Under the pieces are notes generated by a model, which made no database searches, was not told the origin of the DNA, and was given only the letters and a program-made list of their open reading frames with translations. Of a stretch of DNA of 64,000 bases, positions 1-64,000 are shown in pieces. Source of the DNA: Rhizaria sp. SCN 62-66 (lineage: Eukaryota); contig MEDY01000090.1 in the NCBI GenBank assembly GCA_001724265.1, forward strand, positions 1 to 64,000. Reading direction: 5' to 3'. Numbering within the stretch: position 1 is the stretch's first letter; the number at the start of each line of letters is the position of its first letter. Position numbers and translations under genes: made by a program.

Positions 1-601
1 AGGAAAACGAAGTGTGTATACACAAGAAACGCCACCTTTAAATCGCGACCGGCAAAAGCTGTCGACTGGAATTTTATGCAGAATGTCGACGGTAACAGAT
101 GCGCACATATTGGTGTGCGTAATCGACGAGTTATGAAAACAGTCCAAGTCTTGGAAAGAAGACGTCTACACCGCCATAGGCGTGGCGAGATTACTATCAA
201 GATGTTAATTGAAGAACGTGTAATAAAGAAAAATCTATAATTAAACTTATTTTTTACGAATAAATCATACAAATACGCCAACCCTGTGTCTATATGCGAT
301 ATTACAGTCAAATAATTCACATCCACAAACGTGTGGGCTAGGGCGACGTAGCCTGGGATGGGGCAAGGAAGTGCGTTTAAATCCAACGTCCAATACATGT
401 TACAATAAGCTTTAAACGCTAAATTATCATGTTTATACAAAATAAATGCTGAATGATCGCTCAAATCATGAAACAATCTTTCATATATTCTTTTTTTAGG
501 TCAAGTACCAAAAATTTGGGTTCCAGACACCATCGAGCATCCAGATTCGAACAGCTTGATTCTTCGGAGATGAGCAACTGAATGTGGCGCAGATAAAAAA
601 C

Positions 602-673
602 GGGGCAATGGCACAGTCGTAGCGCGTGAGATTCCAGTCCTCAAGGTCGGGGGTTCAATTCCCTCTTGCCTCT
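602..673 (+). tRNA. tRNA-Trp(CCA), atypical
   Basis: Cloverleaf: acceptor GGGGCAA/TTGCCTC, D arm GCAC-AGTCGTA-GCGC, anticodon arm TGAGA-TTCCAGT-CCTCA, T arm GGGGG-TTCAATT-CCCTC. A T-run follows. Confidence 0.85.
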
Positions 674-676
674 CTC

Positions 677-683
677 TTTTTTT
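677..683 (+). terminator. Pol III oligo-T terminator of tRNA
   Basis: T7 run immediately 3' of the tRNA. It is mirrored by an A-run at 5022-5027 for the second copy. Confidence 0.6.
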
Positions 684-1379
684 GTCCGGGTCGACTCTGG
701 CCACCCGGAGCACATTTTTTTTGCACCTCGGAGCCTTCATGAACGCCCTCTCCGGGCCCGCCGCGGCCCGCCAAGCCCACGCAGCTATTTTGGAAGGGCT
801 CTGCGCCGCTGGCGGCGTCAGTCAAGCGATTCACGCACGTCCGAGACTGTTTTACCACTCTGCAGTCGCCACCACAGTGCCGCAACGCGCGGGTGGATCT
901 GATCGAACTGGGGAACAACGGCCTCGGAGCAGGACCATATGTACTTATTTTTTTAAAGTAAAACCAGAGAAAACCAGAGAGAACTGTTATTCATGAACGA
1001 ATAAAATTAATAATCTACTTCAGCTTACTGGTGGCACAGTCGCTGATAGCACAGCAGCAACGACAGCGCATCAGTGACAGCGCAGCAGTGCCAGCACGTT
1101 AAAACGCAGTTACGCGCCGCCGCTATATTAATATTAAGCTTACTAGTAAATGTCAGTTCTACTACAAGTACTAGTATTATTCAGTAGTACTGTAGCAGAA
1201 TAATCGACTGGGATAAACAAACAAGTGTGACAGAGGCAGTGTTAATAGGAATCGATCGAGGAAGCAGCTAATAAATAAAATTAGTTCTGTATTTTTTGTA
1301 TTTATATCGCTATATACTGCTATTAGTCATATCAACACATAAAAATAAGGATTTGACTTCCTTTACGACATGAGCAACT

Positions 1380-4373
1380 TTACGTAACTTGTAAAGCCTT
1401 GTCGATTTGCTCCATGAACTCCTGGTCGCTCAGATTAGGCTTCCCCCAGTACATCTTAGCTGTCTCCAGCACATAATCAACCCCAAACAGTACCTGAAGC
1501 GGCTCAATCATAAACTCCAGCAGCCACTCCTTCTGGAATGCGTTGAGTTTAGCCGCCGCGCCGTCCGCAGGCAGCCAGTCTGAGAGTATGTGCACCAGAC
1601 TGCCCAGAAGCACACCGATCTCTTTCTGCACGTTTGAATGAGCCGCCGGTGCCAGTGCAGCTAGCGCGCGCAGTAGTCCCGCTCGCACAGCGAGCCCCGT
1701 AGTCTCCCATCCGGGTGCCATGCAGCTGTGCGCGTCCATGGACAGCACTATCCTAGTGAAGTACACCGCCCACGCGACCGTATCGGCGGTGTTGTCATTG
1801 GCCGCCTGCATGAGCGAAAAAACCGAGCCCAGGTGCGACTGCGACAGATCCACACGCGCCTGCTCACGATTTGTCGGGATCGGGAACCTCCGGATCTCGC
1901 GCGTTGCGAAGCTGCCGCGCCATTGCGCACCCGTGCGATTTTTCTCCGGCAATGTGCCACAGACGACGCTGACGAGCATCGGCGTTTCCGCAGCACCGCG
2001 CATAATATCCATCACGTCGATAGCAACGCGGTGACCGGCGTTCCATACCGCGGGTGAAAGTAGCTGCATCAGCGCGTTGCCAGCGCCGCGGCGCATCGCG
2101 GCGTACATCTCATTGAACGGCCGGCTGGAGTCGCCAGAATCTTGCTAAAGTAGATTCGACACCAAAAGCTCCCAACTGAAGAATGTCGCTTTTCGGAAAA
2201 ATAGATGTGGGATATAGGGCACCAGCGGAAGCACGGCGAACGCGCTGGCTGTCAAGACTTCGGCGAGGAGCCACACAATAGGCATCCGCGGCATATCAGC
2301 TTCCGCTGTGAGCTCGGGCTTGGGGTCCAGCGGGTTCTTGTCCTGTTTGTACGCCCGCACAGCCGCAACAAACGCGCGCATGTTCTTCTCCTCCGTTTGC
2401 GCCACTGCAGCGACGCGCGCGGCAACCGCAGGCAGAACAGACTCGTCGCGCACAGCCACGATCGCGCGGTCCGCGGCTGCCTGCCATGCTGCTGCGGCCG
2501 TGGGGTGTCGCTGCCACACTGCGGCGTTGAAAATATCTTCGGACCGCAGCGAGTTACCTCGCAGCGGCTCGTCACAAGGCAGTGAGACGCCCAGGTCAAT
2601 CGCGGCGTTCGACAATAGGACGCAGATGTGTTTGCTCATACGGGCCGCGGCCACGAGTCGGAGCAGGTCCGCGCTGGGCGCGGCAAACGGGTCGTTGCGC
2701 TTCTTCTTACCAACCACATCGGCAGCGTCAACGCTAGTGTTGGCTCCAGTGCAAATGCTAACGTCTATATTCTGGTCGTCTTTACCGGCGGTGGCGGCGG
2801 CGGCAGCGGTGGCGAATGTGGCGGCCTGCAGTGCCGGATCCCCCATCGTAACAGTGAAAACAAGCGAGGGCAGGGGACCCGCGGCCAGCGCATGGGCGCC
2901 AACACGGGCCACTGCGTAGTGTCGTGTCACAAGCTCAGCCTCCACCAAATGCGTAACGTGGAACGACTTTCCGTTGTTAAACGTCGTCACTTTCACCGCA
3001 AGCAGAGCTAACGCGCTGAGCATGTTCGTATAAATGTTGTCTTGACAGGACAACGTGCGTAGAGCACGTTCAAATAGTCGCAGCACCTGAATCTCAACGC
3101 ATCCGTCAAATGAGGTTGGCAGCAGCTCGACTGAGTCGTCGCATGGACGCACTGAAGTTGCAGCTGCACTGGTAGTTGCAGTGGCCTGCGTCTCGTTGTT
3201 GCAGTCTTTGTTCACATTAGCATCAAACTTGGTTTCGTTGCTTCCCTTTTGACATGTACCTTTGATCTCCTCGCCACCATTATCATTGCCATCGTTATCG
3301 CCGTCAATTGTGCCCTCACTGTCGTTGCTCCCGTCGTCATCCTCGCTGGGAAGCTCGATCAGCACAGGACTGTTGACTGTCCAGGCCACATGACCCGCAC
3401 GTGGACTGTATGCAAAGGAAAACTTCACGGTGCGTGCGAGCGACTCGACCAGTAACGGATTCGTCAGCGGTGCCGCTAACAGCGCGGGCAGCAAAACAGG
3501 CGTCAGTGCGAGCGCGAGTCGGGCGCGATACCGGCGCGGGGCCGCCGCTTGCAACCCGCACAGCGCAATGGCCGCCAGCGCCGCGTCGCTGCGCACAGGT
3601 GAGTAGAGCAGTGGTACCAGCGCGGCGCGCGTGGCGGCCACAGCGGTGGGCGTGTCGTAGAAATGCGCGACGCGACGGCGCAGAAAGCGAAGCACGTGCT
3701 TGACGAGAGCCAGATGCGTGATTTTCTCGGCATTAGTGCGGACGGCGGCTGCTGTCGCACTGGTAAGCTCCTCGTCTTCGTTTGTAGCGTTGACACGGCG
3801 TGATAAATCTTCACGGTCACCGAGGCGCTCTTTGTGCGCGTCTTCACCATAATCGTCACCACCTTCATCACCTTCGTCGCCTTCATCGCCTTCGTCGCAT
3901 TCATCGCATTCGTCGCCCTCGTCGCCCACGTCAGTGTTACCGTCTTGATCTGCATCAGTAGCCTCTTTTGAATCTTCATTCTTCCTGCGAAGCTTTGCCA
4001 GCCGGCCTACGATATCATTAGAGCTGTAGATGCGGAGATGGGTCAATAGGTCTGCGAAGGCAGCGAGCCGCACCAACGCGGTACGCCGCGTCAACGCGTT
4101 GTTCAGTTCAAAGATTGGCATGGCGTGGAAGGAGATGTCAAGTGCTGATAGTAGATGTGCTGCGGAGAGAGGATAGTCCTTACGGTCGTCGTACAGCCGA
4201 TAGTCGAGAAGGCGAATGCCTCGAGCGAGCTTCGAGATTAAGGTGCGGGCCAAGGGTGGTAGCTCCTGTCCAATCAGGAATTTGACATCCCGAACAGCGG
4301 CACGCGAAATAGTCACGTCGTTAACCGCACTAGTCATGGCAATGCTCGTGTTCACCGTCGTTACAAGTCCCAA
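1380..4373 (-). CDS. Hypothetical protein (~1000 aa, helical with acidic inserts), one gene through the in-frame TAG at 2145-2147
   Basis: ORFs 2145..4373 and 1380..2108 are in the same frame, separated only by TAG plus 12 sense codons, and the frame ends in TAA. It also continues upstream through another TAG at 4392-4394, so the true 5' end is uncertain. No recognisable domain. Confidence 0.65.
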
Positions 4374-4813
4374 GTGTGTTTCTGCAAGGCTCTATGACTT
4401 TGCAAAAGTTGTCGAGGAAATGTCAAGCCGAAGCAAATGTAGCTCACTCACTAAGGTTTTTTGTTGTAGAAAAAACTGATCATCATGGAAAGACAAAAAA
4501 GACAACAAACGATATAGTACTAAATAAATGCATCTAGAACATTTCATATGAAATTCACGATGATAATATCGTGAGCATTCAGGTTTAAAGTGTCGGAAAG
4601 GTCGAAAAGTGCAAAATGGCGTTTGTGGTGAGAGTGAGTTCTCTTGAAAGACACAGCGTATTTCTTCATTTCTTCACTTATACTATCATCTTTAAGATGT
4701 CCGCTTAACATAAATAGTTGCAAATATCCCACGTGATGCATACTCTTATACTATTTTACCGCATGAACATGTACTTACACCGTAAACCACTATCTTCTCT
4801 CACAACCATACTT

Positions 4814-5212
4814 TTCAACCAGAAGCTACTCGCGCGTTGCGGCGACAGCAGCGTGGTACTAGTAAAACAGTCTCGGACGTGCGTGAATCGCTTGACTGAC
4901 GCCGCCAGCGGCGCAGAGCCCTTCCAAAATAGTTGCGTGGGCTTGGCGGGCCGCGGCGGGCCCGGTGAAGGCTCCGAGGTGCAAAAAAAATGTGCTCCGG
5001 GTGGCCGGAGTCGACCCGGACAAAAAAGAGAGAGGCAAGAGGGAATTGAACCCCCGACCTTGAGGACTGGAATCTCACGCGCTACGACTGTGCCATTGCC
5101 CCGTTTTAATCTGCGCCACATTCCTAAGCTCATCTTCGAAGCAACCTTCGAAAATCAAGCTGTTCGAATCTGGAAGCTCGATGCTGTCTGGGGCCCAAAT
5201 TTTTTGTACTTG
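4814..5212 (-). repeat. Right arm of ~400-bp inverted repeat (contains tRNA-Trp)
   Basis: Reverse complement of ~502-907. Confidence 0.9.
5031..5102 (-). tRNA. tRNA-Trp(CCA), atypical; identical to the copy at 602-673
   Basis: Exact reverse complement of 602-673. Confidence 0.85.
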
Positions 5213-5971
5213 TGCTGAAAATAATTTTTAACTGTTTTGTGTCTGCGCGCTTAGGCAGGATACACCCGGACAATTTGTTTTGTTGGGAAATATAATACTG
5301 TACACTTAACAATATGTATTTGTGTGTGGGTAATATTTTATGATTCAATTTATTATCAGGGCTTCTATTATTAATGTACTAGTACATATTGTACTGTATT
5401 ATACTACTAAGTATATAGTACGTACTACTCGTAGTACAGTAACACATCCCGTTTCTTCCACTCATCACCGTTGTAGTAATATTAATTAATATAGTAGTAG
5501 TAGTAGTAGTAGTATCATCTGTCATGGGTGGCAGCCGGCGGGAGGTGGAAACAAGCTTACAATGTACAGTATTATGTGTCAGCATAAGGTCATCATCAAA
5601 CAACAACTGCGACAGACAGATAAGCTGACAGACAGACGACATTGCACAGTCGCAGGAGCAACAGAAAACAGAAGCAGCAGCAGCAGCAGCAGCATGTGTC
5701 AGTTTACAGCACCTCTCGGAACTCCGGAAATCAGCGATAGACGCGGGGCGATACAACTCGCAAACCATCAAAATCCATGAACATGTACATGTATGTATTC
5801 TTTTTTTTATCACCGTAATCGGGAGTTCCCGGAATATCAAGACAGAAAGCAAAAGACAAAACAACTGCATCAAAAGATGACACAAAAGCACATAAATTCC
5901 CCAATAAATTGACTACATATTCCACGAACAAGCAATCGTTCTTGATTCGTTTTTCAATCAAATGGATTCAG

Positions 5972-8900
5972 TTAGCCCATAAGCGCTTCCCACGAACTCT
6001 ATTCCTCCGTCATTTCCTTTTTCTTTCCTCCCGCAGCAGCAGAGCTTGCCGAGCTATTACTACTTGTCACAGGAGTCTTCTCAGCAGCCACAACAACCCG
6101 ACCACCAGCGCTAGTGTTGTTGTAGCTATTGTAGTTGTCACTCTTGAGCTTTAACGGCGCAATACCTCCCTTGGCGCCGCCCGTCGTCGTGCTGCTCACA
6201 CCCACAGAAACGGAGCTCAACAGCGCCGTATTGCGGTGCGGCTGCATGAGAATGTTGAGCCCGTCGCCGCCATACCACGCCGTTTCACCGCTCTTGCGCG
6301 CGAGGTTGTACACGGCATCCGCCACACGCGCCACCACGGGGTTCCCCGAGGCGTCGACGAGCAGCAGCGTGAGCGCAGAGCACTCCCAGCAGACGAGTGC
6401 GCCCGTGACGCGGCAGTGGTGTTTGCGGGTGAAGAAGCCAAACTCGACGTCGCAGTGCATGCACTTGGTGCCAGCCTCGTCGCTCACCCACTTGTCACCG
6501 CCACGGGAAACCTTGGCCTTGAGAGCAGCTTCCTCAGCCGCCGTCATCCGCTTCCGAATGGGAGACTGCGCACTCGCACCAGAGCCAGAGCCAGAGTTTG
6601 AGTTGTCACTTGCACTTGCGTTGTTAGTCGAAGGAGTTGAAGAAAGACTCTGGTCGTGGTCCAAGTATGTGCCGACCATGCCCTTAAGCGGAGCCGAGTT
6701 CTTTTTGTACCAATCGCACACGTTGCCAAGCGCGGTCCTCTCATCCGTCGCGCCCCCAGCTTCGAGCCCAAACACGACGCCGGCAACCGAGGCCGTGCCC
6801 ACTTCCACGGGCCGCACATCCGCCTTGCTGCGCATTCCGGCAACGCGCGCGCCGCGGAGACAGAGAAACTTCTTGACATCATACAGCCGTTGGCGTCCGT
6901 CGCGCGAGAGCGTCGGCAGCGTCTTGCGTGCCGCAAACGTCAAGTGGTGCATCGCAGCGTTGCCGTCGTTGTCGCGCAAGTTCGGCCGCGCGCCCTTGTC
7001 CAGCAGCAGCCGGATCACGGCGCCGTTGTCCCCGCGCGCGTACTGCAGCACCCGCGGCGTGCCGTCGTCATTAAAGGCGCCGTCGGGCTCAGCGCCGGGC
7101 GGCAGGCCAGCGGGGCCGTCTGCGGGAGGAACGTGGTTCATGCACGCAAGCATCAGCGGCGTGCGGCTTAACTTGTCGCGCGCGTTGACGTCAGCGCGCA
7201 GCATCAGCAGCAGTTTCGCGAGCTCAAAGTCGTTTTCCGCGGCGGCGACGTGGAGCAGCGTGCGGCCAGTCTCATCTTCGTCGACGCAGTCCACAGGGCA
7301 GCCGCTGCCGACGAGCGCGCTCAATACCGCGGGACGGCGCGCTGCGAGCGCGATGCAGAGCAACGACCGGCGCTGGGCGTCGCGCTGGGTCGGAGACGCG
7401 CCGTGTGCGAGCAACAGCAGCACTGTGCGGAGGTTGCCGCGGTGCACTGCGGCCTGCAGCGGGGTCAGCGGGTACGCGCCGAGGCCAGCGGCGGCGAGGA
7501 GAGTCGGGGATGAGATGGGCTGGTCGATCTTGAGGTCGGCGATGATGCGCGCACGTTCTTCGTCGCTCAACACGGGCGACTCTTCAGAGCCGTCGTCGTC
7601 TTCGTCATCGTCGTGGTCTAAGGTGTCAGTGCTGGCGTTGTCTTGAGAGCAGACGCCTTCAAGACGCAGGCGTTCGCGGGCTGCAGCAGCGGCTGCCTTG
7701 CCGCGGCCCGGGTCAGCGCCACGTAAGATACCCTCTGCACGCACGTACTCGTCATCGCACACAGCCTAAAGAAAAAAATGCAGCGAAATGTCAGCCAAAT
7801 AGAAACAAAAAATTAAAAGCAAGTAAATTAATGATAATTCGGAAAATATTTTCATAAAATAGAGAGAAATCAACTCAAGATGTTTGCAAATGTGTCAATC
7901 TGTACGTACTTGGAAGAGGCGCGAGCTGAGTAGCTTGGCGGCTGCGGCACCGCGCGTGGCACGGCGCGACACAAGCGCTGCCTGCGACCGCTCCACAAGG
8001 ATCGTCACTGGGCCCTTGATCTTGCTCTTATTCACACCCGTAGAATCAGTAGAATGCGCCTGCGAATCGGCGTTTTGCTCCGCGTCAGGCACTGGCTCGG
8101 CGACAAGAGCCCAGGCGCGGTCGCCGACGTCCGTCAGCGCGTTGTGCAGCTGTGTGAACTTGACCATTGCGCTCTCAGCCGGCACTTGCACCGTGTGCGC
8201 AAGCGCTTCGGCCACGGCGGCGGCGCGCGTCGCGTGGATAGTCGCGGCAACACGGGCGGCGACGAGCGCGCGCGAGAGCAGCGGCAAGCAGCGGCGGCGT
8301 AGCGTCTCTGCGAGCGTCGCCTCGACCTTGTCCGTCGCCACGCGCGCCGCGGCCACAAACGCGTCGCGCAACTCGCTAGCGTCGCCGGCGAAAGACTGCG
8401 CGTCGTTGCCGTTGTTGCTATTGTAGAGTGAGAGCGCGGTGGCAATAAACACGGTTTCCAGTGGCGCAAACGCGTCGACCGCCGCTTCCGCAGCCTCAGT
8501 CTCGGCGCGCAGCTCAGCGAGCCCGCGGCGCAGACGCAGCAGAGCGGCGGCGGCGGCGCGGCGGTGCGGGTGCGCACGGTGCAGCGCGCGCAGCTGCGCC
8601 TCGAGGGCAAGCACGGGCCGGTCAAGCAGCGCCAGCAGACCGAGAGTTGGCACGGTGAAGGCGGGCACGTCGAGCTCTTCGGGGGCTCGCATCTCGTACC
8701 CACCCGCGCTCTCATCGCCGTTGCCGTGAGTGACAAGACTGCCAGCGTCTGTGTCGTCTTTGCTCGCGGCGCTCGCAGAGTCGGTGTCGAGGTCGATCGT
8801 GTCGCGCAGTCCGTCGGCCTCGGCGGTCATGGCGGCTTCGCGCGAGCGCGCCTCGGCTAAACCGCGCAGCAGCGGCGCCGCAACACCGCCCTGTGTGGCG

Positions 8901-10758
8901 CCGACAAAGGCACCGGAGCTCACACCGGTCCGCGCAATCGCAACGACACCAGCGACAAACTTCTTGCTCTTTTTGCTCTGCTTAGTAGTATTATGCTCTT
9001 GCTCATGATCTTGCTCTTGCGCTTCAGCTGCTTGTTGCTGCTCAAAGTGGTGTTGCAGCGCAGCCAACGCCGCTTGCCTCTCCTGCTCTGTGGGAACGTA
9101 CGAGTGCTCCACCGTCCACTCCACACCGTACTGCCGCTGCTTGGCCGCGTCTTCGGCCAGCTCAGCCTCGAGCGCGCGCACCGCGACGGCGATGGCCGCC
9201 GCCACGCGCGCGCGCCCGGCGTCGGCGTACGCAAGCAGAGAGCGCAGCACAAGCGCGCAGCCGCCCGGACGCCACGCAGATGGGTTATCAAGCGGGTTCG
9301 CGCCCAAGGCGGCGCGGCGGGCTTCGAGGTGGGCCAGACGCAGGCGCAGCGGCGCGGTGGCAGCGGCCATGGCGTCGGCTTCACTCTGCTGCTACTGCTG
9401 CTGTTGCTGCTGTGCGCTGTCGCTCGCAGTGTTGTTGTTGTCGTTGTTAGACTGCAGAGAGAGAGTGAGCGAGCGCGTGCGTGCTTCTTTGCGGAGACGG
9501 AGAGCTTCTTCTTCCGCTTCAGCGACAGAGGCGCGGACGCGGGCGATTTTGCTCTCGAGATCTTCCACAGCAGCACCAAGCGCAGCGCGCTGGATGGCGT
9601 CGAGAGTCACAGACAGCTCCGGGTGAAGCAGCTGAGACTGCGGCACTGAGGACAGATAGGGCCACGACTTGCTCACGGTCGCTCTGTTGCTCACAGTCAC
9701 TTGTTGCGAGTGAGGCTGCTGCGACTGAGGGACGAGAGAAGCAAGGATCGGGGTCAGAGCGGAGGCGAAAAAAGCAGCCTTCTCCGCGGCAGAGGCCTGC
9801 TGTTTCTGCTGGAGCTTCGAAAGCAAGTCCGCAACGGCAGATGCAGCGGCAGCGGCGGCCTCGCGCGCAGCAGCGCCTTCTTCACTGGCGCTCGCGTCGT
9901 TGCCGTGGGGGATATTCGTATTGATGGCGGCAGCGGCGGCGAGAGTGCTGTTGCGGAGCAACACACGCACACGACGTGATAGCGCAGCTGCTTGCACGCG
10001 CCAGGACTCGGCAGCGCGGTCGTCGCTGTCGCTGCTGTCGCTTGCAGCAGAGAGCGTTTCGGTGAAGAGTGCAGCCAAGAGGGAGTTGTTTTTCGTGGTT
10101 GAGACGCAGCTGTTCGCAGCAGCCGAGGACCGATACGGCACAACACAGCCAGAGGCACTCTTCCCCCCACTCGCGGCGTTCGCAGTGTTTTGCGCAGCGT
10201 CGCCCCACACAAAGACGCGTGTGACTGGGAACGGTAGCCCCGTGCCGTACACCACACCGACAGGCACTGGAGCGCTCGCAAAGCTAGAGTTCGCAGGAGT
10301 GCAAGAGGCAGCGCGGACAAGAGGGCGTGCCATGACCACAGAAACGCGCTCACTCACTCTTGCACCGCCGTTCGTCGCGGCAGCACTCGAGTTCATAGCG
10401 GGAGCATCGCCCCAGAGCCCTCCGGACTTGACGGACCTCGCAGCAGTGCCACTGCTCGCGCCCGCGGTCGCAGGCTTCAGCAGAGTCAGCGCGGGCACGC
10501 TAGAGCCAGAGGCACTTAGACCCGCGATGTAAGTACCCGTGGGGAAGAGCGCGGCGGCGGCAGCCCTGCGCGCACGGCGGCGGAGGCGTTGTTGCATTGC
10601 GTGCCTCTCTACCACAGGATCACAGAGATACACCGCAGTACGCAGTTGCTGCAACGCAGCAGCGCGTGCCACAGCGTCTTCAATGCTTTCGTCGCCGTCA
10701 ACAGTAACAACACTGCGGCTATGTGCACTCGTGTCGTTGGTCACGGCAGCGGCCACTG

Positions 10759-10790
<32 letters not shown>

Positions 10791-13700
10791 CGCAAAGTCT
10801 TCTTGTCGCGGCGCTGCGGGTGCTTCAAGGTAAGTCGCACGAGGGGCGCTGCGTGGTACACGTGACCAGCGGTGTCGATGGGGAAACGCGCGCCACCCAT
10901 GCACAAAGCACTCAGGGCGGAGCTCACGCCAGCGATGTTAGCGCTATTACTGCTGTTGCCGGAACTAGTGGCGAGAGAACTCGTGCTTGAGATCGGTGTG
11001 CTCGAGCTACTGGCGCCGCTGCTGTTGTTGCTATTGTTGTTAAAAGCAAAGAACTTGGAGTCTGAAATCGCGTCAAACGACTGCGCGGCGACAACAGACA
11101 TCGGCACCGACAGCAACACAAATTGCTGCTGCTGCTGCTGTTGCGGCGCAGTCGCTGCTAAGGCAGTCTTAGCGTTCGCGGCGCTCGTGCTTGTTGTGTT
11201 GGTGTTCGAAAGCGCAAGTCCGGTGTTGCCCGTGGCGACGAGACGCCACTCCAGCGGCGGCGCCGCGATCGCCACAGAGCCGAACCCGTCGCCGTCGCTC
11301 GCGCCAGAGCCGGCGTGGTGCGAGTGCGCCTGAGAGGCCGCGATCGTGAGCGACGTCGAGAGCGCGGTGTTCGCGGCAGAGGAGGACGCCGATGCCACGG
11401 CGGCAGGGCCGCGGCTAGTGACGTACGCGGCGCGCGCGGCGTCAACCCAGGTGTTGAGACACGGCACAGCGGCAGCGGCGGCGGCAAACGGGTCCACCGA
11501 CGTGCACTGCATCACAGCACTGGCGCTCGGAATGGCGCCGTTATTGTTGTTATTGTTGTTGTTGTTGTTGTTAGCGAGCAGAGAGGCAGCCGAGGGCGCA
11601 GGCGTAAAGATGAAGCTGCCCAGCGGAGGCAGCGACGACGCAGGACACAATGAGAGCGTGAGTAACCGCCGCGCGAGACTGTGAGCACGCGCTGCAAACT
11701 TAGACACAACCATAACATCACTTTCATTAAAGCAAGGAGAAGTCACCGTAGCCGAGTTGCCGTCAATAGAGCTGTGACTCTCAACGCTAGCGTCAATACC
11801 AGGGTTCGTGGTTTGCATGTATGCAGCGAGGCCGTACGCGTGCACAAACGTCTGCGCACACGCCAGCACGGGCGCTTGTTGTCCGCGCACACTGCGGCTC
11901 GCACTGTAGCTGCTGCTGCTGACGACGGCCGCCGTGGCATCTTCCTCCTCGCCCGCCAGATCGTTATCGTCGTCATCGTTCGCGAGGGACGCAGCGCCCG
12001 CGGCGGCGGGCGGCGCATTACGCCGCTGCGCCTTGCGCGCGCGCACACGCGCCTTGAGCTTGCGCGACGCCGCGCGGCGCGCCGCCTCGGCAACGGTCGG
12101 CCGCAGCTGGTATGCATCGCCGTAGCCCAGCGTCGCGGCGAGGCGCGCGGCGTCGAGGCCGCGGGGCGGGGCGGCGGCAAAAGCCAAGGGCAGCAGCAGC
12201 AGCCGCAGCTTGTTCGCCAAGCGGGCGGATGATGACGCGTGGGCTGGCAGGGCGACGCCGGAGTTCACGACGGCGTTGGGCTTAGTACCGATAGAGCTGT
12301 TGTTGGTCGCGTCGTTAATAGAGCCGCAGTCGTCGGGAGCGCTCGCGTTGGTGTTTGAGTGGCAGGTGAGGTCGGACAGGGTTGAGGCTGAGCTGAAGTA
12401 GTGGTCCGTGTCGTCGTCATCATCGTCGTAGTCTCCACGGAGCAGCGCTGCAATATCCTCAGCAAACACGCCACTCTGCGACGACGCAGAAGCGGTGTCT
12501 AAGGGGGTACTTACACTCGTCTGGCTTTGGAAGTTGTGTTCGTAGGTCTCTGCAGCGTCGATGGGACGGTTCAGGGAGCCCTCGAACCACACCAAGTCAC
12601 CCTTACACTCCTCGCTCGGGTACTTAGACTCCTTCTTATCGCTATTGCGATCGCTATTGCGAGCAGTAGTGACCGTGAGCCGGCCGGCAACAGGCACGGC
12701 ATGCTCAATCACACCGTCAAACCGCACCCTAAGACGGCGCTTCGCCGCCGCCTCGCGCTTCGTGCGCCTGTGACCACTGCCACAGCGCAGCCAGAGCGTA
12801 CCAGTGCCCGTCAACGACCCGCCGGGACCAAGCGAGCCGCGGTAGCGGCTCACGGGCTGCGGCGGCAGCGGGCAGCTGACTGGCAGCAGCTGCAGCAGCG
12901 CCGGGAGAGCTGAGGCTAAGCTGGGCGTGCTGGCAAGAGCTTGTGCCAGCGGCTCTGAAGCCACCGCAGACAGCAACGCCGCAACACCACTCGCGCTCGC
13001 GTTGCCCGCCGAACTCGCGTGTTCCGCGTTTTGTTGTTGTTGCTCCTGCTGTAAGAGAGCGAGGGCAGCGGTGGCGAGCGCACGTGCTTTGCTGAAGGAA
13101 GCGAAGCTCAGCGTGCCGTGACTCGGCGCGCCTTCAGCAAACTCACCGCTGAACGCGCGTGCGCACGGCAGCATCACAGGCCCCAACAAAGCACCCTGCT
13201 GTTGCTGGGTACTTACACTGCTGCCGGAGTCTAAGGGGGTCGTGCTTAGTGGCGCGGAGTTGAGCTCAGCAGCGTGGGTGACGAGCGCGTGCGCGACAGC
13301 GGCTGCAGCGACTTCACCGGCTCTCGGCAGCGCGTAAAGCACACGGCCAGCGCCGTGCACCGCGCCGTGCCGCCAGTGGCCACTGTAGGCGCGGGCAGGG
13401 GCGCGCGCGAACGGCTGGCTCAGAGGCGGCGGCGGCTGTTGCTGTGCGAAGCGGCTCGCAGTCGCCGTGGTGGCTGCGCTCGCGGCTGGCTTACCCGTCG
13501 TGTTCGCGGCTGCTGCTGCGGCGTTCTTTGCCGCTGCAGCTGCGAGAGAGTGGTGAGTGTTGGAGTTGTAGTCGGCAGCGATCGCACGCGCACGCTTGAT
13601 AACACGCGCAACGGAGGCAGACGTTAAGCCGCCAGAAGCAGACGTGTTCTTCTTGCTCTTCGCAGCCCCATTGCTATTGACACCAGCAAGACTGAGAATA

Positions 13701-16700
13701 GTGTTGAAATCGCACTTGCTCTTCACATGACGCTTAGCGAAGCAGCCATTCTCAACATTATCATCCTCCTCCACCGACGCCTTTTCTTCATCTTCACACT
13801 CGTCATCATCATCGTCGTCATCATCATCACCACTGTCACTATTGTTGTCATCATCATCGCTGTTCGCGTTCTCACTGTTGTTTTGACTGTGATTCGCGTT
13901 CTCTTCAGCGCCAGCGCCGCGGCCAGTGCGCCAGGCCATCGCGCCCCACCCATGTGGCTCAAGTGCAGAGTCCAGCCCCCCCTTGTACACGCCGCGCGCG
14001 AGCTGGCCCAGAGCGTCCGGCGGCGGCGCAGACAGCCGCCACAGCCTCGGCAGCCGCAGCGCGATGCCTTGCTGCTGCTCAGAGCCGTCACTCTCACCGC
14101 CACCGCCGCTAGTGCTCGTGGTTAAGAGGGGAGCGAAGGGGAGCTTGGGCAGCGCGCGCTGCAGTGCGGGCAGCGCGGTTGTGACGATGCGCAAAAGGTA
14201 CGCCGCGGGCGACGGCAAAGGCTGCAGAGACCGGTCGGAGGACCAGTTGCCGCCCGCAGCCGCGAGTGCACTGGGTGAGCCCGCCACGGGCTCGGTTTGA
14301 TTGCCGCTGTGTGTGTCGGCGAGGATTCGGCAGGCGGCGTCGTCGGCAATGGCCAAGTCCCAGGCCTTGGTCAAAACACGGACTAGCAGAGCCAGTTCGT
14401 CCTCGTAAACACCGCGGGGCGGCACTGCAGCAGCATTACTGACAGCGTTGTTAGCACTGCAGAGCGAGCTGCTCTGCGAGCCCGCGAGCACTGCGCTGTG
14501 AGAGCCTGTGTTGGTGTTGGTGAGTGTCGCAGCGTCGTACTGAGAGAGCAGGTCAAGAATATAGTGCGCTGAGGCTGAGGGGGAAGACAGCGCTAAGGGG
14601 CGGCCGTCTTCTAAGGGTGCGCTCGTACTTAGAGCTGAGGCAACGGACTCAGGAGTCATGAGCGACTTGTTGTTGTTGTCAGAAGCGCCACTGACGCTGT
14701 CAGAGGGGGCGGTACTTAAACGGAACGAGTGCATTGAAGCGAGTAAGCGTGCAACACATGCAGCGGCAGACACGGGCATCGACGACGACTCTAACGCCAG
14801 GAACGCGTCTAAGGGGGTAGTTAACCTGTTCGAGTCGTCGTCAACCTCCTTTGTAGACTCGGCTGAGTCAGCAGTCGCAGTTGAGGAGAGTGATTCGTGC
14901 TGAGCTTGCTTTGTTAAAGCGCAAAGGAACGCAGTCGCGAACGCAGTCGCCGTTGCAAAGTCGCCATCAGTCTCAGTCTCAGTTTCGGTCTCACTGGCAG
15001 GCGCATTGTCCGTGCTCGTAATATCATCGAGAGGTGTTGCGAGCGAAACTGCAGTGAACGCATCCCACTTCAGCTGACTATGAGCGTCACTACACTTAGA
15101 CGGGTGACTGTGAGCAGCAGAGTGACTGTGAGCACTGGGAACAGAGACGGCAGTCGCGATAGACTGCATCAGTGCGTCAACGACCTCCAGCGCTACGGGA
15201 AGACCACTTTGACCAACGCCGCCAGTCGAGGTACTTATATCGCTCGGGATGGCAACAGCAGTGCTCCTGACATTGACACTGTCGCCAACGCTCTTCGCAT
15301 TGTTGCTGTTGCTGTTACTGCTCGCCGTGTTGTTCGAGCCAACGCCGAACCACACGACACCCTGCTTCACCGCGCCCTTGCTCCAGCTCGACTGCACAGC
15401 GCAGCGACGGCGGCCTAAGAGCGCCACGCAGCCACCGTGGCGGCGGCCGCGGGCGTCGAACTGCGAGAGAACGATTTCGCGCGACGGCAGTGACGATGCA
15501 GCGGCGGCAATCGCGGCCTTGGCGGCAGCGATGCGCAACGCCCAGTTCTTCACAGCACCGGTCGCGCTCTTGTTGCTGTCGCCTTGCTCAGTATTAGTGC
15601 TGCTCGTGTTGAGCGAAGCGGCGGAGGACGTGGAGACTGAGCCGCGCAGTGCGCAACCAAGCGCGGGGAGGTTCCGAAAAAAGAGTCCCGTGAACGTGAC
15701 ACTGGAGCCCACACCACTTGCACTCGCGTTCGAGTTAGAGCCAGATCCGCTGGAGGAGTTCGCGCTGTGGGAGCTGACAGTAGCAGAGTTGTTGGTGTTG
15801 TGGACGCTGCGTCCCCAGCCGTGACGAGTCGGCGGCACCACAGTCGTTGTTGCGAAGAAGAAACGCGCAAGCTCCTCACTCGCCGCCGCCGCCGCAGCAG
15901 CAGCAGCAGCAGAGGCTAAGGGGGTGTTGGATGGACTTACACCGCTCTCATGTGGTTTCTGAGCAGCATTGGTGGTTTTCTGAGAGGTATGTGTGCTGAG
16001 GTTTGTAAGGGGCATGGGGGTGGCAGGCGCGGGTAAGGGGGTCGAGTCTAACAAGCAGCCAGTGTAAACGCCGGAGCCAACGCGTAACCAACGCAGTCCA
16101 TCACTGTCATCATCGACATCCTCTTCCGCGCCTTGCTGCTGCTGCTCAACAGCAGTCCCCGCGGCACTCGTGAGAGGGAAATTGCCGCTACTCGTGGTGA
16201 GCGCAGTGGCGATCGCGCCGGCGGCCAGCGTCCCGCGAGTGACTGCTCCTGAGGCGACGCCGACGACCGTGGCGACCTGCGCTGTGACGCGGCCGCTGAC
16301 GGTGGAGTGGAACGTCACGGTGCCGGCGCCGTAGCGCAGCAGAAGCACGGGGGCGCCCGTCAGAGTCTGCCAGGGCGCGATGCGCGGCGGGAGACACTTA
16401 GACACGTCTAAGTGGGCCTTGGAGTGAGACGAGGAGGAGGATGTAAGGGCGTGCGCCGACTGGGGGGGCGACTGGTGGCTGTAGAGCACGGAGTCGAGCG
16501 TTGCAGTGAGCGGCACGGCAAGCACTGGACCAGACCAGGAGCACGAGCGGCCTAGAGACGGCTGCAGCGACTTTAGCACACCGTGAGCATTCGCATCAGC
16601 AGCAGAAACAGAAGCAGCGGCAGAAGGGTACTTAGACTTATTGCTCTGAGAAGACTTGTTCTTGCTGCTGCCTGGGTACTTAGACGGGGTGTAAGGGAGG

Positions 16701-19700
16701 GCGAGCGCGCAGACAGGCACATCGTCAATGAAAACACCGTCATAAGTAACGCACGCATGCACAGAGGCTGAAAAAGTAGCATTGACAGCTGTGGCATCAG
16801 CCGAGTCTAAGGGGGTCGCGGTAGTTAGACTTGTCGACGTCGCAGGTGTAAGTGCGCCGGTGGTGCGGTAACGCAGAGTACCGAGACCCTGGCGCCGGAG
16901 ATGACGGTCAATAGACCCCTTCCAGACCACGCTGAGCCAGCGCTCGCGACTACAAGGATTACTCTCACCACTAGCAGTGGGGCTAAAGGGCTGTTGCTGT
17001 TGCTGTTGCTGAGTCCATGAGTTCGAAGCAAGGGCAGCAGCGGCAGCCGCCGTCGCAGCCTCAGCCGCCGCAGCCAAAGCAGCAGCGTCGTTTGCGTCAG
17101 TTGCGTTTGTGTTGACAACAGGGGCCGGAGACAGGGAGATAGCGGGGTAAGCGAGGCGACCGTTAGCGGGGAAGTCAGGTTGCTCGGCGGAAGTTAAGCC
17201 GCCAGTAGAGCTCAAGGCCAACACAGCAATGGCAGTGTTGGTGATGTTTGTGTCGTTGTTCTTCGTTGTTTGAGAGTAGTACGTGAGGAAATGCTGGCAT
17301 TGTTGAGCTAAAGCGTCGTCAGAGTGGATCGTGCTCGCGTAAGTGTTCGTTCTAGCCCTCATGTTACTGTTGTTGTTGCTACTAATGTTGGGGTAGAGAA
17401 CGGTAGGGGGTCCACTGAACTTAACCTTTGACAGCGAACTTACATCAATGGAGCCACTGACAGCGTCGGTACTTAGATTGCTCGAGACGAAGCACTTAGA
17501 GTTCCAGACCTCGCCTACAGTCTCCTTCGCAGCATGTTCCCACTCGGAGAAGTACTCGCCGGCCCTTAGACCAATCGCAGAGGTACTTAGAAGGGCGGTT
17601 TTGCCGTCGTAGCAAGCAAACGAGCCGGTGAAGACCGCGCCAGTCGAGTACGTCAGAGTGCCAGTGACGCGAGAGCCGTGGCGGAAAACACCGACGAACG
17701 CCACTGGCAACGGCAACGCAAGGGCTTGCAACTCCGACACACGCTGCAGCTGCTCAGCTGTAAGAGTGTTCGTGTTTGCGCTGTTGCCGTTGCTGTTGCT
17801 GTTGATGTAAGGGGTTGTTGAGAGGGTGTAAGTAGCTGCGAGACGAGCAGCTGTCGTCACGCTGCGAGAGCTTGCGGAACCACTGACGGAACTCGTGGCG
17901 CTACTGTTCTCAACATCAGGGAGACCAAAAACTGAGATTGAGTCCATCAACTGCTCCCGCTCTTGCTCCCGCTCGCACTCAGGCTCGGAGTCGCTCTCAG
18001 CATCTGCGTTTTCACCGCCGGAGTTGCGATCGCCCTGAGCGCTCTTGACGTGGCCGAGAGCGCGGGCGGTTCTGCGTCCCCAGCCACGGCCGCTGCTGCT
18101 GTGGACTGCAGTGGCCATGATCTCACCGTCGAGCACGCGCTGCACGGCCCTTAGACTCAGCGGAAGGCCCTTAGACGCCGAAAAACACACCGAAGCGTCG
18201 CTCGCGCTGTCAGCGCCCTTCTCTGAAGCAGGAGACTTAGTCTTTGAGGACGACGATGACGGCGAGTGCGACTGGGGGGTGATGGCGAGAGTGTTGGGTG
18301 AAGTGACCGTGAGCAGAGGCTCCTTCAGAAGCTGCCGGTGTAAGTGGGTCAGCACGCCGTACTTGCACTCGCTGAGTACCCCGAAACTTCCACTCGCATT
18401 CGCGCTCGTGCCAACGCCCTTCGCAGCAGAACCGGTAGTACCATTCGCGTTCGCGGCGGTGATCGTTGTATTAGCACTGTTCGCAGTGGCGTTGGCGTTG
18501 CTGTTGGCGTTGGCGGTGTTGGTGTGGGGCCAATCGTGCGACCAGTGCGACCTGAGATACACAACACCCCAGTACGGCAAATAGGGCGTCACCGGCGACG
18601 GCGGCAGCGGCGCCAGTCCCCCCAGTGCCTTCGCGCCATCGACCGCCGCAGCCGCAGTCGCGACGTCAGTGCTTTGCTGAGGCTGCGTGTGGTTCGAGGA
18701 CGTGAAGTCTTGCGTGAGGTACTCGTAGGTGCCGTTGCCGTGGCGCAGGTCGTTGTGGTAACGGCCGGTGAACCTGTGACCCCACACGTGGATGCCCCTT
18801 ACATTCGCAGAACGGGTACTTAGACTGTTCTCAGTCCCAGTTGTTGCTTTGAGAGCGGCTTCGTAGACCTTTGTGAGGACGTACTTGGCACTCGGAGGCG
18901 GTGCTAAGAGGGCACTTACATTCGAGCCACTACTTACATTGGAGGTCAGCAACGGGTTCGAGAAGAGAGGGTCTGTCGCAGGATCAACCTCGCCCCCCTT
19001 AGCCTGGGGCAGTGTAAGTACCCGAGGCGTTGTCAGCATGTGCTTCGGCAAAAGCCCCGCCAAGACAGCATCAACCACATTGTTATGAGCACGAGTACCG
19101 CATGTGTTCCCAGCATCGTTGTTGCAGTCAGAATCGCAGTCGGAATCTGCTGCGAGTGCCAGCGTCTGCCCTTTGCCTTGCCGCTTATCGAGTCGCCAGT
19201 GGCCGCTGTGCACCACGCGTGCCGTCGCGAGTACCAGTGTGCCGCGGCCGTGGCGCACCACGCGTACCGTGCAATCCAGCGCAGAGACAGGGGAGATGGA
19301 CGCTGTGGCGGCGGCGGCGGCGGCGAGCGCGGCGGGGGACGAGTCCAGGGCAACAGCTTCTGCCTCAGCCTCGGCCTCTGCGTCAGTCGCGCTCGCTGCG
19401 CCGGTGGTAGCAATATCGTCGTTGTCTTCGTCATCATCGTCGTAGTCGTTGTTGTTGCTGCTGTTGTTGCTGAGACCAACAGCACCTGACTTGTTGCTAG
19501 AACCGCCACTCTTACCGGTGTTGGCGTTGTTGCTGTGTGATGAGGACGACAAAGCGGTCGCAAGCGCGGCTGCGGGGGCCAAAATCGCATCTCCCATGTA
19601 AAACGAGCCGTCGCTGTACAGAATCACCGCGTTGCGCATCAGCGAGCAGTTGTTCCGCAGTCCTGGAGGCAAACTCGCCACCATCGCCGCAGTGCCCGCA

Positions 19701-21408
19701 ATCGCGAACGCGCTAGTACTGCTCGTGCCAGTACCTGTGGTACCAGTGCCGGTGCTCGTGACGGTACTCATGGGGGTCGACGGGGCAGCGTTAGCGAAGT
19801 GAGGAGGCAGTGCGTCGCCGCCCGGTGCCGCCGCAGCCACGGCCGCGACCGCCGCGGCCACGCGGCCAGCCCCCGTCAAGCCCGCCATTGCACCAGCGTT
19901 TCCGCCGCCACCGCCGGTGAAAAGGGCTCCGGACGCGGCGGCCGAGGCGGCGGCGGCGGTGGCAGCGGCGAAATTGTCGCTGCTGCAGTTGCCGACGACA
20001 CGTAGCACCTGCTGGGGGCCCCAGGCTGAGGCGGGGACCGTGGCCGGCACAGTCCGGTAGCTGTTGTTGCGAGTGTTGCAACTGTCGGAACCCGTGGAGG
20101 CGGTGCTCGGGGTGCTTGCTGAGACACCACTCTTGCTGTACGCTGATGACTTTAAAGGCGACGACAGACTGGCGTTCGCAGTGGTATTCGCACTGTGCGC
20201 AGTCAAGTTGCTGTTGCTGTTGCTGTTGTTGTTGTTGTTGATCGTGGGGAGGGGTAGAGGCGCCGGGAGGTGCACCGAGGCGGCTTGACTAAACAGCACC
20301 GGCGCGGGGTTCTTGAAGTCAAGCCGCGTGGGGCCGTGGTACCGCGACGACTTGGTGTTAGACGCAACTGAGAGCAAAGTACTCGCACTGCTGCTCATGC
20401 CGCCCATAACAACCGCAGCACCGATGTCGGATAGCGACAGTGTGCTATCAGCCTCAGCGTTATTGTTAGCGCTGTTGCTGATGTTGCTGTTGTTGCCGGG
20501 GGCAAAGACTGTGATCGAGGGACCCTGAAGCTGATCATTGACCATGAAACCACGGTAATGATGCTTGTTGCTACCTGCAGAGCTTTGACTACTCGCGGCA
20601 GAGCTCGAATCCTTATCAGAGCTCGTGCTGATGTTGACTGCGGTGATGAAGATATCCATGATCCCACTCGGCGCATCGTTGTCAAACGCGCCGACGACTG
20701 TGAGAGGGCCGCGGCTTAACTTACCGCCGCGGCCGGAGCGCTGGCGCGAGCCGGATGCATCTAAGTGGCCGGTGTAAGTGCTGCCGTCAGCGTACGTCAC
20801 GGTCACAACGCTACTCGAGTCACCAGACTAAGACTGAGAGACATCCTCGTTGCTGTCGTTGCTGCTGCTGTTGTTGCTGTCCAGACCGGAGGGCTCTTTG
20901 CCATCAATGAAGACACCCGTTAGTGACACGGGAGTGTCTGACATGGCGGGCCTGCTGAGTTGCTTGTGAGGAAACGCTTGTTTGACGGCAGCGAGGCGGG
21001 TTGCCATCGGATCAGCGAATGCAAGGGTGCCGCGGCCATGCGGCTTGTCGTTGCGCCAGTGGCCGGTGTAAGTGTCGCCGTTAGGCAGCACAACGGGAGG
21101 CAAAAGGCCCTCGCGAACGACGACGACAGGAACCGCTTCAGTAGAGCAAGAGCAAAGAAGCAACACGGCGGGTGACACGATACGAGCAAGGGGGAAGGTG
21201 AGCAAAGAGAGATACAGAAGAGTGACACAAGAAGATGATAGACACAATTTAAAGGGCAGAATTAAGACAAACTAGTGAAAAGAGAGTTCTAAAAGCCCGC
21301 AGAGTAAATAGATCAATGAGCAAGAGCAATGATCGAGGAGTGAGACGTACATGGCTCTGAGTTGTAGTCTGCTGCAGCATCGTCGGACACTGACGGGTAG
21401 TCAGACAT
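5972..21408 (-). CDS. Giant MORN-repeat / ankyrin-repeat / FYVE-domain protein (~5,025 aa); exons 21408-21351, 21135-7910, 7765-5972
   Basis: MORN-like repeats (YTGHWRNDKPHGRGTL, YSGHWRHGAVHGAG, FTGRYHNDLRHGNG), ankyrins (TPLQAAVHRGN, TLLHVAAAEN) and FYVE (WVSD..CMHC..FGFFTRKHHCR). Phase-compatible GTACGT..AG introns at 21350-21136 and 7909-7766. In-frame TAGs at 20828, 9392 and 5999; TAA at 5972-5974. Confidence 0.75.
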
Positions 21409-21995
21409 GGAGTCTAATGGGAGAAAACCAGCGCGTGGCTCAAGTTAAAAGGAGAGACACAGCTCAAGGTTGCGGAGAATAGTACTGAAGAAAAGTAAAG
21501 GGTGCAGGAGCGAGGCAGAAGGGTTGGGCGACGTGAGCGTGGGGAGGATAGGGAGGGGAGGAAACTGAGTCAAGATTTGACACACTTATCGCACACTACA
21601 TGAAATGAATTTAAAACAAACCCAGTTTCGACAGTCATGAAAATCCAATGACGGAATTAAAGCGCAATTGACGATGTCCACACGCTGTCACATAGACTGT
21701 GGGTTTCGCTCGGCTCAGCCGAGACACCCCTCGTGCCCGCCACAACAGCTGGGCATCGTCGCCAGTCAACCCGGAGCGGGCCACTTTTCATTTGTGGCGG
21801 GATTGCATGCTTCACAACAACAGTCATATTATTGCAGAAAAAAGAGTAGTTTTGGATTAAATAAACTATGCTTTATATTTTTACCGGTCAAATTATAATG
21901 TAGAAGTGCGTATCTAAGTAGTAATTCCCACTCTAATATCAGGGGCGAGAGAGCTGCTTAGAACACGCATATATCTCGCTCCATATTGTGCTGGG

Positions 21996-24900
21996 TTAGA
22001 TGCTAAGCGACTTCAAGAACTTGGCCAATTCGCTTCCATCGTCCTCGTTCTCTTGCGCCACAGCATCAGTGTTGTTGTTGTTATCGTCGTTGTCACTGGC
22101 GTCATCAAACGTAAGCCGCCTGTTCTCCTGCTCGATCCCCTCACCATCGCCACCATTGCCTTCGTCATCAAGCTTAACCCAGTCTTCAGCGTTGCTGTTA
22201 TCATCTTCAACACCGCTATCGTTGTACACACCGCCCTTACTCGTGCACTTGTGCGGCGGCTGCTGGGCCTTGGTCGTACTGGCGGGAATCAGCCCCGCGT
22301 CCTTGTCCCTCTTGTACCGCTCCGCAAGTGCCTTCATAACAGCGCCCTGAGCCACCTTCACAGGCTTCCCACTTACACCTACGCTAGCACTCACATCTGC
22401 GTTGACGCCAGTAGTCGCTGGGATTGCCGCCCTAGTCGCAGCAGCAGCCGCGAGCTCTTTGCGCACTTGGCCCGCGTGCTGCTTGACGTACGCCGCGTAA
22501 CCCGTGAGCTCGCGTTCCTTTACAGGCGTGCCGTCATTCTTGAAGCGGCCCACAAGCATCAGCTTCCCATAGCATTTGCCACAGCGCTTTTTGTCGAGAT
22601 CGATGGATTTGCTGTGGCGCCTGTATTCAAGAGCGCACGCCACGCAACGGAACAGAAACGGCTTGTGGACCTGATAGCTATGGCAGCGCGTGACGACGAG
22701 TTTCCGGTCGTAACGAGTCGCGCGCGCGCCCCAGGCGTAGAAATAGCTGTCGTGAAAGGGACGAACCCTGTCGATGAGCCATGTCGCGACGTGGCACAGC
22801 TCGTGGCAGAGTACCGAGCGCAGGCGACTGGCGCTGTCGAGAACTTTAAGAGAAAGCTCAATGTTTGCCGTGCGACGAATGCGCTGCCCAATGCTTTCCA
22901 TACTGACACGATTTGTATTAGCGCCGACGCTAGCATTATTTCCAGTGCCAGAGCCAGTTGCAGCAGTCGCCGAGCTTGAGTTTGAGCCAGAGCACGAGGA
23001 AGTCACCGCGCTGTTGTTACCCGTAGTGTTGTTTGTCGGAGGCTTGTAGGCAGGAAAACGGGCGCGGCCGGCAGTCCTGAGAAGAGTTTTCGACCATTTG
23101 ATCGGCAAGTCATGAGGAAGCATGTTTTGGAACACACCAGCGTTGAGTTCAGCGAACATCGTCGCTGTCAAAGCCTCGCGACGACGAGAGAACGTCAGTC
23201 CAGTCACTTCCTCATAAATCTTACTCAGAGCAGGCTGACCATTTCCGGCATTGGTGCCCGTCTTGGTCGTGATGGTGTTCGTGTTAGGGTTCGGATCAGA
23301 CTTAAAGACGCGGTCAGTGGTGTTGTGCGGCTTAGATTTCGGCTGATCCTTTTGAGTTGGCGGCTTCACACGCGGCTGCGCAGGCGGCTTCACTTCAGTG
23401 CCGGTTTTGTTCTTGTCGACGTTGCGAGGCGGCTTAATTTCGGAGATAGACGGCTTGACATTTTCGCCGTCATAATCGTCGTCGTTGTGGGAGTGGTCGT
23501 GGTCATGGTTGTGGTGATGGCCAGAGTCATCATCATCGTCATAGTTGAAGAAACTGTTCTCGTTGTCAGTGTTGTTAAAGTCGCTGTTGTCAAACTCACT
23601 GTAAACACCAGAAATACCACTCTCATCACCATCAGTGACAACAAAGCTATGATCACTGTTGCCGTTGTTATCGCTGTAGGAGCGGTCGCTGCTGTTGTCA
23701 CTCTCACTCGTAGTGACGTCAAGGTACTTTGCCTTGTTCGTTGTCGTGTTCAGAGTGCTGTTGTCATCGTCGTCGTCATCGTCGTTGAGAATGCGCCGGC
23801 GGAGAGGTGTGCGACCGAACTTTTCATTGCGGCTTGACTTATCGTCATCATCGTCGTCGAGGACAAAGCGTGGCTTGCGCGCACTCGGCGGCACTAACTG
23901 ACCGTGAACAGAGTCAGTCATGCTTGTGTTGTTGTTCCTGTTGTTGCTGTTGTTGTTGTTGGAGTTGTTGTTTTTGCGTGCGAGAAGCAGTTGCTGAGTT
24001 GCAGTCACTAAGTCTAAAGCGGCTTTAGTTCGAGACTTGCGAGCGGGTGTCGCGCGGCGGATGGTACTTAGATCAAGGGAAGTACTCTTGCCCTCAGTGC
24101 GATCAGTAGACTTCGACTTTGACTTCGTCTTAAGTTGAGTCTTGGTGTCTTCGTTGTCGCTGCTGTCGCCCTCGTCGCCACCCTCACTGCTGCTGCTGCT
24201 ACTGCTAGAGCTTGAGCTTGAGCTTGAACTAGAGCTGCTGCCGCTGCCGCTGCTGCTGTCGCCAATAGTGATGACACTCGTGCTTGTTGCGTTATGCGCG
24301 TCGCTCTCACGGTCACTGTTGCTGTCAAGGGACCGACACTTATGCGGCTTAGGTGGCTTAGCTTCGGGTGCGCAAGGCGGCTTCTCTTGCGCAGGCCGGC
24401 GCGGCTTAACTTCGCTCTGTACGGGGCTGTGGAACACATCACTATCACTTTCACTGCCACTGATGCTGTCCTGCTTGTTTGCGGTAGTGTTCTTATTCGC
24501 GTTGTTGTGAGCGTAGTTGTAGTCAGAGTCTGAGGAGGATGACTCGTCAAGCAGCACTCTCTTCTTCTTCTGAACAGTATGGCCACCAGTGACTGTGACA
24601 GCATCGCTTTTTCGCTGAATCTTTGCGCTCGTGTCAGATTCTGAGTCAGGGCTTGTGTCAGAGCCAGACGAGCTAGAACTTGACGAGGATGATGACGACG
24701 ACGAAGACGAAGACTGGTCGAGGCGGCTAAACTTCGAGATCGAACCAGTGTTGCTCGGCCGCGTGGGGAGCTGGAGACCGTTGTGGTAGTTCTCTTCTTC
24801 AGCGTAATCGTCGTAGTCGCTCATGTTAACCGCCGCGCTCTTGACGTTGTTCTTACTAAGTTTGCCGGTGTTTGTGTTGTTGTTGAGAGTCGTAATGCCG

Positions 24901-25259
24901 AACGTGAACGCACCGCCGCCGCCGCTGGTACTGTCGTCCCAGTCATTGCGGCCGCCGACGGGGGTGCGAGGACGTGTAAAGACGGCAGTGGTTGTGCTAA
25001 CACCGCTTGAACCGTCGCCGTTGCCGTTGGAGCTCGTGCCAAAGGGGCCAGCGCCAGAGCCATATCCGGAGCCTGTGTTGGTGTTGCTGCGGCCGCTTGA
25101 TTTGGCGCCAAAGCCACGACCCCGGTACGGAGGCAGAGTCCGGGTGGTAGACGGGTCAGAAAGCAGTGACCGTACTCTCGCCGCAGCAAGAGACAGCGCT
25201 GAGGCGAGACCCTCTGTGTCGCGGAGACCTCGGAGCTCGTTCATCAGCTGCAGGTCCAT
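21996..25259 (-). CDS. GCNA: GCNA/ACRC-like SprT metalloprotease with acidic disordered N-terminus, zinc ribbon and HMG-like C-terminus
   Basis: WSKTLLRTAG, IELSLKVLD..RLRSVLCHELCH (HExxH), CxxC...RHSKSID...CGKC, then YAAYVKQH...VMKALAERYK. ATG at 25259, TAA stop. Confidence 0.85.
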   Translation of the reverse strand: MDLQLMNELRGLRDTEGLASALSLAAARVRSLLSDPSTTRTLPPYRGRGFGAKSSGRSNTNTGSGYGSGAGPFGTSSNGNGDGSSGVSTTTAVFTRPRTPVGGRNDWDDSTSGGGGAFTFGITTLNNNTNTGKLSKNNVKSAAVNMSDYDDYAEEENYHNGLQLPTRPSNTGSISKFSRLDQSSSSSSSSSSSSSSSSGSDTSPDSESDTSAKIQRKSDAVTVTGGHTVQKKKRVLLDESSSSDSDYNYAHNNANKNTTANKQDSISGSESDSDVFHSPVQSEVKPRRPAQEKPPCAPEAKPPKPHKCRSLDSNSDRESDAHNATSTSVITIGDSSSGSGSSSSSSSSSSSSSSSSSSEGGDEGDSSDNEDTKTQLKTKSKSKSTDRTEGKSTSLDLSTIRRATPARKSRTKAALDLVTATQQLLLARKNNNSNNNNSNNRNNNTSMTDSVHGQLVPPSARKPRFVLDDDDDDKSSRNEKFGRTPLRRRILNDDDDDDDNSTLNTTTNKAKYLDVTTSESDNSSDRSYSDNNGNSDHSFVVTDGDESGISGVYSEFDNSDFNNTDNENSFFNYDDDDDSGHHHNHDHDHSHNDDDYDGENVKPSISEIKPPRNVDKNKTGTEVKPPAQPRVKPPTQKDQPKSKPHNTTDRVFKSDPNPNTNTITTKTGTNAGNGQPALSKIYEEVTGLTFSRRREALTATMFAELNAGVFQNMLPHDLPIKWSKTLLRTAGRARFPAYKPPTNNTTGNNSAVTSSCSGSNSSSATAATGSGTGNNASVGANTNRVSMESIGQRIRRTANIELSLKVLDSASRLRSVLCHELCHVATWLIDRVRPFHDSYFYAWGARATRYDRKLVVTRCHSYQVHKPFLFRCVACALEYRRHSKSIDLDKKRCGKCYGKLMLVGRFKNDGTPVKERELTGYAAYVKQHAGQVRKELAAAAATRAAIPATTGVNADVSASVGVSGKPVKVAQGAVMKALAERYKRDKDAGLIPASTTKAQQPPHKCTSKGGVYNDSGVEDDNSNAEDWVKLDDEGNGGDGEGIEQENRRLTFDDASDNDDNNNNTDAVAQENEDDGSELAKFLKSLSI

Positions 25260-25974
25260 CGCGACTTCTAAGAAGCAAACAAAGCGAGCGGTTGAAATAT
25301 TTTTTAGAAAAAAAAGAAAGAAATATAGGCGGAAAATGTCGCAATCTAACATTTAGTAATAGTATATTCTAATTTGACGGTAATTGAAAAGTACTACAAC
25401 ATGTTTTTAATTCGAAGCTCGGTTGGTTGGTAAGCTGGTGCTGACCGCGAGCCGTTGCACGCGGTCGTGGTTGGCCAACGGCTAGAATTGGCGGCTGCGA
25501 TCGGTGGTCGGGGGCGTTTCAATTCAGTTCGAGTGAAAACGGGGATTGGTCTCCTGCCTTTGATGTCCGGTACTTAGAAAAGTTATAAAATGTTCATTCA
25601 CTCTTGCGCAGCGAACAAACTACTTTAAATGATAATATCTCTCAGAAGCTGCATCTACCCCTATTTCGCGTGGTGCGAAACACTTCCGTCACTCAGAGCC
25701 GTTAGTCTACTCGCCACTTCTCTTCCCTTCGCCTGATCTCCTCACCACAAAGCTATAGCGCTACGCAAACAATGTTTTCTTTTTTAAACTTGTATCTACA
25801 CCTAAGATAATTGTTTTTATTCTTGTAAGCTGACATTTCACCCCGTTATCACCCACTTTTTTGTTCCGCAATCAGCCTCCAACCTCTCCTCTTCCTCCGT
25901 CGCGGCGCCCCCTTTCCCACGCCCCGTTTCCCGCCGCTTTTCCGTTGTCGCTCCTTTTCCCGGTCCCCGACACA

Positions 25975-26853
25975 ATGAGCAGCAGCAAAGCTATGGCGGC
26001 GCAGATGCGCGACTTCGCCAAGTCCCCCGCTTCCCAGACTCTGATTGTCAACGATGCGAGCATGATGAAGGCTCTCGTCCAGTTCATGTCCACCACGACT
26101 GACCCTGAGATCATGCTTCTCTGCACCGAGACGTTCCACCACCTTGCTGGCAACGCCAAGTGCCGCGAGATCATCCTCAAGCGCACTGAGATCATGACGA
26201 ACCTTGAAGTTCTCGCTGTTATCAACGCTGGCGACCACGCTGAGCAGATCAGCGCCAACGCCAAGTCGGCCCTCGCACTCCTCGCTACCCCCGCTCCCGC
26301 CGCCGCCGCTGCGCCCGCGGCTGTGCGCGGCGTGCTTGGCCCCGCGTCCGCCGCGTCCGCCGCCGGCAGCAACAGCAGCGGCGCCAGTGGTAGAAACGCG
26401 AGCTCGTCGACGAGCTGGTCGTCCCAGAACCTCCGCCCCACGGGTGCCTTCGGCGGCCGCGGGTACCTGACCTCGATCTCCTTCTCCGTGCCCTCACTGC
26501 AGGGCGACGAGCAGCGCAACCAGCTCGAGAGCGTGCTTATCCACACCCGCGGTGTCGTTTCCGTCACGATTGACGTCGCGACCAAGCGTGCTCGCATTTA
26601 CACCAGTAGCAGCACCGATGAAGTCAGCTCTGCGATCATCAAGACTCTTGCGGAGAATGATTTCCCCGACGCTGCCGTTGTTGAGGTTGCCTCCAAGGAC
26701 GATGCCGCTGGTAAGAGCAAGAAGCCCGGGTATGTTGACCTCAACTCGTGCGCGAACAAGGATGCGCTGGTGCGCTATCAGCGGTCTGCAAAGAAGACTG
26801 ATAACGCTGCTGGCAACGGGTGGTTCTCCAGCGTCACCTCGTACTTCTGGTAA
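25975..26853 (+). CDS. ARMC1: ARMC1-like protein (armadillo segment plus HMA-like domain)
   Basis: N-terminal ARM-like helices, HMA-like segment (LESVLIHTRGVVSVTIDVATKRARI) and aromatic C-terminus GWFSSVTSYFW as recalled for ARMC1. TAA stop. Confidence 0.7.
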   Translation: MSSSKAMAAQMRDFAKSPASQTLIVNDASMMKALVQFMSTTTDPEIMLLCTETFHHLAGNAKCREIILKRTEIMTNLEVLAVINAGDHAEQISANAKSALALLATPAPAAAAAPAAVRGVLGPASAASAAGSNSSGASGRNASSSTSWSSQNLRPTGAFGGRGYLTSISFSVPSLQGDEQRNQLESVLIHTRGVVSVTIDVATKRARIYTSSSTDEVSSAIIKTLAENDFPDAAVVEVASKDDAAGKSKKPGYVDLNSCANKDALVRYQRSAKKTDNAAGNGWFSSVTSYFW

Positions 26854-27938
26854 AAGCCGTATATCTCCGCGTGATATCCTTCAAACACTCGGTGTTTTAA
26901 TTCTCAGCTGAATAGGTGCGATCTGTACTCATTTTCCGAGTTTTTTAGATATGAGACATTTGGAGTGATGTGTGAGAGGGTGTTTGAGGAAGGACGAAGT
27001 TGCTTTGTTTCTGCTTTGTCTTTTAGCTCTAGCTTCGGTGAGAACAGTTGAGCAAATTGAAAACAAAGCAAAGCAAGTGAGGGCTGTTCATTTTGGTGTG
27101 CATGTGTTCCATTGTTCCGCTGTATGACACAGCGAGAACAGATATGTTTAGGTTTCTCTCGCATTTGAGTTTGCAGTAGTTGAGACACATGTGAGTCTGG
27201 AAAGAGGTTATAGAAGCACAAGCACTGTCGTGTTGTTTTAGTTACAACAGCAGCAACACCTGTGTTGGTATATCGTTCTTTTCAAGTTCGCATTCGAGCT
27301 TTCTTGTGTGACGCGTAATGTGTAATTTGCTGTATGATCACAGTCAATTTGCTATGGCTTGTCTTCAAAGACACACGTTCACTTACGAGTACGCACACTT
27401 GCTGCTTACAGCTGTAAAAAGTAAACTAGTCATTGCGAGCACACATGCACACAGGTGAACGCTTTCGCTTTCACAGAAGTTATTAGTTATAGTTACAACG
27501 GCAGATGAGCTTCGTTGCTCTCATTGTTGTTCGTGACAATTAAGAATATTAGGTAAATATGATGATATCAAAGTAAAAAGCAAATCAAAAACAAAAAATG
27601 TCGACAAAGCAAAGAAAAACACAAAGACAAAAGAAAGAGACACTAAGCGACTTTGATGATGCATGATGTTAACGAGAACGCAAGACGAGTTTCTTGTGCT
27701 GATAAGTTTCATCGCGAGCATATCATTCATTAATACACATATAAATGCAAACAAAACGACAGAGTCAAGATATATTCATATTTTAAAAGATCGTTTTTGT
27801 GTATTGAGGGCGCATCTTTGTTTGCGTGCGCGCGAGTCAACCAGTTTGCGCATACGAGAGCGCTTAAACTAATAACCCCGAATCTAAATCTCATGTTAAA
27901 ATACCTTACTTATCATACATACATCTTACGTTGCGTAT

Positions 27939-28652
27939 TTACTGCTTGTCAGCCGCAACCTCGCTGGCAGCAGCAGCCGCCGCCGCCTCAGCAGCCTCGG
28001 CGGCAGCAGCCTCAGCCTCGTCCGCAAGCAAAAGGTCGGGGTTCTCGGCAAGGTACTTCTTAAGCTTATCCAGCGCGCGGTAGCGGTGCGAGATGGCGTT
28101 CTTTTCCTCCTTGCTCATCTCCGCAAACGTCTTGAGCGCGCCGGTCTCGGGGTCAGCTGTTTGCTCGCTGGGCTGGAAGATCGGGTCCCAACCGAACGAG
28201 TTAGGGCCGCGCGCGGGGACAATGGTTCCAGGGCAAATGCCGGTGAATGTAACAGGCTGCTCGCCGGCGCGGCGGCAGAAGGAAAATGTGCACATCGCGT
28301 AGGCTGACTTGTCGGGAAAACCAGCGAGCATTTGGTTCAGACCATCGTGGTGAAGCTTGTCGAGAAACCACTTGATGTAGGGGCCAGGGAGGCCCTTGAG
28401 AGCGTTGAAGCAGAGACTGGTGTCTTCGACGATGACCGGGCAGTTGGCCTGCGCAGCGGCGAGACGGCACTTCTCGCGGGAGATGTCCTCAGGCTCACCC
28501 TGGAGCTCGGGAAGGTCGATCTTGAGGGATGTAAGCGAAGGCACGGCGTTGCCAAGGATCGCGGAAGTCTCCTTGAGCTTGTTGGCGTTGCCAGTGACGA
28601 AGGCGAGAGGCAGCACGCGGCGCGCAATACCGACGACGGGGGAAACGGACAT
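27939..28652 (-). CDS. ITPA: Inosine triphosphate pyrophosphatase (HAM1 family)
   Basis: [61 protein letters not shown] stop. Confidence 0.97.
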
Positions 28653-29188
28653 GATAAAACGCGCGGTGGGCGAAAAATGCAGTTTCGATCAGAGGATAAG
28701 TCACGGAGCTGGTGGCAAATGTGACGCATTGCGTGGCTCCGCGAGCCGTTGCCACAGTCCCTCCACTCTCGCCTTACTTTGTCAAAGTATATCACCTTGG
28801 ATCTTCCGACAGTGAGACTGTACCCAGTATTATCTGTTTTTCATAAGTGTATTATGCTTATTTTTCTTTTTATACGATATGAGTTTGATGCTATCTCTCG
28901 CGCAGTCCCATTTCGGCAATGTGACCCGAGAGCCAAGGTCTCACAGTCGCGTCTGCCCCACATTTCCCATTTGTTCTCCATTAAAGCAGAGCCTCAACAG
29001 GTTAAATGAAGAGATAACAAAGGCAACTCCCGATTAATTTTGTTTCTTTCTTCACAGACACCCAGAGCTTTTCATATCGAAATATCCCTTCTTTTCAGTC
29101 TCTGACCCTCTCGCCAGGGACAATCTTCCCGCTCCTATACATCTATCTCCACTTTGATTCGACTTCGACTGAGTCACGACCGCTCACA

Positions 29189-30214
29189 ATGTCACTGCCA
29201 CCTCAGTCATAGCCCTTGCTGCCACAGCAGCAGTTGCCACACCCACATCGCCCTTTGCGCATCTGTATCGTGAGCGACTTTTTCTTGCCCCGTCTCGGCG
29301 GCGTTGAGTTGCACCAATACCAGCTTGCGCAATGCTTACGTGCTCTGGGGCACTATGTCATCGTCGTCACAGGTTCTTACACGCCACCGCCGCCGCCTCA
29401 CCTGCCGTTAAACAAGGAAGTTAAACCGCCACGCGTTCCACAGGCGAAGTCACGCCATGAGGAGGTGGCAACGTATGCGGCGAAGGCGCATAACAACAGC
29501 AACAAGATCAACAATAACAACAACAACAACAACAGCAGTCACACCGACAGCAACACCAACGGCGACAACGACAGGGATGACGCTGGCGATGTCAGCGAGA
29601 TTGGTACTGAGACTGATGACTAGGACAGTGAGTTCTACGTGCCGTATAACAACGCACGACAAGGTGTTCGCTACTTAGCAGGGCTTAAGACGTACTATTG
29701 CCCCCACATCGCACTTCACAACCAGGTACTTAAAAACAAGATTTTATGGGATTTATCCACGGATATGAAACTGAGTTCAGAGTATAGTATGCAATAGTAC
29801 TTATTCATACTTTCTCTATGTGATTTATCTTCGTCAACGAACCTATGTGTTCCGTTAAGTAATATTCTATCAAGTGTTACTCACAATCACACTTCTTCTT
29901 TTGTTTTTGTTTCAATCAACAATCAAGGTATCTTTCCCGACTCTAATTGGATTTTTCCCTCTTTTTCGTGACATTCTGTTACGCGAGCGCATTGACATCG
30001 TCCACAGCCACCAAACCACGTCCCCTTTAGCTCACGAAGCGTTGTTACTGGCCGGTACAATGGGACTGAAGACTGTGTACACTGATCACTCATTGTTTGG
30101 CCTATCCTCAGTCTCGAGTATCCTCGTCAACCAGCTCATGGCGTTCACATTGACACCCGCGAGCGCTGTTATCTGCGTATCACATACGCTCAAGGAAAAC
30201 CTCGTTCTCCGTGT

Positions 30215-30254
<40 letters not shown>

Positions 30255-32041
30255 TGCAACAGCATTAACAACACAACGAGCAGCAAGAGTGATCTAAGTG
30301 CGAATGCCGTTGGTCTCAGTGCCAGCGCAGTGTTTACGATTCCAAATGCGTTGGACCATACACGTTTTATGCCTGCGCTAAGCGCTGAGAGGTGGTCTAA
30401 GGGTCGGCAGACACTTAACACCCCGGGCACCACTAAGACCGACGCAAACGACAACGTCGACAAGACCTTGGGTTTAACTGCGGTCAAGAGCTCTAGCTCC
30501 AGCTCTAGCTCCAGTTCTAAGTCGAGGACTCGTAAGGGATTGTCTCTAAACCACTCGAAGAACTCTACTGGCATCGCTAGCTCTCCTCCCTTGCTCGTGG
30601 CGCCTGCGCAACAACAACGCCCTGTGACCGTGGTAGCGTTGTCACGGCTCGTCTACCGCAAAGGTATTGACTTAGTGGCTGCCATCATCCCTCCCGTTTG
30701 CGCGGCGCGGCCGCATGTGAACTTCGTCATCGGAGGCGGCGGACCGAAAAATCACTTGCTACTCGAGATGATTCACCGGCATGGACTGCAGCAACGCGTG
30801 ACTCTGCTCGGGGAAGTGCCGCAGTCACGCGTACGCGCGGTCTTAGCGCAGGCTGATGTATTCCTGAACTGCTCGCTCACAGAGTCGTTTTGCATTGCTG
30901 TGCTGGAAGCGGTCGCAGTTGGCGCGAGGGTTGTTGCGACACGGTACGCAATCAGTAACTAAATTACACTTTTGGAGACATATATTATATTCTACGAGCC
31001 TTAAATTTAATTATATCACGAGTATATTTAAATTTTCGTTTTTTATTTAAAATATTAAAGCTAATCGTGCATATTGATTTCACCAAACACTTTTTGTTGC
31101 TGTTGAGTCTTACTCTCTTTCTTTGTTTCTGTTTGTTTGTGTGGATCTTCTATAGGGTGGGTGGTGTCGGTGAGATCTTACCAGAGGACGTGATCACGTT
31201 TTGCGCACCCAACGTCAGCGCTGTGTTGGCTGCGACACTCACGGCTGTCGATGACTGCGCCGTTGACAGCAGTGACCACTGTGCTATCCACAGCAATTAC
31301 AACAACAAGATCAACAATAACAACACTCACTTGAATGACAGCGGAAACAAGACCACGGGTCACCGTGATTCTAATAACAGCACGACTGCTGACATGAGTG
31401 ATGCCGGAGCTGACAGTGAGCAAGAAAGTGACCGCGACGGTGACGGTGGCCGGGAGCAGCGCCACAATAGCAACAGCAGTGATATCGCAACGACAAAGCT
31501 ACGTTGTAATGACTGTGAGCGTTTGCGTTTGCATGCGATTGTTGCAAAGCACTACTCGTGGCATTCAGTCGCACAGCGGACCGCCGTTGTCTACAACAAC
31601 ATCATGTTCGATAACAACGACACCGATCATAACGTTTACAGTCGAAACAACAGTACTGACGGTTGCAGCAATAGCATTGGGTCGTTTCGCCACTTTGCGC
31701 GTCGCTTGCTTGCCCTCACCGCGCTCCGAGTGCGGCTTTACTTCAAGTCATCCGGCCCCGTCGCTGGCCCGTTGTTTGCCGGTGCGGCCGCATTTGCCGC
31801 AGCCGTCGTGCTCCTGCTTGAAGTGATCTGGCCCCAGTCAGAGATTGAGCTTGTTCCTGATCAAGAGGACCAGTCTAAGGGGGTACTCAGTCGGCTGGAG
31901 AAGTGGGAGGACTGGACTATTGACACAACGTTATCTGCTGTATCACAAGCTGGATCGTTGCAGTCTCAGGCGCAGGCGCAGTCGATTGTGACGGTGGATG
32001 CTGGGGAAGAGGATGTTTTGTTGGGATTGCGTCTGAATTAA
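29189..32041 (+). CDS. PIGA: Phosphatidylinositol N-acetylglucosaminyltransferase subunit A; exons 29189-29725, 29928-30943, 31156-32041 (~812 aa)
   Basis: [86 protein letters not shown]. Phase-compatible GT-AG introns. In-frame TAGs at 29210 and 29621; TAA stop. Confidence 0.92.
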
Positions 32042-32462
32042 GACAAACAACAAAGGATATATAGGCATTATTTTTAGATAGGAACCATGATTAATTAGCA
32101 TATACACCAATTTTATTTTGGAATAAATAAGATGTCAACAGGTTATGCAAGTACAATTACTCCTGACCACTAGTGTGTTTTGGTGCCTGCAACAAGCTCG
32201 CGAAAAAACTGGCTGGCCGGACCAGTCTCGAATTCCGACGGCCAAAGGGCGCTTTCGGAGTTGTCTTGTAGATCCCTTCATATCCGCACAATGCGCACAA
32301 AACACCAATATCACGGCTGATCACGAACGCATATTTGTTAATCCTTTTTTGCATATATCCAAAAAAGATATCTTGCGCCACTTTACCCGACCTTTACTCA
32401 CTCCCCCCACGCCGCACCTCTTGCCCGCTTCCTTCTTTGCGTCTTCTGTAGCCCTCTCCGCC

Positions 32463-33558
32463 ATGCTCCGCAACCTCGCCCGCGTCGCGTCCAAGCTCCC
32501 TCGCACCTCCGCGCTCTCCATGCCGGCCCGTTTCTCCTCTAACGCCGTCCGCTGCCTGTCGAGCATGCACGAGCGTCTGACGACCGAGGCCGACAGCTAC
32601 GACCGCCTCCTCAACAACACCGACCCTCTGGCCGTGCTTAAGAACTCCTCCGCGACTGTTGTGGAGAACGACATCACTGTGTCGTTCGATGGTGAGCTGC
32701 ACCGCGTTGTGGTCAGCCTCACGAAGGAGTTTGACTACCGTGAGATGACTGAGGAGGAGTACGCGCAGACTCAGCGCGAGAACTCTGACGAGGCCAACGA
32801 GGACGAGGTCGACGAGGTACGTTGCTATCCGAGATAAACCTCGCTTGCATCCTATCTTTTAAATCTTCAACTCAATATTCAGTCACATCTACCTGTAAGT
32901 CAAGTTGTATTCTCACATATGTACATATACCTCTTTTGACGGCGCTTTCTTAATGCTGTTTCGCCACATTTTAGGTCGCCTTCCACCCCATCACCGCGTC
33001 CTTCACCCCCCTGTCCTCTGGCGCCGGCGCCGCGGACAAGATCACTGTTGTGGGTGAGATGCACCCTGACGGCCGCTGCCTCGTCTCCGAGATCACTCCT
33101 CACTGCAAGGCCACTGGCAACGCGCTGCGCACCATCTCCCTCGGTGACCTCGACGAGGGCTCGTCCACTGCCATCTTCGAGGCGCTTGAGGCCTGTGGTC
33201 TCCACACTACCGCGATTGAGGCTATCACCAAGCACGCCCGCCGTCTCCGCATCCAGGTACGCATATCTACTCTCGATTATCTACGTATCTCTACTCTCGA
33301 TTATCTACGCTTACACGGGGAATCAGACGTTCAGCAAAGAGTTTATTGCATTTTTCAGGACGTATTTTTGCTAAAATTGCGGTGATTTTTCTTGATATAA
33401 CTGACTAATAGTGTAATTTATGTTGCTCTCTCACATACTCAATTTTTGCGCTTTTTTGTGCGACATTTCGTCTTGTTTTGTGTTTTTGCTGTAAACAGGA
33501 GCACGTCGATGCCCTCAAGGCTATCAACGAGTTCGTCCTCAAGAGCACCACTGACTAA
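32463..33558 (+). CDS. Mitochondrial acidic matrix protein, MAM33/C1QBP-like; exons 32463-32816, 32975-33256, 33499-33558
   Basis: Arg/Ser-rich presequence-like N-terminus, acidic middle, and C-terminal DLDEG..AIFEALEACGL...EHVDALKAINEFV resembling the MAM33 family pattern. Phase-0 GTACG..AG introns; TAA stop. Confidence 0.65.
33266..33309. repeat. Short direct repeat in intron (TCTACTCTCGATTATCTACG x2)
   Basis: Two exact 20-nt copies at 33266 and 33290. Confidence 0.8.
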
Positions 33559-36500
33559 GTGCAAAGTAAGTCCCTAACACTTTTATCGCTCGTACAGTGT
33601 AAGTACTCGTCTTACATGCAAGGAACAGATCTCTTTGATGTCTATCTCGAGCTTCATCAACAACGTTCAAGTTATGCTTGAAAGCTAAAGTTCAGCGACA
33701 CACGTCATGGGGATCGTATTCAAGCATGTCATGTCACACAAGACATTCTCGCGGTCTTATGTCATGATGGCGAAGCAAAGCTAAGGCAATGCAAGAGCAG
33801 TATCACCTGGTTGATGTTGTTTCGCTTTGTCACGGTTTTGTTCAGTCGATTGAGATAGGGCTTGGTAGAGTGTGATAACTTATTTTCTCATCCTGTCATC
33901 AGTGTAATTTAACAAGAACAACAATAAACCGAAAATTAAACTGCAACATACCAAACAGAGGCACTACGCCGTGTCTTGGCAGCAAACAACTGACGGCAGC
34001 TCTCGCGACGAAGAAACCTCAGCGCGACCCCGAACAGGCGCGATCGTGCATCACTGCCGGCCCTACTGACAAGTTCACAGCCACTTAATGCCATCGGCGA
34101 TGTCTTGGGATGTCGCCGTTCTGTAACGAGCCTCAATTTACCACAGATGTGAAATATACCACGTTTAAACAATGTCAGCGCTGAATACACAAACATACCT
34201 TAAGTGACCGTAATCACAACATCTAATGGTTACATGTGTTACCGTTTTGGTTAAAAGTAGGGGTGAAAAAGGAGCTTCATGTGTATTTGAAAGAGAAATA
34301 TGACTGTTCATCAAAGAACAAGCCGGAGATGAGAGAGTGATGAATAACCAAAACAAGCCAGAAAAGCACACGGACAGCCTTTGGGTGAAAAGAACAACAG
34401 CGGAGGCGATCGTTCAATCGAGAGCTAGAGAGTCGACGAGTACGTGTGATAGGTTATTCTGACTTATATTCGTAAGAGATTGCTCTGCGTTGGAGTCCTT
34501 CCTTCCACAAAAGGACTCGCAACTATACACACACAGGAACAGTAGCAGCAACAACTCCAAACACAAGATTGTTTGTGGTGAATGTTGTTAATATTATGGT
34601 TGGTGAGTGTACAGAGAGGGTGGGTTAGTAAGAGAGAGGTAGTTTTGTTGCCACAAAACAAAAAAGCATAGCACTGATCGGTTGTAAGTGCGGATTTTTG
34701 TTTTTGTTTGGACTCGCGTGTGGGGCCAGCACAAGCGCACTCAGCAACACTAACAACAGCGCCACCATAAGCGAGGTGTTGGAAGTATTGCAGAAGGGAA
34801 ACGTAGTGATTTGCTTTCTATACGACGCATAGTTCATATGTCTCTGTCCGCTCTAATGAGAGAACATAGCGAGACGCGAAAGCACACTAGTTACGCTTGT
34901 CCCACAGGGAGTCGCATCCCCCCGCTTACAGAGAGTGCAAGGGGAGGTGCGAGTAGTCGGCGAGTCCGGAGGGGGGAGGGACAACAAAGGGAGACATGAA
35001 GCGGTTAGTATCGATCTAAAGCATGAGTTAAAACAACACACACACAACAATGTTATTGGAGTTGTTGTGTCGCGACTGATGCAAAAGAAAGTGAGATTTG
35101 TGAGCAAAGACAAAACATCTAGTCACTCTGAAAGAGTAAATGAGTGAAAGTATTTTGTGAAAGCATAACACGATATCAAACAAATAAAGATTTGTTTGCT
35201 TGTCCGCGTAATGCTTGCGTTGCTCTCGGCCCCCTTACACACGCATACACGACTTAGGTTTTGAGACGAAGTCTAAGTGTGTGTGTGGAGTGTAAAGGGG
35301 ACACGAGGAAAAGTGACTGACTTATTTGATTAAAACACAATCGCAAGGAACAAACAGCTTTGCTGCAGTTTGAACGTTACGTAAAGTGCTAGTGTTGTTC
35401 AAAATAGAGCAGGAAAGTAAACTGCTGTGACTATAAATCAGCGTCAACAGTCAGGTTACTCACTTACCACAGGTGATATACAAATACCAGTGTGTAAGCA
35501 CAAGGTGATACGAGGCCTTGTCCAGATCTAAGGGGGGTTTGTTTTTAAATCTAAGTAGAATCTGCGTGAGCGAAATGGCACACAACAGAACAGGGGGTGA
35601 ACAACATCAAAGTTAAGGCGTCAGCGCAAACGCGCCCCTCGATCTCCCGACAAAGAAAGTCAAGCCGCAACAGAGGCAGCTTAGCTTCGCGTTGAAGTGA
35701 AAGAGAGGGGCATGCATGCGATCATTTCCTCGCCCTTAGCTAACCGCCACAGCTACACTGTTGCTCTCCAGTTCGTTCATTCGCCTGAGTGTGTGGGCAG
35801 AGTAAACGGATGAGAGCAAGTGTAAAAGGTGCGCTGGTTCGAAGAGCGCACCACCGTGGCGGGTGTTAGTGTCCAGAGAGACGAGTATACAAGGCAGGAG
35901 CCAGTCGGTAAACAGCGCATGTGACGGCGCATCGACATACTGACTGACACAAGTTGTAAGCGTGAAGCTACTCAGGACTTAAGGCGACGACGACTGCAAG
36001 TGTGTGAAAAAGAAAAAAACTTGTTACTGGAGTTACGAGAGCTTGTGCTGGATGTTTGCTTGCTTGTGCTTGGGTTATGTTTGTTTTGGTTGTTGTTTGT
36101 TTTGGAATACGAAGAGAGTTTTGCGAAAACTGTTATTGGTGTTATTTTGTTTTGTTCTTGGGTTTTTGTTTTTGTTTGGTTTCTAGTTTTGTTGATGTTT
36201 TTTTTGAGCGCCATAGAAGTTATTTTTTGTTTTGTTATTTTGAGGGCGTTTTAAAAAGAGAATTGATAGTAAAAATGCATCGGAAGAGGAATTGAAATAT
36301 CAAGGTGACAGTTTCGCTAATGATTTAGCATGAGAAGAACAGAGACTAAAACTATAAAAAAAATAAAGAGCAAGTAAGCAAGCAAGTAAAGATGAAGAGA
36401 AATGAAAGAAAGCACAAGTTGATTCGTAGCTGTCACAAGAGACACACGTTTTGAGTTAGCAGTCGGGTCGCACCAAGTCGACAGTAGCATCACCTCGCAT

Positions 36501-38186
36501 AGCTGACACACCAACACCCACTCTTATCAATCAGAGACTTACATTTGCGATGACGGAAGGACGCGTCCGCGTGAAATCTAAGTAGCTGTGTGACGGTGGG
36601 CTGTTAGCAAGGCGTAAGGGTGTACAAAGGGGGATGATGACGGGAAGGGCCTCGCTCACTCACTACCACAAAGCGACAAAACACACAGATGTTGCTCTGT
36701 CGTGGTGTTGCAAGAGTAAAGAGAGCGAGGCTTGAGAAAGAGAGAGAGACTATGTAACGAATATGTAACGGGGGGTTTGCAGCTAAACTTTTGAGAGATA
36801 GATAAAGTTAAGTTGCAGAAGAAAAAAAAAGAAGTTGGTTGTAATGCCTCCAGAGTCCAAACAAGCACTCGTGGACTTCGTCGTCGATGTTATAAGGAGT
36901 TACATGTAAGCCGAAAGCAGTGGTGTCCAGTCACCGCGATCTAAGTACTCGTTACAACTCGAAGTAAGTCCAAGCGAAGTTGAGGAATCGGAAACATAAC
37001 GCGAAAGGTAAGTGTTGATGTTTGCTTAAGTTCGTTGCTGGTATGAGCAGTCATAGTGTAAGAATAGGCGAGCGAATGTACGCGAAGTGAGGATCAACGA
37101 TGTCCAGTGTAAGTAGTTCGTGGTCGCGAGTCTAAGTGGCGTCAAGTGCACACGACAGCGAGAGTCCCATTTCCCCCTCAATCTTGCCTGCTCAGTTTCT
37201 TCTCGATTCCCTCTAATGTTTGTCACAGTTAATCGGCAAATACAACACAGCGGAGGGTATAAACACACTCACACATCAAGTCGTCAGACAGCGAAATTCA
37301 GCCTCTTTGCGAGTGACTTCACAGCAGCTAATTTTTAACACCACTCAGTCTCCCCCTTGCAGTCAAGCAGCGGCACACCGAGCGAGAACAACGTCACGGA
37401 CACCAACAAAGCAAGTAGCAAGTCGCAGTGTAAAATAGCAGCAGGAAAAGCGCAGAGGCGACGACCCAAGGCGCGTCAGCCCGTTACGGCGACAGCAAGG
37501 CCTCGGGAAGCAGCAGCAACCACGCTTTCCCAGTGCGAACGCGGTGATGATGCTGATTCGCGAGTCACAGCAACAGCGACAGCAGCGGCGGCGAATGTGA
37601 TGGCGGTGGCGGCTGCGTAGCTGTGGGGAAATGTACGTGACGCGTCAGCCGAGGCGACAGCAGGACACTTACATTTCCACAGCACACGCGCGCACACTTA
37701 CACACACATACACACCGCTTACCGAGGATTGTTGTTGCTTCCCGCTTCCAACATCACACGTACTTAGCGAATGCTACAGAGTTGTTGTTGTTCGGATAGT
37801 TCAAGATCGATATTGTCGTCGTTCATGCAAGGCAAGAGTGAGAGAAGTGGTAAAGCAATGCCAAGTTACACAAAAAGAGAGAGATTTCAAGTTCTTGTGA
37901 CGAGAGAGTGAGAGTTGCAGACACCGAGCGTGACAGAGCCAGATTAAGTCATGGATAGAGTTGTGACAGAGAGAGAGGGAACATGAAGAGAATAGAGCTG
38001 AAGAGAGCGAGAGAGGTAGAGACTGCGTCAGTATACACGACAGCAGAACACGAAAAGACACAACAACGAAGCACGAATACAGGGACAAAGCGTCCACAGG
38101 TACGCTCGAATGAACGCCAGAGAAACACTAGATATACAAAGCAAGTTCACAACACGAGTGACAGCTGTGAATGAAGCAAGACTTTC

Positions 38187-38356
38187 CAGTGCGCGCAGTA
38201 TGCACTGTGAAAGGAAAGCCAGTCACAGAATCACTTGGATGCTGACAGTAGAGGAAGACTGAGATTAACAGTGCGCGCAGAATGCACTGTTAAGTACTCT
38301 AATCCTAGTCTAAGTCATTGTTGACATTAGCTTGAGAAGTGCGCGCAGAATGCACT
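38187..38356 (-). repeat. Three copies of a hairpin motif AGTGCGCGCAG(A/T)ATGCACT downstream of the bZIP gene
   Basis: Copies at 38187-38207, 38265-38293 (10-bp stem TTAACAGTGC/GCACTGTTAA) and 38338-38356. Confidence 0.8.
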
Positions 38357-38829
38357 CGTTACATTACATAAAGTCAACAGATCAATCGTGTTTACAGTGC
38401 GTCATTGACATGTTTTCTGAGATTATTAGAAAGCTCGTTCTGTCACTGCGTGTGTTTAATTCGAGCGGCGATAGGTCCAGTCACCGGCCCCTTGACGAAG
38501 TCATCACTCGCACTCGCGCTATTCATTGACGATCGCGCGTTGTCAGTGGGACACGCTTATCAGAGAGCAAGAGGGGTGACACAACAATTTCTTGTCGTGC
38601 CTATATCTCTCTCTCCCTCAAAGCAGTCGCAAACACAAAACAAGCACGAACGAGTCAGCTTTAGCACACGCGAGCGAGGACAGTCAAGCAACGGACACGG
38701 ACGAATCAGCGGCACCCGCACACACACAGCAACACAGAAACGAAGCAAAAAATGTCGCACAAAAAACAAACACTGAAACACACAGAGCATGGCACAGCAG
38801 AATAGCATTAGGCTGGCCTAAGGGGGTAC

Positions 38830-41824
38830 TTAAACGGCGAGGAAGTCCGACCACTCGCACTCACTCTCACCGACATGGCTGTCCTTCTTGCCAGCACCCT
38901 TGTTCGCATTCGCCGTGGCCGCCGCCGCCATCAACAGAGACTGCACAGCAGGAGCAGCAGAGCTGCTGTTGCCGGCAGGAGTCATGGCGGTGTGGTTGGG
39001 AAGGCCGAAGCTGTTGTAGCTGCTCATCATCATCATCGCCATCTGCGGCAGCACCGCGTTCTCAGTCGTGTTGTTGTTATAAGAACTCATGACGGTACTC
39101 GTGACCGGCGCAGCCACGGGCTTCGGGGAGCCGGGCGCGGACGAAGGCGCGGAAGACGGCGCCGACGACGCCACACTGGCACTGGCGCTGGCGCGATTGA
39201 TGTTGCTGTGGGCGGCGGTAGGAGACGCTGGCACACTGTTGACCGGCGTGGACGCCGCGCTATGAGCGGCGGCGGGGGGCAGAGCGAACGAGATGAGGAG
39301 CGAGTCGGCCGTGGGCTTGGCGGACGTAGTGGCGACGAAGCTCACGCTCGACCGAGCGCTCGAGTTGGCGCTTGACTGCGCACTGACACTGGCACTGGCG
39401 GCGTCGCCATCTTCGCTCTCGCTGAAGTAGTCGCTGTTGAGGCTCGCCACACTGGCGCTGGCGCTAGAGCTGGTGGGGGCGGCACGCACGCGCACGTTGC
39501 TCGCGGTGCTGTTGGAGCTCGTGCTCGTGGTGCTCACATGCGAACGAGCGCTGCTGAGGTCCTGGAAGCCAACAAGCGCTGCTGTTGCTGCTGCTGAGCC
39601 ATCAGCCCCGAGACCGTCAGCCCCAAGGCCGCGGCCATGGAGCCCGAGCCCGAGACGGCGATCGAAGTCGGCATCATCGAGGCCAAGCCCGAGCCCAAAA
39701 CCGAGGCCGAGCCCAAGGTTGTGGTTGAGGCCGCTGTGAGCGCTGAGAGGGCCAGCGGCGCCGTGAGGGAGGACACCGGCGTTGTGGTCAAAACCGAGGC
39801 TGCCAGCGTTGTTGCCGCCGTGGTTGTTGAAGCTGGTGTAGCTGCTGAGAGCGAGGAGGGGCCCCGCAGCAAGCTGCTGCTGTTGCTGCTGGCCATGGTA
39901 ATAGCCGGCGGCACTGCCGCTGTTGTCGAGTGCGAGAGAGACAGAGTCAACGGCCGGTGCAGCAGCAGCATTGACGGCGGCAACAGCGCCGAGCTGCTGC
40001 TGCTGCTGGTGCTGGTAGTGCTCGCGCTGGCCGAAGGCGCCGAGAGAGTCGACAGCGCCGTCAGTGCCGGCGACAGCGGCGGGGACGCGGGGGGCGCCGG
40101 CGACAGCGACAGAGGCAGACGGTGAGCCGTTGACGCTGATGCTGAAGCTGGGGCCGGAGCGAGCTGACGCTGCTGCTGTTGCGCCAACAGGGGCGCCAGC
40201 GGCAGAAACGTTGTTGACGCAGACACCGCCGGCGTTGTAGTAATAGCACTGCTGCTGCTGCTGCTGCTGCTGCTGCTTGTTTTCGCAGTGGCGGCTGTCA
40301 TCGCTGTCATCGCTGTCGTCGTCGTCGTCTCCGTAGCTGCTGTGGCCGGCAGCGGCTGACTGCTGCTGCTGGCGGTAGCGCTGGGGGCGGGCGCGGACAC
40401 GGCGCTGCTGACGCTGAGAGGCTTCACCCTGCTGCTGCTGCTGGTTGCTGCCGAGAGAGAAGACAGAGTGAGCGGTGATGCGAGGGACACCAAAGGTGAC
40501 ACCGTTGCTGCCGTGGCCGTGGCCGCTGCCGCGAGCGAGAGTCTGGAGCTGGTGCTGCTGGTGCTGGAGCTGGTAGTGCTGGTGGAGATGTTGTTGTTGG
40601 ACACACGCATCAACAGTTGTGATGGGACAGAGGCCATGGTGTGACCAACAGCAACAGCAGCAGCAGCAGAACCAGCAGAAGCACCGGCCACAGAGGAGCC
40701 AGAGACAGTCGCGTTGGAAGCAGAGTGAGCAGAGGTGTTGTTGGAGTCAGTAGAGGTGGTGTTAGCAGAGCCCTGGACAGGGGCGCTGGGGGTCTCATAG
40801 TACGCAGCAGGGGGAACCGTGCTAGCAGGGACCATGCTAGCAGTGGTGTGGTTGAGGCCGTTAAGAGCAATCACGGTGGCGGCCGAGGCCGGGGGACTGG
40901 AGTTGTACGACGACAAACGCGGCAGCACACCAGACGTCGCCGTCGCAGTTGCGGGGGCGTGGGTGTTTGCGGGGTAAGTTAAGCCGTAGCTGTTGTTGCT
41001 GTTGTAGCCGAGCACCGAGGACGTCGACGCAAGGCCGCCAAACATGCCGCTGTGGGCGACAGTCGCCGCCACAGAGACGTGGTGGTGAGGGTGGGCCTGG
41101 CTTTGGGGCTGCGAATGGGGGTAGCCGAGTGACGCCGAGAGGCCGCTTGCAGCAGGGTGACCGTGGGCAGCGGCCGCAGCAAGGTAGTTCTGGCTCTGAC
41201 TCTGCTGGTGACTCTGGTTGAGAGTCGGGGGTAGCGAGGGCAGGGACGGAGGCGCAAGCCGCACGGGCGGGGGCGGAGTGTTGGCCTCGGGCGCAGAGTG
41301 GGTCGACACCGCAGACGACGGGACGCCGTTGCTCATCGCGCTGCTAGTCGCACCGGCGGACTCGAGGACACCGAAGCGGGCTTCAAGCTCCTTGAGGCGC
41401 GCGCTGAGCTGGACGATGGTGGCGTTGGCATTGTCGAGCTCGCCCTGCAGGGACGTCACCTGCATGCGCTTGCGGCCGCGAGACTCCTGCGCAGCGATGC
41501 GGTTCTGAATCTGGCGACGACGCTTCCTGTGGTTGAGTGGGGGAAGCGTAGAGCAGCACAATCAAGGCGCGAAGAGAAAAAGACAAATACAAAAAGATAT
41601 ATGTAAGTGTTAAGTATTGAAAGAGTGAGGTTTGAGTTCGCCAAATAGTTATGGGGAAGTTGCAGCGAGGTTCTTGGGGAAGGGGTGACGTACTTTTCCT
41701 CAGAGGAGAGCTGGTTGGGCTTCATTTCCAGGAGGCTGCGGTCGTGGTCAGAGAGCTCGAGGATGTCCTCGGGGTCGTCGTCCTCAAACTCACGCAAGCG
41801 GCGGACTTGGCCCGTCGCTGACAT
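38830..41824 (-). CDS. XBP1/HAC1-like bZIP transcription factor; exon 41824-41694, spliceosomal intron 41693-41527; frame A ends TGA at 39534 (~707 aa), frame B ends TAA at 38830 (~937 aa if 14 nt are removed)
   Basis: The spliced basic region LSSEEKKRRRQIQNRIAAQESRGRKR plus leucine zipper resembles XBP1 (LSPEEK..RRKLKNRVAAQTARDRKK). Two overlapping open frames lie downstream. Confidence 0.75.
40590..40655 (-). other. Bifurcated RNA stem-loop; candidate 14-nt unconventional intron 40630-40617
   Basis: Basal stem GTTGCTGTTGGTCACAC/GTGTGTCCAACAACAAC (15 of 17 pairs) encloses the loops CCTCTGT and CAACTGT, at the point where the protein-like frame switches. Confidence 0.5.
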
Positions 41825-42497
41825 GAGTACTGCGTGTTACGGAAGCGCAAAAGAGGCTTGAAGAGAAAGTGGGAAGGGCCTTGGTGTTGCAGGGGAGGCT
41901 TCGTTCGAAAGCGCACGCGGGAAAAGCGGGCAAAAGCTGCGCGTGACAGAAGACAAGATATAAAAATCGGTTGGACTAAGCCGTATCGTATTCTGAAAGT
42001 GCACTGAACAGGAAAATTAAGGACACGTTCGTCGTCATTTACGCATTTTAAGCCGGCACCACATCGCTCAAAGGCGGACCTGGCGGCTTAACTTTGATTC
42101 TGACCACAAACACTTTTTTGTAGCCAGCTGGCTGGCACAGTCGGTCGGTTTGTCTCGGTCGGCTGTTGCCAAGTGCTCTAGACAGACCGGCGAGATGCTT
42201 TTTCATGTAAATGTGACTCTGTGGATCATTTATTTTGTTTATAACTTTTCTTATAGAGCTAAATCGTAACCTTATTGCTATTGATACTATTCGTATGCGC
42301 ACTGACGGAACCCCCTTTGTGCTCTATCCTCTTTTTGCCCTCCCTTGACTTGGTCCCTGCAGCTCGATCCCCGCGGCGCAACACGCGCACCCGCACGCCT
42401 TTCCCTTTGCTCTGCTCCACTTTCACCCCTACTCCCACCTTTGCACTTGCGTAATCCGCCTGTCTGTGCGCCGTCGCCGCGTTTTGTGTTGATTACC

Positions 42498-43111
42498 ATG
42501 CTTCGCGGCGCGACGGCGACTACAACAGCGGTCGTGGGCCGCATTGCTGCCTCAACTCTCCCTGCCACAGCCGCAGCATCAGCCTCCGCCTCCACTTTGA
42601 CGTCAGGGTACTGCTGGCAGCCGCCGCAGCACTCGCGTCAGCCGGCTGAGGCGCTGTCTTATGGCCCCGCCCGCCCCCAGTCGACTTCCCTAACTACTAC
42701 AGCAACAGCGTCCGCTTCTGCAACTGCGGCTGCTCACATCTCAAACTCTGGCTCTCGCTCTAGCTCGAGTTCGAGCTTGAGGTTGGACTCTGACGCTCGC
42801 TCTGACTTTTCTGGTGCTGCTGCTGGTGCTGCTGGTGGTGATGCTCTTGGGGCGTTGCCGTTTGTCGGTGGGAGCGCGATTGGCTGCGGCGCGTTTTCGG
42901 GTTCTAGTGCTCTGTATTTCTCCAAGAGCCACAGCAAGAGCAGCAACGACAACAACAACAACAGCAGCGGCTCGAAAGCTAATGCCAAGCCGAAAGGCGA
43001 TGCCAAGCCGCATACTACTCTGACAGACACTACTCTTACTTGGCGGGATTTCCGGCAGCGGCAGATTGAGAAGCGGCAGCGGCAGCAGCAGGAATAGCAG
43101 TAGCATCAGCA

Positions 43112-43146
<35 letters not shown>

Positions 43147-43262
43147 CGCAGCAGCGTTCTAATTACAGCGCCAACGACAAGCCGCGCGCCGACAACAATC
43201 CAAACAACGCCAACATTCCTGCGCGCTCTCAGCAAAACAGCGCCAGCAACAACCTGAACAGC

Positions 43263-43294
<32 letters not shown>

Positions 43295-46200
43295 CGGAAG
43301 CAAGGTCTCGAGAGCAGCTGTTGCCAGAACTCATGGGACACATGACACGACTGTTGCTGCTTCAGCTGCGATCGTTAGTGCTGTTGGCCGTGTTGAAGTC
43401 GCTAGCAGTCTCGATATCGATGCGACTGACCTGCTTGCAACCTCTCGCCACCGCGCGAATCCCAGTCATACGATTGGCACCGAGAGCCAGATGATCGATG
43501 GCCAGCACTCCGACTCCGACACGGACTGCAACCTCCCCATTAGCACGGGACTGGGCAGTGCGGCTTACAGCAACAGCGGCGACGATATGACTGTGGGTAA
43601 CGCCGTCGCCCGGGTCGCTGTAGACGTCGACGGCGAGGAGTCGGGCGACGATGACGGCGATTTCCTGTCTAACAGCGCTAGAAGTGCGGCTAATAATGCT
43701 GACAGCGACGCTGGGATGAGCGACAGCAATGCTGACTTTGTTGTCGATAACGACATTGTTGTCGATGATGCTGGTGTACTGCTGTCTCACAGTCACGCGT
43801 CACCCCCCGCGAGTACTGGCACGAGACCTGGCACGAGTACCGACGTTGGCGTTGACGCTGACACTGACGCGGACGCTGATCTCGCCGACAGCGACGGTCC
43901 GGACGCCGACACAGACGGCAACGACGATATGCTGATGCTTTCTGACACTGATGACGTCAGCAACTTCGTGCTCCCGCCCCCCGATCACAACGGTATCACT
44001 GGTACGAGCGCTATCAGCGCAAGCAGCGCGGGCGATATGAGTGTCGCTCGCAACCGTGGCAGTGAGAGTGACGGTAATGCCACGAGTGTGAGCAGCGATG
44101 AGGATGACTCAGGTGTTCTACTGAGCAGCATCATCAACAACAGCAACAACAGCAGCAACAGCAACAATAACGCTCCTACTACCAACAACACCACCAACAA
44201 CAATAACAACACTCGTGCTCGGGCTAGTGCGCAAGCTAACGCGCGCGCTGGCGCTGGCACTGGCGGTGGCGGTGCTAACGCTAACGCTAAAGCCAAAGCT
44301 AACACTGGCAAAGCGAATGCCACCGCACGCGCGGGCGCTGGCGTTGGCAATGCAGCGAAGAGCAACAGCACGAACGCTAGCAAAGCTAAGGATGTGAAGA
44401 ACACTTCTTCTGCTCCTGCTGATGCGGGCGCCATCAACGCTGACGTCAATCCCATTCCTAGCTACCCTCAGTCCAGTAACATGCGTTCTAACTACAAGAA
44501 CAGCTCCTCTGGGAGTTTTGTTCGGTCATCACCATCGTCACAGTCGCTGCCTCCGTCATTAGCCGCCCTGGCACAAGCGACCACGCCGTCGCTGTTGACA
44601 CTGTTTAGTTTTGCGTATAATCACGACTCTGGCGCTGCGCCTATGGGAAGTTATAACCCTGCGCTCACACTCTCCCAGGTACGCGGACTTCTATCTTGAC
44701 AAAACACGACATTTAACTGTAAATATTCATTTTTTAACAATATTTCTTTGATATGACATATATTTAACAGCGCAGCATTTTTTCCATCGCTTTAATGCTA
44801 TGAGACTTTATTTCGATGATAATTCACATCAACACTACTTTCCCTCGCTTGACTTGTTTTCTTTGCGGCTACAGGCACAAGTGGCCGCCGCCGCCGCGGC
44901 CGCTGCCGGTTCACAGTCCCCCTATGTCACTGACCCTATGACAACTCCACGGCCTTTCCACCCGGCCCCGGTGCTGTTCACAGTGCCCTCCGCCGCCACC
45001 GCATCAGCCGCCGCCGCCGCCGCCGCCGCAGCCGCTAGCTCTGGCTCTCGTTCTGGCTCGGTGACGGCAGCGACTGCGGTTGATTTCGACGGTGATGTGC
45101 CCCGCGTTGTCCCTCTCGCGACGAAAGAGGGAAGCTCACGTGGCAACTCGCTCGAGATGTGTTTTTTAGGAACTTCCTCGTCCTCCCCCAGTGAGCGCCG
45201 TAACGTCTCCTCTGTCGCGCTCAAGGTTGATTCTGCGGGCACGACGTGGCTGTTTGACTGCGGTGACGGTACACTGCAGCGGCTGCTGATGGCACCGAAT
45301 ATCGGAGTGCAGGACATCACCAAGATCTTCATTTCGCACCACCACTCGGACCACGTGCTCGGTCTCCCACAGGTACGCGCTTTATCCCTCAACAAAACGA
45401 GAGTATTTGCACTTTTCATAATGTCAACGTTGTTAATTTGCATTTGCAACACAATTTCATACCTGGTATAACGACGATATACTCACAAATCCATTTTTTC
45501 CATCCTTTTGTTTCTCGTTGCCTGACTGACTGGCTGACTGACAGGTGATTGTGGCCTGGCAGGCCGTGCTTGGCATTCGCTACAACGTCCCCAAGAGCTA
45601 CCTCACAGCCCCGCCCGTGCACGACCGCCACGCCTCGGACTATACCGGCAGCCTGAGCGGCGCAACGACCGAGGAAACGGTCTCAGCAGCGCTGCAACCG
45701 CGTGGTGCCGACTCGGCGACTGCGCCGGCGAGCGAGCGCCTGCTGAGGATCTACGGCCCGCTCGGCGTCGGCGCGTTCGTGTGGGAGGCGTGTCGTTTCT
45801 CGCGTCCGCGCACGATCGCCGGCGTCGAGTTCCACGAGTTCGTCCCCGCGGGCACGCCGCTCTCGGCGCTGCCGCCGTCTGCGCTGTATAACAACAATCT
45901 GCCTCCGTCGCAGTGTCCGCCAATGCCGCTGCGGTCGAACCCGCTGTACCACGCGTGCCAGACGCATTACAGCATTCGGTACTATTTCGCGGATGAGACA
46001 ACGGATCTATCGCAATGTGTTGTTGAGGCCTCTGTTAATGGGCCACGGGTTGTCGTCCCAGGTACGTCTGAGTCACGTGTTCTCTCTCTATGTTATAACG
46101 CGGCGGCTTAACCTTGTTTACTTTCGTAGTGAAAGTTATCTTTAGTTGTTGCTTTAAGAATGCTTATTGCGGCTTTTTTGAGGATAATGTGCATTGATTT

Positions 46201-49200
46201 AAGCTTATATTGTGCTTCATTTTGTGTTTCTATTGTTGCATTTTGTTCTGTTGTGTTTAGGAATTGCCCCTGTTACTCGGTCGACGCAGTTTACAGCACG
46301 GTAAGTTACTTTCTTGAAAGATTATAATCACAACATTTCATGCTATTTTAGCATGACATGTTTTAAAATTAAACCAACATATTTTAAATCAGACGTCTTT
46401 CGCCCAAGACTCCGATTTTAACGCATGTTCATCTTTGTCACTTTACCTCAACTTTTTTCTCACTCATCATTTGCTTTGTTGTTGTTTTCTTCTGTTTCTG
46501 CTTGCAGGCGCGCCGAGACGACCCCCCCGATCCGGCTATTGTTCGGCGACATCAAAGTCACTGCCGTGGCCGTTCCGCACTCGGCCCCCTCGTGGACCTA
46601 CTCGATCGAAACCGTGCCTTTGTCGCGCATGGAGGCGCGTCGCATCCCGACCGTGAGTACCGGCCCCCACCTGCGCGTGCTGAAACGCGGTCGTAGCATC
46701 ATTGCCCCGGCCGAGCCTTCGATCGAGAAGCTCGTGACGGCGCTCGCGGCGGCTGGCGGGAACGCGGCGGCGATCCCCGATGACGGCCTGCGGCAGTTGT
46801 ACGGGTTTTTGACTGGGGAAAGTGACTGGGCCGCGCATGCCAGTGTCGTGAGGCTCGGCGATTATAGCCCGCAGTCGCTGCGGACGGCGTTTAGGCTGAT
46901 GCCGTTCATGATCCCGGCGTCTGATGAGGCGTTTCAGAGGCTGCGGAGCCAAGGAAGGCTCACAGCCGCGGTGTCAGTGCCGTCAAACTCATCCTATAAC
47001 AAGCAATATCAGTTGCAGCAACAACAGCGAGGCGGTAGCGGCGACGTCACCGTGAACGCCAAGACTAATGTGATTCCGAATCAGACTCCGCGGACGCCGC
47101 CGCCGCTGGTGCCGCCACTCAAGGTCGCTGACGAGAGCACGGCTGCTGTTGTCTGTCACCCTGAGCTTCTGCCGCAAGGTATGTTGCTACATCGCCCTTG
47201 ACCTCATTCCAACAACAAAACACTTTCTATTTTTGTGTGTGTGTTTCTCAATGAAAACTGTTGTTGTTCTTTCTTGTTTTTAGATTATATAGCAAAAATC
47301 GCTCACAATTCGTTTTGTATTTTCCTTACCCTTTTGATTTATGTATGAAATATCTTTATAGGAATGCCTGCATCTCTGGCGCAACACCTCATTTATGTCT
47401 CCGCCGACTCCACCTTAAGCCGCCAAGCGTCTCAAAAGGTCGTTTTATCGTTTGACAACTTCGGTATCAAGTATGCCCATCCTGATGGCATCGCTGCTTG
47501 CGCTAAACCGGATGTTCTCGTCCACGAAAGTACCTATTGCCGCGGTGTCTCAGGTTCCGACGGCCTCGCGATCGCTCGCAGCCACTCAACAGCGCATATG
47601 GCCGGCGAAGCCGCAGCTTTTCTGTCCGCACGCACACTGGTACTCAACCATTTTTCGCTGCGGTACGGCGAGGGGTACTTAGCCGGTGTCAGTGCACAGC
47701 GCCGGTCCGTGATGCTGCGCAACGGCGGTGACGTCATTGAAGCAGCGGCCGGTGACGGGTTTAACTTGGCACGATTTATTCATAAGAAAAGCGAGACTGT
47801 GTCTGACCACGTGCTTGAGGCTGCCGCTGCGGCAGGGTTGTTAGAAGCCAGCGATCTTGTCTCTCCGAACAACGCTCCTGGTGGTGGCGATGCGTCGGCG
47901 TCGAAGGGTTCTTACAATAAGTTCGGCCATCAGGGTAATGGCGCGTACGCAAGCGCTAAGAACAATACCCTTGATTCGAGTGGTGCCGCGTCTAATTCTG
48001 AGGTGACTTACATCGCGTCCAAGGGTGTCTACATGACCGAAGCACAGGCTTTGCAGGAGCTTGAACGTGAGATCAAGACTGAAGCACTCCGCAATGTCAA
48101 AAACACTCTCAGTATCAACACTGCCACCACCAACAGCATCAACGCTATCGTGGATGGCAACGTGCACGCGCACGCGCGTACTGAGGCTCGTGTGCGCTCT
48201 GTCACCGGTGCTGCAGCTAGCGTGCGTGAGGGCGACTTTTTGTTTGATGATAACAAGGACGCCGCCGCTGCGACGACCGACGGCAGCTTCGACCGCATCT
48301 TGGATTCGGACCCAGAGGGCGCGGCCAATGACACCCACAGCTTCACTGACAGCGAGAGTGAGAGTGAGCGCAGTGTATTAGCGCAGAACTTCGCCGATTG
48401 GTACTCCCCTCGTGCTGCTGCGTATTCCGCTATCACTACTCTCAACAACACGTTACTGCTCAAAAACATCGACATCGACGCAACAAACGCCGGCAATAGC
48501 AACAACAACTCCAAAAACGCCGCAGGCGCGTCTATGTACGGTCGGCACAAGCAGCATCGCAATCGCCACTCGGCTCCCAGCCAGCCCAACTACGCGAGCG
48601 CCACGACCGCGCATCTCGTGAGTACCGGTGACAGTGTCATTGATAACTACTTGCTGCCGCCGCTGTCTGCGTCACCGTCGACTCCACCGTCGCTGCTGTT
48701 ATGGTCTTCGCTGCAACAGCAGCAGCTGCATTTACAGCTACAGCAGGCGAGTGCGAGTCGCAGGCAGAGGCGGCTTAACTTCGACGAGACCGATCATCGC
48801 GGCAGTCACCACAGTCTGAGTCTCAGTCGCAGTCTTACACTCAGCAGGCTCGGCCACAGCCACAAGCATGGGCCGCTGCAGCGCCAGAGTGAGCTTGAAG
48901 ACCGTCAGCTTGAGCAAACGCACATGTCGCATATGCTGCAACAGCAGCAAAACTTGTTGCACCAACACCAGCTGATGACACATCAGCATCAACAACAGCA
49001 GCAGCAGTTTCAGCAGCACCAGTTGCATCAGCTTGCGAACCAGTCACCGTCGAGGTCACCGTCTCAGGCTCAGCGTCAGAGTTACTCTCAGTCTCTAACG
49101 CAGTCACCGGCCTTGGCTCCGACACAAACCCCATTGGAGTCTTTGCTGACGTCATCACTGCCTCTGCTGCGCGCGCACCCGCGTTCCCCGACGTTCCGCT

Positions 49201-50351
49201 TTGCCTACGCCACCGCGGCGGCCGTGAGTTCCCGTGACGGCCCGTACCCGCTGTCGCGAGTTCTGCTCGAAGCCGTGCATAGGGAGGTGCCGGACCCGGA
49301 TCCGACGCTGCGTCGTGTGTTCCGTTTCCCAGCGGCCCTGGTACCACCAGTAACGCGTGACCACGAGTACGGCAGTGTGAGTGCCAATTCGGCTTCACAG
49401 AAGGCGAGTGATGATGATGGTCTTGATGACGACATTGACGAGGACGTTGACCCTGCGAACAGCAGGAGCAAGAACGACCGCCCCACTGGTGGCGTTCAAT
49501 TTGTCATGGCTGCCCATGATTTAGCGATTGTGCGCATTGGTGTTCACCGGCGCGTTACACCCACACGCACTCATCATCACACCCAGGGCCACCACAGTAC
49601 CACCGCTGCTGCCGCTGCCGCCGCTGCCGCTGCTGATGCTGCTGATGCTGCTGATGTTGCTGATGCGTCTAGCTGCTCCACGTACCCCAGTCTAAACACC
49701 AGCGAGAATGAGAACAACTCTATTAGCATCACCGCTCACGATGAGGCTAGCTCGATTAATACTGCTACGGCGGGTGATAGCACGCAGCCTATCGCAAAGA
49801 AGAAGAAGCAGCACCAGAAGAAGCAGCAGCAGGCGCTGCAATTGTTGTGGGGCACCGAGGCCGCTGTTGCGACGGCAGCCGCAGTCACCCACGCCGTCAA
49901 TACGTACAACAACAAACACGCGAGCAAAGCCGCGGACAAGCGCAGCGAGCGCTATGCTGCTACAGATTCCTCGACTGCTGTTGGTGATGGTTTCAGTGCG
50001 AGCGCGTTTGACGTGCCTGCTGCACCGGCCCCCATTCGTGGACGAGCTGAGGCTGCTGATGGCTCCGGCTGGCTGGCCAGTGTCGTTGCGCACACAGACT
50101 TGTCTAAGGGGGTACTTAATGCGCTCGCCACCAAGGAGAAGTCGAAGAAGTTGCTTGCGCTTAAGTCACCGTTGTCTAAGGGTGACGATTCTTCGAAGGG
50201 TGTAGATGTAAGTAGCTCTGACGCAGGCCCCCTGTTGCTGTCGCCACTGTATATCCTGAATGCTGGCCCGGGTGAGTTTGCTGAGCGTTTTGCAGTTGGT
50301 AACGAGCTCATTCTCAACGCGACGGACATCAACGACACTAACAAACAATAA
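42498..50351 (+). CDS. Greatly expanded ribonuclease Z (metallo-beta-lactamase), ~2,298 aa; exons 42498-44678, 44875-45372, 45545-46061, 46261-46300, 46508-47178, 47362-50351
   Basis: FLGTSSSSPSERRNVSS, WLFDCGDGT, IFISHHHSDHVLGL, IYGP, VPHSAPS, DVLVHESTY, HST, LVLNHFSLRY and a distal AHDL. All introns are GT-AG and phase-compatible. In-frame TAGs at 43095 and 43101; TAA stop. Confidence 0.85.
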
Positions 50352-50626
50352 GCTTGATGGTGACGGGATTATTACTAAGTCAGAGCAAGCGAGAAGGAGA
50401 ATTTTCGAAAAAATTCCATATTTATTTAAGAATAATAACCACGCATAATTAATCAGTTCAATCATACATATACAATCAGTCATTTCATCAATATATACCA
50501 CTTAGTTCAAACACACTTTTTGAAAGCAATACAAAATCACGATCAAAGATTCACAAAGTACATCGGTTGAAAACGCTGCAAGGGTCTTCTTATCACGACC
50601 TAAACGAATTAAACAGAGACAAAAGC

Positions 50627-51916
50627 TCACTTACTTTCGTTGTTTGCAACAACAACACAGTGTCTATCACTGCTCTCGTCAGTATTAGCGTTGCTGTTCG
50701 TGCCATCGTCGTCATGCTTCACAATCATCCAGCCACCGTTGTTGTTTTTCGCCTGAACCTCGCGCCATTGCGCCGCGACAATCGCCGCCACAACACCAGC
50801 CTTCAACTTGCCACTCTTCCCACTCACAAAGCTGCTCACATCACTGTTTACGGAGCTATTGTTGAAGAGATAGATGGCTTCCGCAAGCTCTTGCAACTTC
50901 TTCCGCTCAGTGTCATCCTTCACGACAGCGCACCAGTAAAACCGTGCAGAGCTAACGCTATTGGGCACAGTGCCAGCCACGAGAGCTTCTTTGACTAATG
51001 CCCATACCAGCGGAGCCTGGAGATGTCCCAGCCCAAACAAAGAGAGACACTTAAGCACGCGTGTAATGCGGAGGTAGTTGTGCCCTTTGTTGTTGAGGTT
51101 ACGCAGCCGGTCGAAGCAGTCGTTGGTGTTGCGCGCGAGCTCCCCCGTCGCGAGGGACACCAGGCGGAAACCGATGAAGCGCAGGTACACGCGGTAGTGC
51201 TCGAGCACAAGTACCTGGTACTCGTGGGGGTTGGCTGTAATTACGGCGAGTTCGTGCGGCTGCAGCGGGGACGCGTTGGGATTCATACCGGGTTCAGGGA
51301 TGGGGAAAAGCCACTGGATGTAGTCGTGCGCGGTCTCCAAGTACGCGTTGTCCTTGGCAAGCGGGCCCGTGATGAAATCGTTACGGTAATGCTTGCCGTT
51401 CATCTTGAGCTTGTTGGTGAAGAAGTCGAGGTTGGGAGTCGCTTTCGTCTGGAAGTGCTTCGGTAACGGCGTAGGGTAGCCGGCAAGAAACTCTTCGGCG
51501 TCGCGGGCGGCGCGGAAGGCGTCGGCCGATCGCATGCGCTGGCCTGATTGCGCAAAACCGCCAGCACCAGCACGAGAGGAAGCATCGGGAGAGAGGGCTG
51601 CGTCTTGCGCGGACCAGCAGGCGGCGAGATAGGCGTTTGCGCCGTCTAAGTCAGGCGTAATAACCATGCCATCACTTGGGGTGGGCTTGAAGGAAGCGGA
51701 TTTGCTTGCGCTTGTTGTTGCGGGGAGAGCGGGAGCGGTTACCGCAGTTGCGCTCGAGCTTGCGCGCGAGACAGACTTGTTGCTGTCAGTCGAAGTGACG
51801 GAGGCAGCGTTGACTGCTTTAGACTGCGCGGGCTTTTGGAGTGTAGGAGTCACAGTCGTAGCTGATGTGCTTGCGTTAGACGCGGCTGCGGTAGCAGCTT
51901 CGGTGGGGTTCTGCAT
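50627..51916 (-). CDS. Opioid growth factor receptor (OGFr) conserved-domain protein
   Basis: LETAHDYIQWLFPIPEPGMN, LRFIGFRL, NLNNKGHNYLRITRVLKCL, FYW. Start (ATG 51916) and end are uncertain: the TGA overlaps a GTAAGT donor-like site at 50634. Confidence 0.8.
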   Translation of the reverse strand: MQNPTEAATAAASNASTSATTVTPTLQKPAQSKAVNAASVTSTDSNKSVSRASSSATAVTAPALPATTSASKSASFKPTPSDGMVITPDLDGANAYLAACWSAQDAALSPDASSRAGAGGFAQSGQRMRSADAFRAARDAEEFLAGYPTPLPKHFQTKATPNLDFFTNKLKMNGKHYRNDFITGPLAKDNAYLETAHDYIQWLFPIPEPGMNPNASPLQPHELAVITANPHEYQVLVLEHYRVYLRFIGFRLVSLATGELARNTNDCFDRLRNLNNKGHNYLRITRVLKCLSLFGLGHLQAPLVWALVKEALVAGTVPNSVSSARFYWCAVVKDDTERKKLQELAEAIYLFNNSSVNSDVSSFVSGKSGKLKAGVVAAIVAAQWREVQAKNNNGGWMIVKHDDDGTNSNANTDESSDRHCVVVANNESK

Positions 51917-52321
51917 CTGCAAGTGTGGTGAACAACACCGAGATATGACTTTTGGCGACGATGGACTCTTAAAGTACGTATATCTCAATCAGACTTCCGT
52001 CTTTCACTAGAAAATAGTAGGAACAAACAGATATGTTAGTTTTTAATGATATTTATAAAGTGTACAATACACGCCAACGGTTTCAATTCTGGGGGCGTCT
52101 TCTTCTTAGCTCGATGAATCTGGCTTGCTGTGTCAGCTGGCTGGTTAGTTTGTGGTGTAAACGCAATACATGATTGGAAACTGTGATGTATTGCTCTGTC
52201 TGGGCCATGCTCAGAGCATTCCGACATTAAATAATGGCCATGAACCCAAATATACTAGTTAACCAGAGAAATCCACTCGTTTCTCACCCCAAAGCAATGA
52301 AATTAGCGCATCATGCGTAAC

Positions 52322-53710
52322 TCATTGCTCAGGGGCTGCTGCATCTGCTGCGGTCTGCTGTCGCTTCTCACTCACAACAGCCCCGCCCTGCTGCTGCTGC
52401 TGCTCCGCAATCTGCTGGATATGCAGCGCAGCCCTCGCAGCCACCGCCGCGGCCATATCCCTCACACGGCGCTCGATTCCCGTCTGCACGGCAGTAGCCA
52501 CGCGGCCCCGGGCCGCCGCCGCCGCAGCTTTGCCAACACGGTCAAGAACTTCGATGCTCACGGTCACCTTGGCACCACCACCGGCACCAGACGCCGCCCC
52601 CGCAGCAGCGCCAGAGCCGGAGTTCGCGCTTAGACCGTTGTTGACGCCCATGTTGTTGTTAGCGTTGGCTTCAGCGGTGGCTTGTTCAACATAGGCAGAG
52701 CGCGCTGCCGCATCCGCCTGTGCAGCCAGTTCACTATCGACATCAAGCACCGTGCCGCCGCTGGCGTCGGGTAAGTCAAGCCGCGCTCCGGCGGCGACGA
52801 GGCGCTCGACGAGCGAGAAGTGACCGTGGGCGGCCGCGTGATGAAGGGCGGTGCGGTTGCGGCGGCCGGGGAGGTCGATGGCGGCGCCGGAAAGCAACAG
52901 AATCTACGATTTGACAATATATATAACAAAAAAGGAAATCAGTAGTAAGTAATAGGTTACATTTAACTAACTTACATCTTAAACCATAACTTTGAACAAA
53001 GAAATGTGTTTGTTAGTGTTGTGTAAACTTACCTCGACGACGCTGTTCTTGCCCTTTGCTGCAGCGAGAGTCAATGCAGTGTCGCCAAACGCGCTCACGC
53101 CGTGCAAATCAACACCGACCGAGACAAGAAACTGCACCACATCCGCGTGCCCGTTATCCGCCGCCAGCACCAGCGCTGAGCACCCGTTGACGTCTGTCGC
53201 AGTCGCGTCGGCGCCGAGAGTGAGTAAAAGACGGACGATGCCGCTGTGGCCGTGGCGGGCAGCGTGTAGCAGCGCAGTCCAGCCGAAGCGGTCGCGGGCG
53301 TCCAGGGATGCGCCGAGAGTGTGGAGGGTCTTGACAAGCTCGGTGTGGCCGCGGTGGGCGGCGACCATCAGGGGCGTGCAGTGGTCTTTGTTGACGACGT
53401 CGCAGTTGACGTCTAGACAAACAACAAGAAGTGAACACAAAGTGACAAATGTTCAGACATGGGAAAATAATCAAAGATATGATCAGGTTAGTGGAGGTAG
53501 TTCAGATTAAATTTGCGATATAACATAAAAGCCACGCGAAAACACGACCGAAATTAGTTGCATTTGTTTATCTGCATCAAAGCGTGATTAAATGCGATAG
53601 GATGGAGGTGAGTGGAAGAACGTACTGGGGCCGAGGCGGCGGATGGCGGCGGCGTCACCCTGTTGCGCGGCTTCAAACAGCACGCGATAGTGAGGGTCAG
53701 ACGCGGACAT
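52322..53710 (-). CDS. Ankyrin-repeat protein; exons 53710-53626, 53412-53033, 52903-52322
   Basis: Repeats TPLMVAAHRGH, TALLHAARHGH, SALVLAADNGH, TALTLAAAKGK, TALHHAAAHGH. Phase-compatible GT-AG introns; TGA stop followed by AT-richer DNA. Confidence 0.85.
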
Positions 53711-54552
53711 GCCACGCAAAAGTCACCAAGCAGTGCGGGCTTTAGTGAGGGGTGCTGCAAATCGCTGCAGAGGGGCGCGGGTAAGGCTGGTGTGAGGTGT
53801 GGGCCACGAGAAAACGCTTGAGCTTAAGAGGCGGATACTGAGCCCAAATCAAAGTTTAATAGTACAAAATTTTGTGAATAAATATCAAACCCAGATTTAA
53901 TTGCCACACAAAAGCAACACATGCATAGACGGATGGTTTGCTATCGAGCAGCGTCGTGATGTGCAACGTATCCCGGGGGTTGCATTGCAAGCCTCGCGGA
54001 GCCCCCGCAGCCCGTCGGTGATGGCGCCCTGTTCGCATAGTTAAACACATGTCCATACGCTCTCCTCTGTTCGTCAACCGACATATGATCGAGAGATTTC
54101 GTTTTAGATCTTACTAAACTTGCCATATATTTAAAATACTGGCTTCTAAGCTCACGCCTTGTATCGCGATCGATGTGCTTTTTTCTCCCCTATCCCAGAC
54201 GAGCCTCCCGTGCTCTCACCTCTCGCTTCACCACCTTTGGCGAGCACTTACCCGTTTTGTCCGACTTTTTCTAACCGCGCCTACCGCGCACCACGCACTA
54301 GTGGACCTTGCTGCGCTCTTTGCACCGAGTTCCACTGACAAAGCGCCTCGCTGAAGCTGTTTCTGCGCTTGCCCGCCTTTCCGCGATCTCGCTTTCTCCG
54401 AGAGCGGCTGCGACTTGCGTTTGCTCACCACTCGCTGTACCACTTGGCCGGACCGCAGTCCTCTCTCACACGGCCGCTTGGACCACGTTTGTTACCTCCC
54501 CGCTAGCCACGAAAGCTATAACAGCACTTGTTGCTTGCTTTGCGTCTGAGCG

Positions 54553-57030
54553 ATGTCAAAGCGCGAGCTCACTCCCCAGGAGGTTGCGAAACTACAACAT
54601 GCAAAAGCCAGCTCTGGTTCGAAGAAGGGGATTGTGACAAAAGCTAACAAAAGACTTGCCGAGGCCAAGAGGGCTGCTGATAATGCTGCTGCTACCGCCA
54701 AGGCCATCGCTGATGACCCTACGGCTACAGCTGAGGCTAAAGCTGCCGCTGATGCTGCTGTTGAATCTGCAGCCGAAGATGTTAAAGGAGCGACTAGTGC
54801 TGTTGCCAATGCTGAGGCGGCTGCAGCCGCTGCCTATCAGCTTTATAAGGATCTCGAGGCTGCTCTGAGTCTCAAGGAGCAGCAGCCGCAGCCAGTGATA
54901 CAGCCACAGTCGCTTTCGCATCCCCAGTCTGACACTGGGGCTGAGGCTCGCGCTCCGACTCAGTCTCAGGCTCAGACCCAGGCTGCGACTTCGCCTGCGT
55001 CAGCGGCAGCGACTGCGGTATCGACTTCCAGCGCAGGTCACGACTCTCAGAGCAACAGCGAAACCACTGGCACTGGCGCCAACACTGACGCTAACACTGA
55101 GGCGATCGCTCATGCTACCGCTATTTCTGACGCGAGTGCTGACGCTAAGGCTGACGCTTATGCCGACGTGAGCGCTCATGTTGACTCTGCCAGTAGGACT
55201 GCTCCCGCAAGCGATGCTGCTGCTGCTGCTGCTGCTGCTGCAACTGATTCTAGCTCTGCTGGTGGTGGTGGTGGTGGTATTGTTGCTTCTGGCACCGACG
55301 CCGATTTGAGCAGCACTGCGATCTATGCCAACGACGACGATTACAATGATATGAACGACGGCTATGATGTCTACGGTTACCATAATTATCACGAGGAGAC
55401 TCTCGAGAGAGTTGATTTCGTCAACAACATTTATAGCAGCCGGAGTACACACAGTGACACGCGCGGTGATGACACGTTCCTAACCACGGATGCGAGTTCT
55501 GTTGTTGCGGACTTGCCTGGGAGTGTTTGTGTTAACGCCGCCACTGCAGCTGTTGAGAAGACTGATTCTGCGTCCGCTACTGAGCCTGGGGCCGCGACTG
55601 ATTCGGAGACTGCGGCTGCGGAGTCGGCTGCTGCGGGTGCGGCTGCTGCGGCTGCAGAGGACGTGCAGGAAACCATTGACAACAGCGACAACTTCATCAG
55701 TGTTAGAAACACCCCTGCCACGACCAAGAAGAAGAGCCTTGATATGATGACTGATGATGAATCGATATTCGCTGCGATGATGATAACCCCGTTGGCTGAT
55801 GCGCAAAACGCAGCAGCTGATGCGCAGACCACCACTGCAGACACGGGCGCAGCCACTGCTGGCACAGCAGCCGCTGCTGGCCCAGCAGCCGCTGCTGTCC
55901 CGGCCGGCGCAGCACAGATTGCCATGACAGATAACGACGACGACACCGCTGCTGCTGATACTACGGTGGCGCCCGATGCTGTATCGGTGGCCGACGATGA
56001 TGGCAGTCGCGTTGTGAAGCCCAATGCTCGGCAAACTTGCGCCCGGGCTCCTCGGAACGCTGCCAAAGCACCCGCAGCTCTCGCAGCACCCACTGTACCC
56101 GCCCAGCATTCCGTTAACGACAACAATCGCGATAGCTTTGACGGGGACCCGGACGCGAACGCTGAGGTCGATAACGCAAGCAACGTGAACGTCGCGAGCG
56201 CGAGCGCCAGGGGCCGCCGCGGCCGTGGCGGCGCGGGCGCGACCAGGGGTGGCAGGGCACCTAAGGCGGCTACTGCCAAAGCTGCTGCTGCCGAGGCTGC
56301 TGCTGCCGAGGCTGCTGCTGCTGTTGCTGCCGAGACTGTTGCTGGCGCTGCGACCGGTGACGTCACGATCACTGACGTTGCGGTTGTTGATGCCACTGCT
56401 GTTGACAGTGATATCAAGCGTGCCAAGAGCAAGGCTCGCGTGTCACTTTCTCCTTCCGACGTGACCGACAGCGTTTTTGCGAGCATACCAGCTAACACCG
56501 CCCTCAGTCCGAGCGCTGTGAGCATTCCCTGTCCGAGCCGTCGGGGCGCGAACGCCCGCGTCCGCCCCACTGCCGCCGCCACTGCTACCGCTGTCGCAGC
56601 TCCTGCTGCGCCTGCTGCGAGTTCTCCGTCTGGCAGCAGTGCTGGCAGTGCTGCTGCTCCTGCCGCTGCTGCTCCTGCCGCTGCTGCTGGTGTTGCGCTC
56701 AGTGTTTCGCGAGACGGAGTCTTGACTGCTGACGAGTACACGCGGCTTACCAAAGAGGGGCGGCTTAGCTTCGACGCGGCCGTGGCGCTCATGCTCTTGC
56801 CGGCGTTGAACGACCTCAGTACTCTCGGCAGCAACATCGTCTTCACCAATGTTATCACTGGCGCTGTGCACATTGCCAACAGCAACAGCAACAGCCGTCG
56901 TGGCGCTAAGGCAAGCGGGAAAGCACCAGTTTTAGCGACGGCTAAATCCCAAGCTCAGGCTCAGGCAGCGGCTGCGGCAAGCAAGATCAACAAGGGTGCG
57001 AATCGAAACAGACTTAGCAGCAATGCCAAC

Positions 57031-57061
<31 letters not shown>

Positions 57062-60000
57062 AACTGAGTGGATTCAAAGCGAGCGCGAGCTTTTCTGTGG
57101 CTGGTGGTGCCGAGGCAGCAGTTAAGACTGTGCTTTTGCCTGCTTTGAAGCTAAGCCGCCGCCCGTTGACCCTCGCGGCCAGCTTCGACCACGCCGCCCT
57201 GCGCGCGCGCATTGAGCGGGAACGCGCGGCCGCCGGTGCCGCGTATTTGGCCGCTGTGCTCGACGAAGAAGAGGAGGAGTTTGGCTTTGACGCCAAGTCG
57301 AGGCAAAGCCGTGAGGCGGCGCATAAAGCTGCGTTGAAGCAGGCTTCTTAGCTGCTGCACTCCCGCTGCATCGCCAACGACGCGCACGGCAGTAACAGCA
57401 CTAACGACACCAACAACAACAACAATAGCAACGATCGCAAGTCAGCTGTGACTGGGGCAGCTTTCGGGCCGCATTGCTGCAGTGTGACGACTGTCAGAGA
57501 CCGCGCGAACCCTGTTCGTGGCTTGCGGCCTCCGAAATGGATTCGCCGCGGCCTAACTTACCGCAACCGCCGGCTCACGGTCTTCGCTGGCGTGCGCAGG
57601 CGTGCCCTCCAGTTCTTGCGCGACGCAGCTAAACTTAAAGACCCCGTGTACTTTATTTCCGCAGTGATCAGCTGCGAGGAGCAGCTGCTGCGCTCTGTCA
57701 TTGCACTGAGCCCGTATCCTCTCACTGTGACTGTGGGCGCAGCGCCGTCTGTCGGGCTAAGTGCCGGCAAGGACAGTCTAAGTACCCCTGCTGCCGACTC
57801 TACCTTCGGCGGTCTAAGTAGGTTCACGCGCGGGTACTTACAGCTGTTTAGCGATACGACCCTTACGGCGATGTACGATGCCGCGCGCACCGCGCTCGCC
57901 GCCTCTCAAGCGCGCGCTTCTTTGAGTCCAAGCAGCTCCAGTGCTTCTGCTGCTGATGCTGCTGCTGTTGCTGCTGCTAATGCTGGTGATGCGTTTGTGG
58001 GTCTCAACGGCGCTATTGCGGCCGCGCTTGAGTTGGCAGAGGTCCAAAGCGGCAAAGCGCTTGACGACTACGCTGCTGACAAGCTTTACGGCTGCGGCCG
58101 CAGTCGCCCCGAAAGTTTGTTGCAGAACGCTCACAGTCGCTTTCGCAGCGCTCACAGCCATTGCGACGCGTTTGAGCGGAGCAAGAATACGAAAGCAGCG
58201 CAGCACCCTGTGTTTGCGCACATCTACAGTCAGAACACTGCTGGTGGCATGACTGATGATAATGACGACGTCGCTGTCTTTCGCGACGTCGCCGCTCACG
58301 GTCACTTTGTGTCTGCTCACGGTCACTCTGCACACCATAGTCACGCGGTGTTCAGTGACGGAGAGGCGTCGTTTAGCTGGGATTACGACGCAGCTGCTGA
58401 GGACTCGGAATCCAACTCAAGCACTGACTCCGAGTCGGCGTCAGCGTCAGCCTCCGCCTCAGCCTCAACCTCTGGCTCTAGCTCTGGCTCTGGCAGTAAC
58501 TCTGGGTCAGAGGGCACTGACTCCGGCTCTGGCTCTGGCTCTGGTTCCGGTCCTAACTACCAGTCTGATTCGGCTTCCGACTTTGACTTTGACTCGCATA
58601 CCAGCAGTAGCCGGAGCACGAAGCGTGCGCGCTTAGGCGGTGCGGCTGCTGTCAGTCGCGTGAAGAGCTGCAGCGAGGCCCGTCAGAGCCGGGCGAGCAT
58701 TCCCTACAACATCGGCGACGACGATGACGCTAACGCGGACTACGAAGACAGCAACGACGGCGACGACTCCGACGACTCCGATGATGTCGACGCTGGCGAT
58801 CGCGACGTGCCTTCGAAGCGCAGCCGGATCGCGAGCGCCAGCGCCCGTGGGAAAGGCAAGAAAGCTGCGCGCAGTGCTGGTAAGGGCCGCGGCAGTGGTG
58901 GGCCGCGCGGGATGAAGTTGCCTGGCAACGGCATTGGCGGCGGACCCCGACGCCAACCGGCACAAAAGCGTGCTACCGCCGCCACCACTGCCACCGCAGC
59001 TGCTGCTGCCGCTGCCTCTGCCTCAGCCGAGTCTGACACGGACACAGCGGACGGCGCTGCTGCTGCTGCTGCTCATGTTGCGATGACTGAGACGCCTCGG
59101 GGAGAAGGCACTGACGATGAAAAGGAAATCATTCCCGAAGCTAAACGCCCTCGCGTGCCTTTGCCGTCGTTTGTACCTGCTGCGAGCGCGTCGAACCGTG
59201 CCATTTCTCTTCCTAATCATCACAGCAACTAGAACACGGCTGCTATCACTCCCACCGTGCGTACCGATGACGGTAGCACACGCGTGAACACAGACTCAGA
59301 TGTCCGCAGTATGACTGACAGTGCCACCGCTAGTATCAACGACGCAGAACACGTTCCTACAACTGCTGGTCTCGCCTTTGCTCTTCCCGCCGCGGCCGTC
59401 GCCACCAATGGCCCTGGAACCGCCGCTCCCACTGACTCTGTTGCTGGCGCTGCCGATGCTGGAACTCGCACTGCTCTTGGCGCTGGTGCTGATGCTGACG
59501 TCGACGCGGAGGCAGCGGGCGACGCGTTTGCCAGAGGTCGCCGCAACCGCGCCCGGGCGAGCGCCTCGGCAAGTGCAAGCGCCTCTGCGAGTTTGAACGC
59601 CTCGGCGAATGCTCGAGCTACGGCCAATGGGCCTCAGAGCCAGCAGCCGGTTAAGAAGCTCACGCGGGCGCAGCAGCGACAAAAGGAGCTCGAGGAGAAA
59701 CAACAACAACAGCAACAACAGCAGCAGTTGCTACAACAGCAGAAGCAGGCGCAAGAGCAAGAGCAGCTTGACATTACCAGTGCCGCAGCTTTGCAGGCGA
59801 CGGCCGCCGCCGGCACTGCTGCTACTTCCGCTGCACATGCTGCCAACGCCCCACTTGACGCCGCGACTGTGCCCACGACTGCAGCTGGGGTTTCGGACGC
59901 CGCGCCTGGGTTTGCGACTGCTGCGGCAGCGAATGTTGATGACGACTTTGAGATTGTTAATGTGAGTGCGCCGTCGCCGAAGGCTCAGACTCCTGTCACT

Positions 60001-63000
60001 GCGACTTCCGCCGCTGCCACCGCCGTTGCCATTCCTGTTACCGCGTTCGTTGTCGCTGATGCTGGTCCTCTCAAGTCAACAGTGGACTCCGGCGTTGTAG
60101 GCCCACTCCCAGGCAACACAAGTGCGACCGCTGCTCCCCAAGACGCCGGCGCTCTCAGCGCCAGCCCCGCTCTTGCTCCCATTTTTCCTGCCGCCCTCGA
60201 CCTCGCCAGCGCCAACAACCCCGTCAGTGCCAGAGCCAGCGCCAGTGCCAGTGCCAGAGCCGCCAATGGGCGTGGGCGTGGGCGCGGGGATGCCGCGCTC
60301 TCTGTGAGTGTAAAGCGCGACAGCTGGAGCGTCCTTCCCCGCCATGTTGGCGACGACGATGATCAGAGCCACAGCCAACGGCACGTCAGCAGCAGCGAGA
60401 GCAACAACAGCAAGACGACGAGCGTGAACGTGATGAACGCCATGTCTGTTATCTTGATGGGCGACAATGACGACGACGAGAACGACTTTGTGGGCAGGAC
60501 TTATAACAGCGAAGACATTCCGCCTTTTGCCGAGCTGCCACTCGAGCAAAAGCAGACTGCGCTCCAGACCTCTCCACAAAGTGACTCTCCAGCCCAGCGC
60601 CTCGCGGTGCGGAGTGCGGGCGCGCGCGCTGGCGACTCGCGCAAGCGCACCGCGCCGTCCCCCACTGCCGAGTCTGACAGCGCTGGCCCCAGCCCGCAGA
60701 GCACCGCGGGCGCGAGCGCGAATCTCACGAGTGCGCAGGGTAGGGCTGCTAAGGCGCGCGCGGCGGCGGCACGACGAAAAGTTGTGACAGCCGCTGCTGC
60801 CGCCGCTGCTGCTGCTTCTGCCTCTGCTGATGATGCCACCGTCGCTGCTGAGAAGACGCGTGCAAAGGGCCGGCCGAGGGCCCTTGGTGCCAGTCGTAAC
60901 GGGAGCACCCAGCGCAAGAGCGCAGCGAGCTCGGTCTATTCATCTTCTGATAGCTCTGGCGCGGACTCAAGCTCTGGCTCGGGCTCTAATTCGAGCTCTA
61001 GGTCTAGCTCAAACTCTAGCCCAAATTCTAGCTCGAAATCTGGCTCCTCTTCAAGCTCTAGCTCTAATTCTTCCAACAACAACAGCAGCAGCAGCACCAG
61101 CAGCAGCAGCGGCGACAGCAGCAGTAGTAGTAGCAGTAGTAGCAGTAGTAGTAGCAGCAGCAGCAGCAGCAGCAGCAGTAGCGGCAGCGACGGCAGCGGC
61201 AGCGGCAGCGACAGCTCCCCCCCTAAGTCCCCTTCGAACCGCTCCCGCTCTCGCTCCCGCAGCTCCACTGCGACTACCAGCAGCAACAGCAGCAGCGGCA
61301 ACAGCAGCTGCAGCCGCAGTGCTAGTGCTAATGCCAGTGTCAGTGCCAGCGCCAACAACAGCGACATTGCCAGCGCCAGTGACAGAGACGCTGAGAACGC
61401 GGTTGAGCCCCCGATCGACGTCATGCCGCAGTTTCCTTTTGCTTCGCGTGCGTTTTTTCTCTCCCGGAACGGGGCGTCTCAGGCGGCGCAGTTTCTTGAC
61501 TCCGAAATGGTCAAATTTGCGCGGAGTGTGTCGGTGGCGCCTCCGTTTGCGAAGAGTGTGCCGCCGCACAGTCACCCCGCTCACCACAAGCCCCGCGCTG
61601 TCAAAAACGCTGCCGCTGCTGCCGCGACCGCGGCTGCCTCGGCTGCCGCAGCATCCGGCAACAGCAACAGCGCTAACCTGAGCGCTATCAGCAGTTCGAC
61701 GACATTGCAGCAGCAACAGATCAATGCGTTCATTCTCGTGAGCTGCTTTTTCAAGCGCAACGCCAACGGCCCTTTGCGCTATCTATTGCGCATGACTCCG
61801 CGTCGTCTGCCGCACCCGGTGACCGTGAGCACGCTGCACGGTCTTTTTGGCTCTGCGTACACGCGACAAGACACGCTGGACAGTCTCGACGACACGCGCA
61901 AGCTCACGTCCGACGCGATTGACATCTGCTTCGCCCGGGTTTGGCAGCGGATCACTCTGTTGCCGTACGAGGAAGCGCTCATCCACATGATTCGCCAGGT
62001 CCAGCAAGAGCGCAAGCGGAAACGCCAACTGCAGCGTAATACGCCGCAGTCTCAGCAGTCTCAGCAGTCTCAGCAGTCTCAGCAGCGGCAGGCCGAGCAG
62101 GGCGCATTGCCGCACTGCGACGTAGCTGCGCTGCGCGTCCGCGGCCAAGCCGACCGGGACGCCGCCGCCCGCGAGCACCGCCAGGGCCTGCGCATGATCA
62201 GCACGCTGCTCAACCACAAGCTCGGCTCCACGCTCGGCGACATCAACACCGACACGAACGCGCGACGCGAGCTGTGGTTGACGCTGCACGAACAGGCCAC
62301 GGTCGCGGACAGGACGCTGCCGGTGTATGTGACGCGCCGGGAGCGGGAAGCCCAGCGTGAGTGCGACGCGCGCGTCGGCAGGCAGCTGGCGCTGATGAAG
62401 GCGGCCGTCGCGCGCCACAGCGCGGCCTACCCACCCCGCGCGCTGGCGGCTGCGACGGCGCTGGCGCAGACGACTGCGGCCGCCGAGCGGCAGCCGGTGG
62501 CGGAGACTGCTTGGATGAAGCAAGAGAGCAGCGACTCATCTTCACCCCTTGTTTCGCGTGTTGAGGTGGAGTTCAGTGCGCTGTGTGTACCGTTGTCGCA
62601 CGTTGTTGCCGATGACGCAGTTGTGGCTTCGCTCAGTCAGTCTGAGCTGATAGCACTGAAGGCGCTTGCATTGCTGACTCACGCTTTTACTCCAGACGTG
62701 TACTCATCGCCACCCAAGACTGCTAACACGAACTCGACTGTCGGCGCGAATACGATCGCTAGTCCCACTAAGAATGCTTACAGCTCTCCTGCTCGCCCCA
62801 ACTCTGGTGTCGGTACCTCTACTGCTACCAAGACCAAAGGTGTCGAGAGTCTGGTTCCACTCTCTATCGCCCCCTTGCCTCTCGGCTGGCAATACCCGTC
62901 CACGAGCACGCTCGTGACGGGCCACGCGTGTCCGTTTCGCCGCACGCCGGTGCTGCTGCGGCCCAGTCAAGCCGCTGTGCGCATGCGCTACCTCGCGCTC

Positions 63001-64000
63001 GCGCTCGGCGGCGGCAAAAGCAGCAAGAGCAACGACGGCAACAACATTGGCACCGGAGACGGTGGTGACGACCAGCAGCTGCAGCAATGGCCCGTGAGGC
63101 GTCGTGGCGAGTGTGCTTCGTGGAGCCAGAGCGTGGACATCGCGATCCACACGCTCACCCAGCTGTACAACAACATCACTAGCAGCGAGAGCAAGATCAC
63201 GCTGACTGGCTGCGCAAGGACTGACGAGTTTCCCCGCGCTGGTGTGCGCGCCGCGAGTGCGCGTTCGCGCCCGGAAGATCCGAGCAGCCGTGCGCTGCGC
63301 TACTTCGTGATGCACACCGCCTCGCTGCTCAAGTCGAGTCAATCCCGCCAAGATTTGCCTCCCAAGCCAGAGAAGCTCGCAGTTGCACGCAACACGATGC
63401 GTATCCTGCTGGCTGATTCTTCCCCCAGTGCTGTTTCGCCACCGACGCCAACAAAGGAGACGGCAACGAACGGCGCACGCTACTCGAGCTCTCGCGCTTC
63501 CCAAGGTCCCCACCCTTCTTCTCGTTCGAGGGGTAGTGCGACTGCTGGTCAGATGACACTCGCAAGCGTCCGCGCCAGCAGCGTGCGCGCTCGCGGCGCA
63601 TCGATGGCTGATTCCGACAGCGATGACGACGGCAACAGCAACGTGAGCGCCCAAGATAAGTGGCTCGATACCTTTGCTCCCCGCCTGCTTGCAAACTATG
63701 CGAGTGATAGCTATCGAGCCAAGGCTGCCAGCCGCGCCGACGTGACCGAGGCCGAGCTCTGGGGCCAGCTGCTTTCAGTGCAAACACGCCGTCACCTCGC
63801 CCGCTCCCGCTGGCTCAACGAGCTTCTGGGGTACTTACACCCCGTGACCGCGGCGCGCCTAAGGGCCAGGCTGTTTGCCCTGCCGACAATCGCGACTGCG
63901 AGTGTTATCAACGCGGAGGGCACCTACGGGTACTTAGACATTCTAAGGGCCATCTCGCGCGTGGACGTCATTGAGTACGAATACCTGCTTATCCCTGTTC
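54553..64000 (+). CDS. Giant low-complexity protein (>3,100 aa, runs off the window), possibly with a split Ulp1/SENP-like peptidase domain
   Basis: ORFs 54553..57351 and 57448..59232 and the frame beyond 59233 are one frame, broken only by TAGs at 57349 and 59230. TRQDTLDSLDDTRKLTSDAIDICF and VDVIEYEYLLIPV weakly resemble C48 peptidase motifs. Confidence 0.65.

Follow-up and report, generated by a model that had tools for sequence, protein, structure and literature searches.

UAG is likely to be translated as an amino acid within the genes of an uncultured microbial eukaryote of bioreactor and wastewater metagenomes, with UAA and UGA as its terminators. The window analysed here, a stretch of 64,000 nucleotides, is nuclear DNA of this organism. 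That TAG is a sense codon is by itself very probable, and the reading as a whole is the best explanation of our observations. Five independent lines support the view that TAG is translated and that TAA and TGA terminate: the continuity of reading frames and coding signal, the homologues at TAG 2145, the PIGA gene, the TAGs of related lineages, and contigs from other studies.

A sequence-only reading of the window had proposed that UAG is decoupled from UAA, and this core claim is upheld by the same lines of evidence. The eleven TAG triplets that it named are all present at their coordinates and on their strands (Table 1). They lie in six genes, not five as had been claimed; eight or nine of them stand within intact coding sequence of five genes, and the sixth gene holds the ambiguous TAG 5999 only. 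All firm TAGs are located in low-complexity or weakly conserved parts of the proteins, none at a conserved residue.

Table 1. Genes and TAG triplets of the window, with the basis of each assignment
Feature	Position	Strand	Basis and remarks
g1380	1380..4337	-	985 codons, one internal TAG, TAA end; without Pfam family
Sense TAG, g1380 codon 731	2145..2147	-	In-frame score on both sides; gapless homologues
TAG in g1380 5' leader, non-coding	4392..4394	-	Upstream score out of frame (-19.2); ATG at 4337
Ambiguous TAG, Ank-FYVE gene, 8 codons ahead of TAA	5999..6001	-	Next base A; downstream non-coding
TAG as 3' splice acceptor, Ank-FYVE intron	7766..7768	-	T-rich tract before it, TTTTTTTCTTTAG/GCT
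Giant low-complexity gene with MORN repeats	7895..21100	-	Open 4485-4501 codons (TAG sense); TGA end; 5' part probably includes an intron
Sense TAG within CAG/CAA run, QQQQQQ[TAG]QQ	9392..9394	-	Coding score on both sides
Sense TAG, Ser/Asn-rich linker between MORN-like repeats	20828..20830	-	Coding score on both sides
PIGA exon 1	29189..29728	+	Pfam PIGA and GT4; P0003 alignment, tblastn
TAG, PIGA codon 8, probably sense	29210..29212	+	Homology; coding score ambiguous
Sense TAG, PIGA exon 1, within a low-complexity insert of 89 codons	29621..29623	+	Flanking conserved blocks and score
PIGA exon 2	~29922-30945	+	P0003 alignment, tblastn
PIGA exon 3	~31154-32038	+	TAA end; P0003 alignment, tblastn
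g42345, low-complexity	42345..44699	+	TGA end; without Pfam family
Two sense TAGs (43095, 43101) heading poly-Gln run	43095..43103	+	QQQE[TAG]Q[TAG]HQQQ...
Giant low-complexity gene	54553..63999	+	Open 3149 codons to window end (TAG sense)
Sense TAG	57349..57351	+	In-frame score on both sides: 20.9, 22.9
Sense TAG	59230..59232	+	In-frame score on both sides: 28.8, 38.7

Reading frames and coding signal at TAG, TAA and TGA

Under the standard code the window holds 21 stop-to-stop segments of at least 300 codons, of which 14 end in TAA or TGA, six end in TAG and one leaves the window. Past the 14 TAA/TGA ends the same frame runs on for 1-63 codons; in four of the six TAG-ended segments it stays open for 254, 498, 626 and 1589 codons more. 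The fifth, ending at TAG 5999, has eight further codons, and the sixth (55480-56442) was set aside as an antisense frame. Reading TAG as sense extends an ORF of 3811 codons to 4501 and joins segments of 933, 626 and 1588 codons into one of 3149. No comparable lengthening of coding ORFs results from taking TAA or TGA as sense, and TAA gives at most 62 codons in any large ORF.

The coding signal was expressed as a log-odds score of codon usage, computed for the 240 nt to either side of a TAG. The gene's own frame scores best on both sides at eight TAGs (2145, 9392, 20828, 29621, 43095, 43101, 57349 and 59230), and the score collapses past nine TAA/TGA gene ends. It had been claimed that the same frame continues at every TAG; this holds at the eight firm sites by coding score and at 29210 by homology, but not at 4392 or at the ambiguous 5999. 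TAG 4392 was rejected as a sense codon and assigned to the 5' leader of g1380, because its upstream side is non-coding and a start codon follows it.

With 5999 counted as sense, the gene ends of the window comprise seven TAA, four TGA and no TAG, in agreement with the earlier statement that ends are mostly TAA, with a few TGA and none needing TAG. The coding signal is lost at all seven TAA ends, two of which lie near the end of a homologue. Whether TAG 5999 is a sense codon or a working terminator is ambiguous; its letters recur unchanged in X3 record 3 and in X4 record 10, two contigs from other studies.

It is conceivable, but quite improbable, that TAG is dual in meaning or leaky, that is, a stop recognised by eRF1 that is efficiently read through in weak contexts, maybe by near-cognate tRNAs, and that terminates some genes. 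C at the +4 position is the weakest eukaryotic termination context, and 10 of the 16 sense TAGs have C as their next base, compared with 22% of codons starting with C (p = 0.0006) and with 4 of 15 TAA/TGA terminators. This bias is, however, partly a by-product of the CAG, CTC and CTG codons that come after TAG, and the sites behind it are partly dependent (position 339 of L002 is position 371 of L004, and 43095 and 43101 share one tract). A leaky TAG would also suit the very low usage of the codon and the situation at 5999, where an A, non-coding-looking sequence and a nearby TAA follow. Against it, full-length product would be scarce in genes with two TAGs (both giant genes, g42345 and PIGA) if readthrough were less than near complete, and 10 of the 11 gene ends in the window are certainly not TAG. 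We prefer to read TAG as a sense codon.

A homologous gene and its TAGs in related lineages

A HMMER search of 1.84 billion representatives with g1380 gave nine matches. The gene is covered by one protein or frame in its homologues P0125, P0127 and P0128 and in the metagenome loci L001-L004. P0125 (731 aa, 40% identity) aligns over residues 400-950 of the query, P0127 and P0128 cover the position of TAG 2145 too, and tblastn gives single in-frame matches through residue 731 in all four loci. TAG 2145 fills one alignment column with no gap (LL[TAG]QDSG against FVKQDSG, with AAA in L001), and the homologues have Lys, Ala, Asn, Arg or Val in this column. The 254-codon C-terminal part downstream of the TAG is conserved throughout the family.

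The homologue of g1380 in three related lineages from metagenomes has in-frame TAGs of its own. It is free of in-frame TAA and TGA, with which these homologues instead terminate. There are two TAGs in 940 codons of L002, both also in L006, one in 880 codons of L003, and four in L004, two of them identical in L005. One TAG column is common to L002, L006, L004 and L005, with L002 and L004 differing at 31 of 241 codons, and this shared TAG is present in contigs of two metagenomes. The reassignment had been called young and of low usage. The second description fits (0.74 TAGs per 1000 codons); the first is unsupported, since in-frame TAGs also occur in relatives with only 32-38% identity in the g1380 protein.

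That a standard code applies, with the TAGs as nonsense mutations of decaying genes or as population variants, we consider very improbable. L004 has a 1-nt frameshift relative to L002 and may therefore be decaying or misassembled, and the codons opposite TAG (CAG, CAA, GAG, TCG, TTG) resemble a random one-step spectrum. The argument that random decay should also give TAA and TGA is weaker than was stated: from codon usage, TAG should make up 56-59% of new nonsense codons, so that p is ~0.01 for 8 of 8 TAG, which is not extreme; for 13 of 13 TAG, the decay model gives p ~0.0005-0.001. The 13,511 window codons that hold ten TAGs, in six of about 14 genes, contain no frameshift and no TAA or TGA, the absence of in-frame TAA/TGA inside ORFs being true by construction. 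Decay is further opposed by the frames that have as many as 1589 open codons past TAG, by the family-wide conservation of the part C-terminal to 2145, by the one TAG that two diverged lineages have kept and that contigs of two metagenomes show, and by the strain variants of g1380 (n = 23), 15 synonymous and eight non-synonymous. The identical letters in assemblies of other studies also argue against it: DNA contigs of X3 and X4 show no differing letters at 4392, 5999, 7766, 9392 and 20828, five of the six sites compared. X3 record 5 (8784-11535, covering 9392) and X3 record 8 (20253-21352, covering 20828) have no differing letters at all. X3 record 1, which covers 2145, has 11 differing letters with positions listed for four, so identity at 2145 is unproven in this record. 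Translated TAGs in working genes remain the preferred reading.

TAGs of the PIGA gene and the appearance of introns

In PIGA, the single ATG ahead of the conserved N-terminus (ICIVSDFF...GGVE) sits upstream of TAG 29210, and there is none between the TAG and this motif. The conserved N-terminus is thus reachable only via 29210, which is therefore supported as sense; judged from the sequence, this codon is probably translated. The lead before the conserved part is 24 residues here and 29 in the relative P0003. TAG 29621 is flanked by same-frame blocks of 95% (29261-29380) and 81% (29648-29728) identity to P0003. Upstream of it, the frame of the TAG scores 47.8 and the other two frames -45.9 and -23.1, and no in-frame GT..AG intron fits around it when the sequence is inspected by eye.

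Two further in-frame TAGs, 7766 and 52904, were absent from the list of the sequence-only reading and were rejected as sense codons, being intron acceptor sites. X6 record 26 stops matching at 7764, with 42 letters left over; X6 is labelled cDNA, and the run is probably DNA.

Just as improbable as decay is a standard code in which mRNA loses its TAGs by U-to-C editing or as small in-frame introns. Introns of the window do end in TAG (7766, 52904), and among the RNA contigs listed none covers a firm TAG site. The firm sites, however, do not have the AT-rich GTAAGT...TAG appearance of the introns here and score as coding, and TAG 2145 matches one homologue residue without a gap. The poly(A) RNA run X5 has four listed differences, none at a TAG site, and we know of no U-to-C editing of nuclear mRNAs at such a scale. 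We thus retain the reading in which TAG itself is translated.

The amino acid encoded by TAG

Glutamine is our best guess for the amino acid, and a slightly favoured one. The earlier suggestion that TAG is probably Gln is plausible in that the surroundings of TAG resemble those of Gln codons. At least three Gln are found among the eight neighbours of 3 of 10 TAGs (0.30), compared with 0.249 for Gln codons and at most 0.041 for every other amino acid, and the neighbourhood log-likelihoods are -6.17 for Gln, -9.77 for His, -10.56 for Glu and -11.73 for Leu. TAGs 43095 and 43101 are non-independent; counted once, they leave a Gln/Glu likelihood ratio of ~10 by our own arithmetic. The codons of the close relatives opposite TAG in six columns are mixed (CAG, CAA, GAG, GAG, TCG and TTG); the CAG or CAA in two of the six speaks for Gln.

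The mixed codons of the relatives are the spectrum expected if TAG arose by random single-step mutation. A poly-Gln context would also result from C-to-T changes in runs of CAG, regardless of what TAG means.

That TAG is sense but encodes glutamate or another residue instead of glutamine seems unlikely to us. Glutamate, the chief competitor of Gln, is by itself an improbable choice, and the amino acids besides Gln and Glu, even taken jointly, are doubtful. GAG faces TAG in two of the six close-relative columns and in a third column in the distant L003, and several TAG contexts are acidic (TDD[TAG]DSE, TEDED[TAG]VDAE, R[TAG]LEEEE, TEE[TAG]SSW and E[TAG]Q); TCG and TTG opposite TAG would suit other residues. 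As precedents for glutamate, UAG reportedly encodes Glu in Oligohymenophorea sp. PL0344, in which, in the available account, the meanings of UAA and UAG differ. UAR is described as Glu in Blastocrithidia in the accessible text of PMC12153298. On the other side, the neighbourhood log-likelihood of Gln exceeds that of Glu by 4.4 (~2.4 with the twin sites counted once, by our own arithmetic), CAG-to-TAG is a transition, and CAG is conserved in four of six sequences in the column with TAG in L004 and L005. Leu fits worst, with its log-likelihood of -11.73 and the polar character of the TAG columns. Glutamine is therefore kept as the working assignment.

Comparison with known codes

NCBI translation table 15 (TAG as Gln; TAA and TGA as stops) yields the very reading proposed here for the window; this table also serves for some phages, where its use is a separate, bacterial-host phenomenon. 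The UAR=Gln codes, used by many ciliates, hexamitin diplomonads and others, make TAA sense as well and leave TGA as the sole stop. Unlike in those codes, TAA terminates here: as sense it would add at most 62 codons, and seven genes end at it. With a GC content of 48-65% and about 14 genes, giant ones among them, on a contig no shorter than 64 kb, the window does not, in our own judgement, look like a ciliate macronuclear genome. The best named matches of PIGA and ITPase are spread across many supergroups, and nothing marks the organism as a fornicate.

In the accessible text of Panek et al. (2017, PMC5304391), stop codons become Gln through a one-letter anticodon change in a Gln tRNA, a route that the present code would share with the UAR=Gln codes, and the original Blepharisma attribution of table 15 is called erroneous. 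The same text describes Iotanema spirale (Fornicata, Metamonada) as reading UAG as Gln and stopping at UAA and UGA. As far as that account goes, the window resembles it in having UAG alone as sense, UAA as top terminator, UGA second, UAG never at a gene end, and in-frame UAGs that are occasional, not abundant. The amino acid of I. spirale was fixed by 28 hyperconserved UAG positions (22 Gln) and by 730 transcripts (PMC5304391), whereas no TAG here is at a conserved position and our organism is known from metagenome contigs alone.

Phyllopharyngean ciliates, in the accessible text of a 2024 study (PMC11687900), have a UAG-only reassignment found by metagenome and genome mining, with UAA as preferred stop and suppressor tRNA genes in two genomes; a UAG-only reassignment from metagenome data with UAA preferred is seen here likewise. 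The rhizarian exLh (Sainouroidea), given as UAG=Leu in the same partial account of PMC5304391, is also an uncultured protist with UAG decoupled from UAA. Unlike in exLh, Leu is a poor fit here: TAG columns are polar, TTG is opposite in one of six, and its log-likelihood is -11.73 against -6.17 for Gln.

A tRNA(CUA) gene was not found in the 64-kb window, where the sole tRNA genes are two for tRNA-Trp(CCA); the loci L001-L007 are without tRNA genes. By analogy with I. spirale, whose eRF1 has an altered GTS motif in the portion of PMC5304391 available, decoding would require a tRNA with anticodon CUA, pairing with UAG and not with UAA, and an eRF1 with an N-domain that no longer holds the G of UAG and still reads UAA and UGA. 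A code in which TAG alone is made sense, with TAA and TGA kept as stops, would be a rare type of genetic-code change.

TAG as a highly probable sense codon, with TAA and TGA as likely stops

All 11 TAG triplets on which the sequence-only reading built its proposal of TAG as a sense codon were found at the positions it gave. Reading TAG as sense lengthens the two longest affected ORFs from 3811 to 4501 and from 1588 to 3149 codons; reading TAA or TGA as sense has no comparable effect and does not fuse coding ORFs. Stop-to-stop segments that reach 300 codons or more number 21. The ones ended by TAG stay open in frame for a further 254, 498, 626 and 1589 codons, the exceptions being 5999 (8 codons more) and one antisense frame. 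After the 14 segments ended by TAA or TGA, the frame remains open for only 1-63 codons. A codon-usage log-odds score, trained on five long segments without internal TAG, is best in the TAG's own frame on both flanks of 2145, 9392, 20828, 29621, 43095, 43101, 57349 and 59230 (hereafter the firm sites), and it drops away past nine gene ends of the TAA or TGA type.

That UAA and UGA were retained as stops, as had been proposed, is borne out: neither occurs in frame, coding score is lost past them and genes end there. In Ham1 and PIGA, the terminal TAA comes within 28-36 codons of the last residue aligned with their database relatives P0137 and P0003. None of the 11 gene ends in the window (7 TAA, 4 TGA) needs TAG, in a small sample in which 5999, within the Ank-FYVE gene, may be a real stop. 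A TAA follows 5999 by 8 codons and the downstream sequence looks non-coding, so that this TAG could be a real terminator. The site at 4392, put forward as a probable in-frame sense TAG, did not hold up; it lies in the leader, because the sequence upstream is non-coding and an ATG stands downstream at 4337. We also discarded 7766, 52904 and 29795 as sense TAGs, since they are intron acceptors or intron-internal. Introns that would remove the firm TAGs were rejected on composition, coding score and frame arithmetic. In the contigs listed from two RNA-labelled runs (X5, X6), the firm sites lie outside the coverage. Taken together, it is highly probable that TAG is a sense codon, and the whole statement, with TAA and TGA as stops, is likely.

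Features of the window with their positions
Feature	Position	Strand	Remarks
Inverted repeat	493-855 / 4862-5221		about 360 nt per arm; five collinear pairs 81-100% complementary; arms flank g1380
tRNA-Trp(CCA)	602-674	+	in one repeat arm
tRNA-Trp(CCA)	5030-5102	-	identical gene in the other arm
g1380	1380-4337	-	985 codons with TAG as sense; TAG 2145 is codon 731
Giant low-complexity gene	7895-21352		about 4485 residues, mostly Ala-, Ser-, Asn- and Gln-rich
ITPase (Ham1) / PIGA	27942-32041	- / +	eukaryotic genes; divergent pair; PIGA split by AT-rich introns
bZIP protein	38830-41561	-	eukaryotic gene; overlapping long ORFs 39534-41561 (bZIP domain) and 38830-40746 in different frames, both coding by score
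Giant low-complexity gene	54553-63999		at least 3149 residues, composition as for the other giant
SprT-like protease			eukaryotic gene
Ank-FYVE protein			eukaryotic gene
OGFr_N protein			eukaryotic gene
Ankyrin gene			eukaryotic gene; intron of GTAAGT...TAG form
Metallo-beta-lactamase-fold gene			eukaryotic gene

Homologous proteins extend across TAG

An in-frame UAG inside a single homologue-covered protein was found at 2145 and in PIGA. When the 985-residue product of g1380 (TAG read as Gln) was searched against 1.84 billion representative proteins, 9 proteins matched, and the position of TAG 2145 falls inside one protein in P0125 (40% identity), P0127 and P0128. In tblastn, residue 731 is spanned by a single in-frame match in each of four metagenome loci with a homologue of the gene (L001-L004). 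The TAG fills exactly one alignment column without a gap (LL[TAG]QDSG against FVKQDSG; the L001 codon there is AAA), which argues from the alignment that TAG 2145 is translated instead of spliced out. The closest relative of g1380, P0123 (65% identical, on contigs up to 108 kb), ends four codons before the TAG position; judged from the protein sequence alone, such an end would fit an in-frame stop there too.

In PIGA, blocks 95% and 81% identical to P0003 flank 29621 in one frame, with an 89-codon low-complexity insert of strong coding score between them, and the conserved N-terminus can be reached solely from ATG 29189, through TAG 29210 as codon 8. Inserts of this kind, long, in frame and of low complexity, are a feature of conserved proteins such as PIGA and are missing from relatives. 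The protein search around TAG 57349 returned one match, P0254, which is the organism's own fragment.

Sequencing error and random decay

Contigs assembled from runs of other studies (X3, X4) show no differing letter over 4392, 5999, 7766, 9392 and 20828. The contig over 2145 has 11 differing letters, and as just 4 of the 11 are listed, identity at 2145 is not proven.

Random decay of the genes is, on four grounds, a poor explanation. The 13,511 codons that contain 10 TAGs hold no frameshift, TAA or TGA; frames are open for up to 1589 codons past a TAG; conservation extends to the C-terminal domain beyond 2145; and strain variants of g1380 are synonymous in 15 cases and non-synonymous in 8. These variants co-occur in other runs over 2478-3737, where 14 of the 23 listed sites are third codon positions. 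The sequence-only reading had argued that decay should yield TAA and TGA as well. Neither was indeed seen, but the argument is weaker than it appeared, as 56-59% of new nonsense codons would be TAG.

Related lineages share in-frame TAG

One metagenome scan yielded seven loci with a g1380 homologue (L001-L007). The homologue contains two in-frame TAGs in L002 and the same two in L006, one in L003, four in L004, of which two are also found in L005, and none in L001 and L007. In-frame TAA or TGA is absent from the homologous gene in these loci, and in L001-L004 the gene ends in TAA three times and in TGA once. One TAG column is common to L002, L006, L004 and L005. Of the 241 codons aligned between L002 and L004, 31 differ, and as the two nevertheless share this TAG, it has been kept through divergence.

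The L004 copy, which combines four in-frame TAGs with a frameshift, may be faulty: around 1036-1060 it has a 1-nt deletion relative to L002 (GTC CG AGC versus GTC CCG AGC). An 874-codon gene next to it in L004 is matched by nothing in the window or the remaining loci.

The suggestion that the reassignment may be young finds no support in these loci. The relatives that share the trait are just 32-38% identical to the window protein, and the trait is therefore probably not young.

Which amino acid is inserted

For the first proposal, that TAG probably encodes Gln, the favourable evidence comes from sequence context. A Gln-rich neighbourhood surrounds 3 of 10 TAGs (0.30), compared with 0.249 for Gln codons and at most 0.041 for every other amino acid, where two of the three sites lie in the same tract and runs of CAG would acquire TAGs by C-to-T change regardless of meaning. 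The context log-likelihoods are -6.17 for Gln, -9.77 for His, -10.56 for Glu and -11.73 for Leu. No TAG stands at a conserved residue, and the codons opposite TAG in close relatives are mixed (CAG, CAA, GAG, GAG, TCG, TTG); in more distant homologues, the 2145 column holds Lys, Ala, Asn, Arg or Val. From context, the transition path and precedent, we lean towards Gln, and Glu seems rather unlikely. Leu, the meaning of UAG in rhizarian exLh and a phyllopharyngean clade, is disfavoured by these few data: the TAG columns are polar, TTG stands opposite in one of six and the context score for Leu falls below that for Gln.

Decoding of UAG and the possibility of context dependence

How UAG could be separated from UAA is suggested by Iotanema. 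According to Panek et al. (PMC5304391), reading of UAG by a tRNA without reading of UAA needs the anticodon CUA, one change away from tRNA-Gln(CUG), and the second requirement is an eRF1 that loses contact with the G of UAG. By analogy, a tRNA(CUA) and an eRF1 without contact to this G would be expected here too. The tRNA(CUA) that had been proposed as a check does not occur in the 64-kb window or, in related lineages, in L001-L007, and the eRF1 gene is absent from the window and the loci. The loci carry no tRNA genes at all. The two in the window are both tRNA-Trp(CCA), and their predicted fold has an anticodon stem with just four Watson-Crick pairs and an A.C mismatch at the loop-closing position. 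PMC13092985 connects an anticodon stem of 4 bp in this type of tRNA, tRNA-Trp(CCA), with read-through of UGA in certain trypanosomatids and ciliates; no in-frame TGA was seen in the genes of the window.

The nucleotide after TAG shows a bias. Of 16 sense TAGs in the window and L002-L004, 10 have C as the next base, compared with 22% of codons starting with C (p=0.0006, with some sites non-independent), and C comes after only 4 of 15 TAA or TGA terminators. This bias and the ambiguous TAG-A at 5999 leave room for an incomplete, context-dependent reassignment. UAG would then have two meanings across the whole uncultured clade instead of being cleanly reassigned, sense in weak and stop in strong termination contexts. 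Sense UAG would then stand where a weak context (C) follows, TAG-A at 5999 could be a strong one, and decoding might be by a near-cognate Gln tRNA with no dedicated tRNA(CUA). In Condylostoma, in karyorelicts and for UAA in Blastocrithidia, one codon is sense or stop by context; here, 5999 is the sole possible terminating TAG, and we regard two meanings as unlikely. If true, this would be the first context-dependent code touching UAG alone.

The organism and its gene content

Several studies have near-identical sequence in their runs from bioreactors, wastewater and activated sludge, so the window appears from these matches to be a contig of an uncultured eukaryote from metagenomes. GC content of the window is 48-65%, it contains no rRNA, and no named organism is a close relative by its conserved proteins: the best named matches of PIGA and ITPase are scattered over stramenopiles, alveolates, green algae and plants, fungi and animals. 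The closest relatives are P0137 for ITPase (74%) and P0003 for PIGA (67%). Because each of them lists 5384 nt as the length of its longest contig, synteny of the ITPase/PIGA pair in a related organism is probable. One of the two giant genes carries MORN repeats. The overlap of ORFs in the bZIP gene suggests that an intron went unrecognised there, or else that the sequence has a frameshift or was misassembled.

Comparison with known codes and implications

UAA and UAG are normally read together by eRF1, and it is for this reason that codes splitting the two matter. In the literature consulted, such nuclear codes are few: Iotanema, a sainouroid rhizarian, some phyllopharyngean ciliates and one oligohymenophorean ciliate. 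The code proposed here resembles that of Iotanema spirale (PMC5304391), with UAG as sense, UAA as the main stop and UGA as the second, and in pattern that of the UAG=Gln phyllopharyngean ciliates (PMC11687900); NCBI table 15 encodes the same pattern. A UAR=Gln code of the table 6 type, in which TAA is also in-frame sense, is rejected, because TAA terminates here. Full-text literature searches brought to light no published account of the organism, nor of any UAG-only code in eukaryotes from wastewater.

The window looks like a further case of the UAG/UAA split, apparently outside ciliates, and possibly an independent origin of UAG-only reassignment. Gene prediction under the standard code breaks up the genes of this organism, and its database proteins are fragments (P0124, P0254). 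The trait is found on long contigs of genomic DNA, which several studies have met again in metagenomes from wastewater and bioreactors, and in related lineages. By binning, these contigs could yield the expected tRNA(CUA) and variant eRF1, and the relatives form a natural series for dating the code change.

Follow-up and report, generated by a model that had tools for sequence, protein, structure and literature searches.

On the minus strand of the 64,000-nt window (the whole stretch of DNA analysed), positions 41824 to 38830 carry a bZIP gene with one GT-AG intron and two long overlapping reading frames (Table 1). Frame A runs from 41561 to 39534 (675 codons) and reads ..HTMASVPSQLLMRV.., and frame B runs from 40746 to 38830 (638 codons). 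Frame B corresponds to frame A+2, so only the excision of a 3n+2 stretch can fuse the two. A 14-nt segment of this kind lies between the loops of two small hairpins. Past this site frame A continues for 365 open codons, to its stop at 39536-39534. The open stretch of frame B past the site is longer, with 594 codons to a stop at 38832-38830, and extends 235 codons beyond the frame-A stop. The predicted products are about 707 aa for the unspliced and about 937 aa for the spliced message. The source of the gene is a GC-rich microbial eukaryote, and the window is rich in triplet repeats.

Table 1. Features of the bZIP gene and of the candidate unconventional intron (window coordinates)
Feature	Position	Strand	Description
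Exon 1	41694..41824	-	ATG at 41824-41822; 43 codons + 2 nt
Exon 1 peptide			MSATGQVRRLREFEDDDPEDILELSDHDRSLLEMKPNQLSSEE, then the two initial bases of a K codon
Conventional spliceosomal intron	41527..41693	-	167 nt, GTACGT...ACAG
bZIP basic region and zipper	41379..41525	-	KRRRQIQNRIAAQESRGRKRMQVTSLQGELDNANATIVQL...; Pfam
Exon 2 upstream of the candidate unconventional intron	40631..41526	-	frame A, ends ..GHTMA + base 1 of S
Candidate unconventional intron	40617..40630	-	CTGTCCCATCACAA, 14 nt = 3n+2
Coding sequence after predicted excision	38833..40616	-	frame B from 40614: VDACVQQQHLHQ... to ...ECEWSDFLAV
Frame A continuation in unspliced mRNA	39534..40630	-	SVPSQLLMRVSNNN... to ...ALVRM
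Hairpin 1	40625..40635	-	GG-CCUCUGU-CC: 2-bp stem GG/CC, 7-nt loop CCUCUGU
Hairpin 2	40608..40624	-	CAUCA-CAACUGU-UGAUG: 5-bp stem CAUCA/UGAUG, 7-nt loop CAACUGU
Basal stem	40590..40655	-	17 positions, 15 pairs: 40655-40639 with 40606-40590; RNAfold
Extended exon-exon stem	40535..40712	-	53 predicted pairs around a 28-nt twin-hairpin core

The bZIP domain matches the Pfam profiles bZIP_1 (E 2.4e-07) and bZIP_2 (E 9e-06) over residues 1-49 of the translation of 40632-41525 (minus strand). Its motif EEK..RR..NR.AAQ.SR.RK presumably resembles the basic regions of XBP1 and HAC1. Word-index, atlas and phmmer searches revealed no significant similarity of the bZIP sequence beyond its own small family and no link to XBP1/HAC1. 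Word-index protein searches with the frame-B C-terminus and the bZIP as queries gave no matches, and a feature-based atlas search with the bZIP returned generic bZIP clusters only, below 0.9. Of the five matches at E up to 0.001 obtained by phmmer against 1.84 billion representatives, one (P0001) is a true relative; a profile search adds P0006. These two are more distant orthologues, known as proteins only and without names, and would extend the family to AT-rich relatives. Residues 21-40 of exon 1 share 70% identity with P0001, and both proteins carry DAVPSL amid otherwise unalignable sequence. Its counterpart is ASVPSQ in the window and ASVPSH in L002. Back-translation (Ala, GCN, against Ser, UCU) suggests that loop position 3 may be a G in P0001 and P0006. 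L002 and L003 are metagenome records of the orthologue from another species, which could be RNA or DNA assemblies. Their bZIP is 94% identical to that of the window at the amino acid level (bZIP_1 E 1.3e-07 for the L003 protein). The family signature can be written ..LS..DR.LL.MKP..L....KRRR.[IL]QNR[IL]AAQESRGRK. A further record, L001, is 100% identical to the window, conventional intron included. Scans of genome contigs and viral contigs yielded no further relatives. Two other candidates, L004 and L005, proved to be coiled-coil or chance matches rather than orthologues and were left out of all counts.

The 14-nt segment had been singled out in an earlier note, from the letters of the window, as an intron of the IRE1 type, and the sequence elements invoked there are borne out. 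Twin hairpins with 7-nt loops sharing CNNCUGU can be drawn, cuts within them would remove a 3n+2 stretch, and RNAfold gives the same basal stem of 15 pairs over 17 positions. The two peculiarities that the note had pointed out are equally real: neither loop has the canonical G ahead of the proposed cut, be it in the window or in L002, and hairpin 1 has a stem of just 2 bp. The proposed cuts follow loop position 3, the 5' cut after 40631 and the 3' cut after 40617. Both borders carry a copy of CTGT, and the pair of cuts may therefore sit 0 to 4 nt further 3' with the same product. In the five possible registers the ends of the 14 nt are CT..AA, TG..AC, GT..CT, TC..TG and CC..GT; the GT-AG (or GC-AG, AT-AC) borders of spliceosomal micro-introns are absent from all five in both the window and L002. 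The segment is also far shorter than the conventional intron of the same gene. An Rfam 15 scan of 38500-42000 on both strands (E up to 1) gave six weak matches, none of them at 40590-40655.

The two records from the sister species, 5.8-6.0 kb long, differ in precisely this segment. The 14 nt are present in L002 (804-817, CTGTCCCGTCACAT), where they align to window 40630-40617, and missing from L003. No other difference occurs over 632 + 5,172 = 5,804 compared bases, so that both forms of the sequence are found in this species. L002 has the same two-frame layout as the window. Since the 14 nt are missing, L003 reads through as a single frame of 831 aa, joined as predicted (..ALAS then VDARV..). 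Excision of 40630-40617, which joins ..MAS to VDAC.., had been proposed from the window alone and coincides with the gap between L002 and L003, seen later. The claim that such an intron would have no GT-AG borders also stands, as no register of this gap gives GT..AG. The conventional intron is missing from both records exactly at the exon borders of the window: L002 176-298 align with window 41812-41693, and the alignment stops at 41693 and resumes at 41526. This fits cDNA-derived assemblies.

Two other origins of the gap have to be weighed. L002 and L003 could be genomic and the 14 nt an allelic deletion between two populations. The 3.3 kb following the stop codon in both records are ORF-poor, have no Pfam match and look more genomic than a typical mRNA. 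However, a very long 3' UTR is possible, and the window itself has about 5 kb downstream of the gene without an ORF of at least 140 aa. Moreover, an allelic deletion would have to fall exactly between two conserved hairpin loops and have exactly the frame-fusing length, with no other difference in the compared bases, and it would have to occur in records that both lack the conventional intron at the expected borders. We therefore regard this origin as improbable. If it were true, no RNA-level excision would be shown, yet the fused frame would be proven viable. The second possibility is a library or assembly artefact, in which reverse transcriptase or polymerase jumped between the copies of the 4-5-nt direct repeat, (T)CTGT, that borders the gap, the short path being kept. 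The repeat lies within a strong hairpin, and this combination provides the conditions for template-switching artefacts. Such products are nevertheless normally rare and would not prevail in the assembly of a 5.8-kb contig to the point of becoming its consensus. An IRE1 intron, moreover, naturally carries short repeats at its two ends, since its loops resemble each other. An artefact, which would leave the conservation of the loops, the compensatory pairs and the two-frame layout in two species unexplained, is very unlikely.

Excision of the 14 nt from the RNA is also consistent with the structure in which the segment is embedded. The 66-nt fold has an energy of -23 kcal/mol (z -2.5) and the 131-nt fold one of -56.9 kcal/mol (z -5.26), which none of 200 shuffles equals. 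The arms of the extended stem consist of GCU/GGU/UCU/GUU codons upstream and of AGC/ACC/CAG-type repeats downstream. The 53 enclosing pairs in the window compare with a mean of 20 when the flanks are shuffled, and 0 of 300 shuffles attain 53. In L002, whose flanks are unalignable to those of the window, 51 enclosing pairs are formed, a number attained by 7 of 300 shuffled-flank controls. The long enclosing stem is retained in L003, the record without the 14 nt. The fold displaying both loops lies above the minimum energy by 3.5 kcal/mol in the window and by 1.5 kcal/mol in L002. Hairpin 1 appears only in this constrained fold, and the L002 fold with hairpin 2 is within 0.1 kcal/mol of the optimum.

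At the DNA level the window gene and its orthologue in the sister species can be aligned in three islands only. Two are exon 1 and the bZIP. The third, 36 nt long and 88.9% identical, lies at the site, and no other island is conserved from the bZIP domain to the stop codon. BLASTP gave no significant alignment between their frame-B proteins (best E 0.13). The 42-nt core carries seven substitutions, of which four form two compensatory changes from A-U to G-C pairs, three are unpaired and none breaks a pair. Hairpin 1 is identical in L002. Hairpin 2 reads CGUCA/UGACG there, with one of the compensatory changes, and has the loop CAUCUGU. The innermost five pairs of the basal stem are kept, one of them through compensation. 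If the pairing partners are displaced by 1-3 columns, the share of cells that pair falls to 17-67%. Covariation, a check suggested in the earlier note, is seen at two of the 12 core base pairs, in the form of compensatory changes, and both species retain all 12; the shuffle control is not significant (137/500) because only two sequences are compared.

Codon usage gives a less precise picture of the frame change. All along exon 2 upstream of the site, the codon score favours frame A, with positive values, over frame B, whose values are negative. Frame B becomes positive at about 40525, remains so as far as its stop and outscores frame A there; frame A itself stays mildly positive to about 39600. 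The change-point with the best score is near 40545, on a plateau that spans 40351 to 40560. Compared with it, a switch at about 40620 loses 23 bits, so that codon usage locates the frame change at least about 70 nt downstream of the site. GC3 in L002 shows no preference for frame B before about position 1400. The statement of the earlier note that the junction falls exactly where the protein-like frame changes therefore holds roughly but not exactly. We take the mismatch in codon usage and GC3 as an effect of low-complexity composition or of dual coding, and not as a refutation.

An assembly indel, raised in the earlier note as a possible source of the two frames, is excluded: a 512-nt contig of run X5 matches 40515-41026 exactly and gap-free, including the CCC at 40624-40626, and the two-frame layout recurs in the second species. 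Six sequencing runs were found, with environmental contigs only, and four (X1, X2, X5 and X3) were compared. No RNA contig across 40590-40655 occurs among the contigs of these four runs. Apparent joints at the site had sides of 20-38 nt within CAG/CTG repeats, came from other organisms and were discarded. It could be argued that no excision takes place in the organism of the window, that complementary triplet repeats incidentally give rise to the hairpin and that the protein is simply that of frame A. Long hairpins are indeed frequent in the window (the site ranks 7th of 6,388 folding windows by GC-corrected energy, on the plus strand). The codon score of frame A stays weakly positive along its open stretch past the site, and the RNA contigs of the four runs do not cover it. 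On the other side stand the conservation of the core in a relative that has the excised form, and the properties of frame B, which is open for 594 codons past the site, outscores frame A in codon usage between about 40525 and its own stop and extends past the frame-A stop. We consider the absence of excision from this organism a very remote prospect.

It is therefore likely that the gene encodes a stress-switch mRNA of a bZIP factor comparable to XBP1, HAC1 and bZIP60, in which a nuclease excises 14 nt, a ligase joins the ends and the frame switches. The unconventional excision proposed in the earlier note is, as an interpretation, largely supported. By analogy with these systems, the unspliced message would be read in frame A to give the shorter protein. 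Under stress, each 7-nt loop would be cut once by a site-specific endonuclease, for which the ER-stress sensor IRE1 is the most likely candidate, at CCU^CUGU and CAA^CUGU (^ marks the cut) or at the same pair shifted by up to 4 nt, freeing the 14 nt. The exon-flank stem of about 50 bp would keep the ends together, and an RNA ligase of the RtcB or Trl1 type would join them. Translation would then continue in frame B and provide a different C-terminal part of 594 aa with acidic motifs. From the two forms in the sister species we infer that the same event occurs in the organism of the window.

The loops themselves fit known IRE1 sites in part. With the proposed cuts, the first loop reads CCU^CUGU in both species, and the second is CAA^CUGU in the window but CAU^CUGU in L002. 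Yeast Ire1 requires CNG^(C/A)NGN in a 7-nt loop, according to the available part of PMC8104961. The loops depart from this consensus: C-3, C+1 and G+3 match, and G-1 is missing in 4/4 loops, no register providing a G^C across the cut. A genuine excision by another nuclease, for instance a tRNA-splicing-type endonuclease or an unknown enzyme, would account for the missing G, which is common to all characterised IRE1 substrates as far as the available parts of PMC2952871 and PMC8104961 go. It would also account for a length of 14 nt, below the shortest IRE1 intron found in print (19 nt, among sources available in part). On the other hand, the architecture is of the IRE1 type: predicted twin 7-nt loops (C1, C4, G6) in a bZIP message, with a 3n+2 length that would switch the frame. 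A tRNA-type bulge-helix-bulge (3-nt bulges on opposite strands, 4-bp helix) cannot be drawn from the sequence, which yields no staggered bulges; the minimum-energy fold shows instead a symmetric 3x3 internal loop with a 3-bp helix. Ire1 specificity also varies between species, as in S. pombe with UG^C (PMC8104961, PMC5650469, in the parts available). A nuclease other than IRE1 seems distinctly unlikely.

An IRE1-type switch would have close counterparts in known systems, among them metazoan XBP1. As in XBP1, the host is a bZIP gene, and the candidate intron is short, lacks GT-AG ends and lies between two predicted stem-loops that resemble each other; its 3n+2 length would swap the C-terminal part while both forms keep the bZIP. 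The exon flanks of XBP1 pair mutually as an "RNA zipper" (available part of PMC4687415), a feature shared by the window site, where the stem is far longer, with about 50 pairs. The XBP1 intron measures 26 nt compared to 14 nt here, and its loops are C(C/U)GCAGC. The loops of the window site read CNNCUGU, with no G before the cut, and its hairpin 1 has only 2 bp. For IRE1alpha targets the consensus CUGCAG is given, with a G described as "strictly conserved" in the accessible text of PMC2952871. Fungal HAC1 in its short-intron forms (Candida albicans and relatives, 19-22 nt) also combines a very short intron with a frame change. The HAC1 introns described in the part of PMC6222058 at hand start at 19 nt, range to 379 nt and, for newly found ones, reach about 850 nt. 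This minimum of 19 nt exceeds the 14 nt of the window site, and a limited literature search found no 14-nt IRE1 intron in print. Plant bZIP60 shares with the window gene a bZIP host and, as predicted for the latter, twin loops and a frame shift. In that gene the intron is 23 nt long and a transmembrane segment is lost on splicing. Of two papers available in part, one (PMC3216516) describes IRE1 splicing of the bZIP60 message, with the twin loops and the frame shift, and the other (PMC4891664) three conserved nucleotides per loop. The RIDD sites of S. pombe, where the loops have 3, 7 or 9 nt and Ire1 cuts at UG^C (PMC5650469 and PMC8104961, as far as available), show that Ire1 orthologues can deviate from CNG^CNGN. 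There, however, cleavage leads to decay and not to ligation, and G^C still spans the cut, unlike at the window site.

IRE1 splicing has very few known substrates, and its rules (two 7-nt loops, a G before the cut, introns of at least 19 nt) are held to be near-universal. It is somewhat more probable than the contrary that this protist lineage uses an IRE1-type switch at a possible physical minimum, with a 2-bp hairpin compensated by the stem of about 50 bp and cuts after U or A, which would imply that the base specificity of its IRE1 is altered. The host bZIP would then be the long-sought IRE1 substrate for microbial eukaryotes in which none has been identified. If so, the 14-nt intron, the 2-bp hairpin and the missing G-1 would redraw the minimal IRE1 substrate, and they would explain why motif-based searches missed a UPR transcription factor in many protists. 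In Dictyostelium this factor was still "unidentified" in 2018, according to the available part of PMC6025073. More generally, pairs of environmental contigs differing by a short gap can expose unconventional splicing in uncultured eukaryotes.

Some minor observations may be added. The sequence of the predicted ligated junction recurs over 11 nt at 38939; L002 lacks an equivalent, and the recurrence was put down to chance. One X1 contig stops at 40624, inside the candidate intron; its depth is 5 and no meaning was drawn from it. For a PIG-A-like gene, the atlas search returned only bacterial-type GT4 clusters.

The bZIP gene on the minus strand (41824-38830) carries its bZIP domain at the start of exon 2 (Pfam bZIP_1, E 2.4e-07) and has two overlapping reading frames, A before and B after removal of a candidate 14-nt unconventional intron. 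Since frame B corresponds to A+2, passage from A to B is possible only by removal of 3n+2 bases. The two hairpins, the basal stem and the 14-nt piece described in the earlier note are all present in the window sequence, and RNAfold returns the basal stem. The note also placed the frame change at this site. Codon usage agrees that A is coding upstream and B downstream; however the change-point is best near 40545 (plateau 40351-40560) and a switch placed at the site is 23 bits worse. This offset, in a low-complexity and possibly dual-coding stretch, is not decisive.

Features of the bZIP gene, its RNA element and the neighbouring genes
Feature	Position	Strand	Details
Exon 1	ATG at 41824, 131 nt	minus	ends ..MKPNQLSSEE + two bases of K
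Conventional intron	41693-41527, 167 nt	minus	GTACGT...ACAG
Exon 2	start 41526	minus	opens with KRRRQIQNRIAAQESRGRKR..
Frame A	open to stop at 39534	minus	read from the sequence
Frame B (= A+2)	open 40746 to stop at 38830	minus	C-terminus ..ECEWSDFLAV
Basal stem	40655-40639 with 40606-40590	minus	17 positions, 15 pairs
Hairpin 1	40635-40625	minus	GG-CCUCUGU-CC
Hairpin 2	40624-40608	minus	CAUCA-CAACUGU-UGAUG
14-nt piece	40630-40617	minus	bounded by loop positions 3|4 of both loops
Ankyrin + FYVE	6002-7765	minus	clear family match
SprT-like	21999-25352	minus	clear family match
Ham1-like ITPase	27942-28688	minus	clear family match
PIG-A (GPI anchor synthesis)	29859-30959	+	clear family match
OGFr_N	50630-51988	minus	clear family match

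Five loci came from an alignment-based scan of metagenome contigs. L001 is the window sequence itself (100% across 1,066 nt, conventional intron included), and L004 and L005 were rejected as orthologues on examination. L002 (5,993 nt) and L003 (5,814 nt) carry the bZIP orthologue of another, even more GC-rich species (94% amino acid identity in the bZIP). These two records show zero differences over the 632 bases before and the 5,172 bases after one point, where 14 nt of L002 (804-817, CTGTCCCGTCACAT) are absent from L003. These 14 nt align base for base with the piece whose excision the earlier note had predicted. L002 has the two-frame layout of the window (A ..ALASVPSHLLTRV.., B VDARVRSQ..) while L003 has one 831-aa frame in which ..AHALAS is joined directly to VDARVRSQ... 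This independent evidence from a sister species supports the earlier interpretation. Should L002 and L003 be DNA, the difference could be an allelic 14-bp deletion, which we consider very unlikely: the conventional intron is missing from both precisely at the window exon borders (L002 298 corresponds to 41693, then 41526), a pattern that would be expected of cDNA-derived assemblies, and the records could be RNA or DNA. No possible register of the gap has GT..AG ends. With (T)CTGT occurring at each border, the cut register can be placed at any of 5 positions in the window and at any of 6 in L002; that reverse transcription or assembly created the gap at this direct repeat is highly improbable.

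The element itself is conserved. DNA comparison of the window and L002 gives just three aligning stretches, exon 1 (75.6%), the bZIP (84.7%) and 36 nt at the site (88.9%), the remainder of the 2.7-kb gene being unalignable. In the 42-nt core, seven substitutions break zero pairs and 12 of 12 pairs are retained. Four of the seven form two compensatory A-U to G-C changes (one in the basal stem, one in hairpin 2); the remaining ones are two in the unpaired linker and an A to U change at loop-2 position 3. Shifting the 3' partners by 1-3 columns leaves just 17-67% of cells paired, with zero compensatory pairs. The shuffle control for covariation, based on two sequences, is not significant (137/500).

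RNAfold of the site with its basal stem gives -23 kcal/mol (z -2.5), and the site forms the apex of a far longer stem over 131 nt (-56.9 kcal/mol, z -5.26; 0/200 shuffles equal). The 28-nt core is enclosed by 53 predicted pairs, a value reached by 0/300 shuffled flanks, which average 20. The flanking sequences do not align between the species (GCU/AGC repeats in the window vs GC-rich unique sequence in L002); despite this, the L002 stem is comparable, with 51 enclosing pairs (reached by 7/300 shuffled-flank controls), and the long stem is still present in the natural spliced form. Codons of the upstream arm (window 40639-40700) are nearly all T-ending (GCT, GGT, TCT, GTT), and GC3 of frame A there is 0.48 vs 0.7-0.86 elsewhere in the gene, as would be expected if selection favoured base pairs with the AGC/ACC-rich downstream arm. 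Triplet repeats are abundant in the window and form long hairpins; in a ranking by GC-corrected energy, the site comes 7th among 6,388 windows, on the + strand. No Rfam family matches the site. The twin 7-nt loops are absent from the window minimum-energy fold (twin-loop fold +3.5 kcal/mol), and the hairpin 1 stem has 2 bp. In L002, the distance above the minimum is 0.1 kcal/mol for a fold that includes hairpin 2 with its 7-nt loop, and 1.5 kcal/mol for the full twin-loop fold. That the window's organism excises nothing, in spite of the retained core, is a reading to which we give hardly any weight.

Two word-index protein searches for relatives returned no matches, while exhaustive phmmer against 1.84 billion representatives gave five at E <=0.001. 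One of them, P0001 (276 aa), proved a true orthologue, with ELS..DR.LL.MKPNQLS (70% over 20 exon-1 residues) and the basic region; coiled-coil or unrelated proteins account for the other four. P0006 (264 aa, transcriptome collection) came from a profile search. P0001 and P0006 are known as proteins alone and share DAVPSL (residues ~158-163 and ~144-149, respectively) at a comparable distance past the zipper, within sequence that otherwise cannot be aligned; the corresponding residues are ASVPSQ in the window and ASVPSH in L002. Such a shared motif would be the expected outcome if the unspliced frame ran through a conserved RNA element. For loop-1 position 3, back-translation (Ala GCN vs Ser UCU) suggests the canonical G in P0001 and P0006.

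The site is best read as an XBP1/HAC1-like switch. The unspliced mRNA would give a ~707-aa protein in frame A; two cuts within the twin loops would free the 14 nt while the long stem between the exons held the ends together until ligation, and the spliced mRNA would encode a ~937-aa protein with a new 594-aa tail. By eye, this frame-B tail has acidic stretches in the window (DDDDDSDDSDDS and SDYFSESEDGD..) and similar ones in L002 (a D-rich run and SEYFSDDSDADAD..); BLASTP between the two tails is not significant (best E 0.13, SLLISFALPPAAA / STLASFVLPPAAA).

From the architecture alone, we infer that the nuclease would be IRE1. Yeast Ire1 needs a 7-nt loop with CNG|(C/A)NGN (PMC8104961), and CUGCAG is common to mammalian IRE1alpha targets, its G being "strictly conserved" (PMC2952871). 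Window and L002 loops match this consensus at C-3, C+1 and G+3. However the G before the cut is replaced by U or A in 4/4 loops, and no alternative register offers G|C. The element thus appears to act like an IRE1 intron yet misses one defining feature of the family consensus. S. pombe Ire1, which cuts UG|C with loop sizes of 3-9 nt (PMC5650469, PMC8104961), shows that specificity can drift. The shortest HAC1 intron reported is 19 nt, in C. albicans, and others reach several hundred (PMC6222058); a single full-text search for a 14-nt IRE1 intron, in one library, turned up two papers, neither describing such an intron. Excision by another nuclease, which the missing G might suggest, is very unlikely beside IRE1.

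The run search returned six environmental runs (wastewater, activated sludge, biofilm), four of which were examined, all as contigs. A 512-nt contig of X5, which may be the source sample, matches 40515-41026 exactly and gap-free; the genomic form of the site is therefore real, and the assembly indel envisaged in the earlier note is not seen. None of the RNA contigs from the four runs spans the site. X2 has poly(A) RNA contigs identical to 38997-39967. The alignment of a 179-nt X3 contig begins exactly at 41526 (exon 2 base 1), preceded by 13 unplaced letters; this is the pattern expected of a spliced-mRNA contig that crosses the conventional intron. At 38959, ~42 codons upstream of the frame-B stop, X1 and X3 contigs (one sample; depths 5.8 and 2.3) lack 2 nt in a GCTGCT repeat that the X5 contig retains. 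Strain variation or an error may explain this; a real loss would alter the final part of the frame-B protein.

An 11-nt copy of the sequence expected from ligation across the candidate junction lies at 38939-38929 and is probably due to chance because L002 has no second copy. Past the bZIP stop, ~5 kb (33400-38800) contain no ORF of at least 140 aa, the sense strand still being pyrimidine-rich (skews); the 3.3 kb after the L002 stop (2686-5993) have zero Pfam matches and the same skew. Either a 3' UTR of unusual length or a conserved flank with few genes may account for these stretches. The neighbouring gene families indicate that the window is eukaryotic. An uninterrupted 3,811-codon frame (9395-20827, minus) with zero Pfam families at E <=1e-05 contains several of the window's strongest hairpins.
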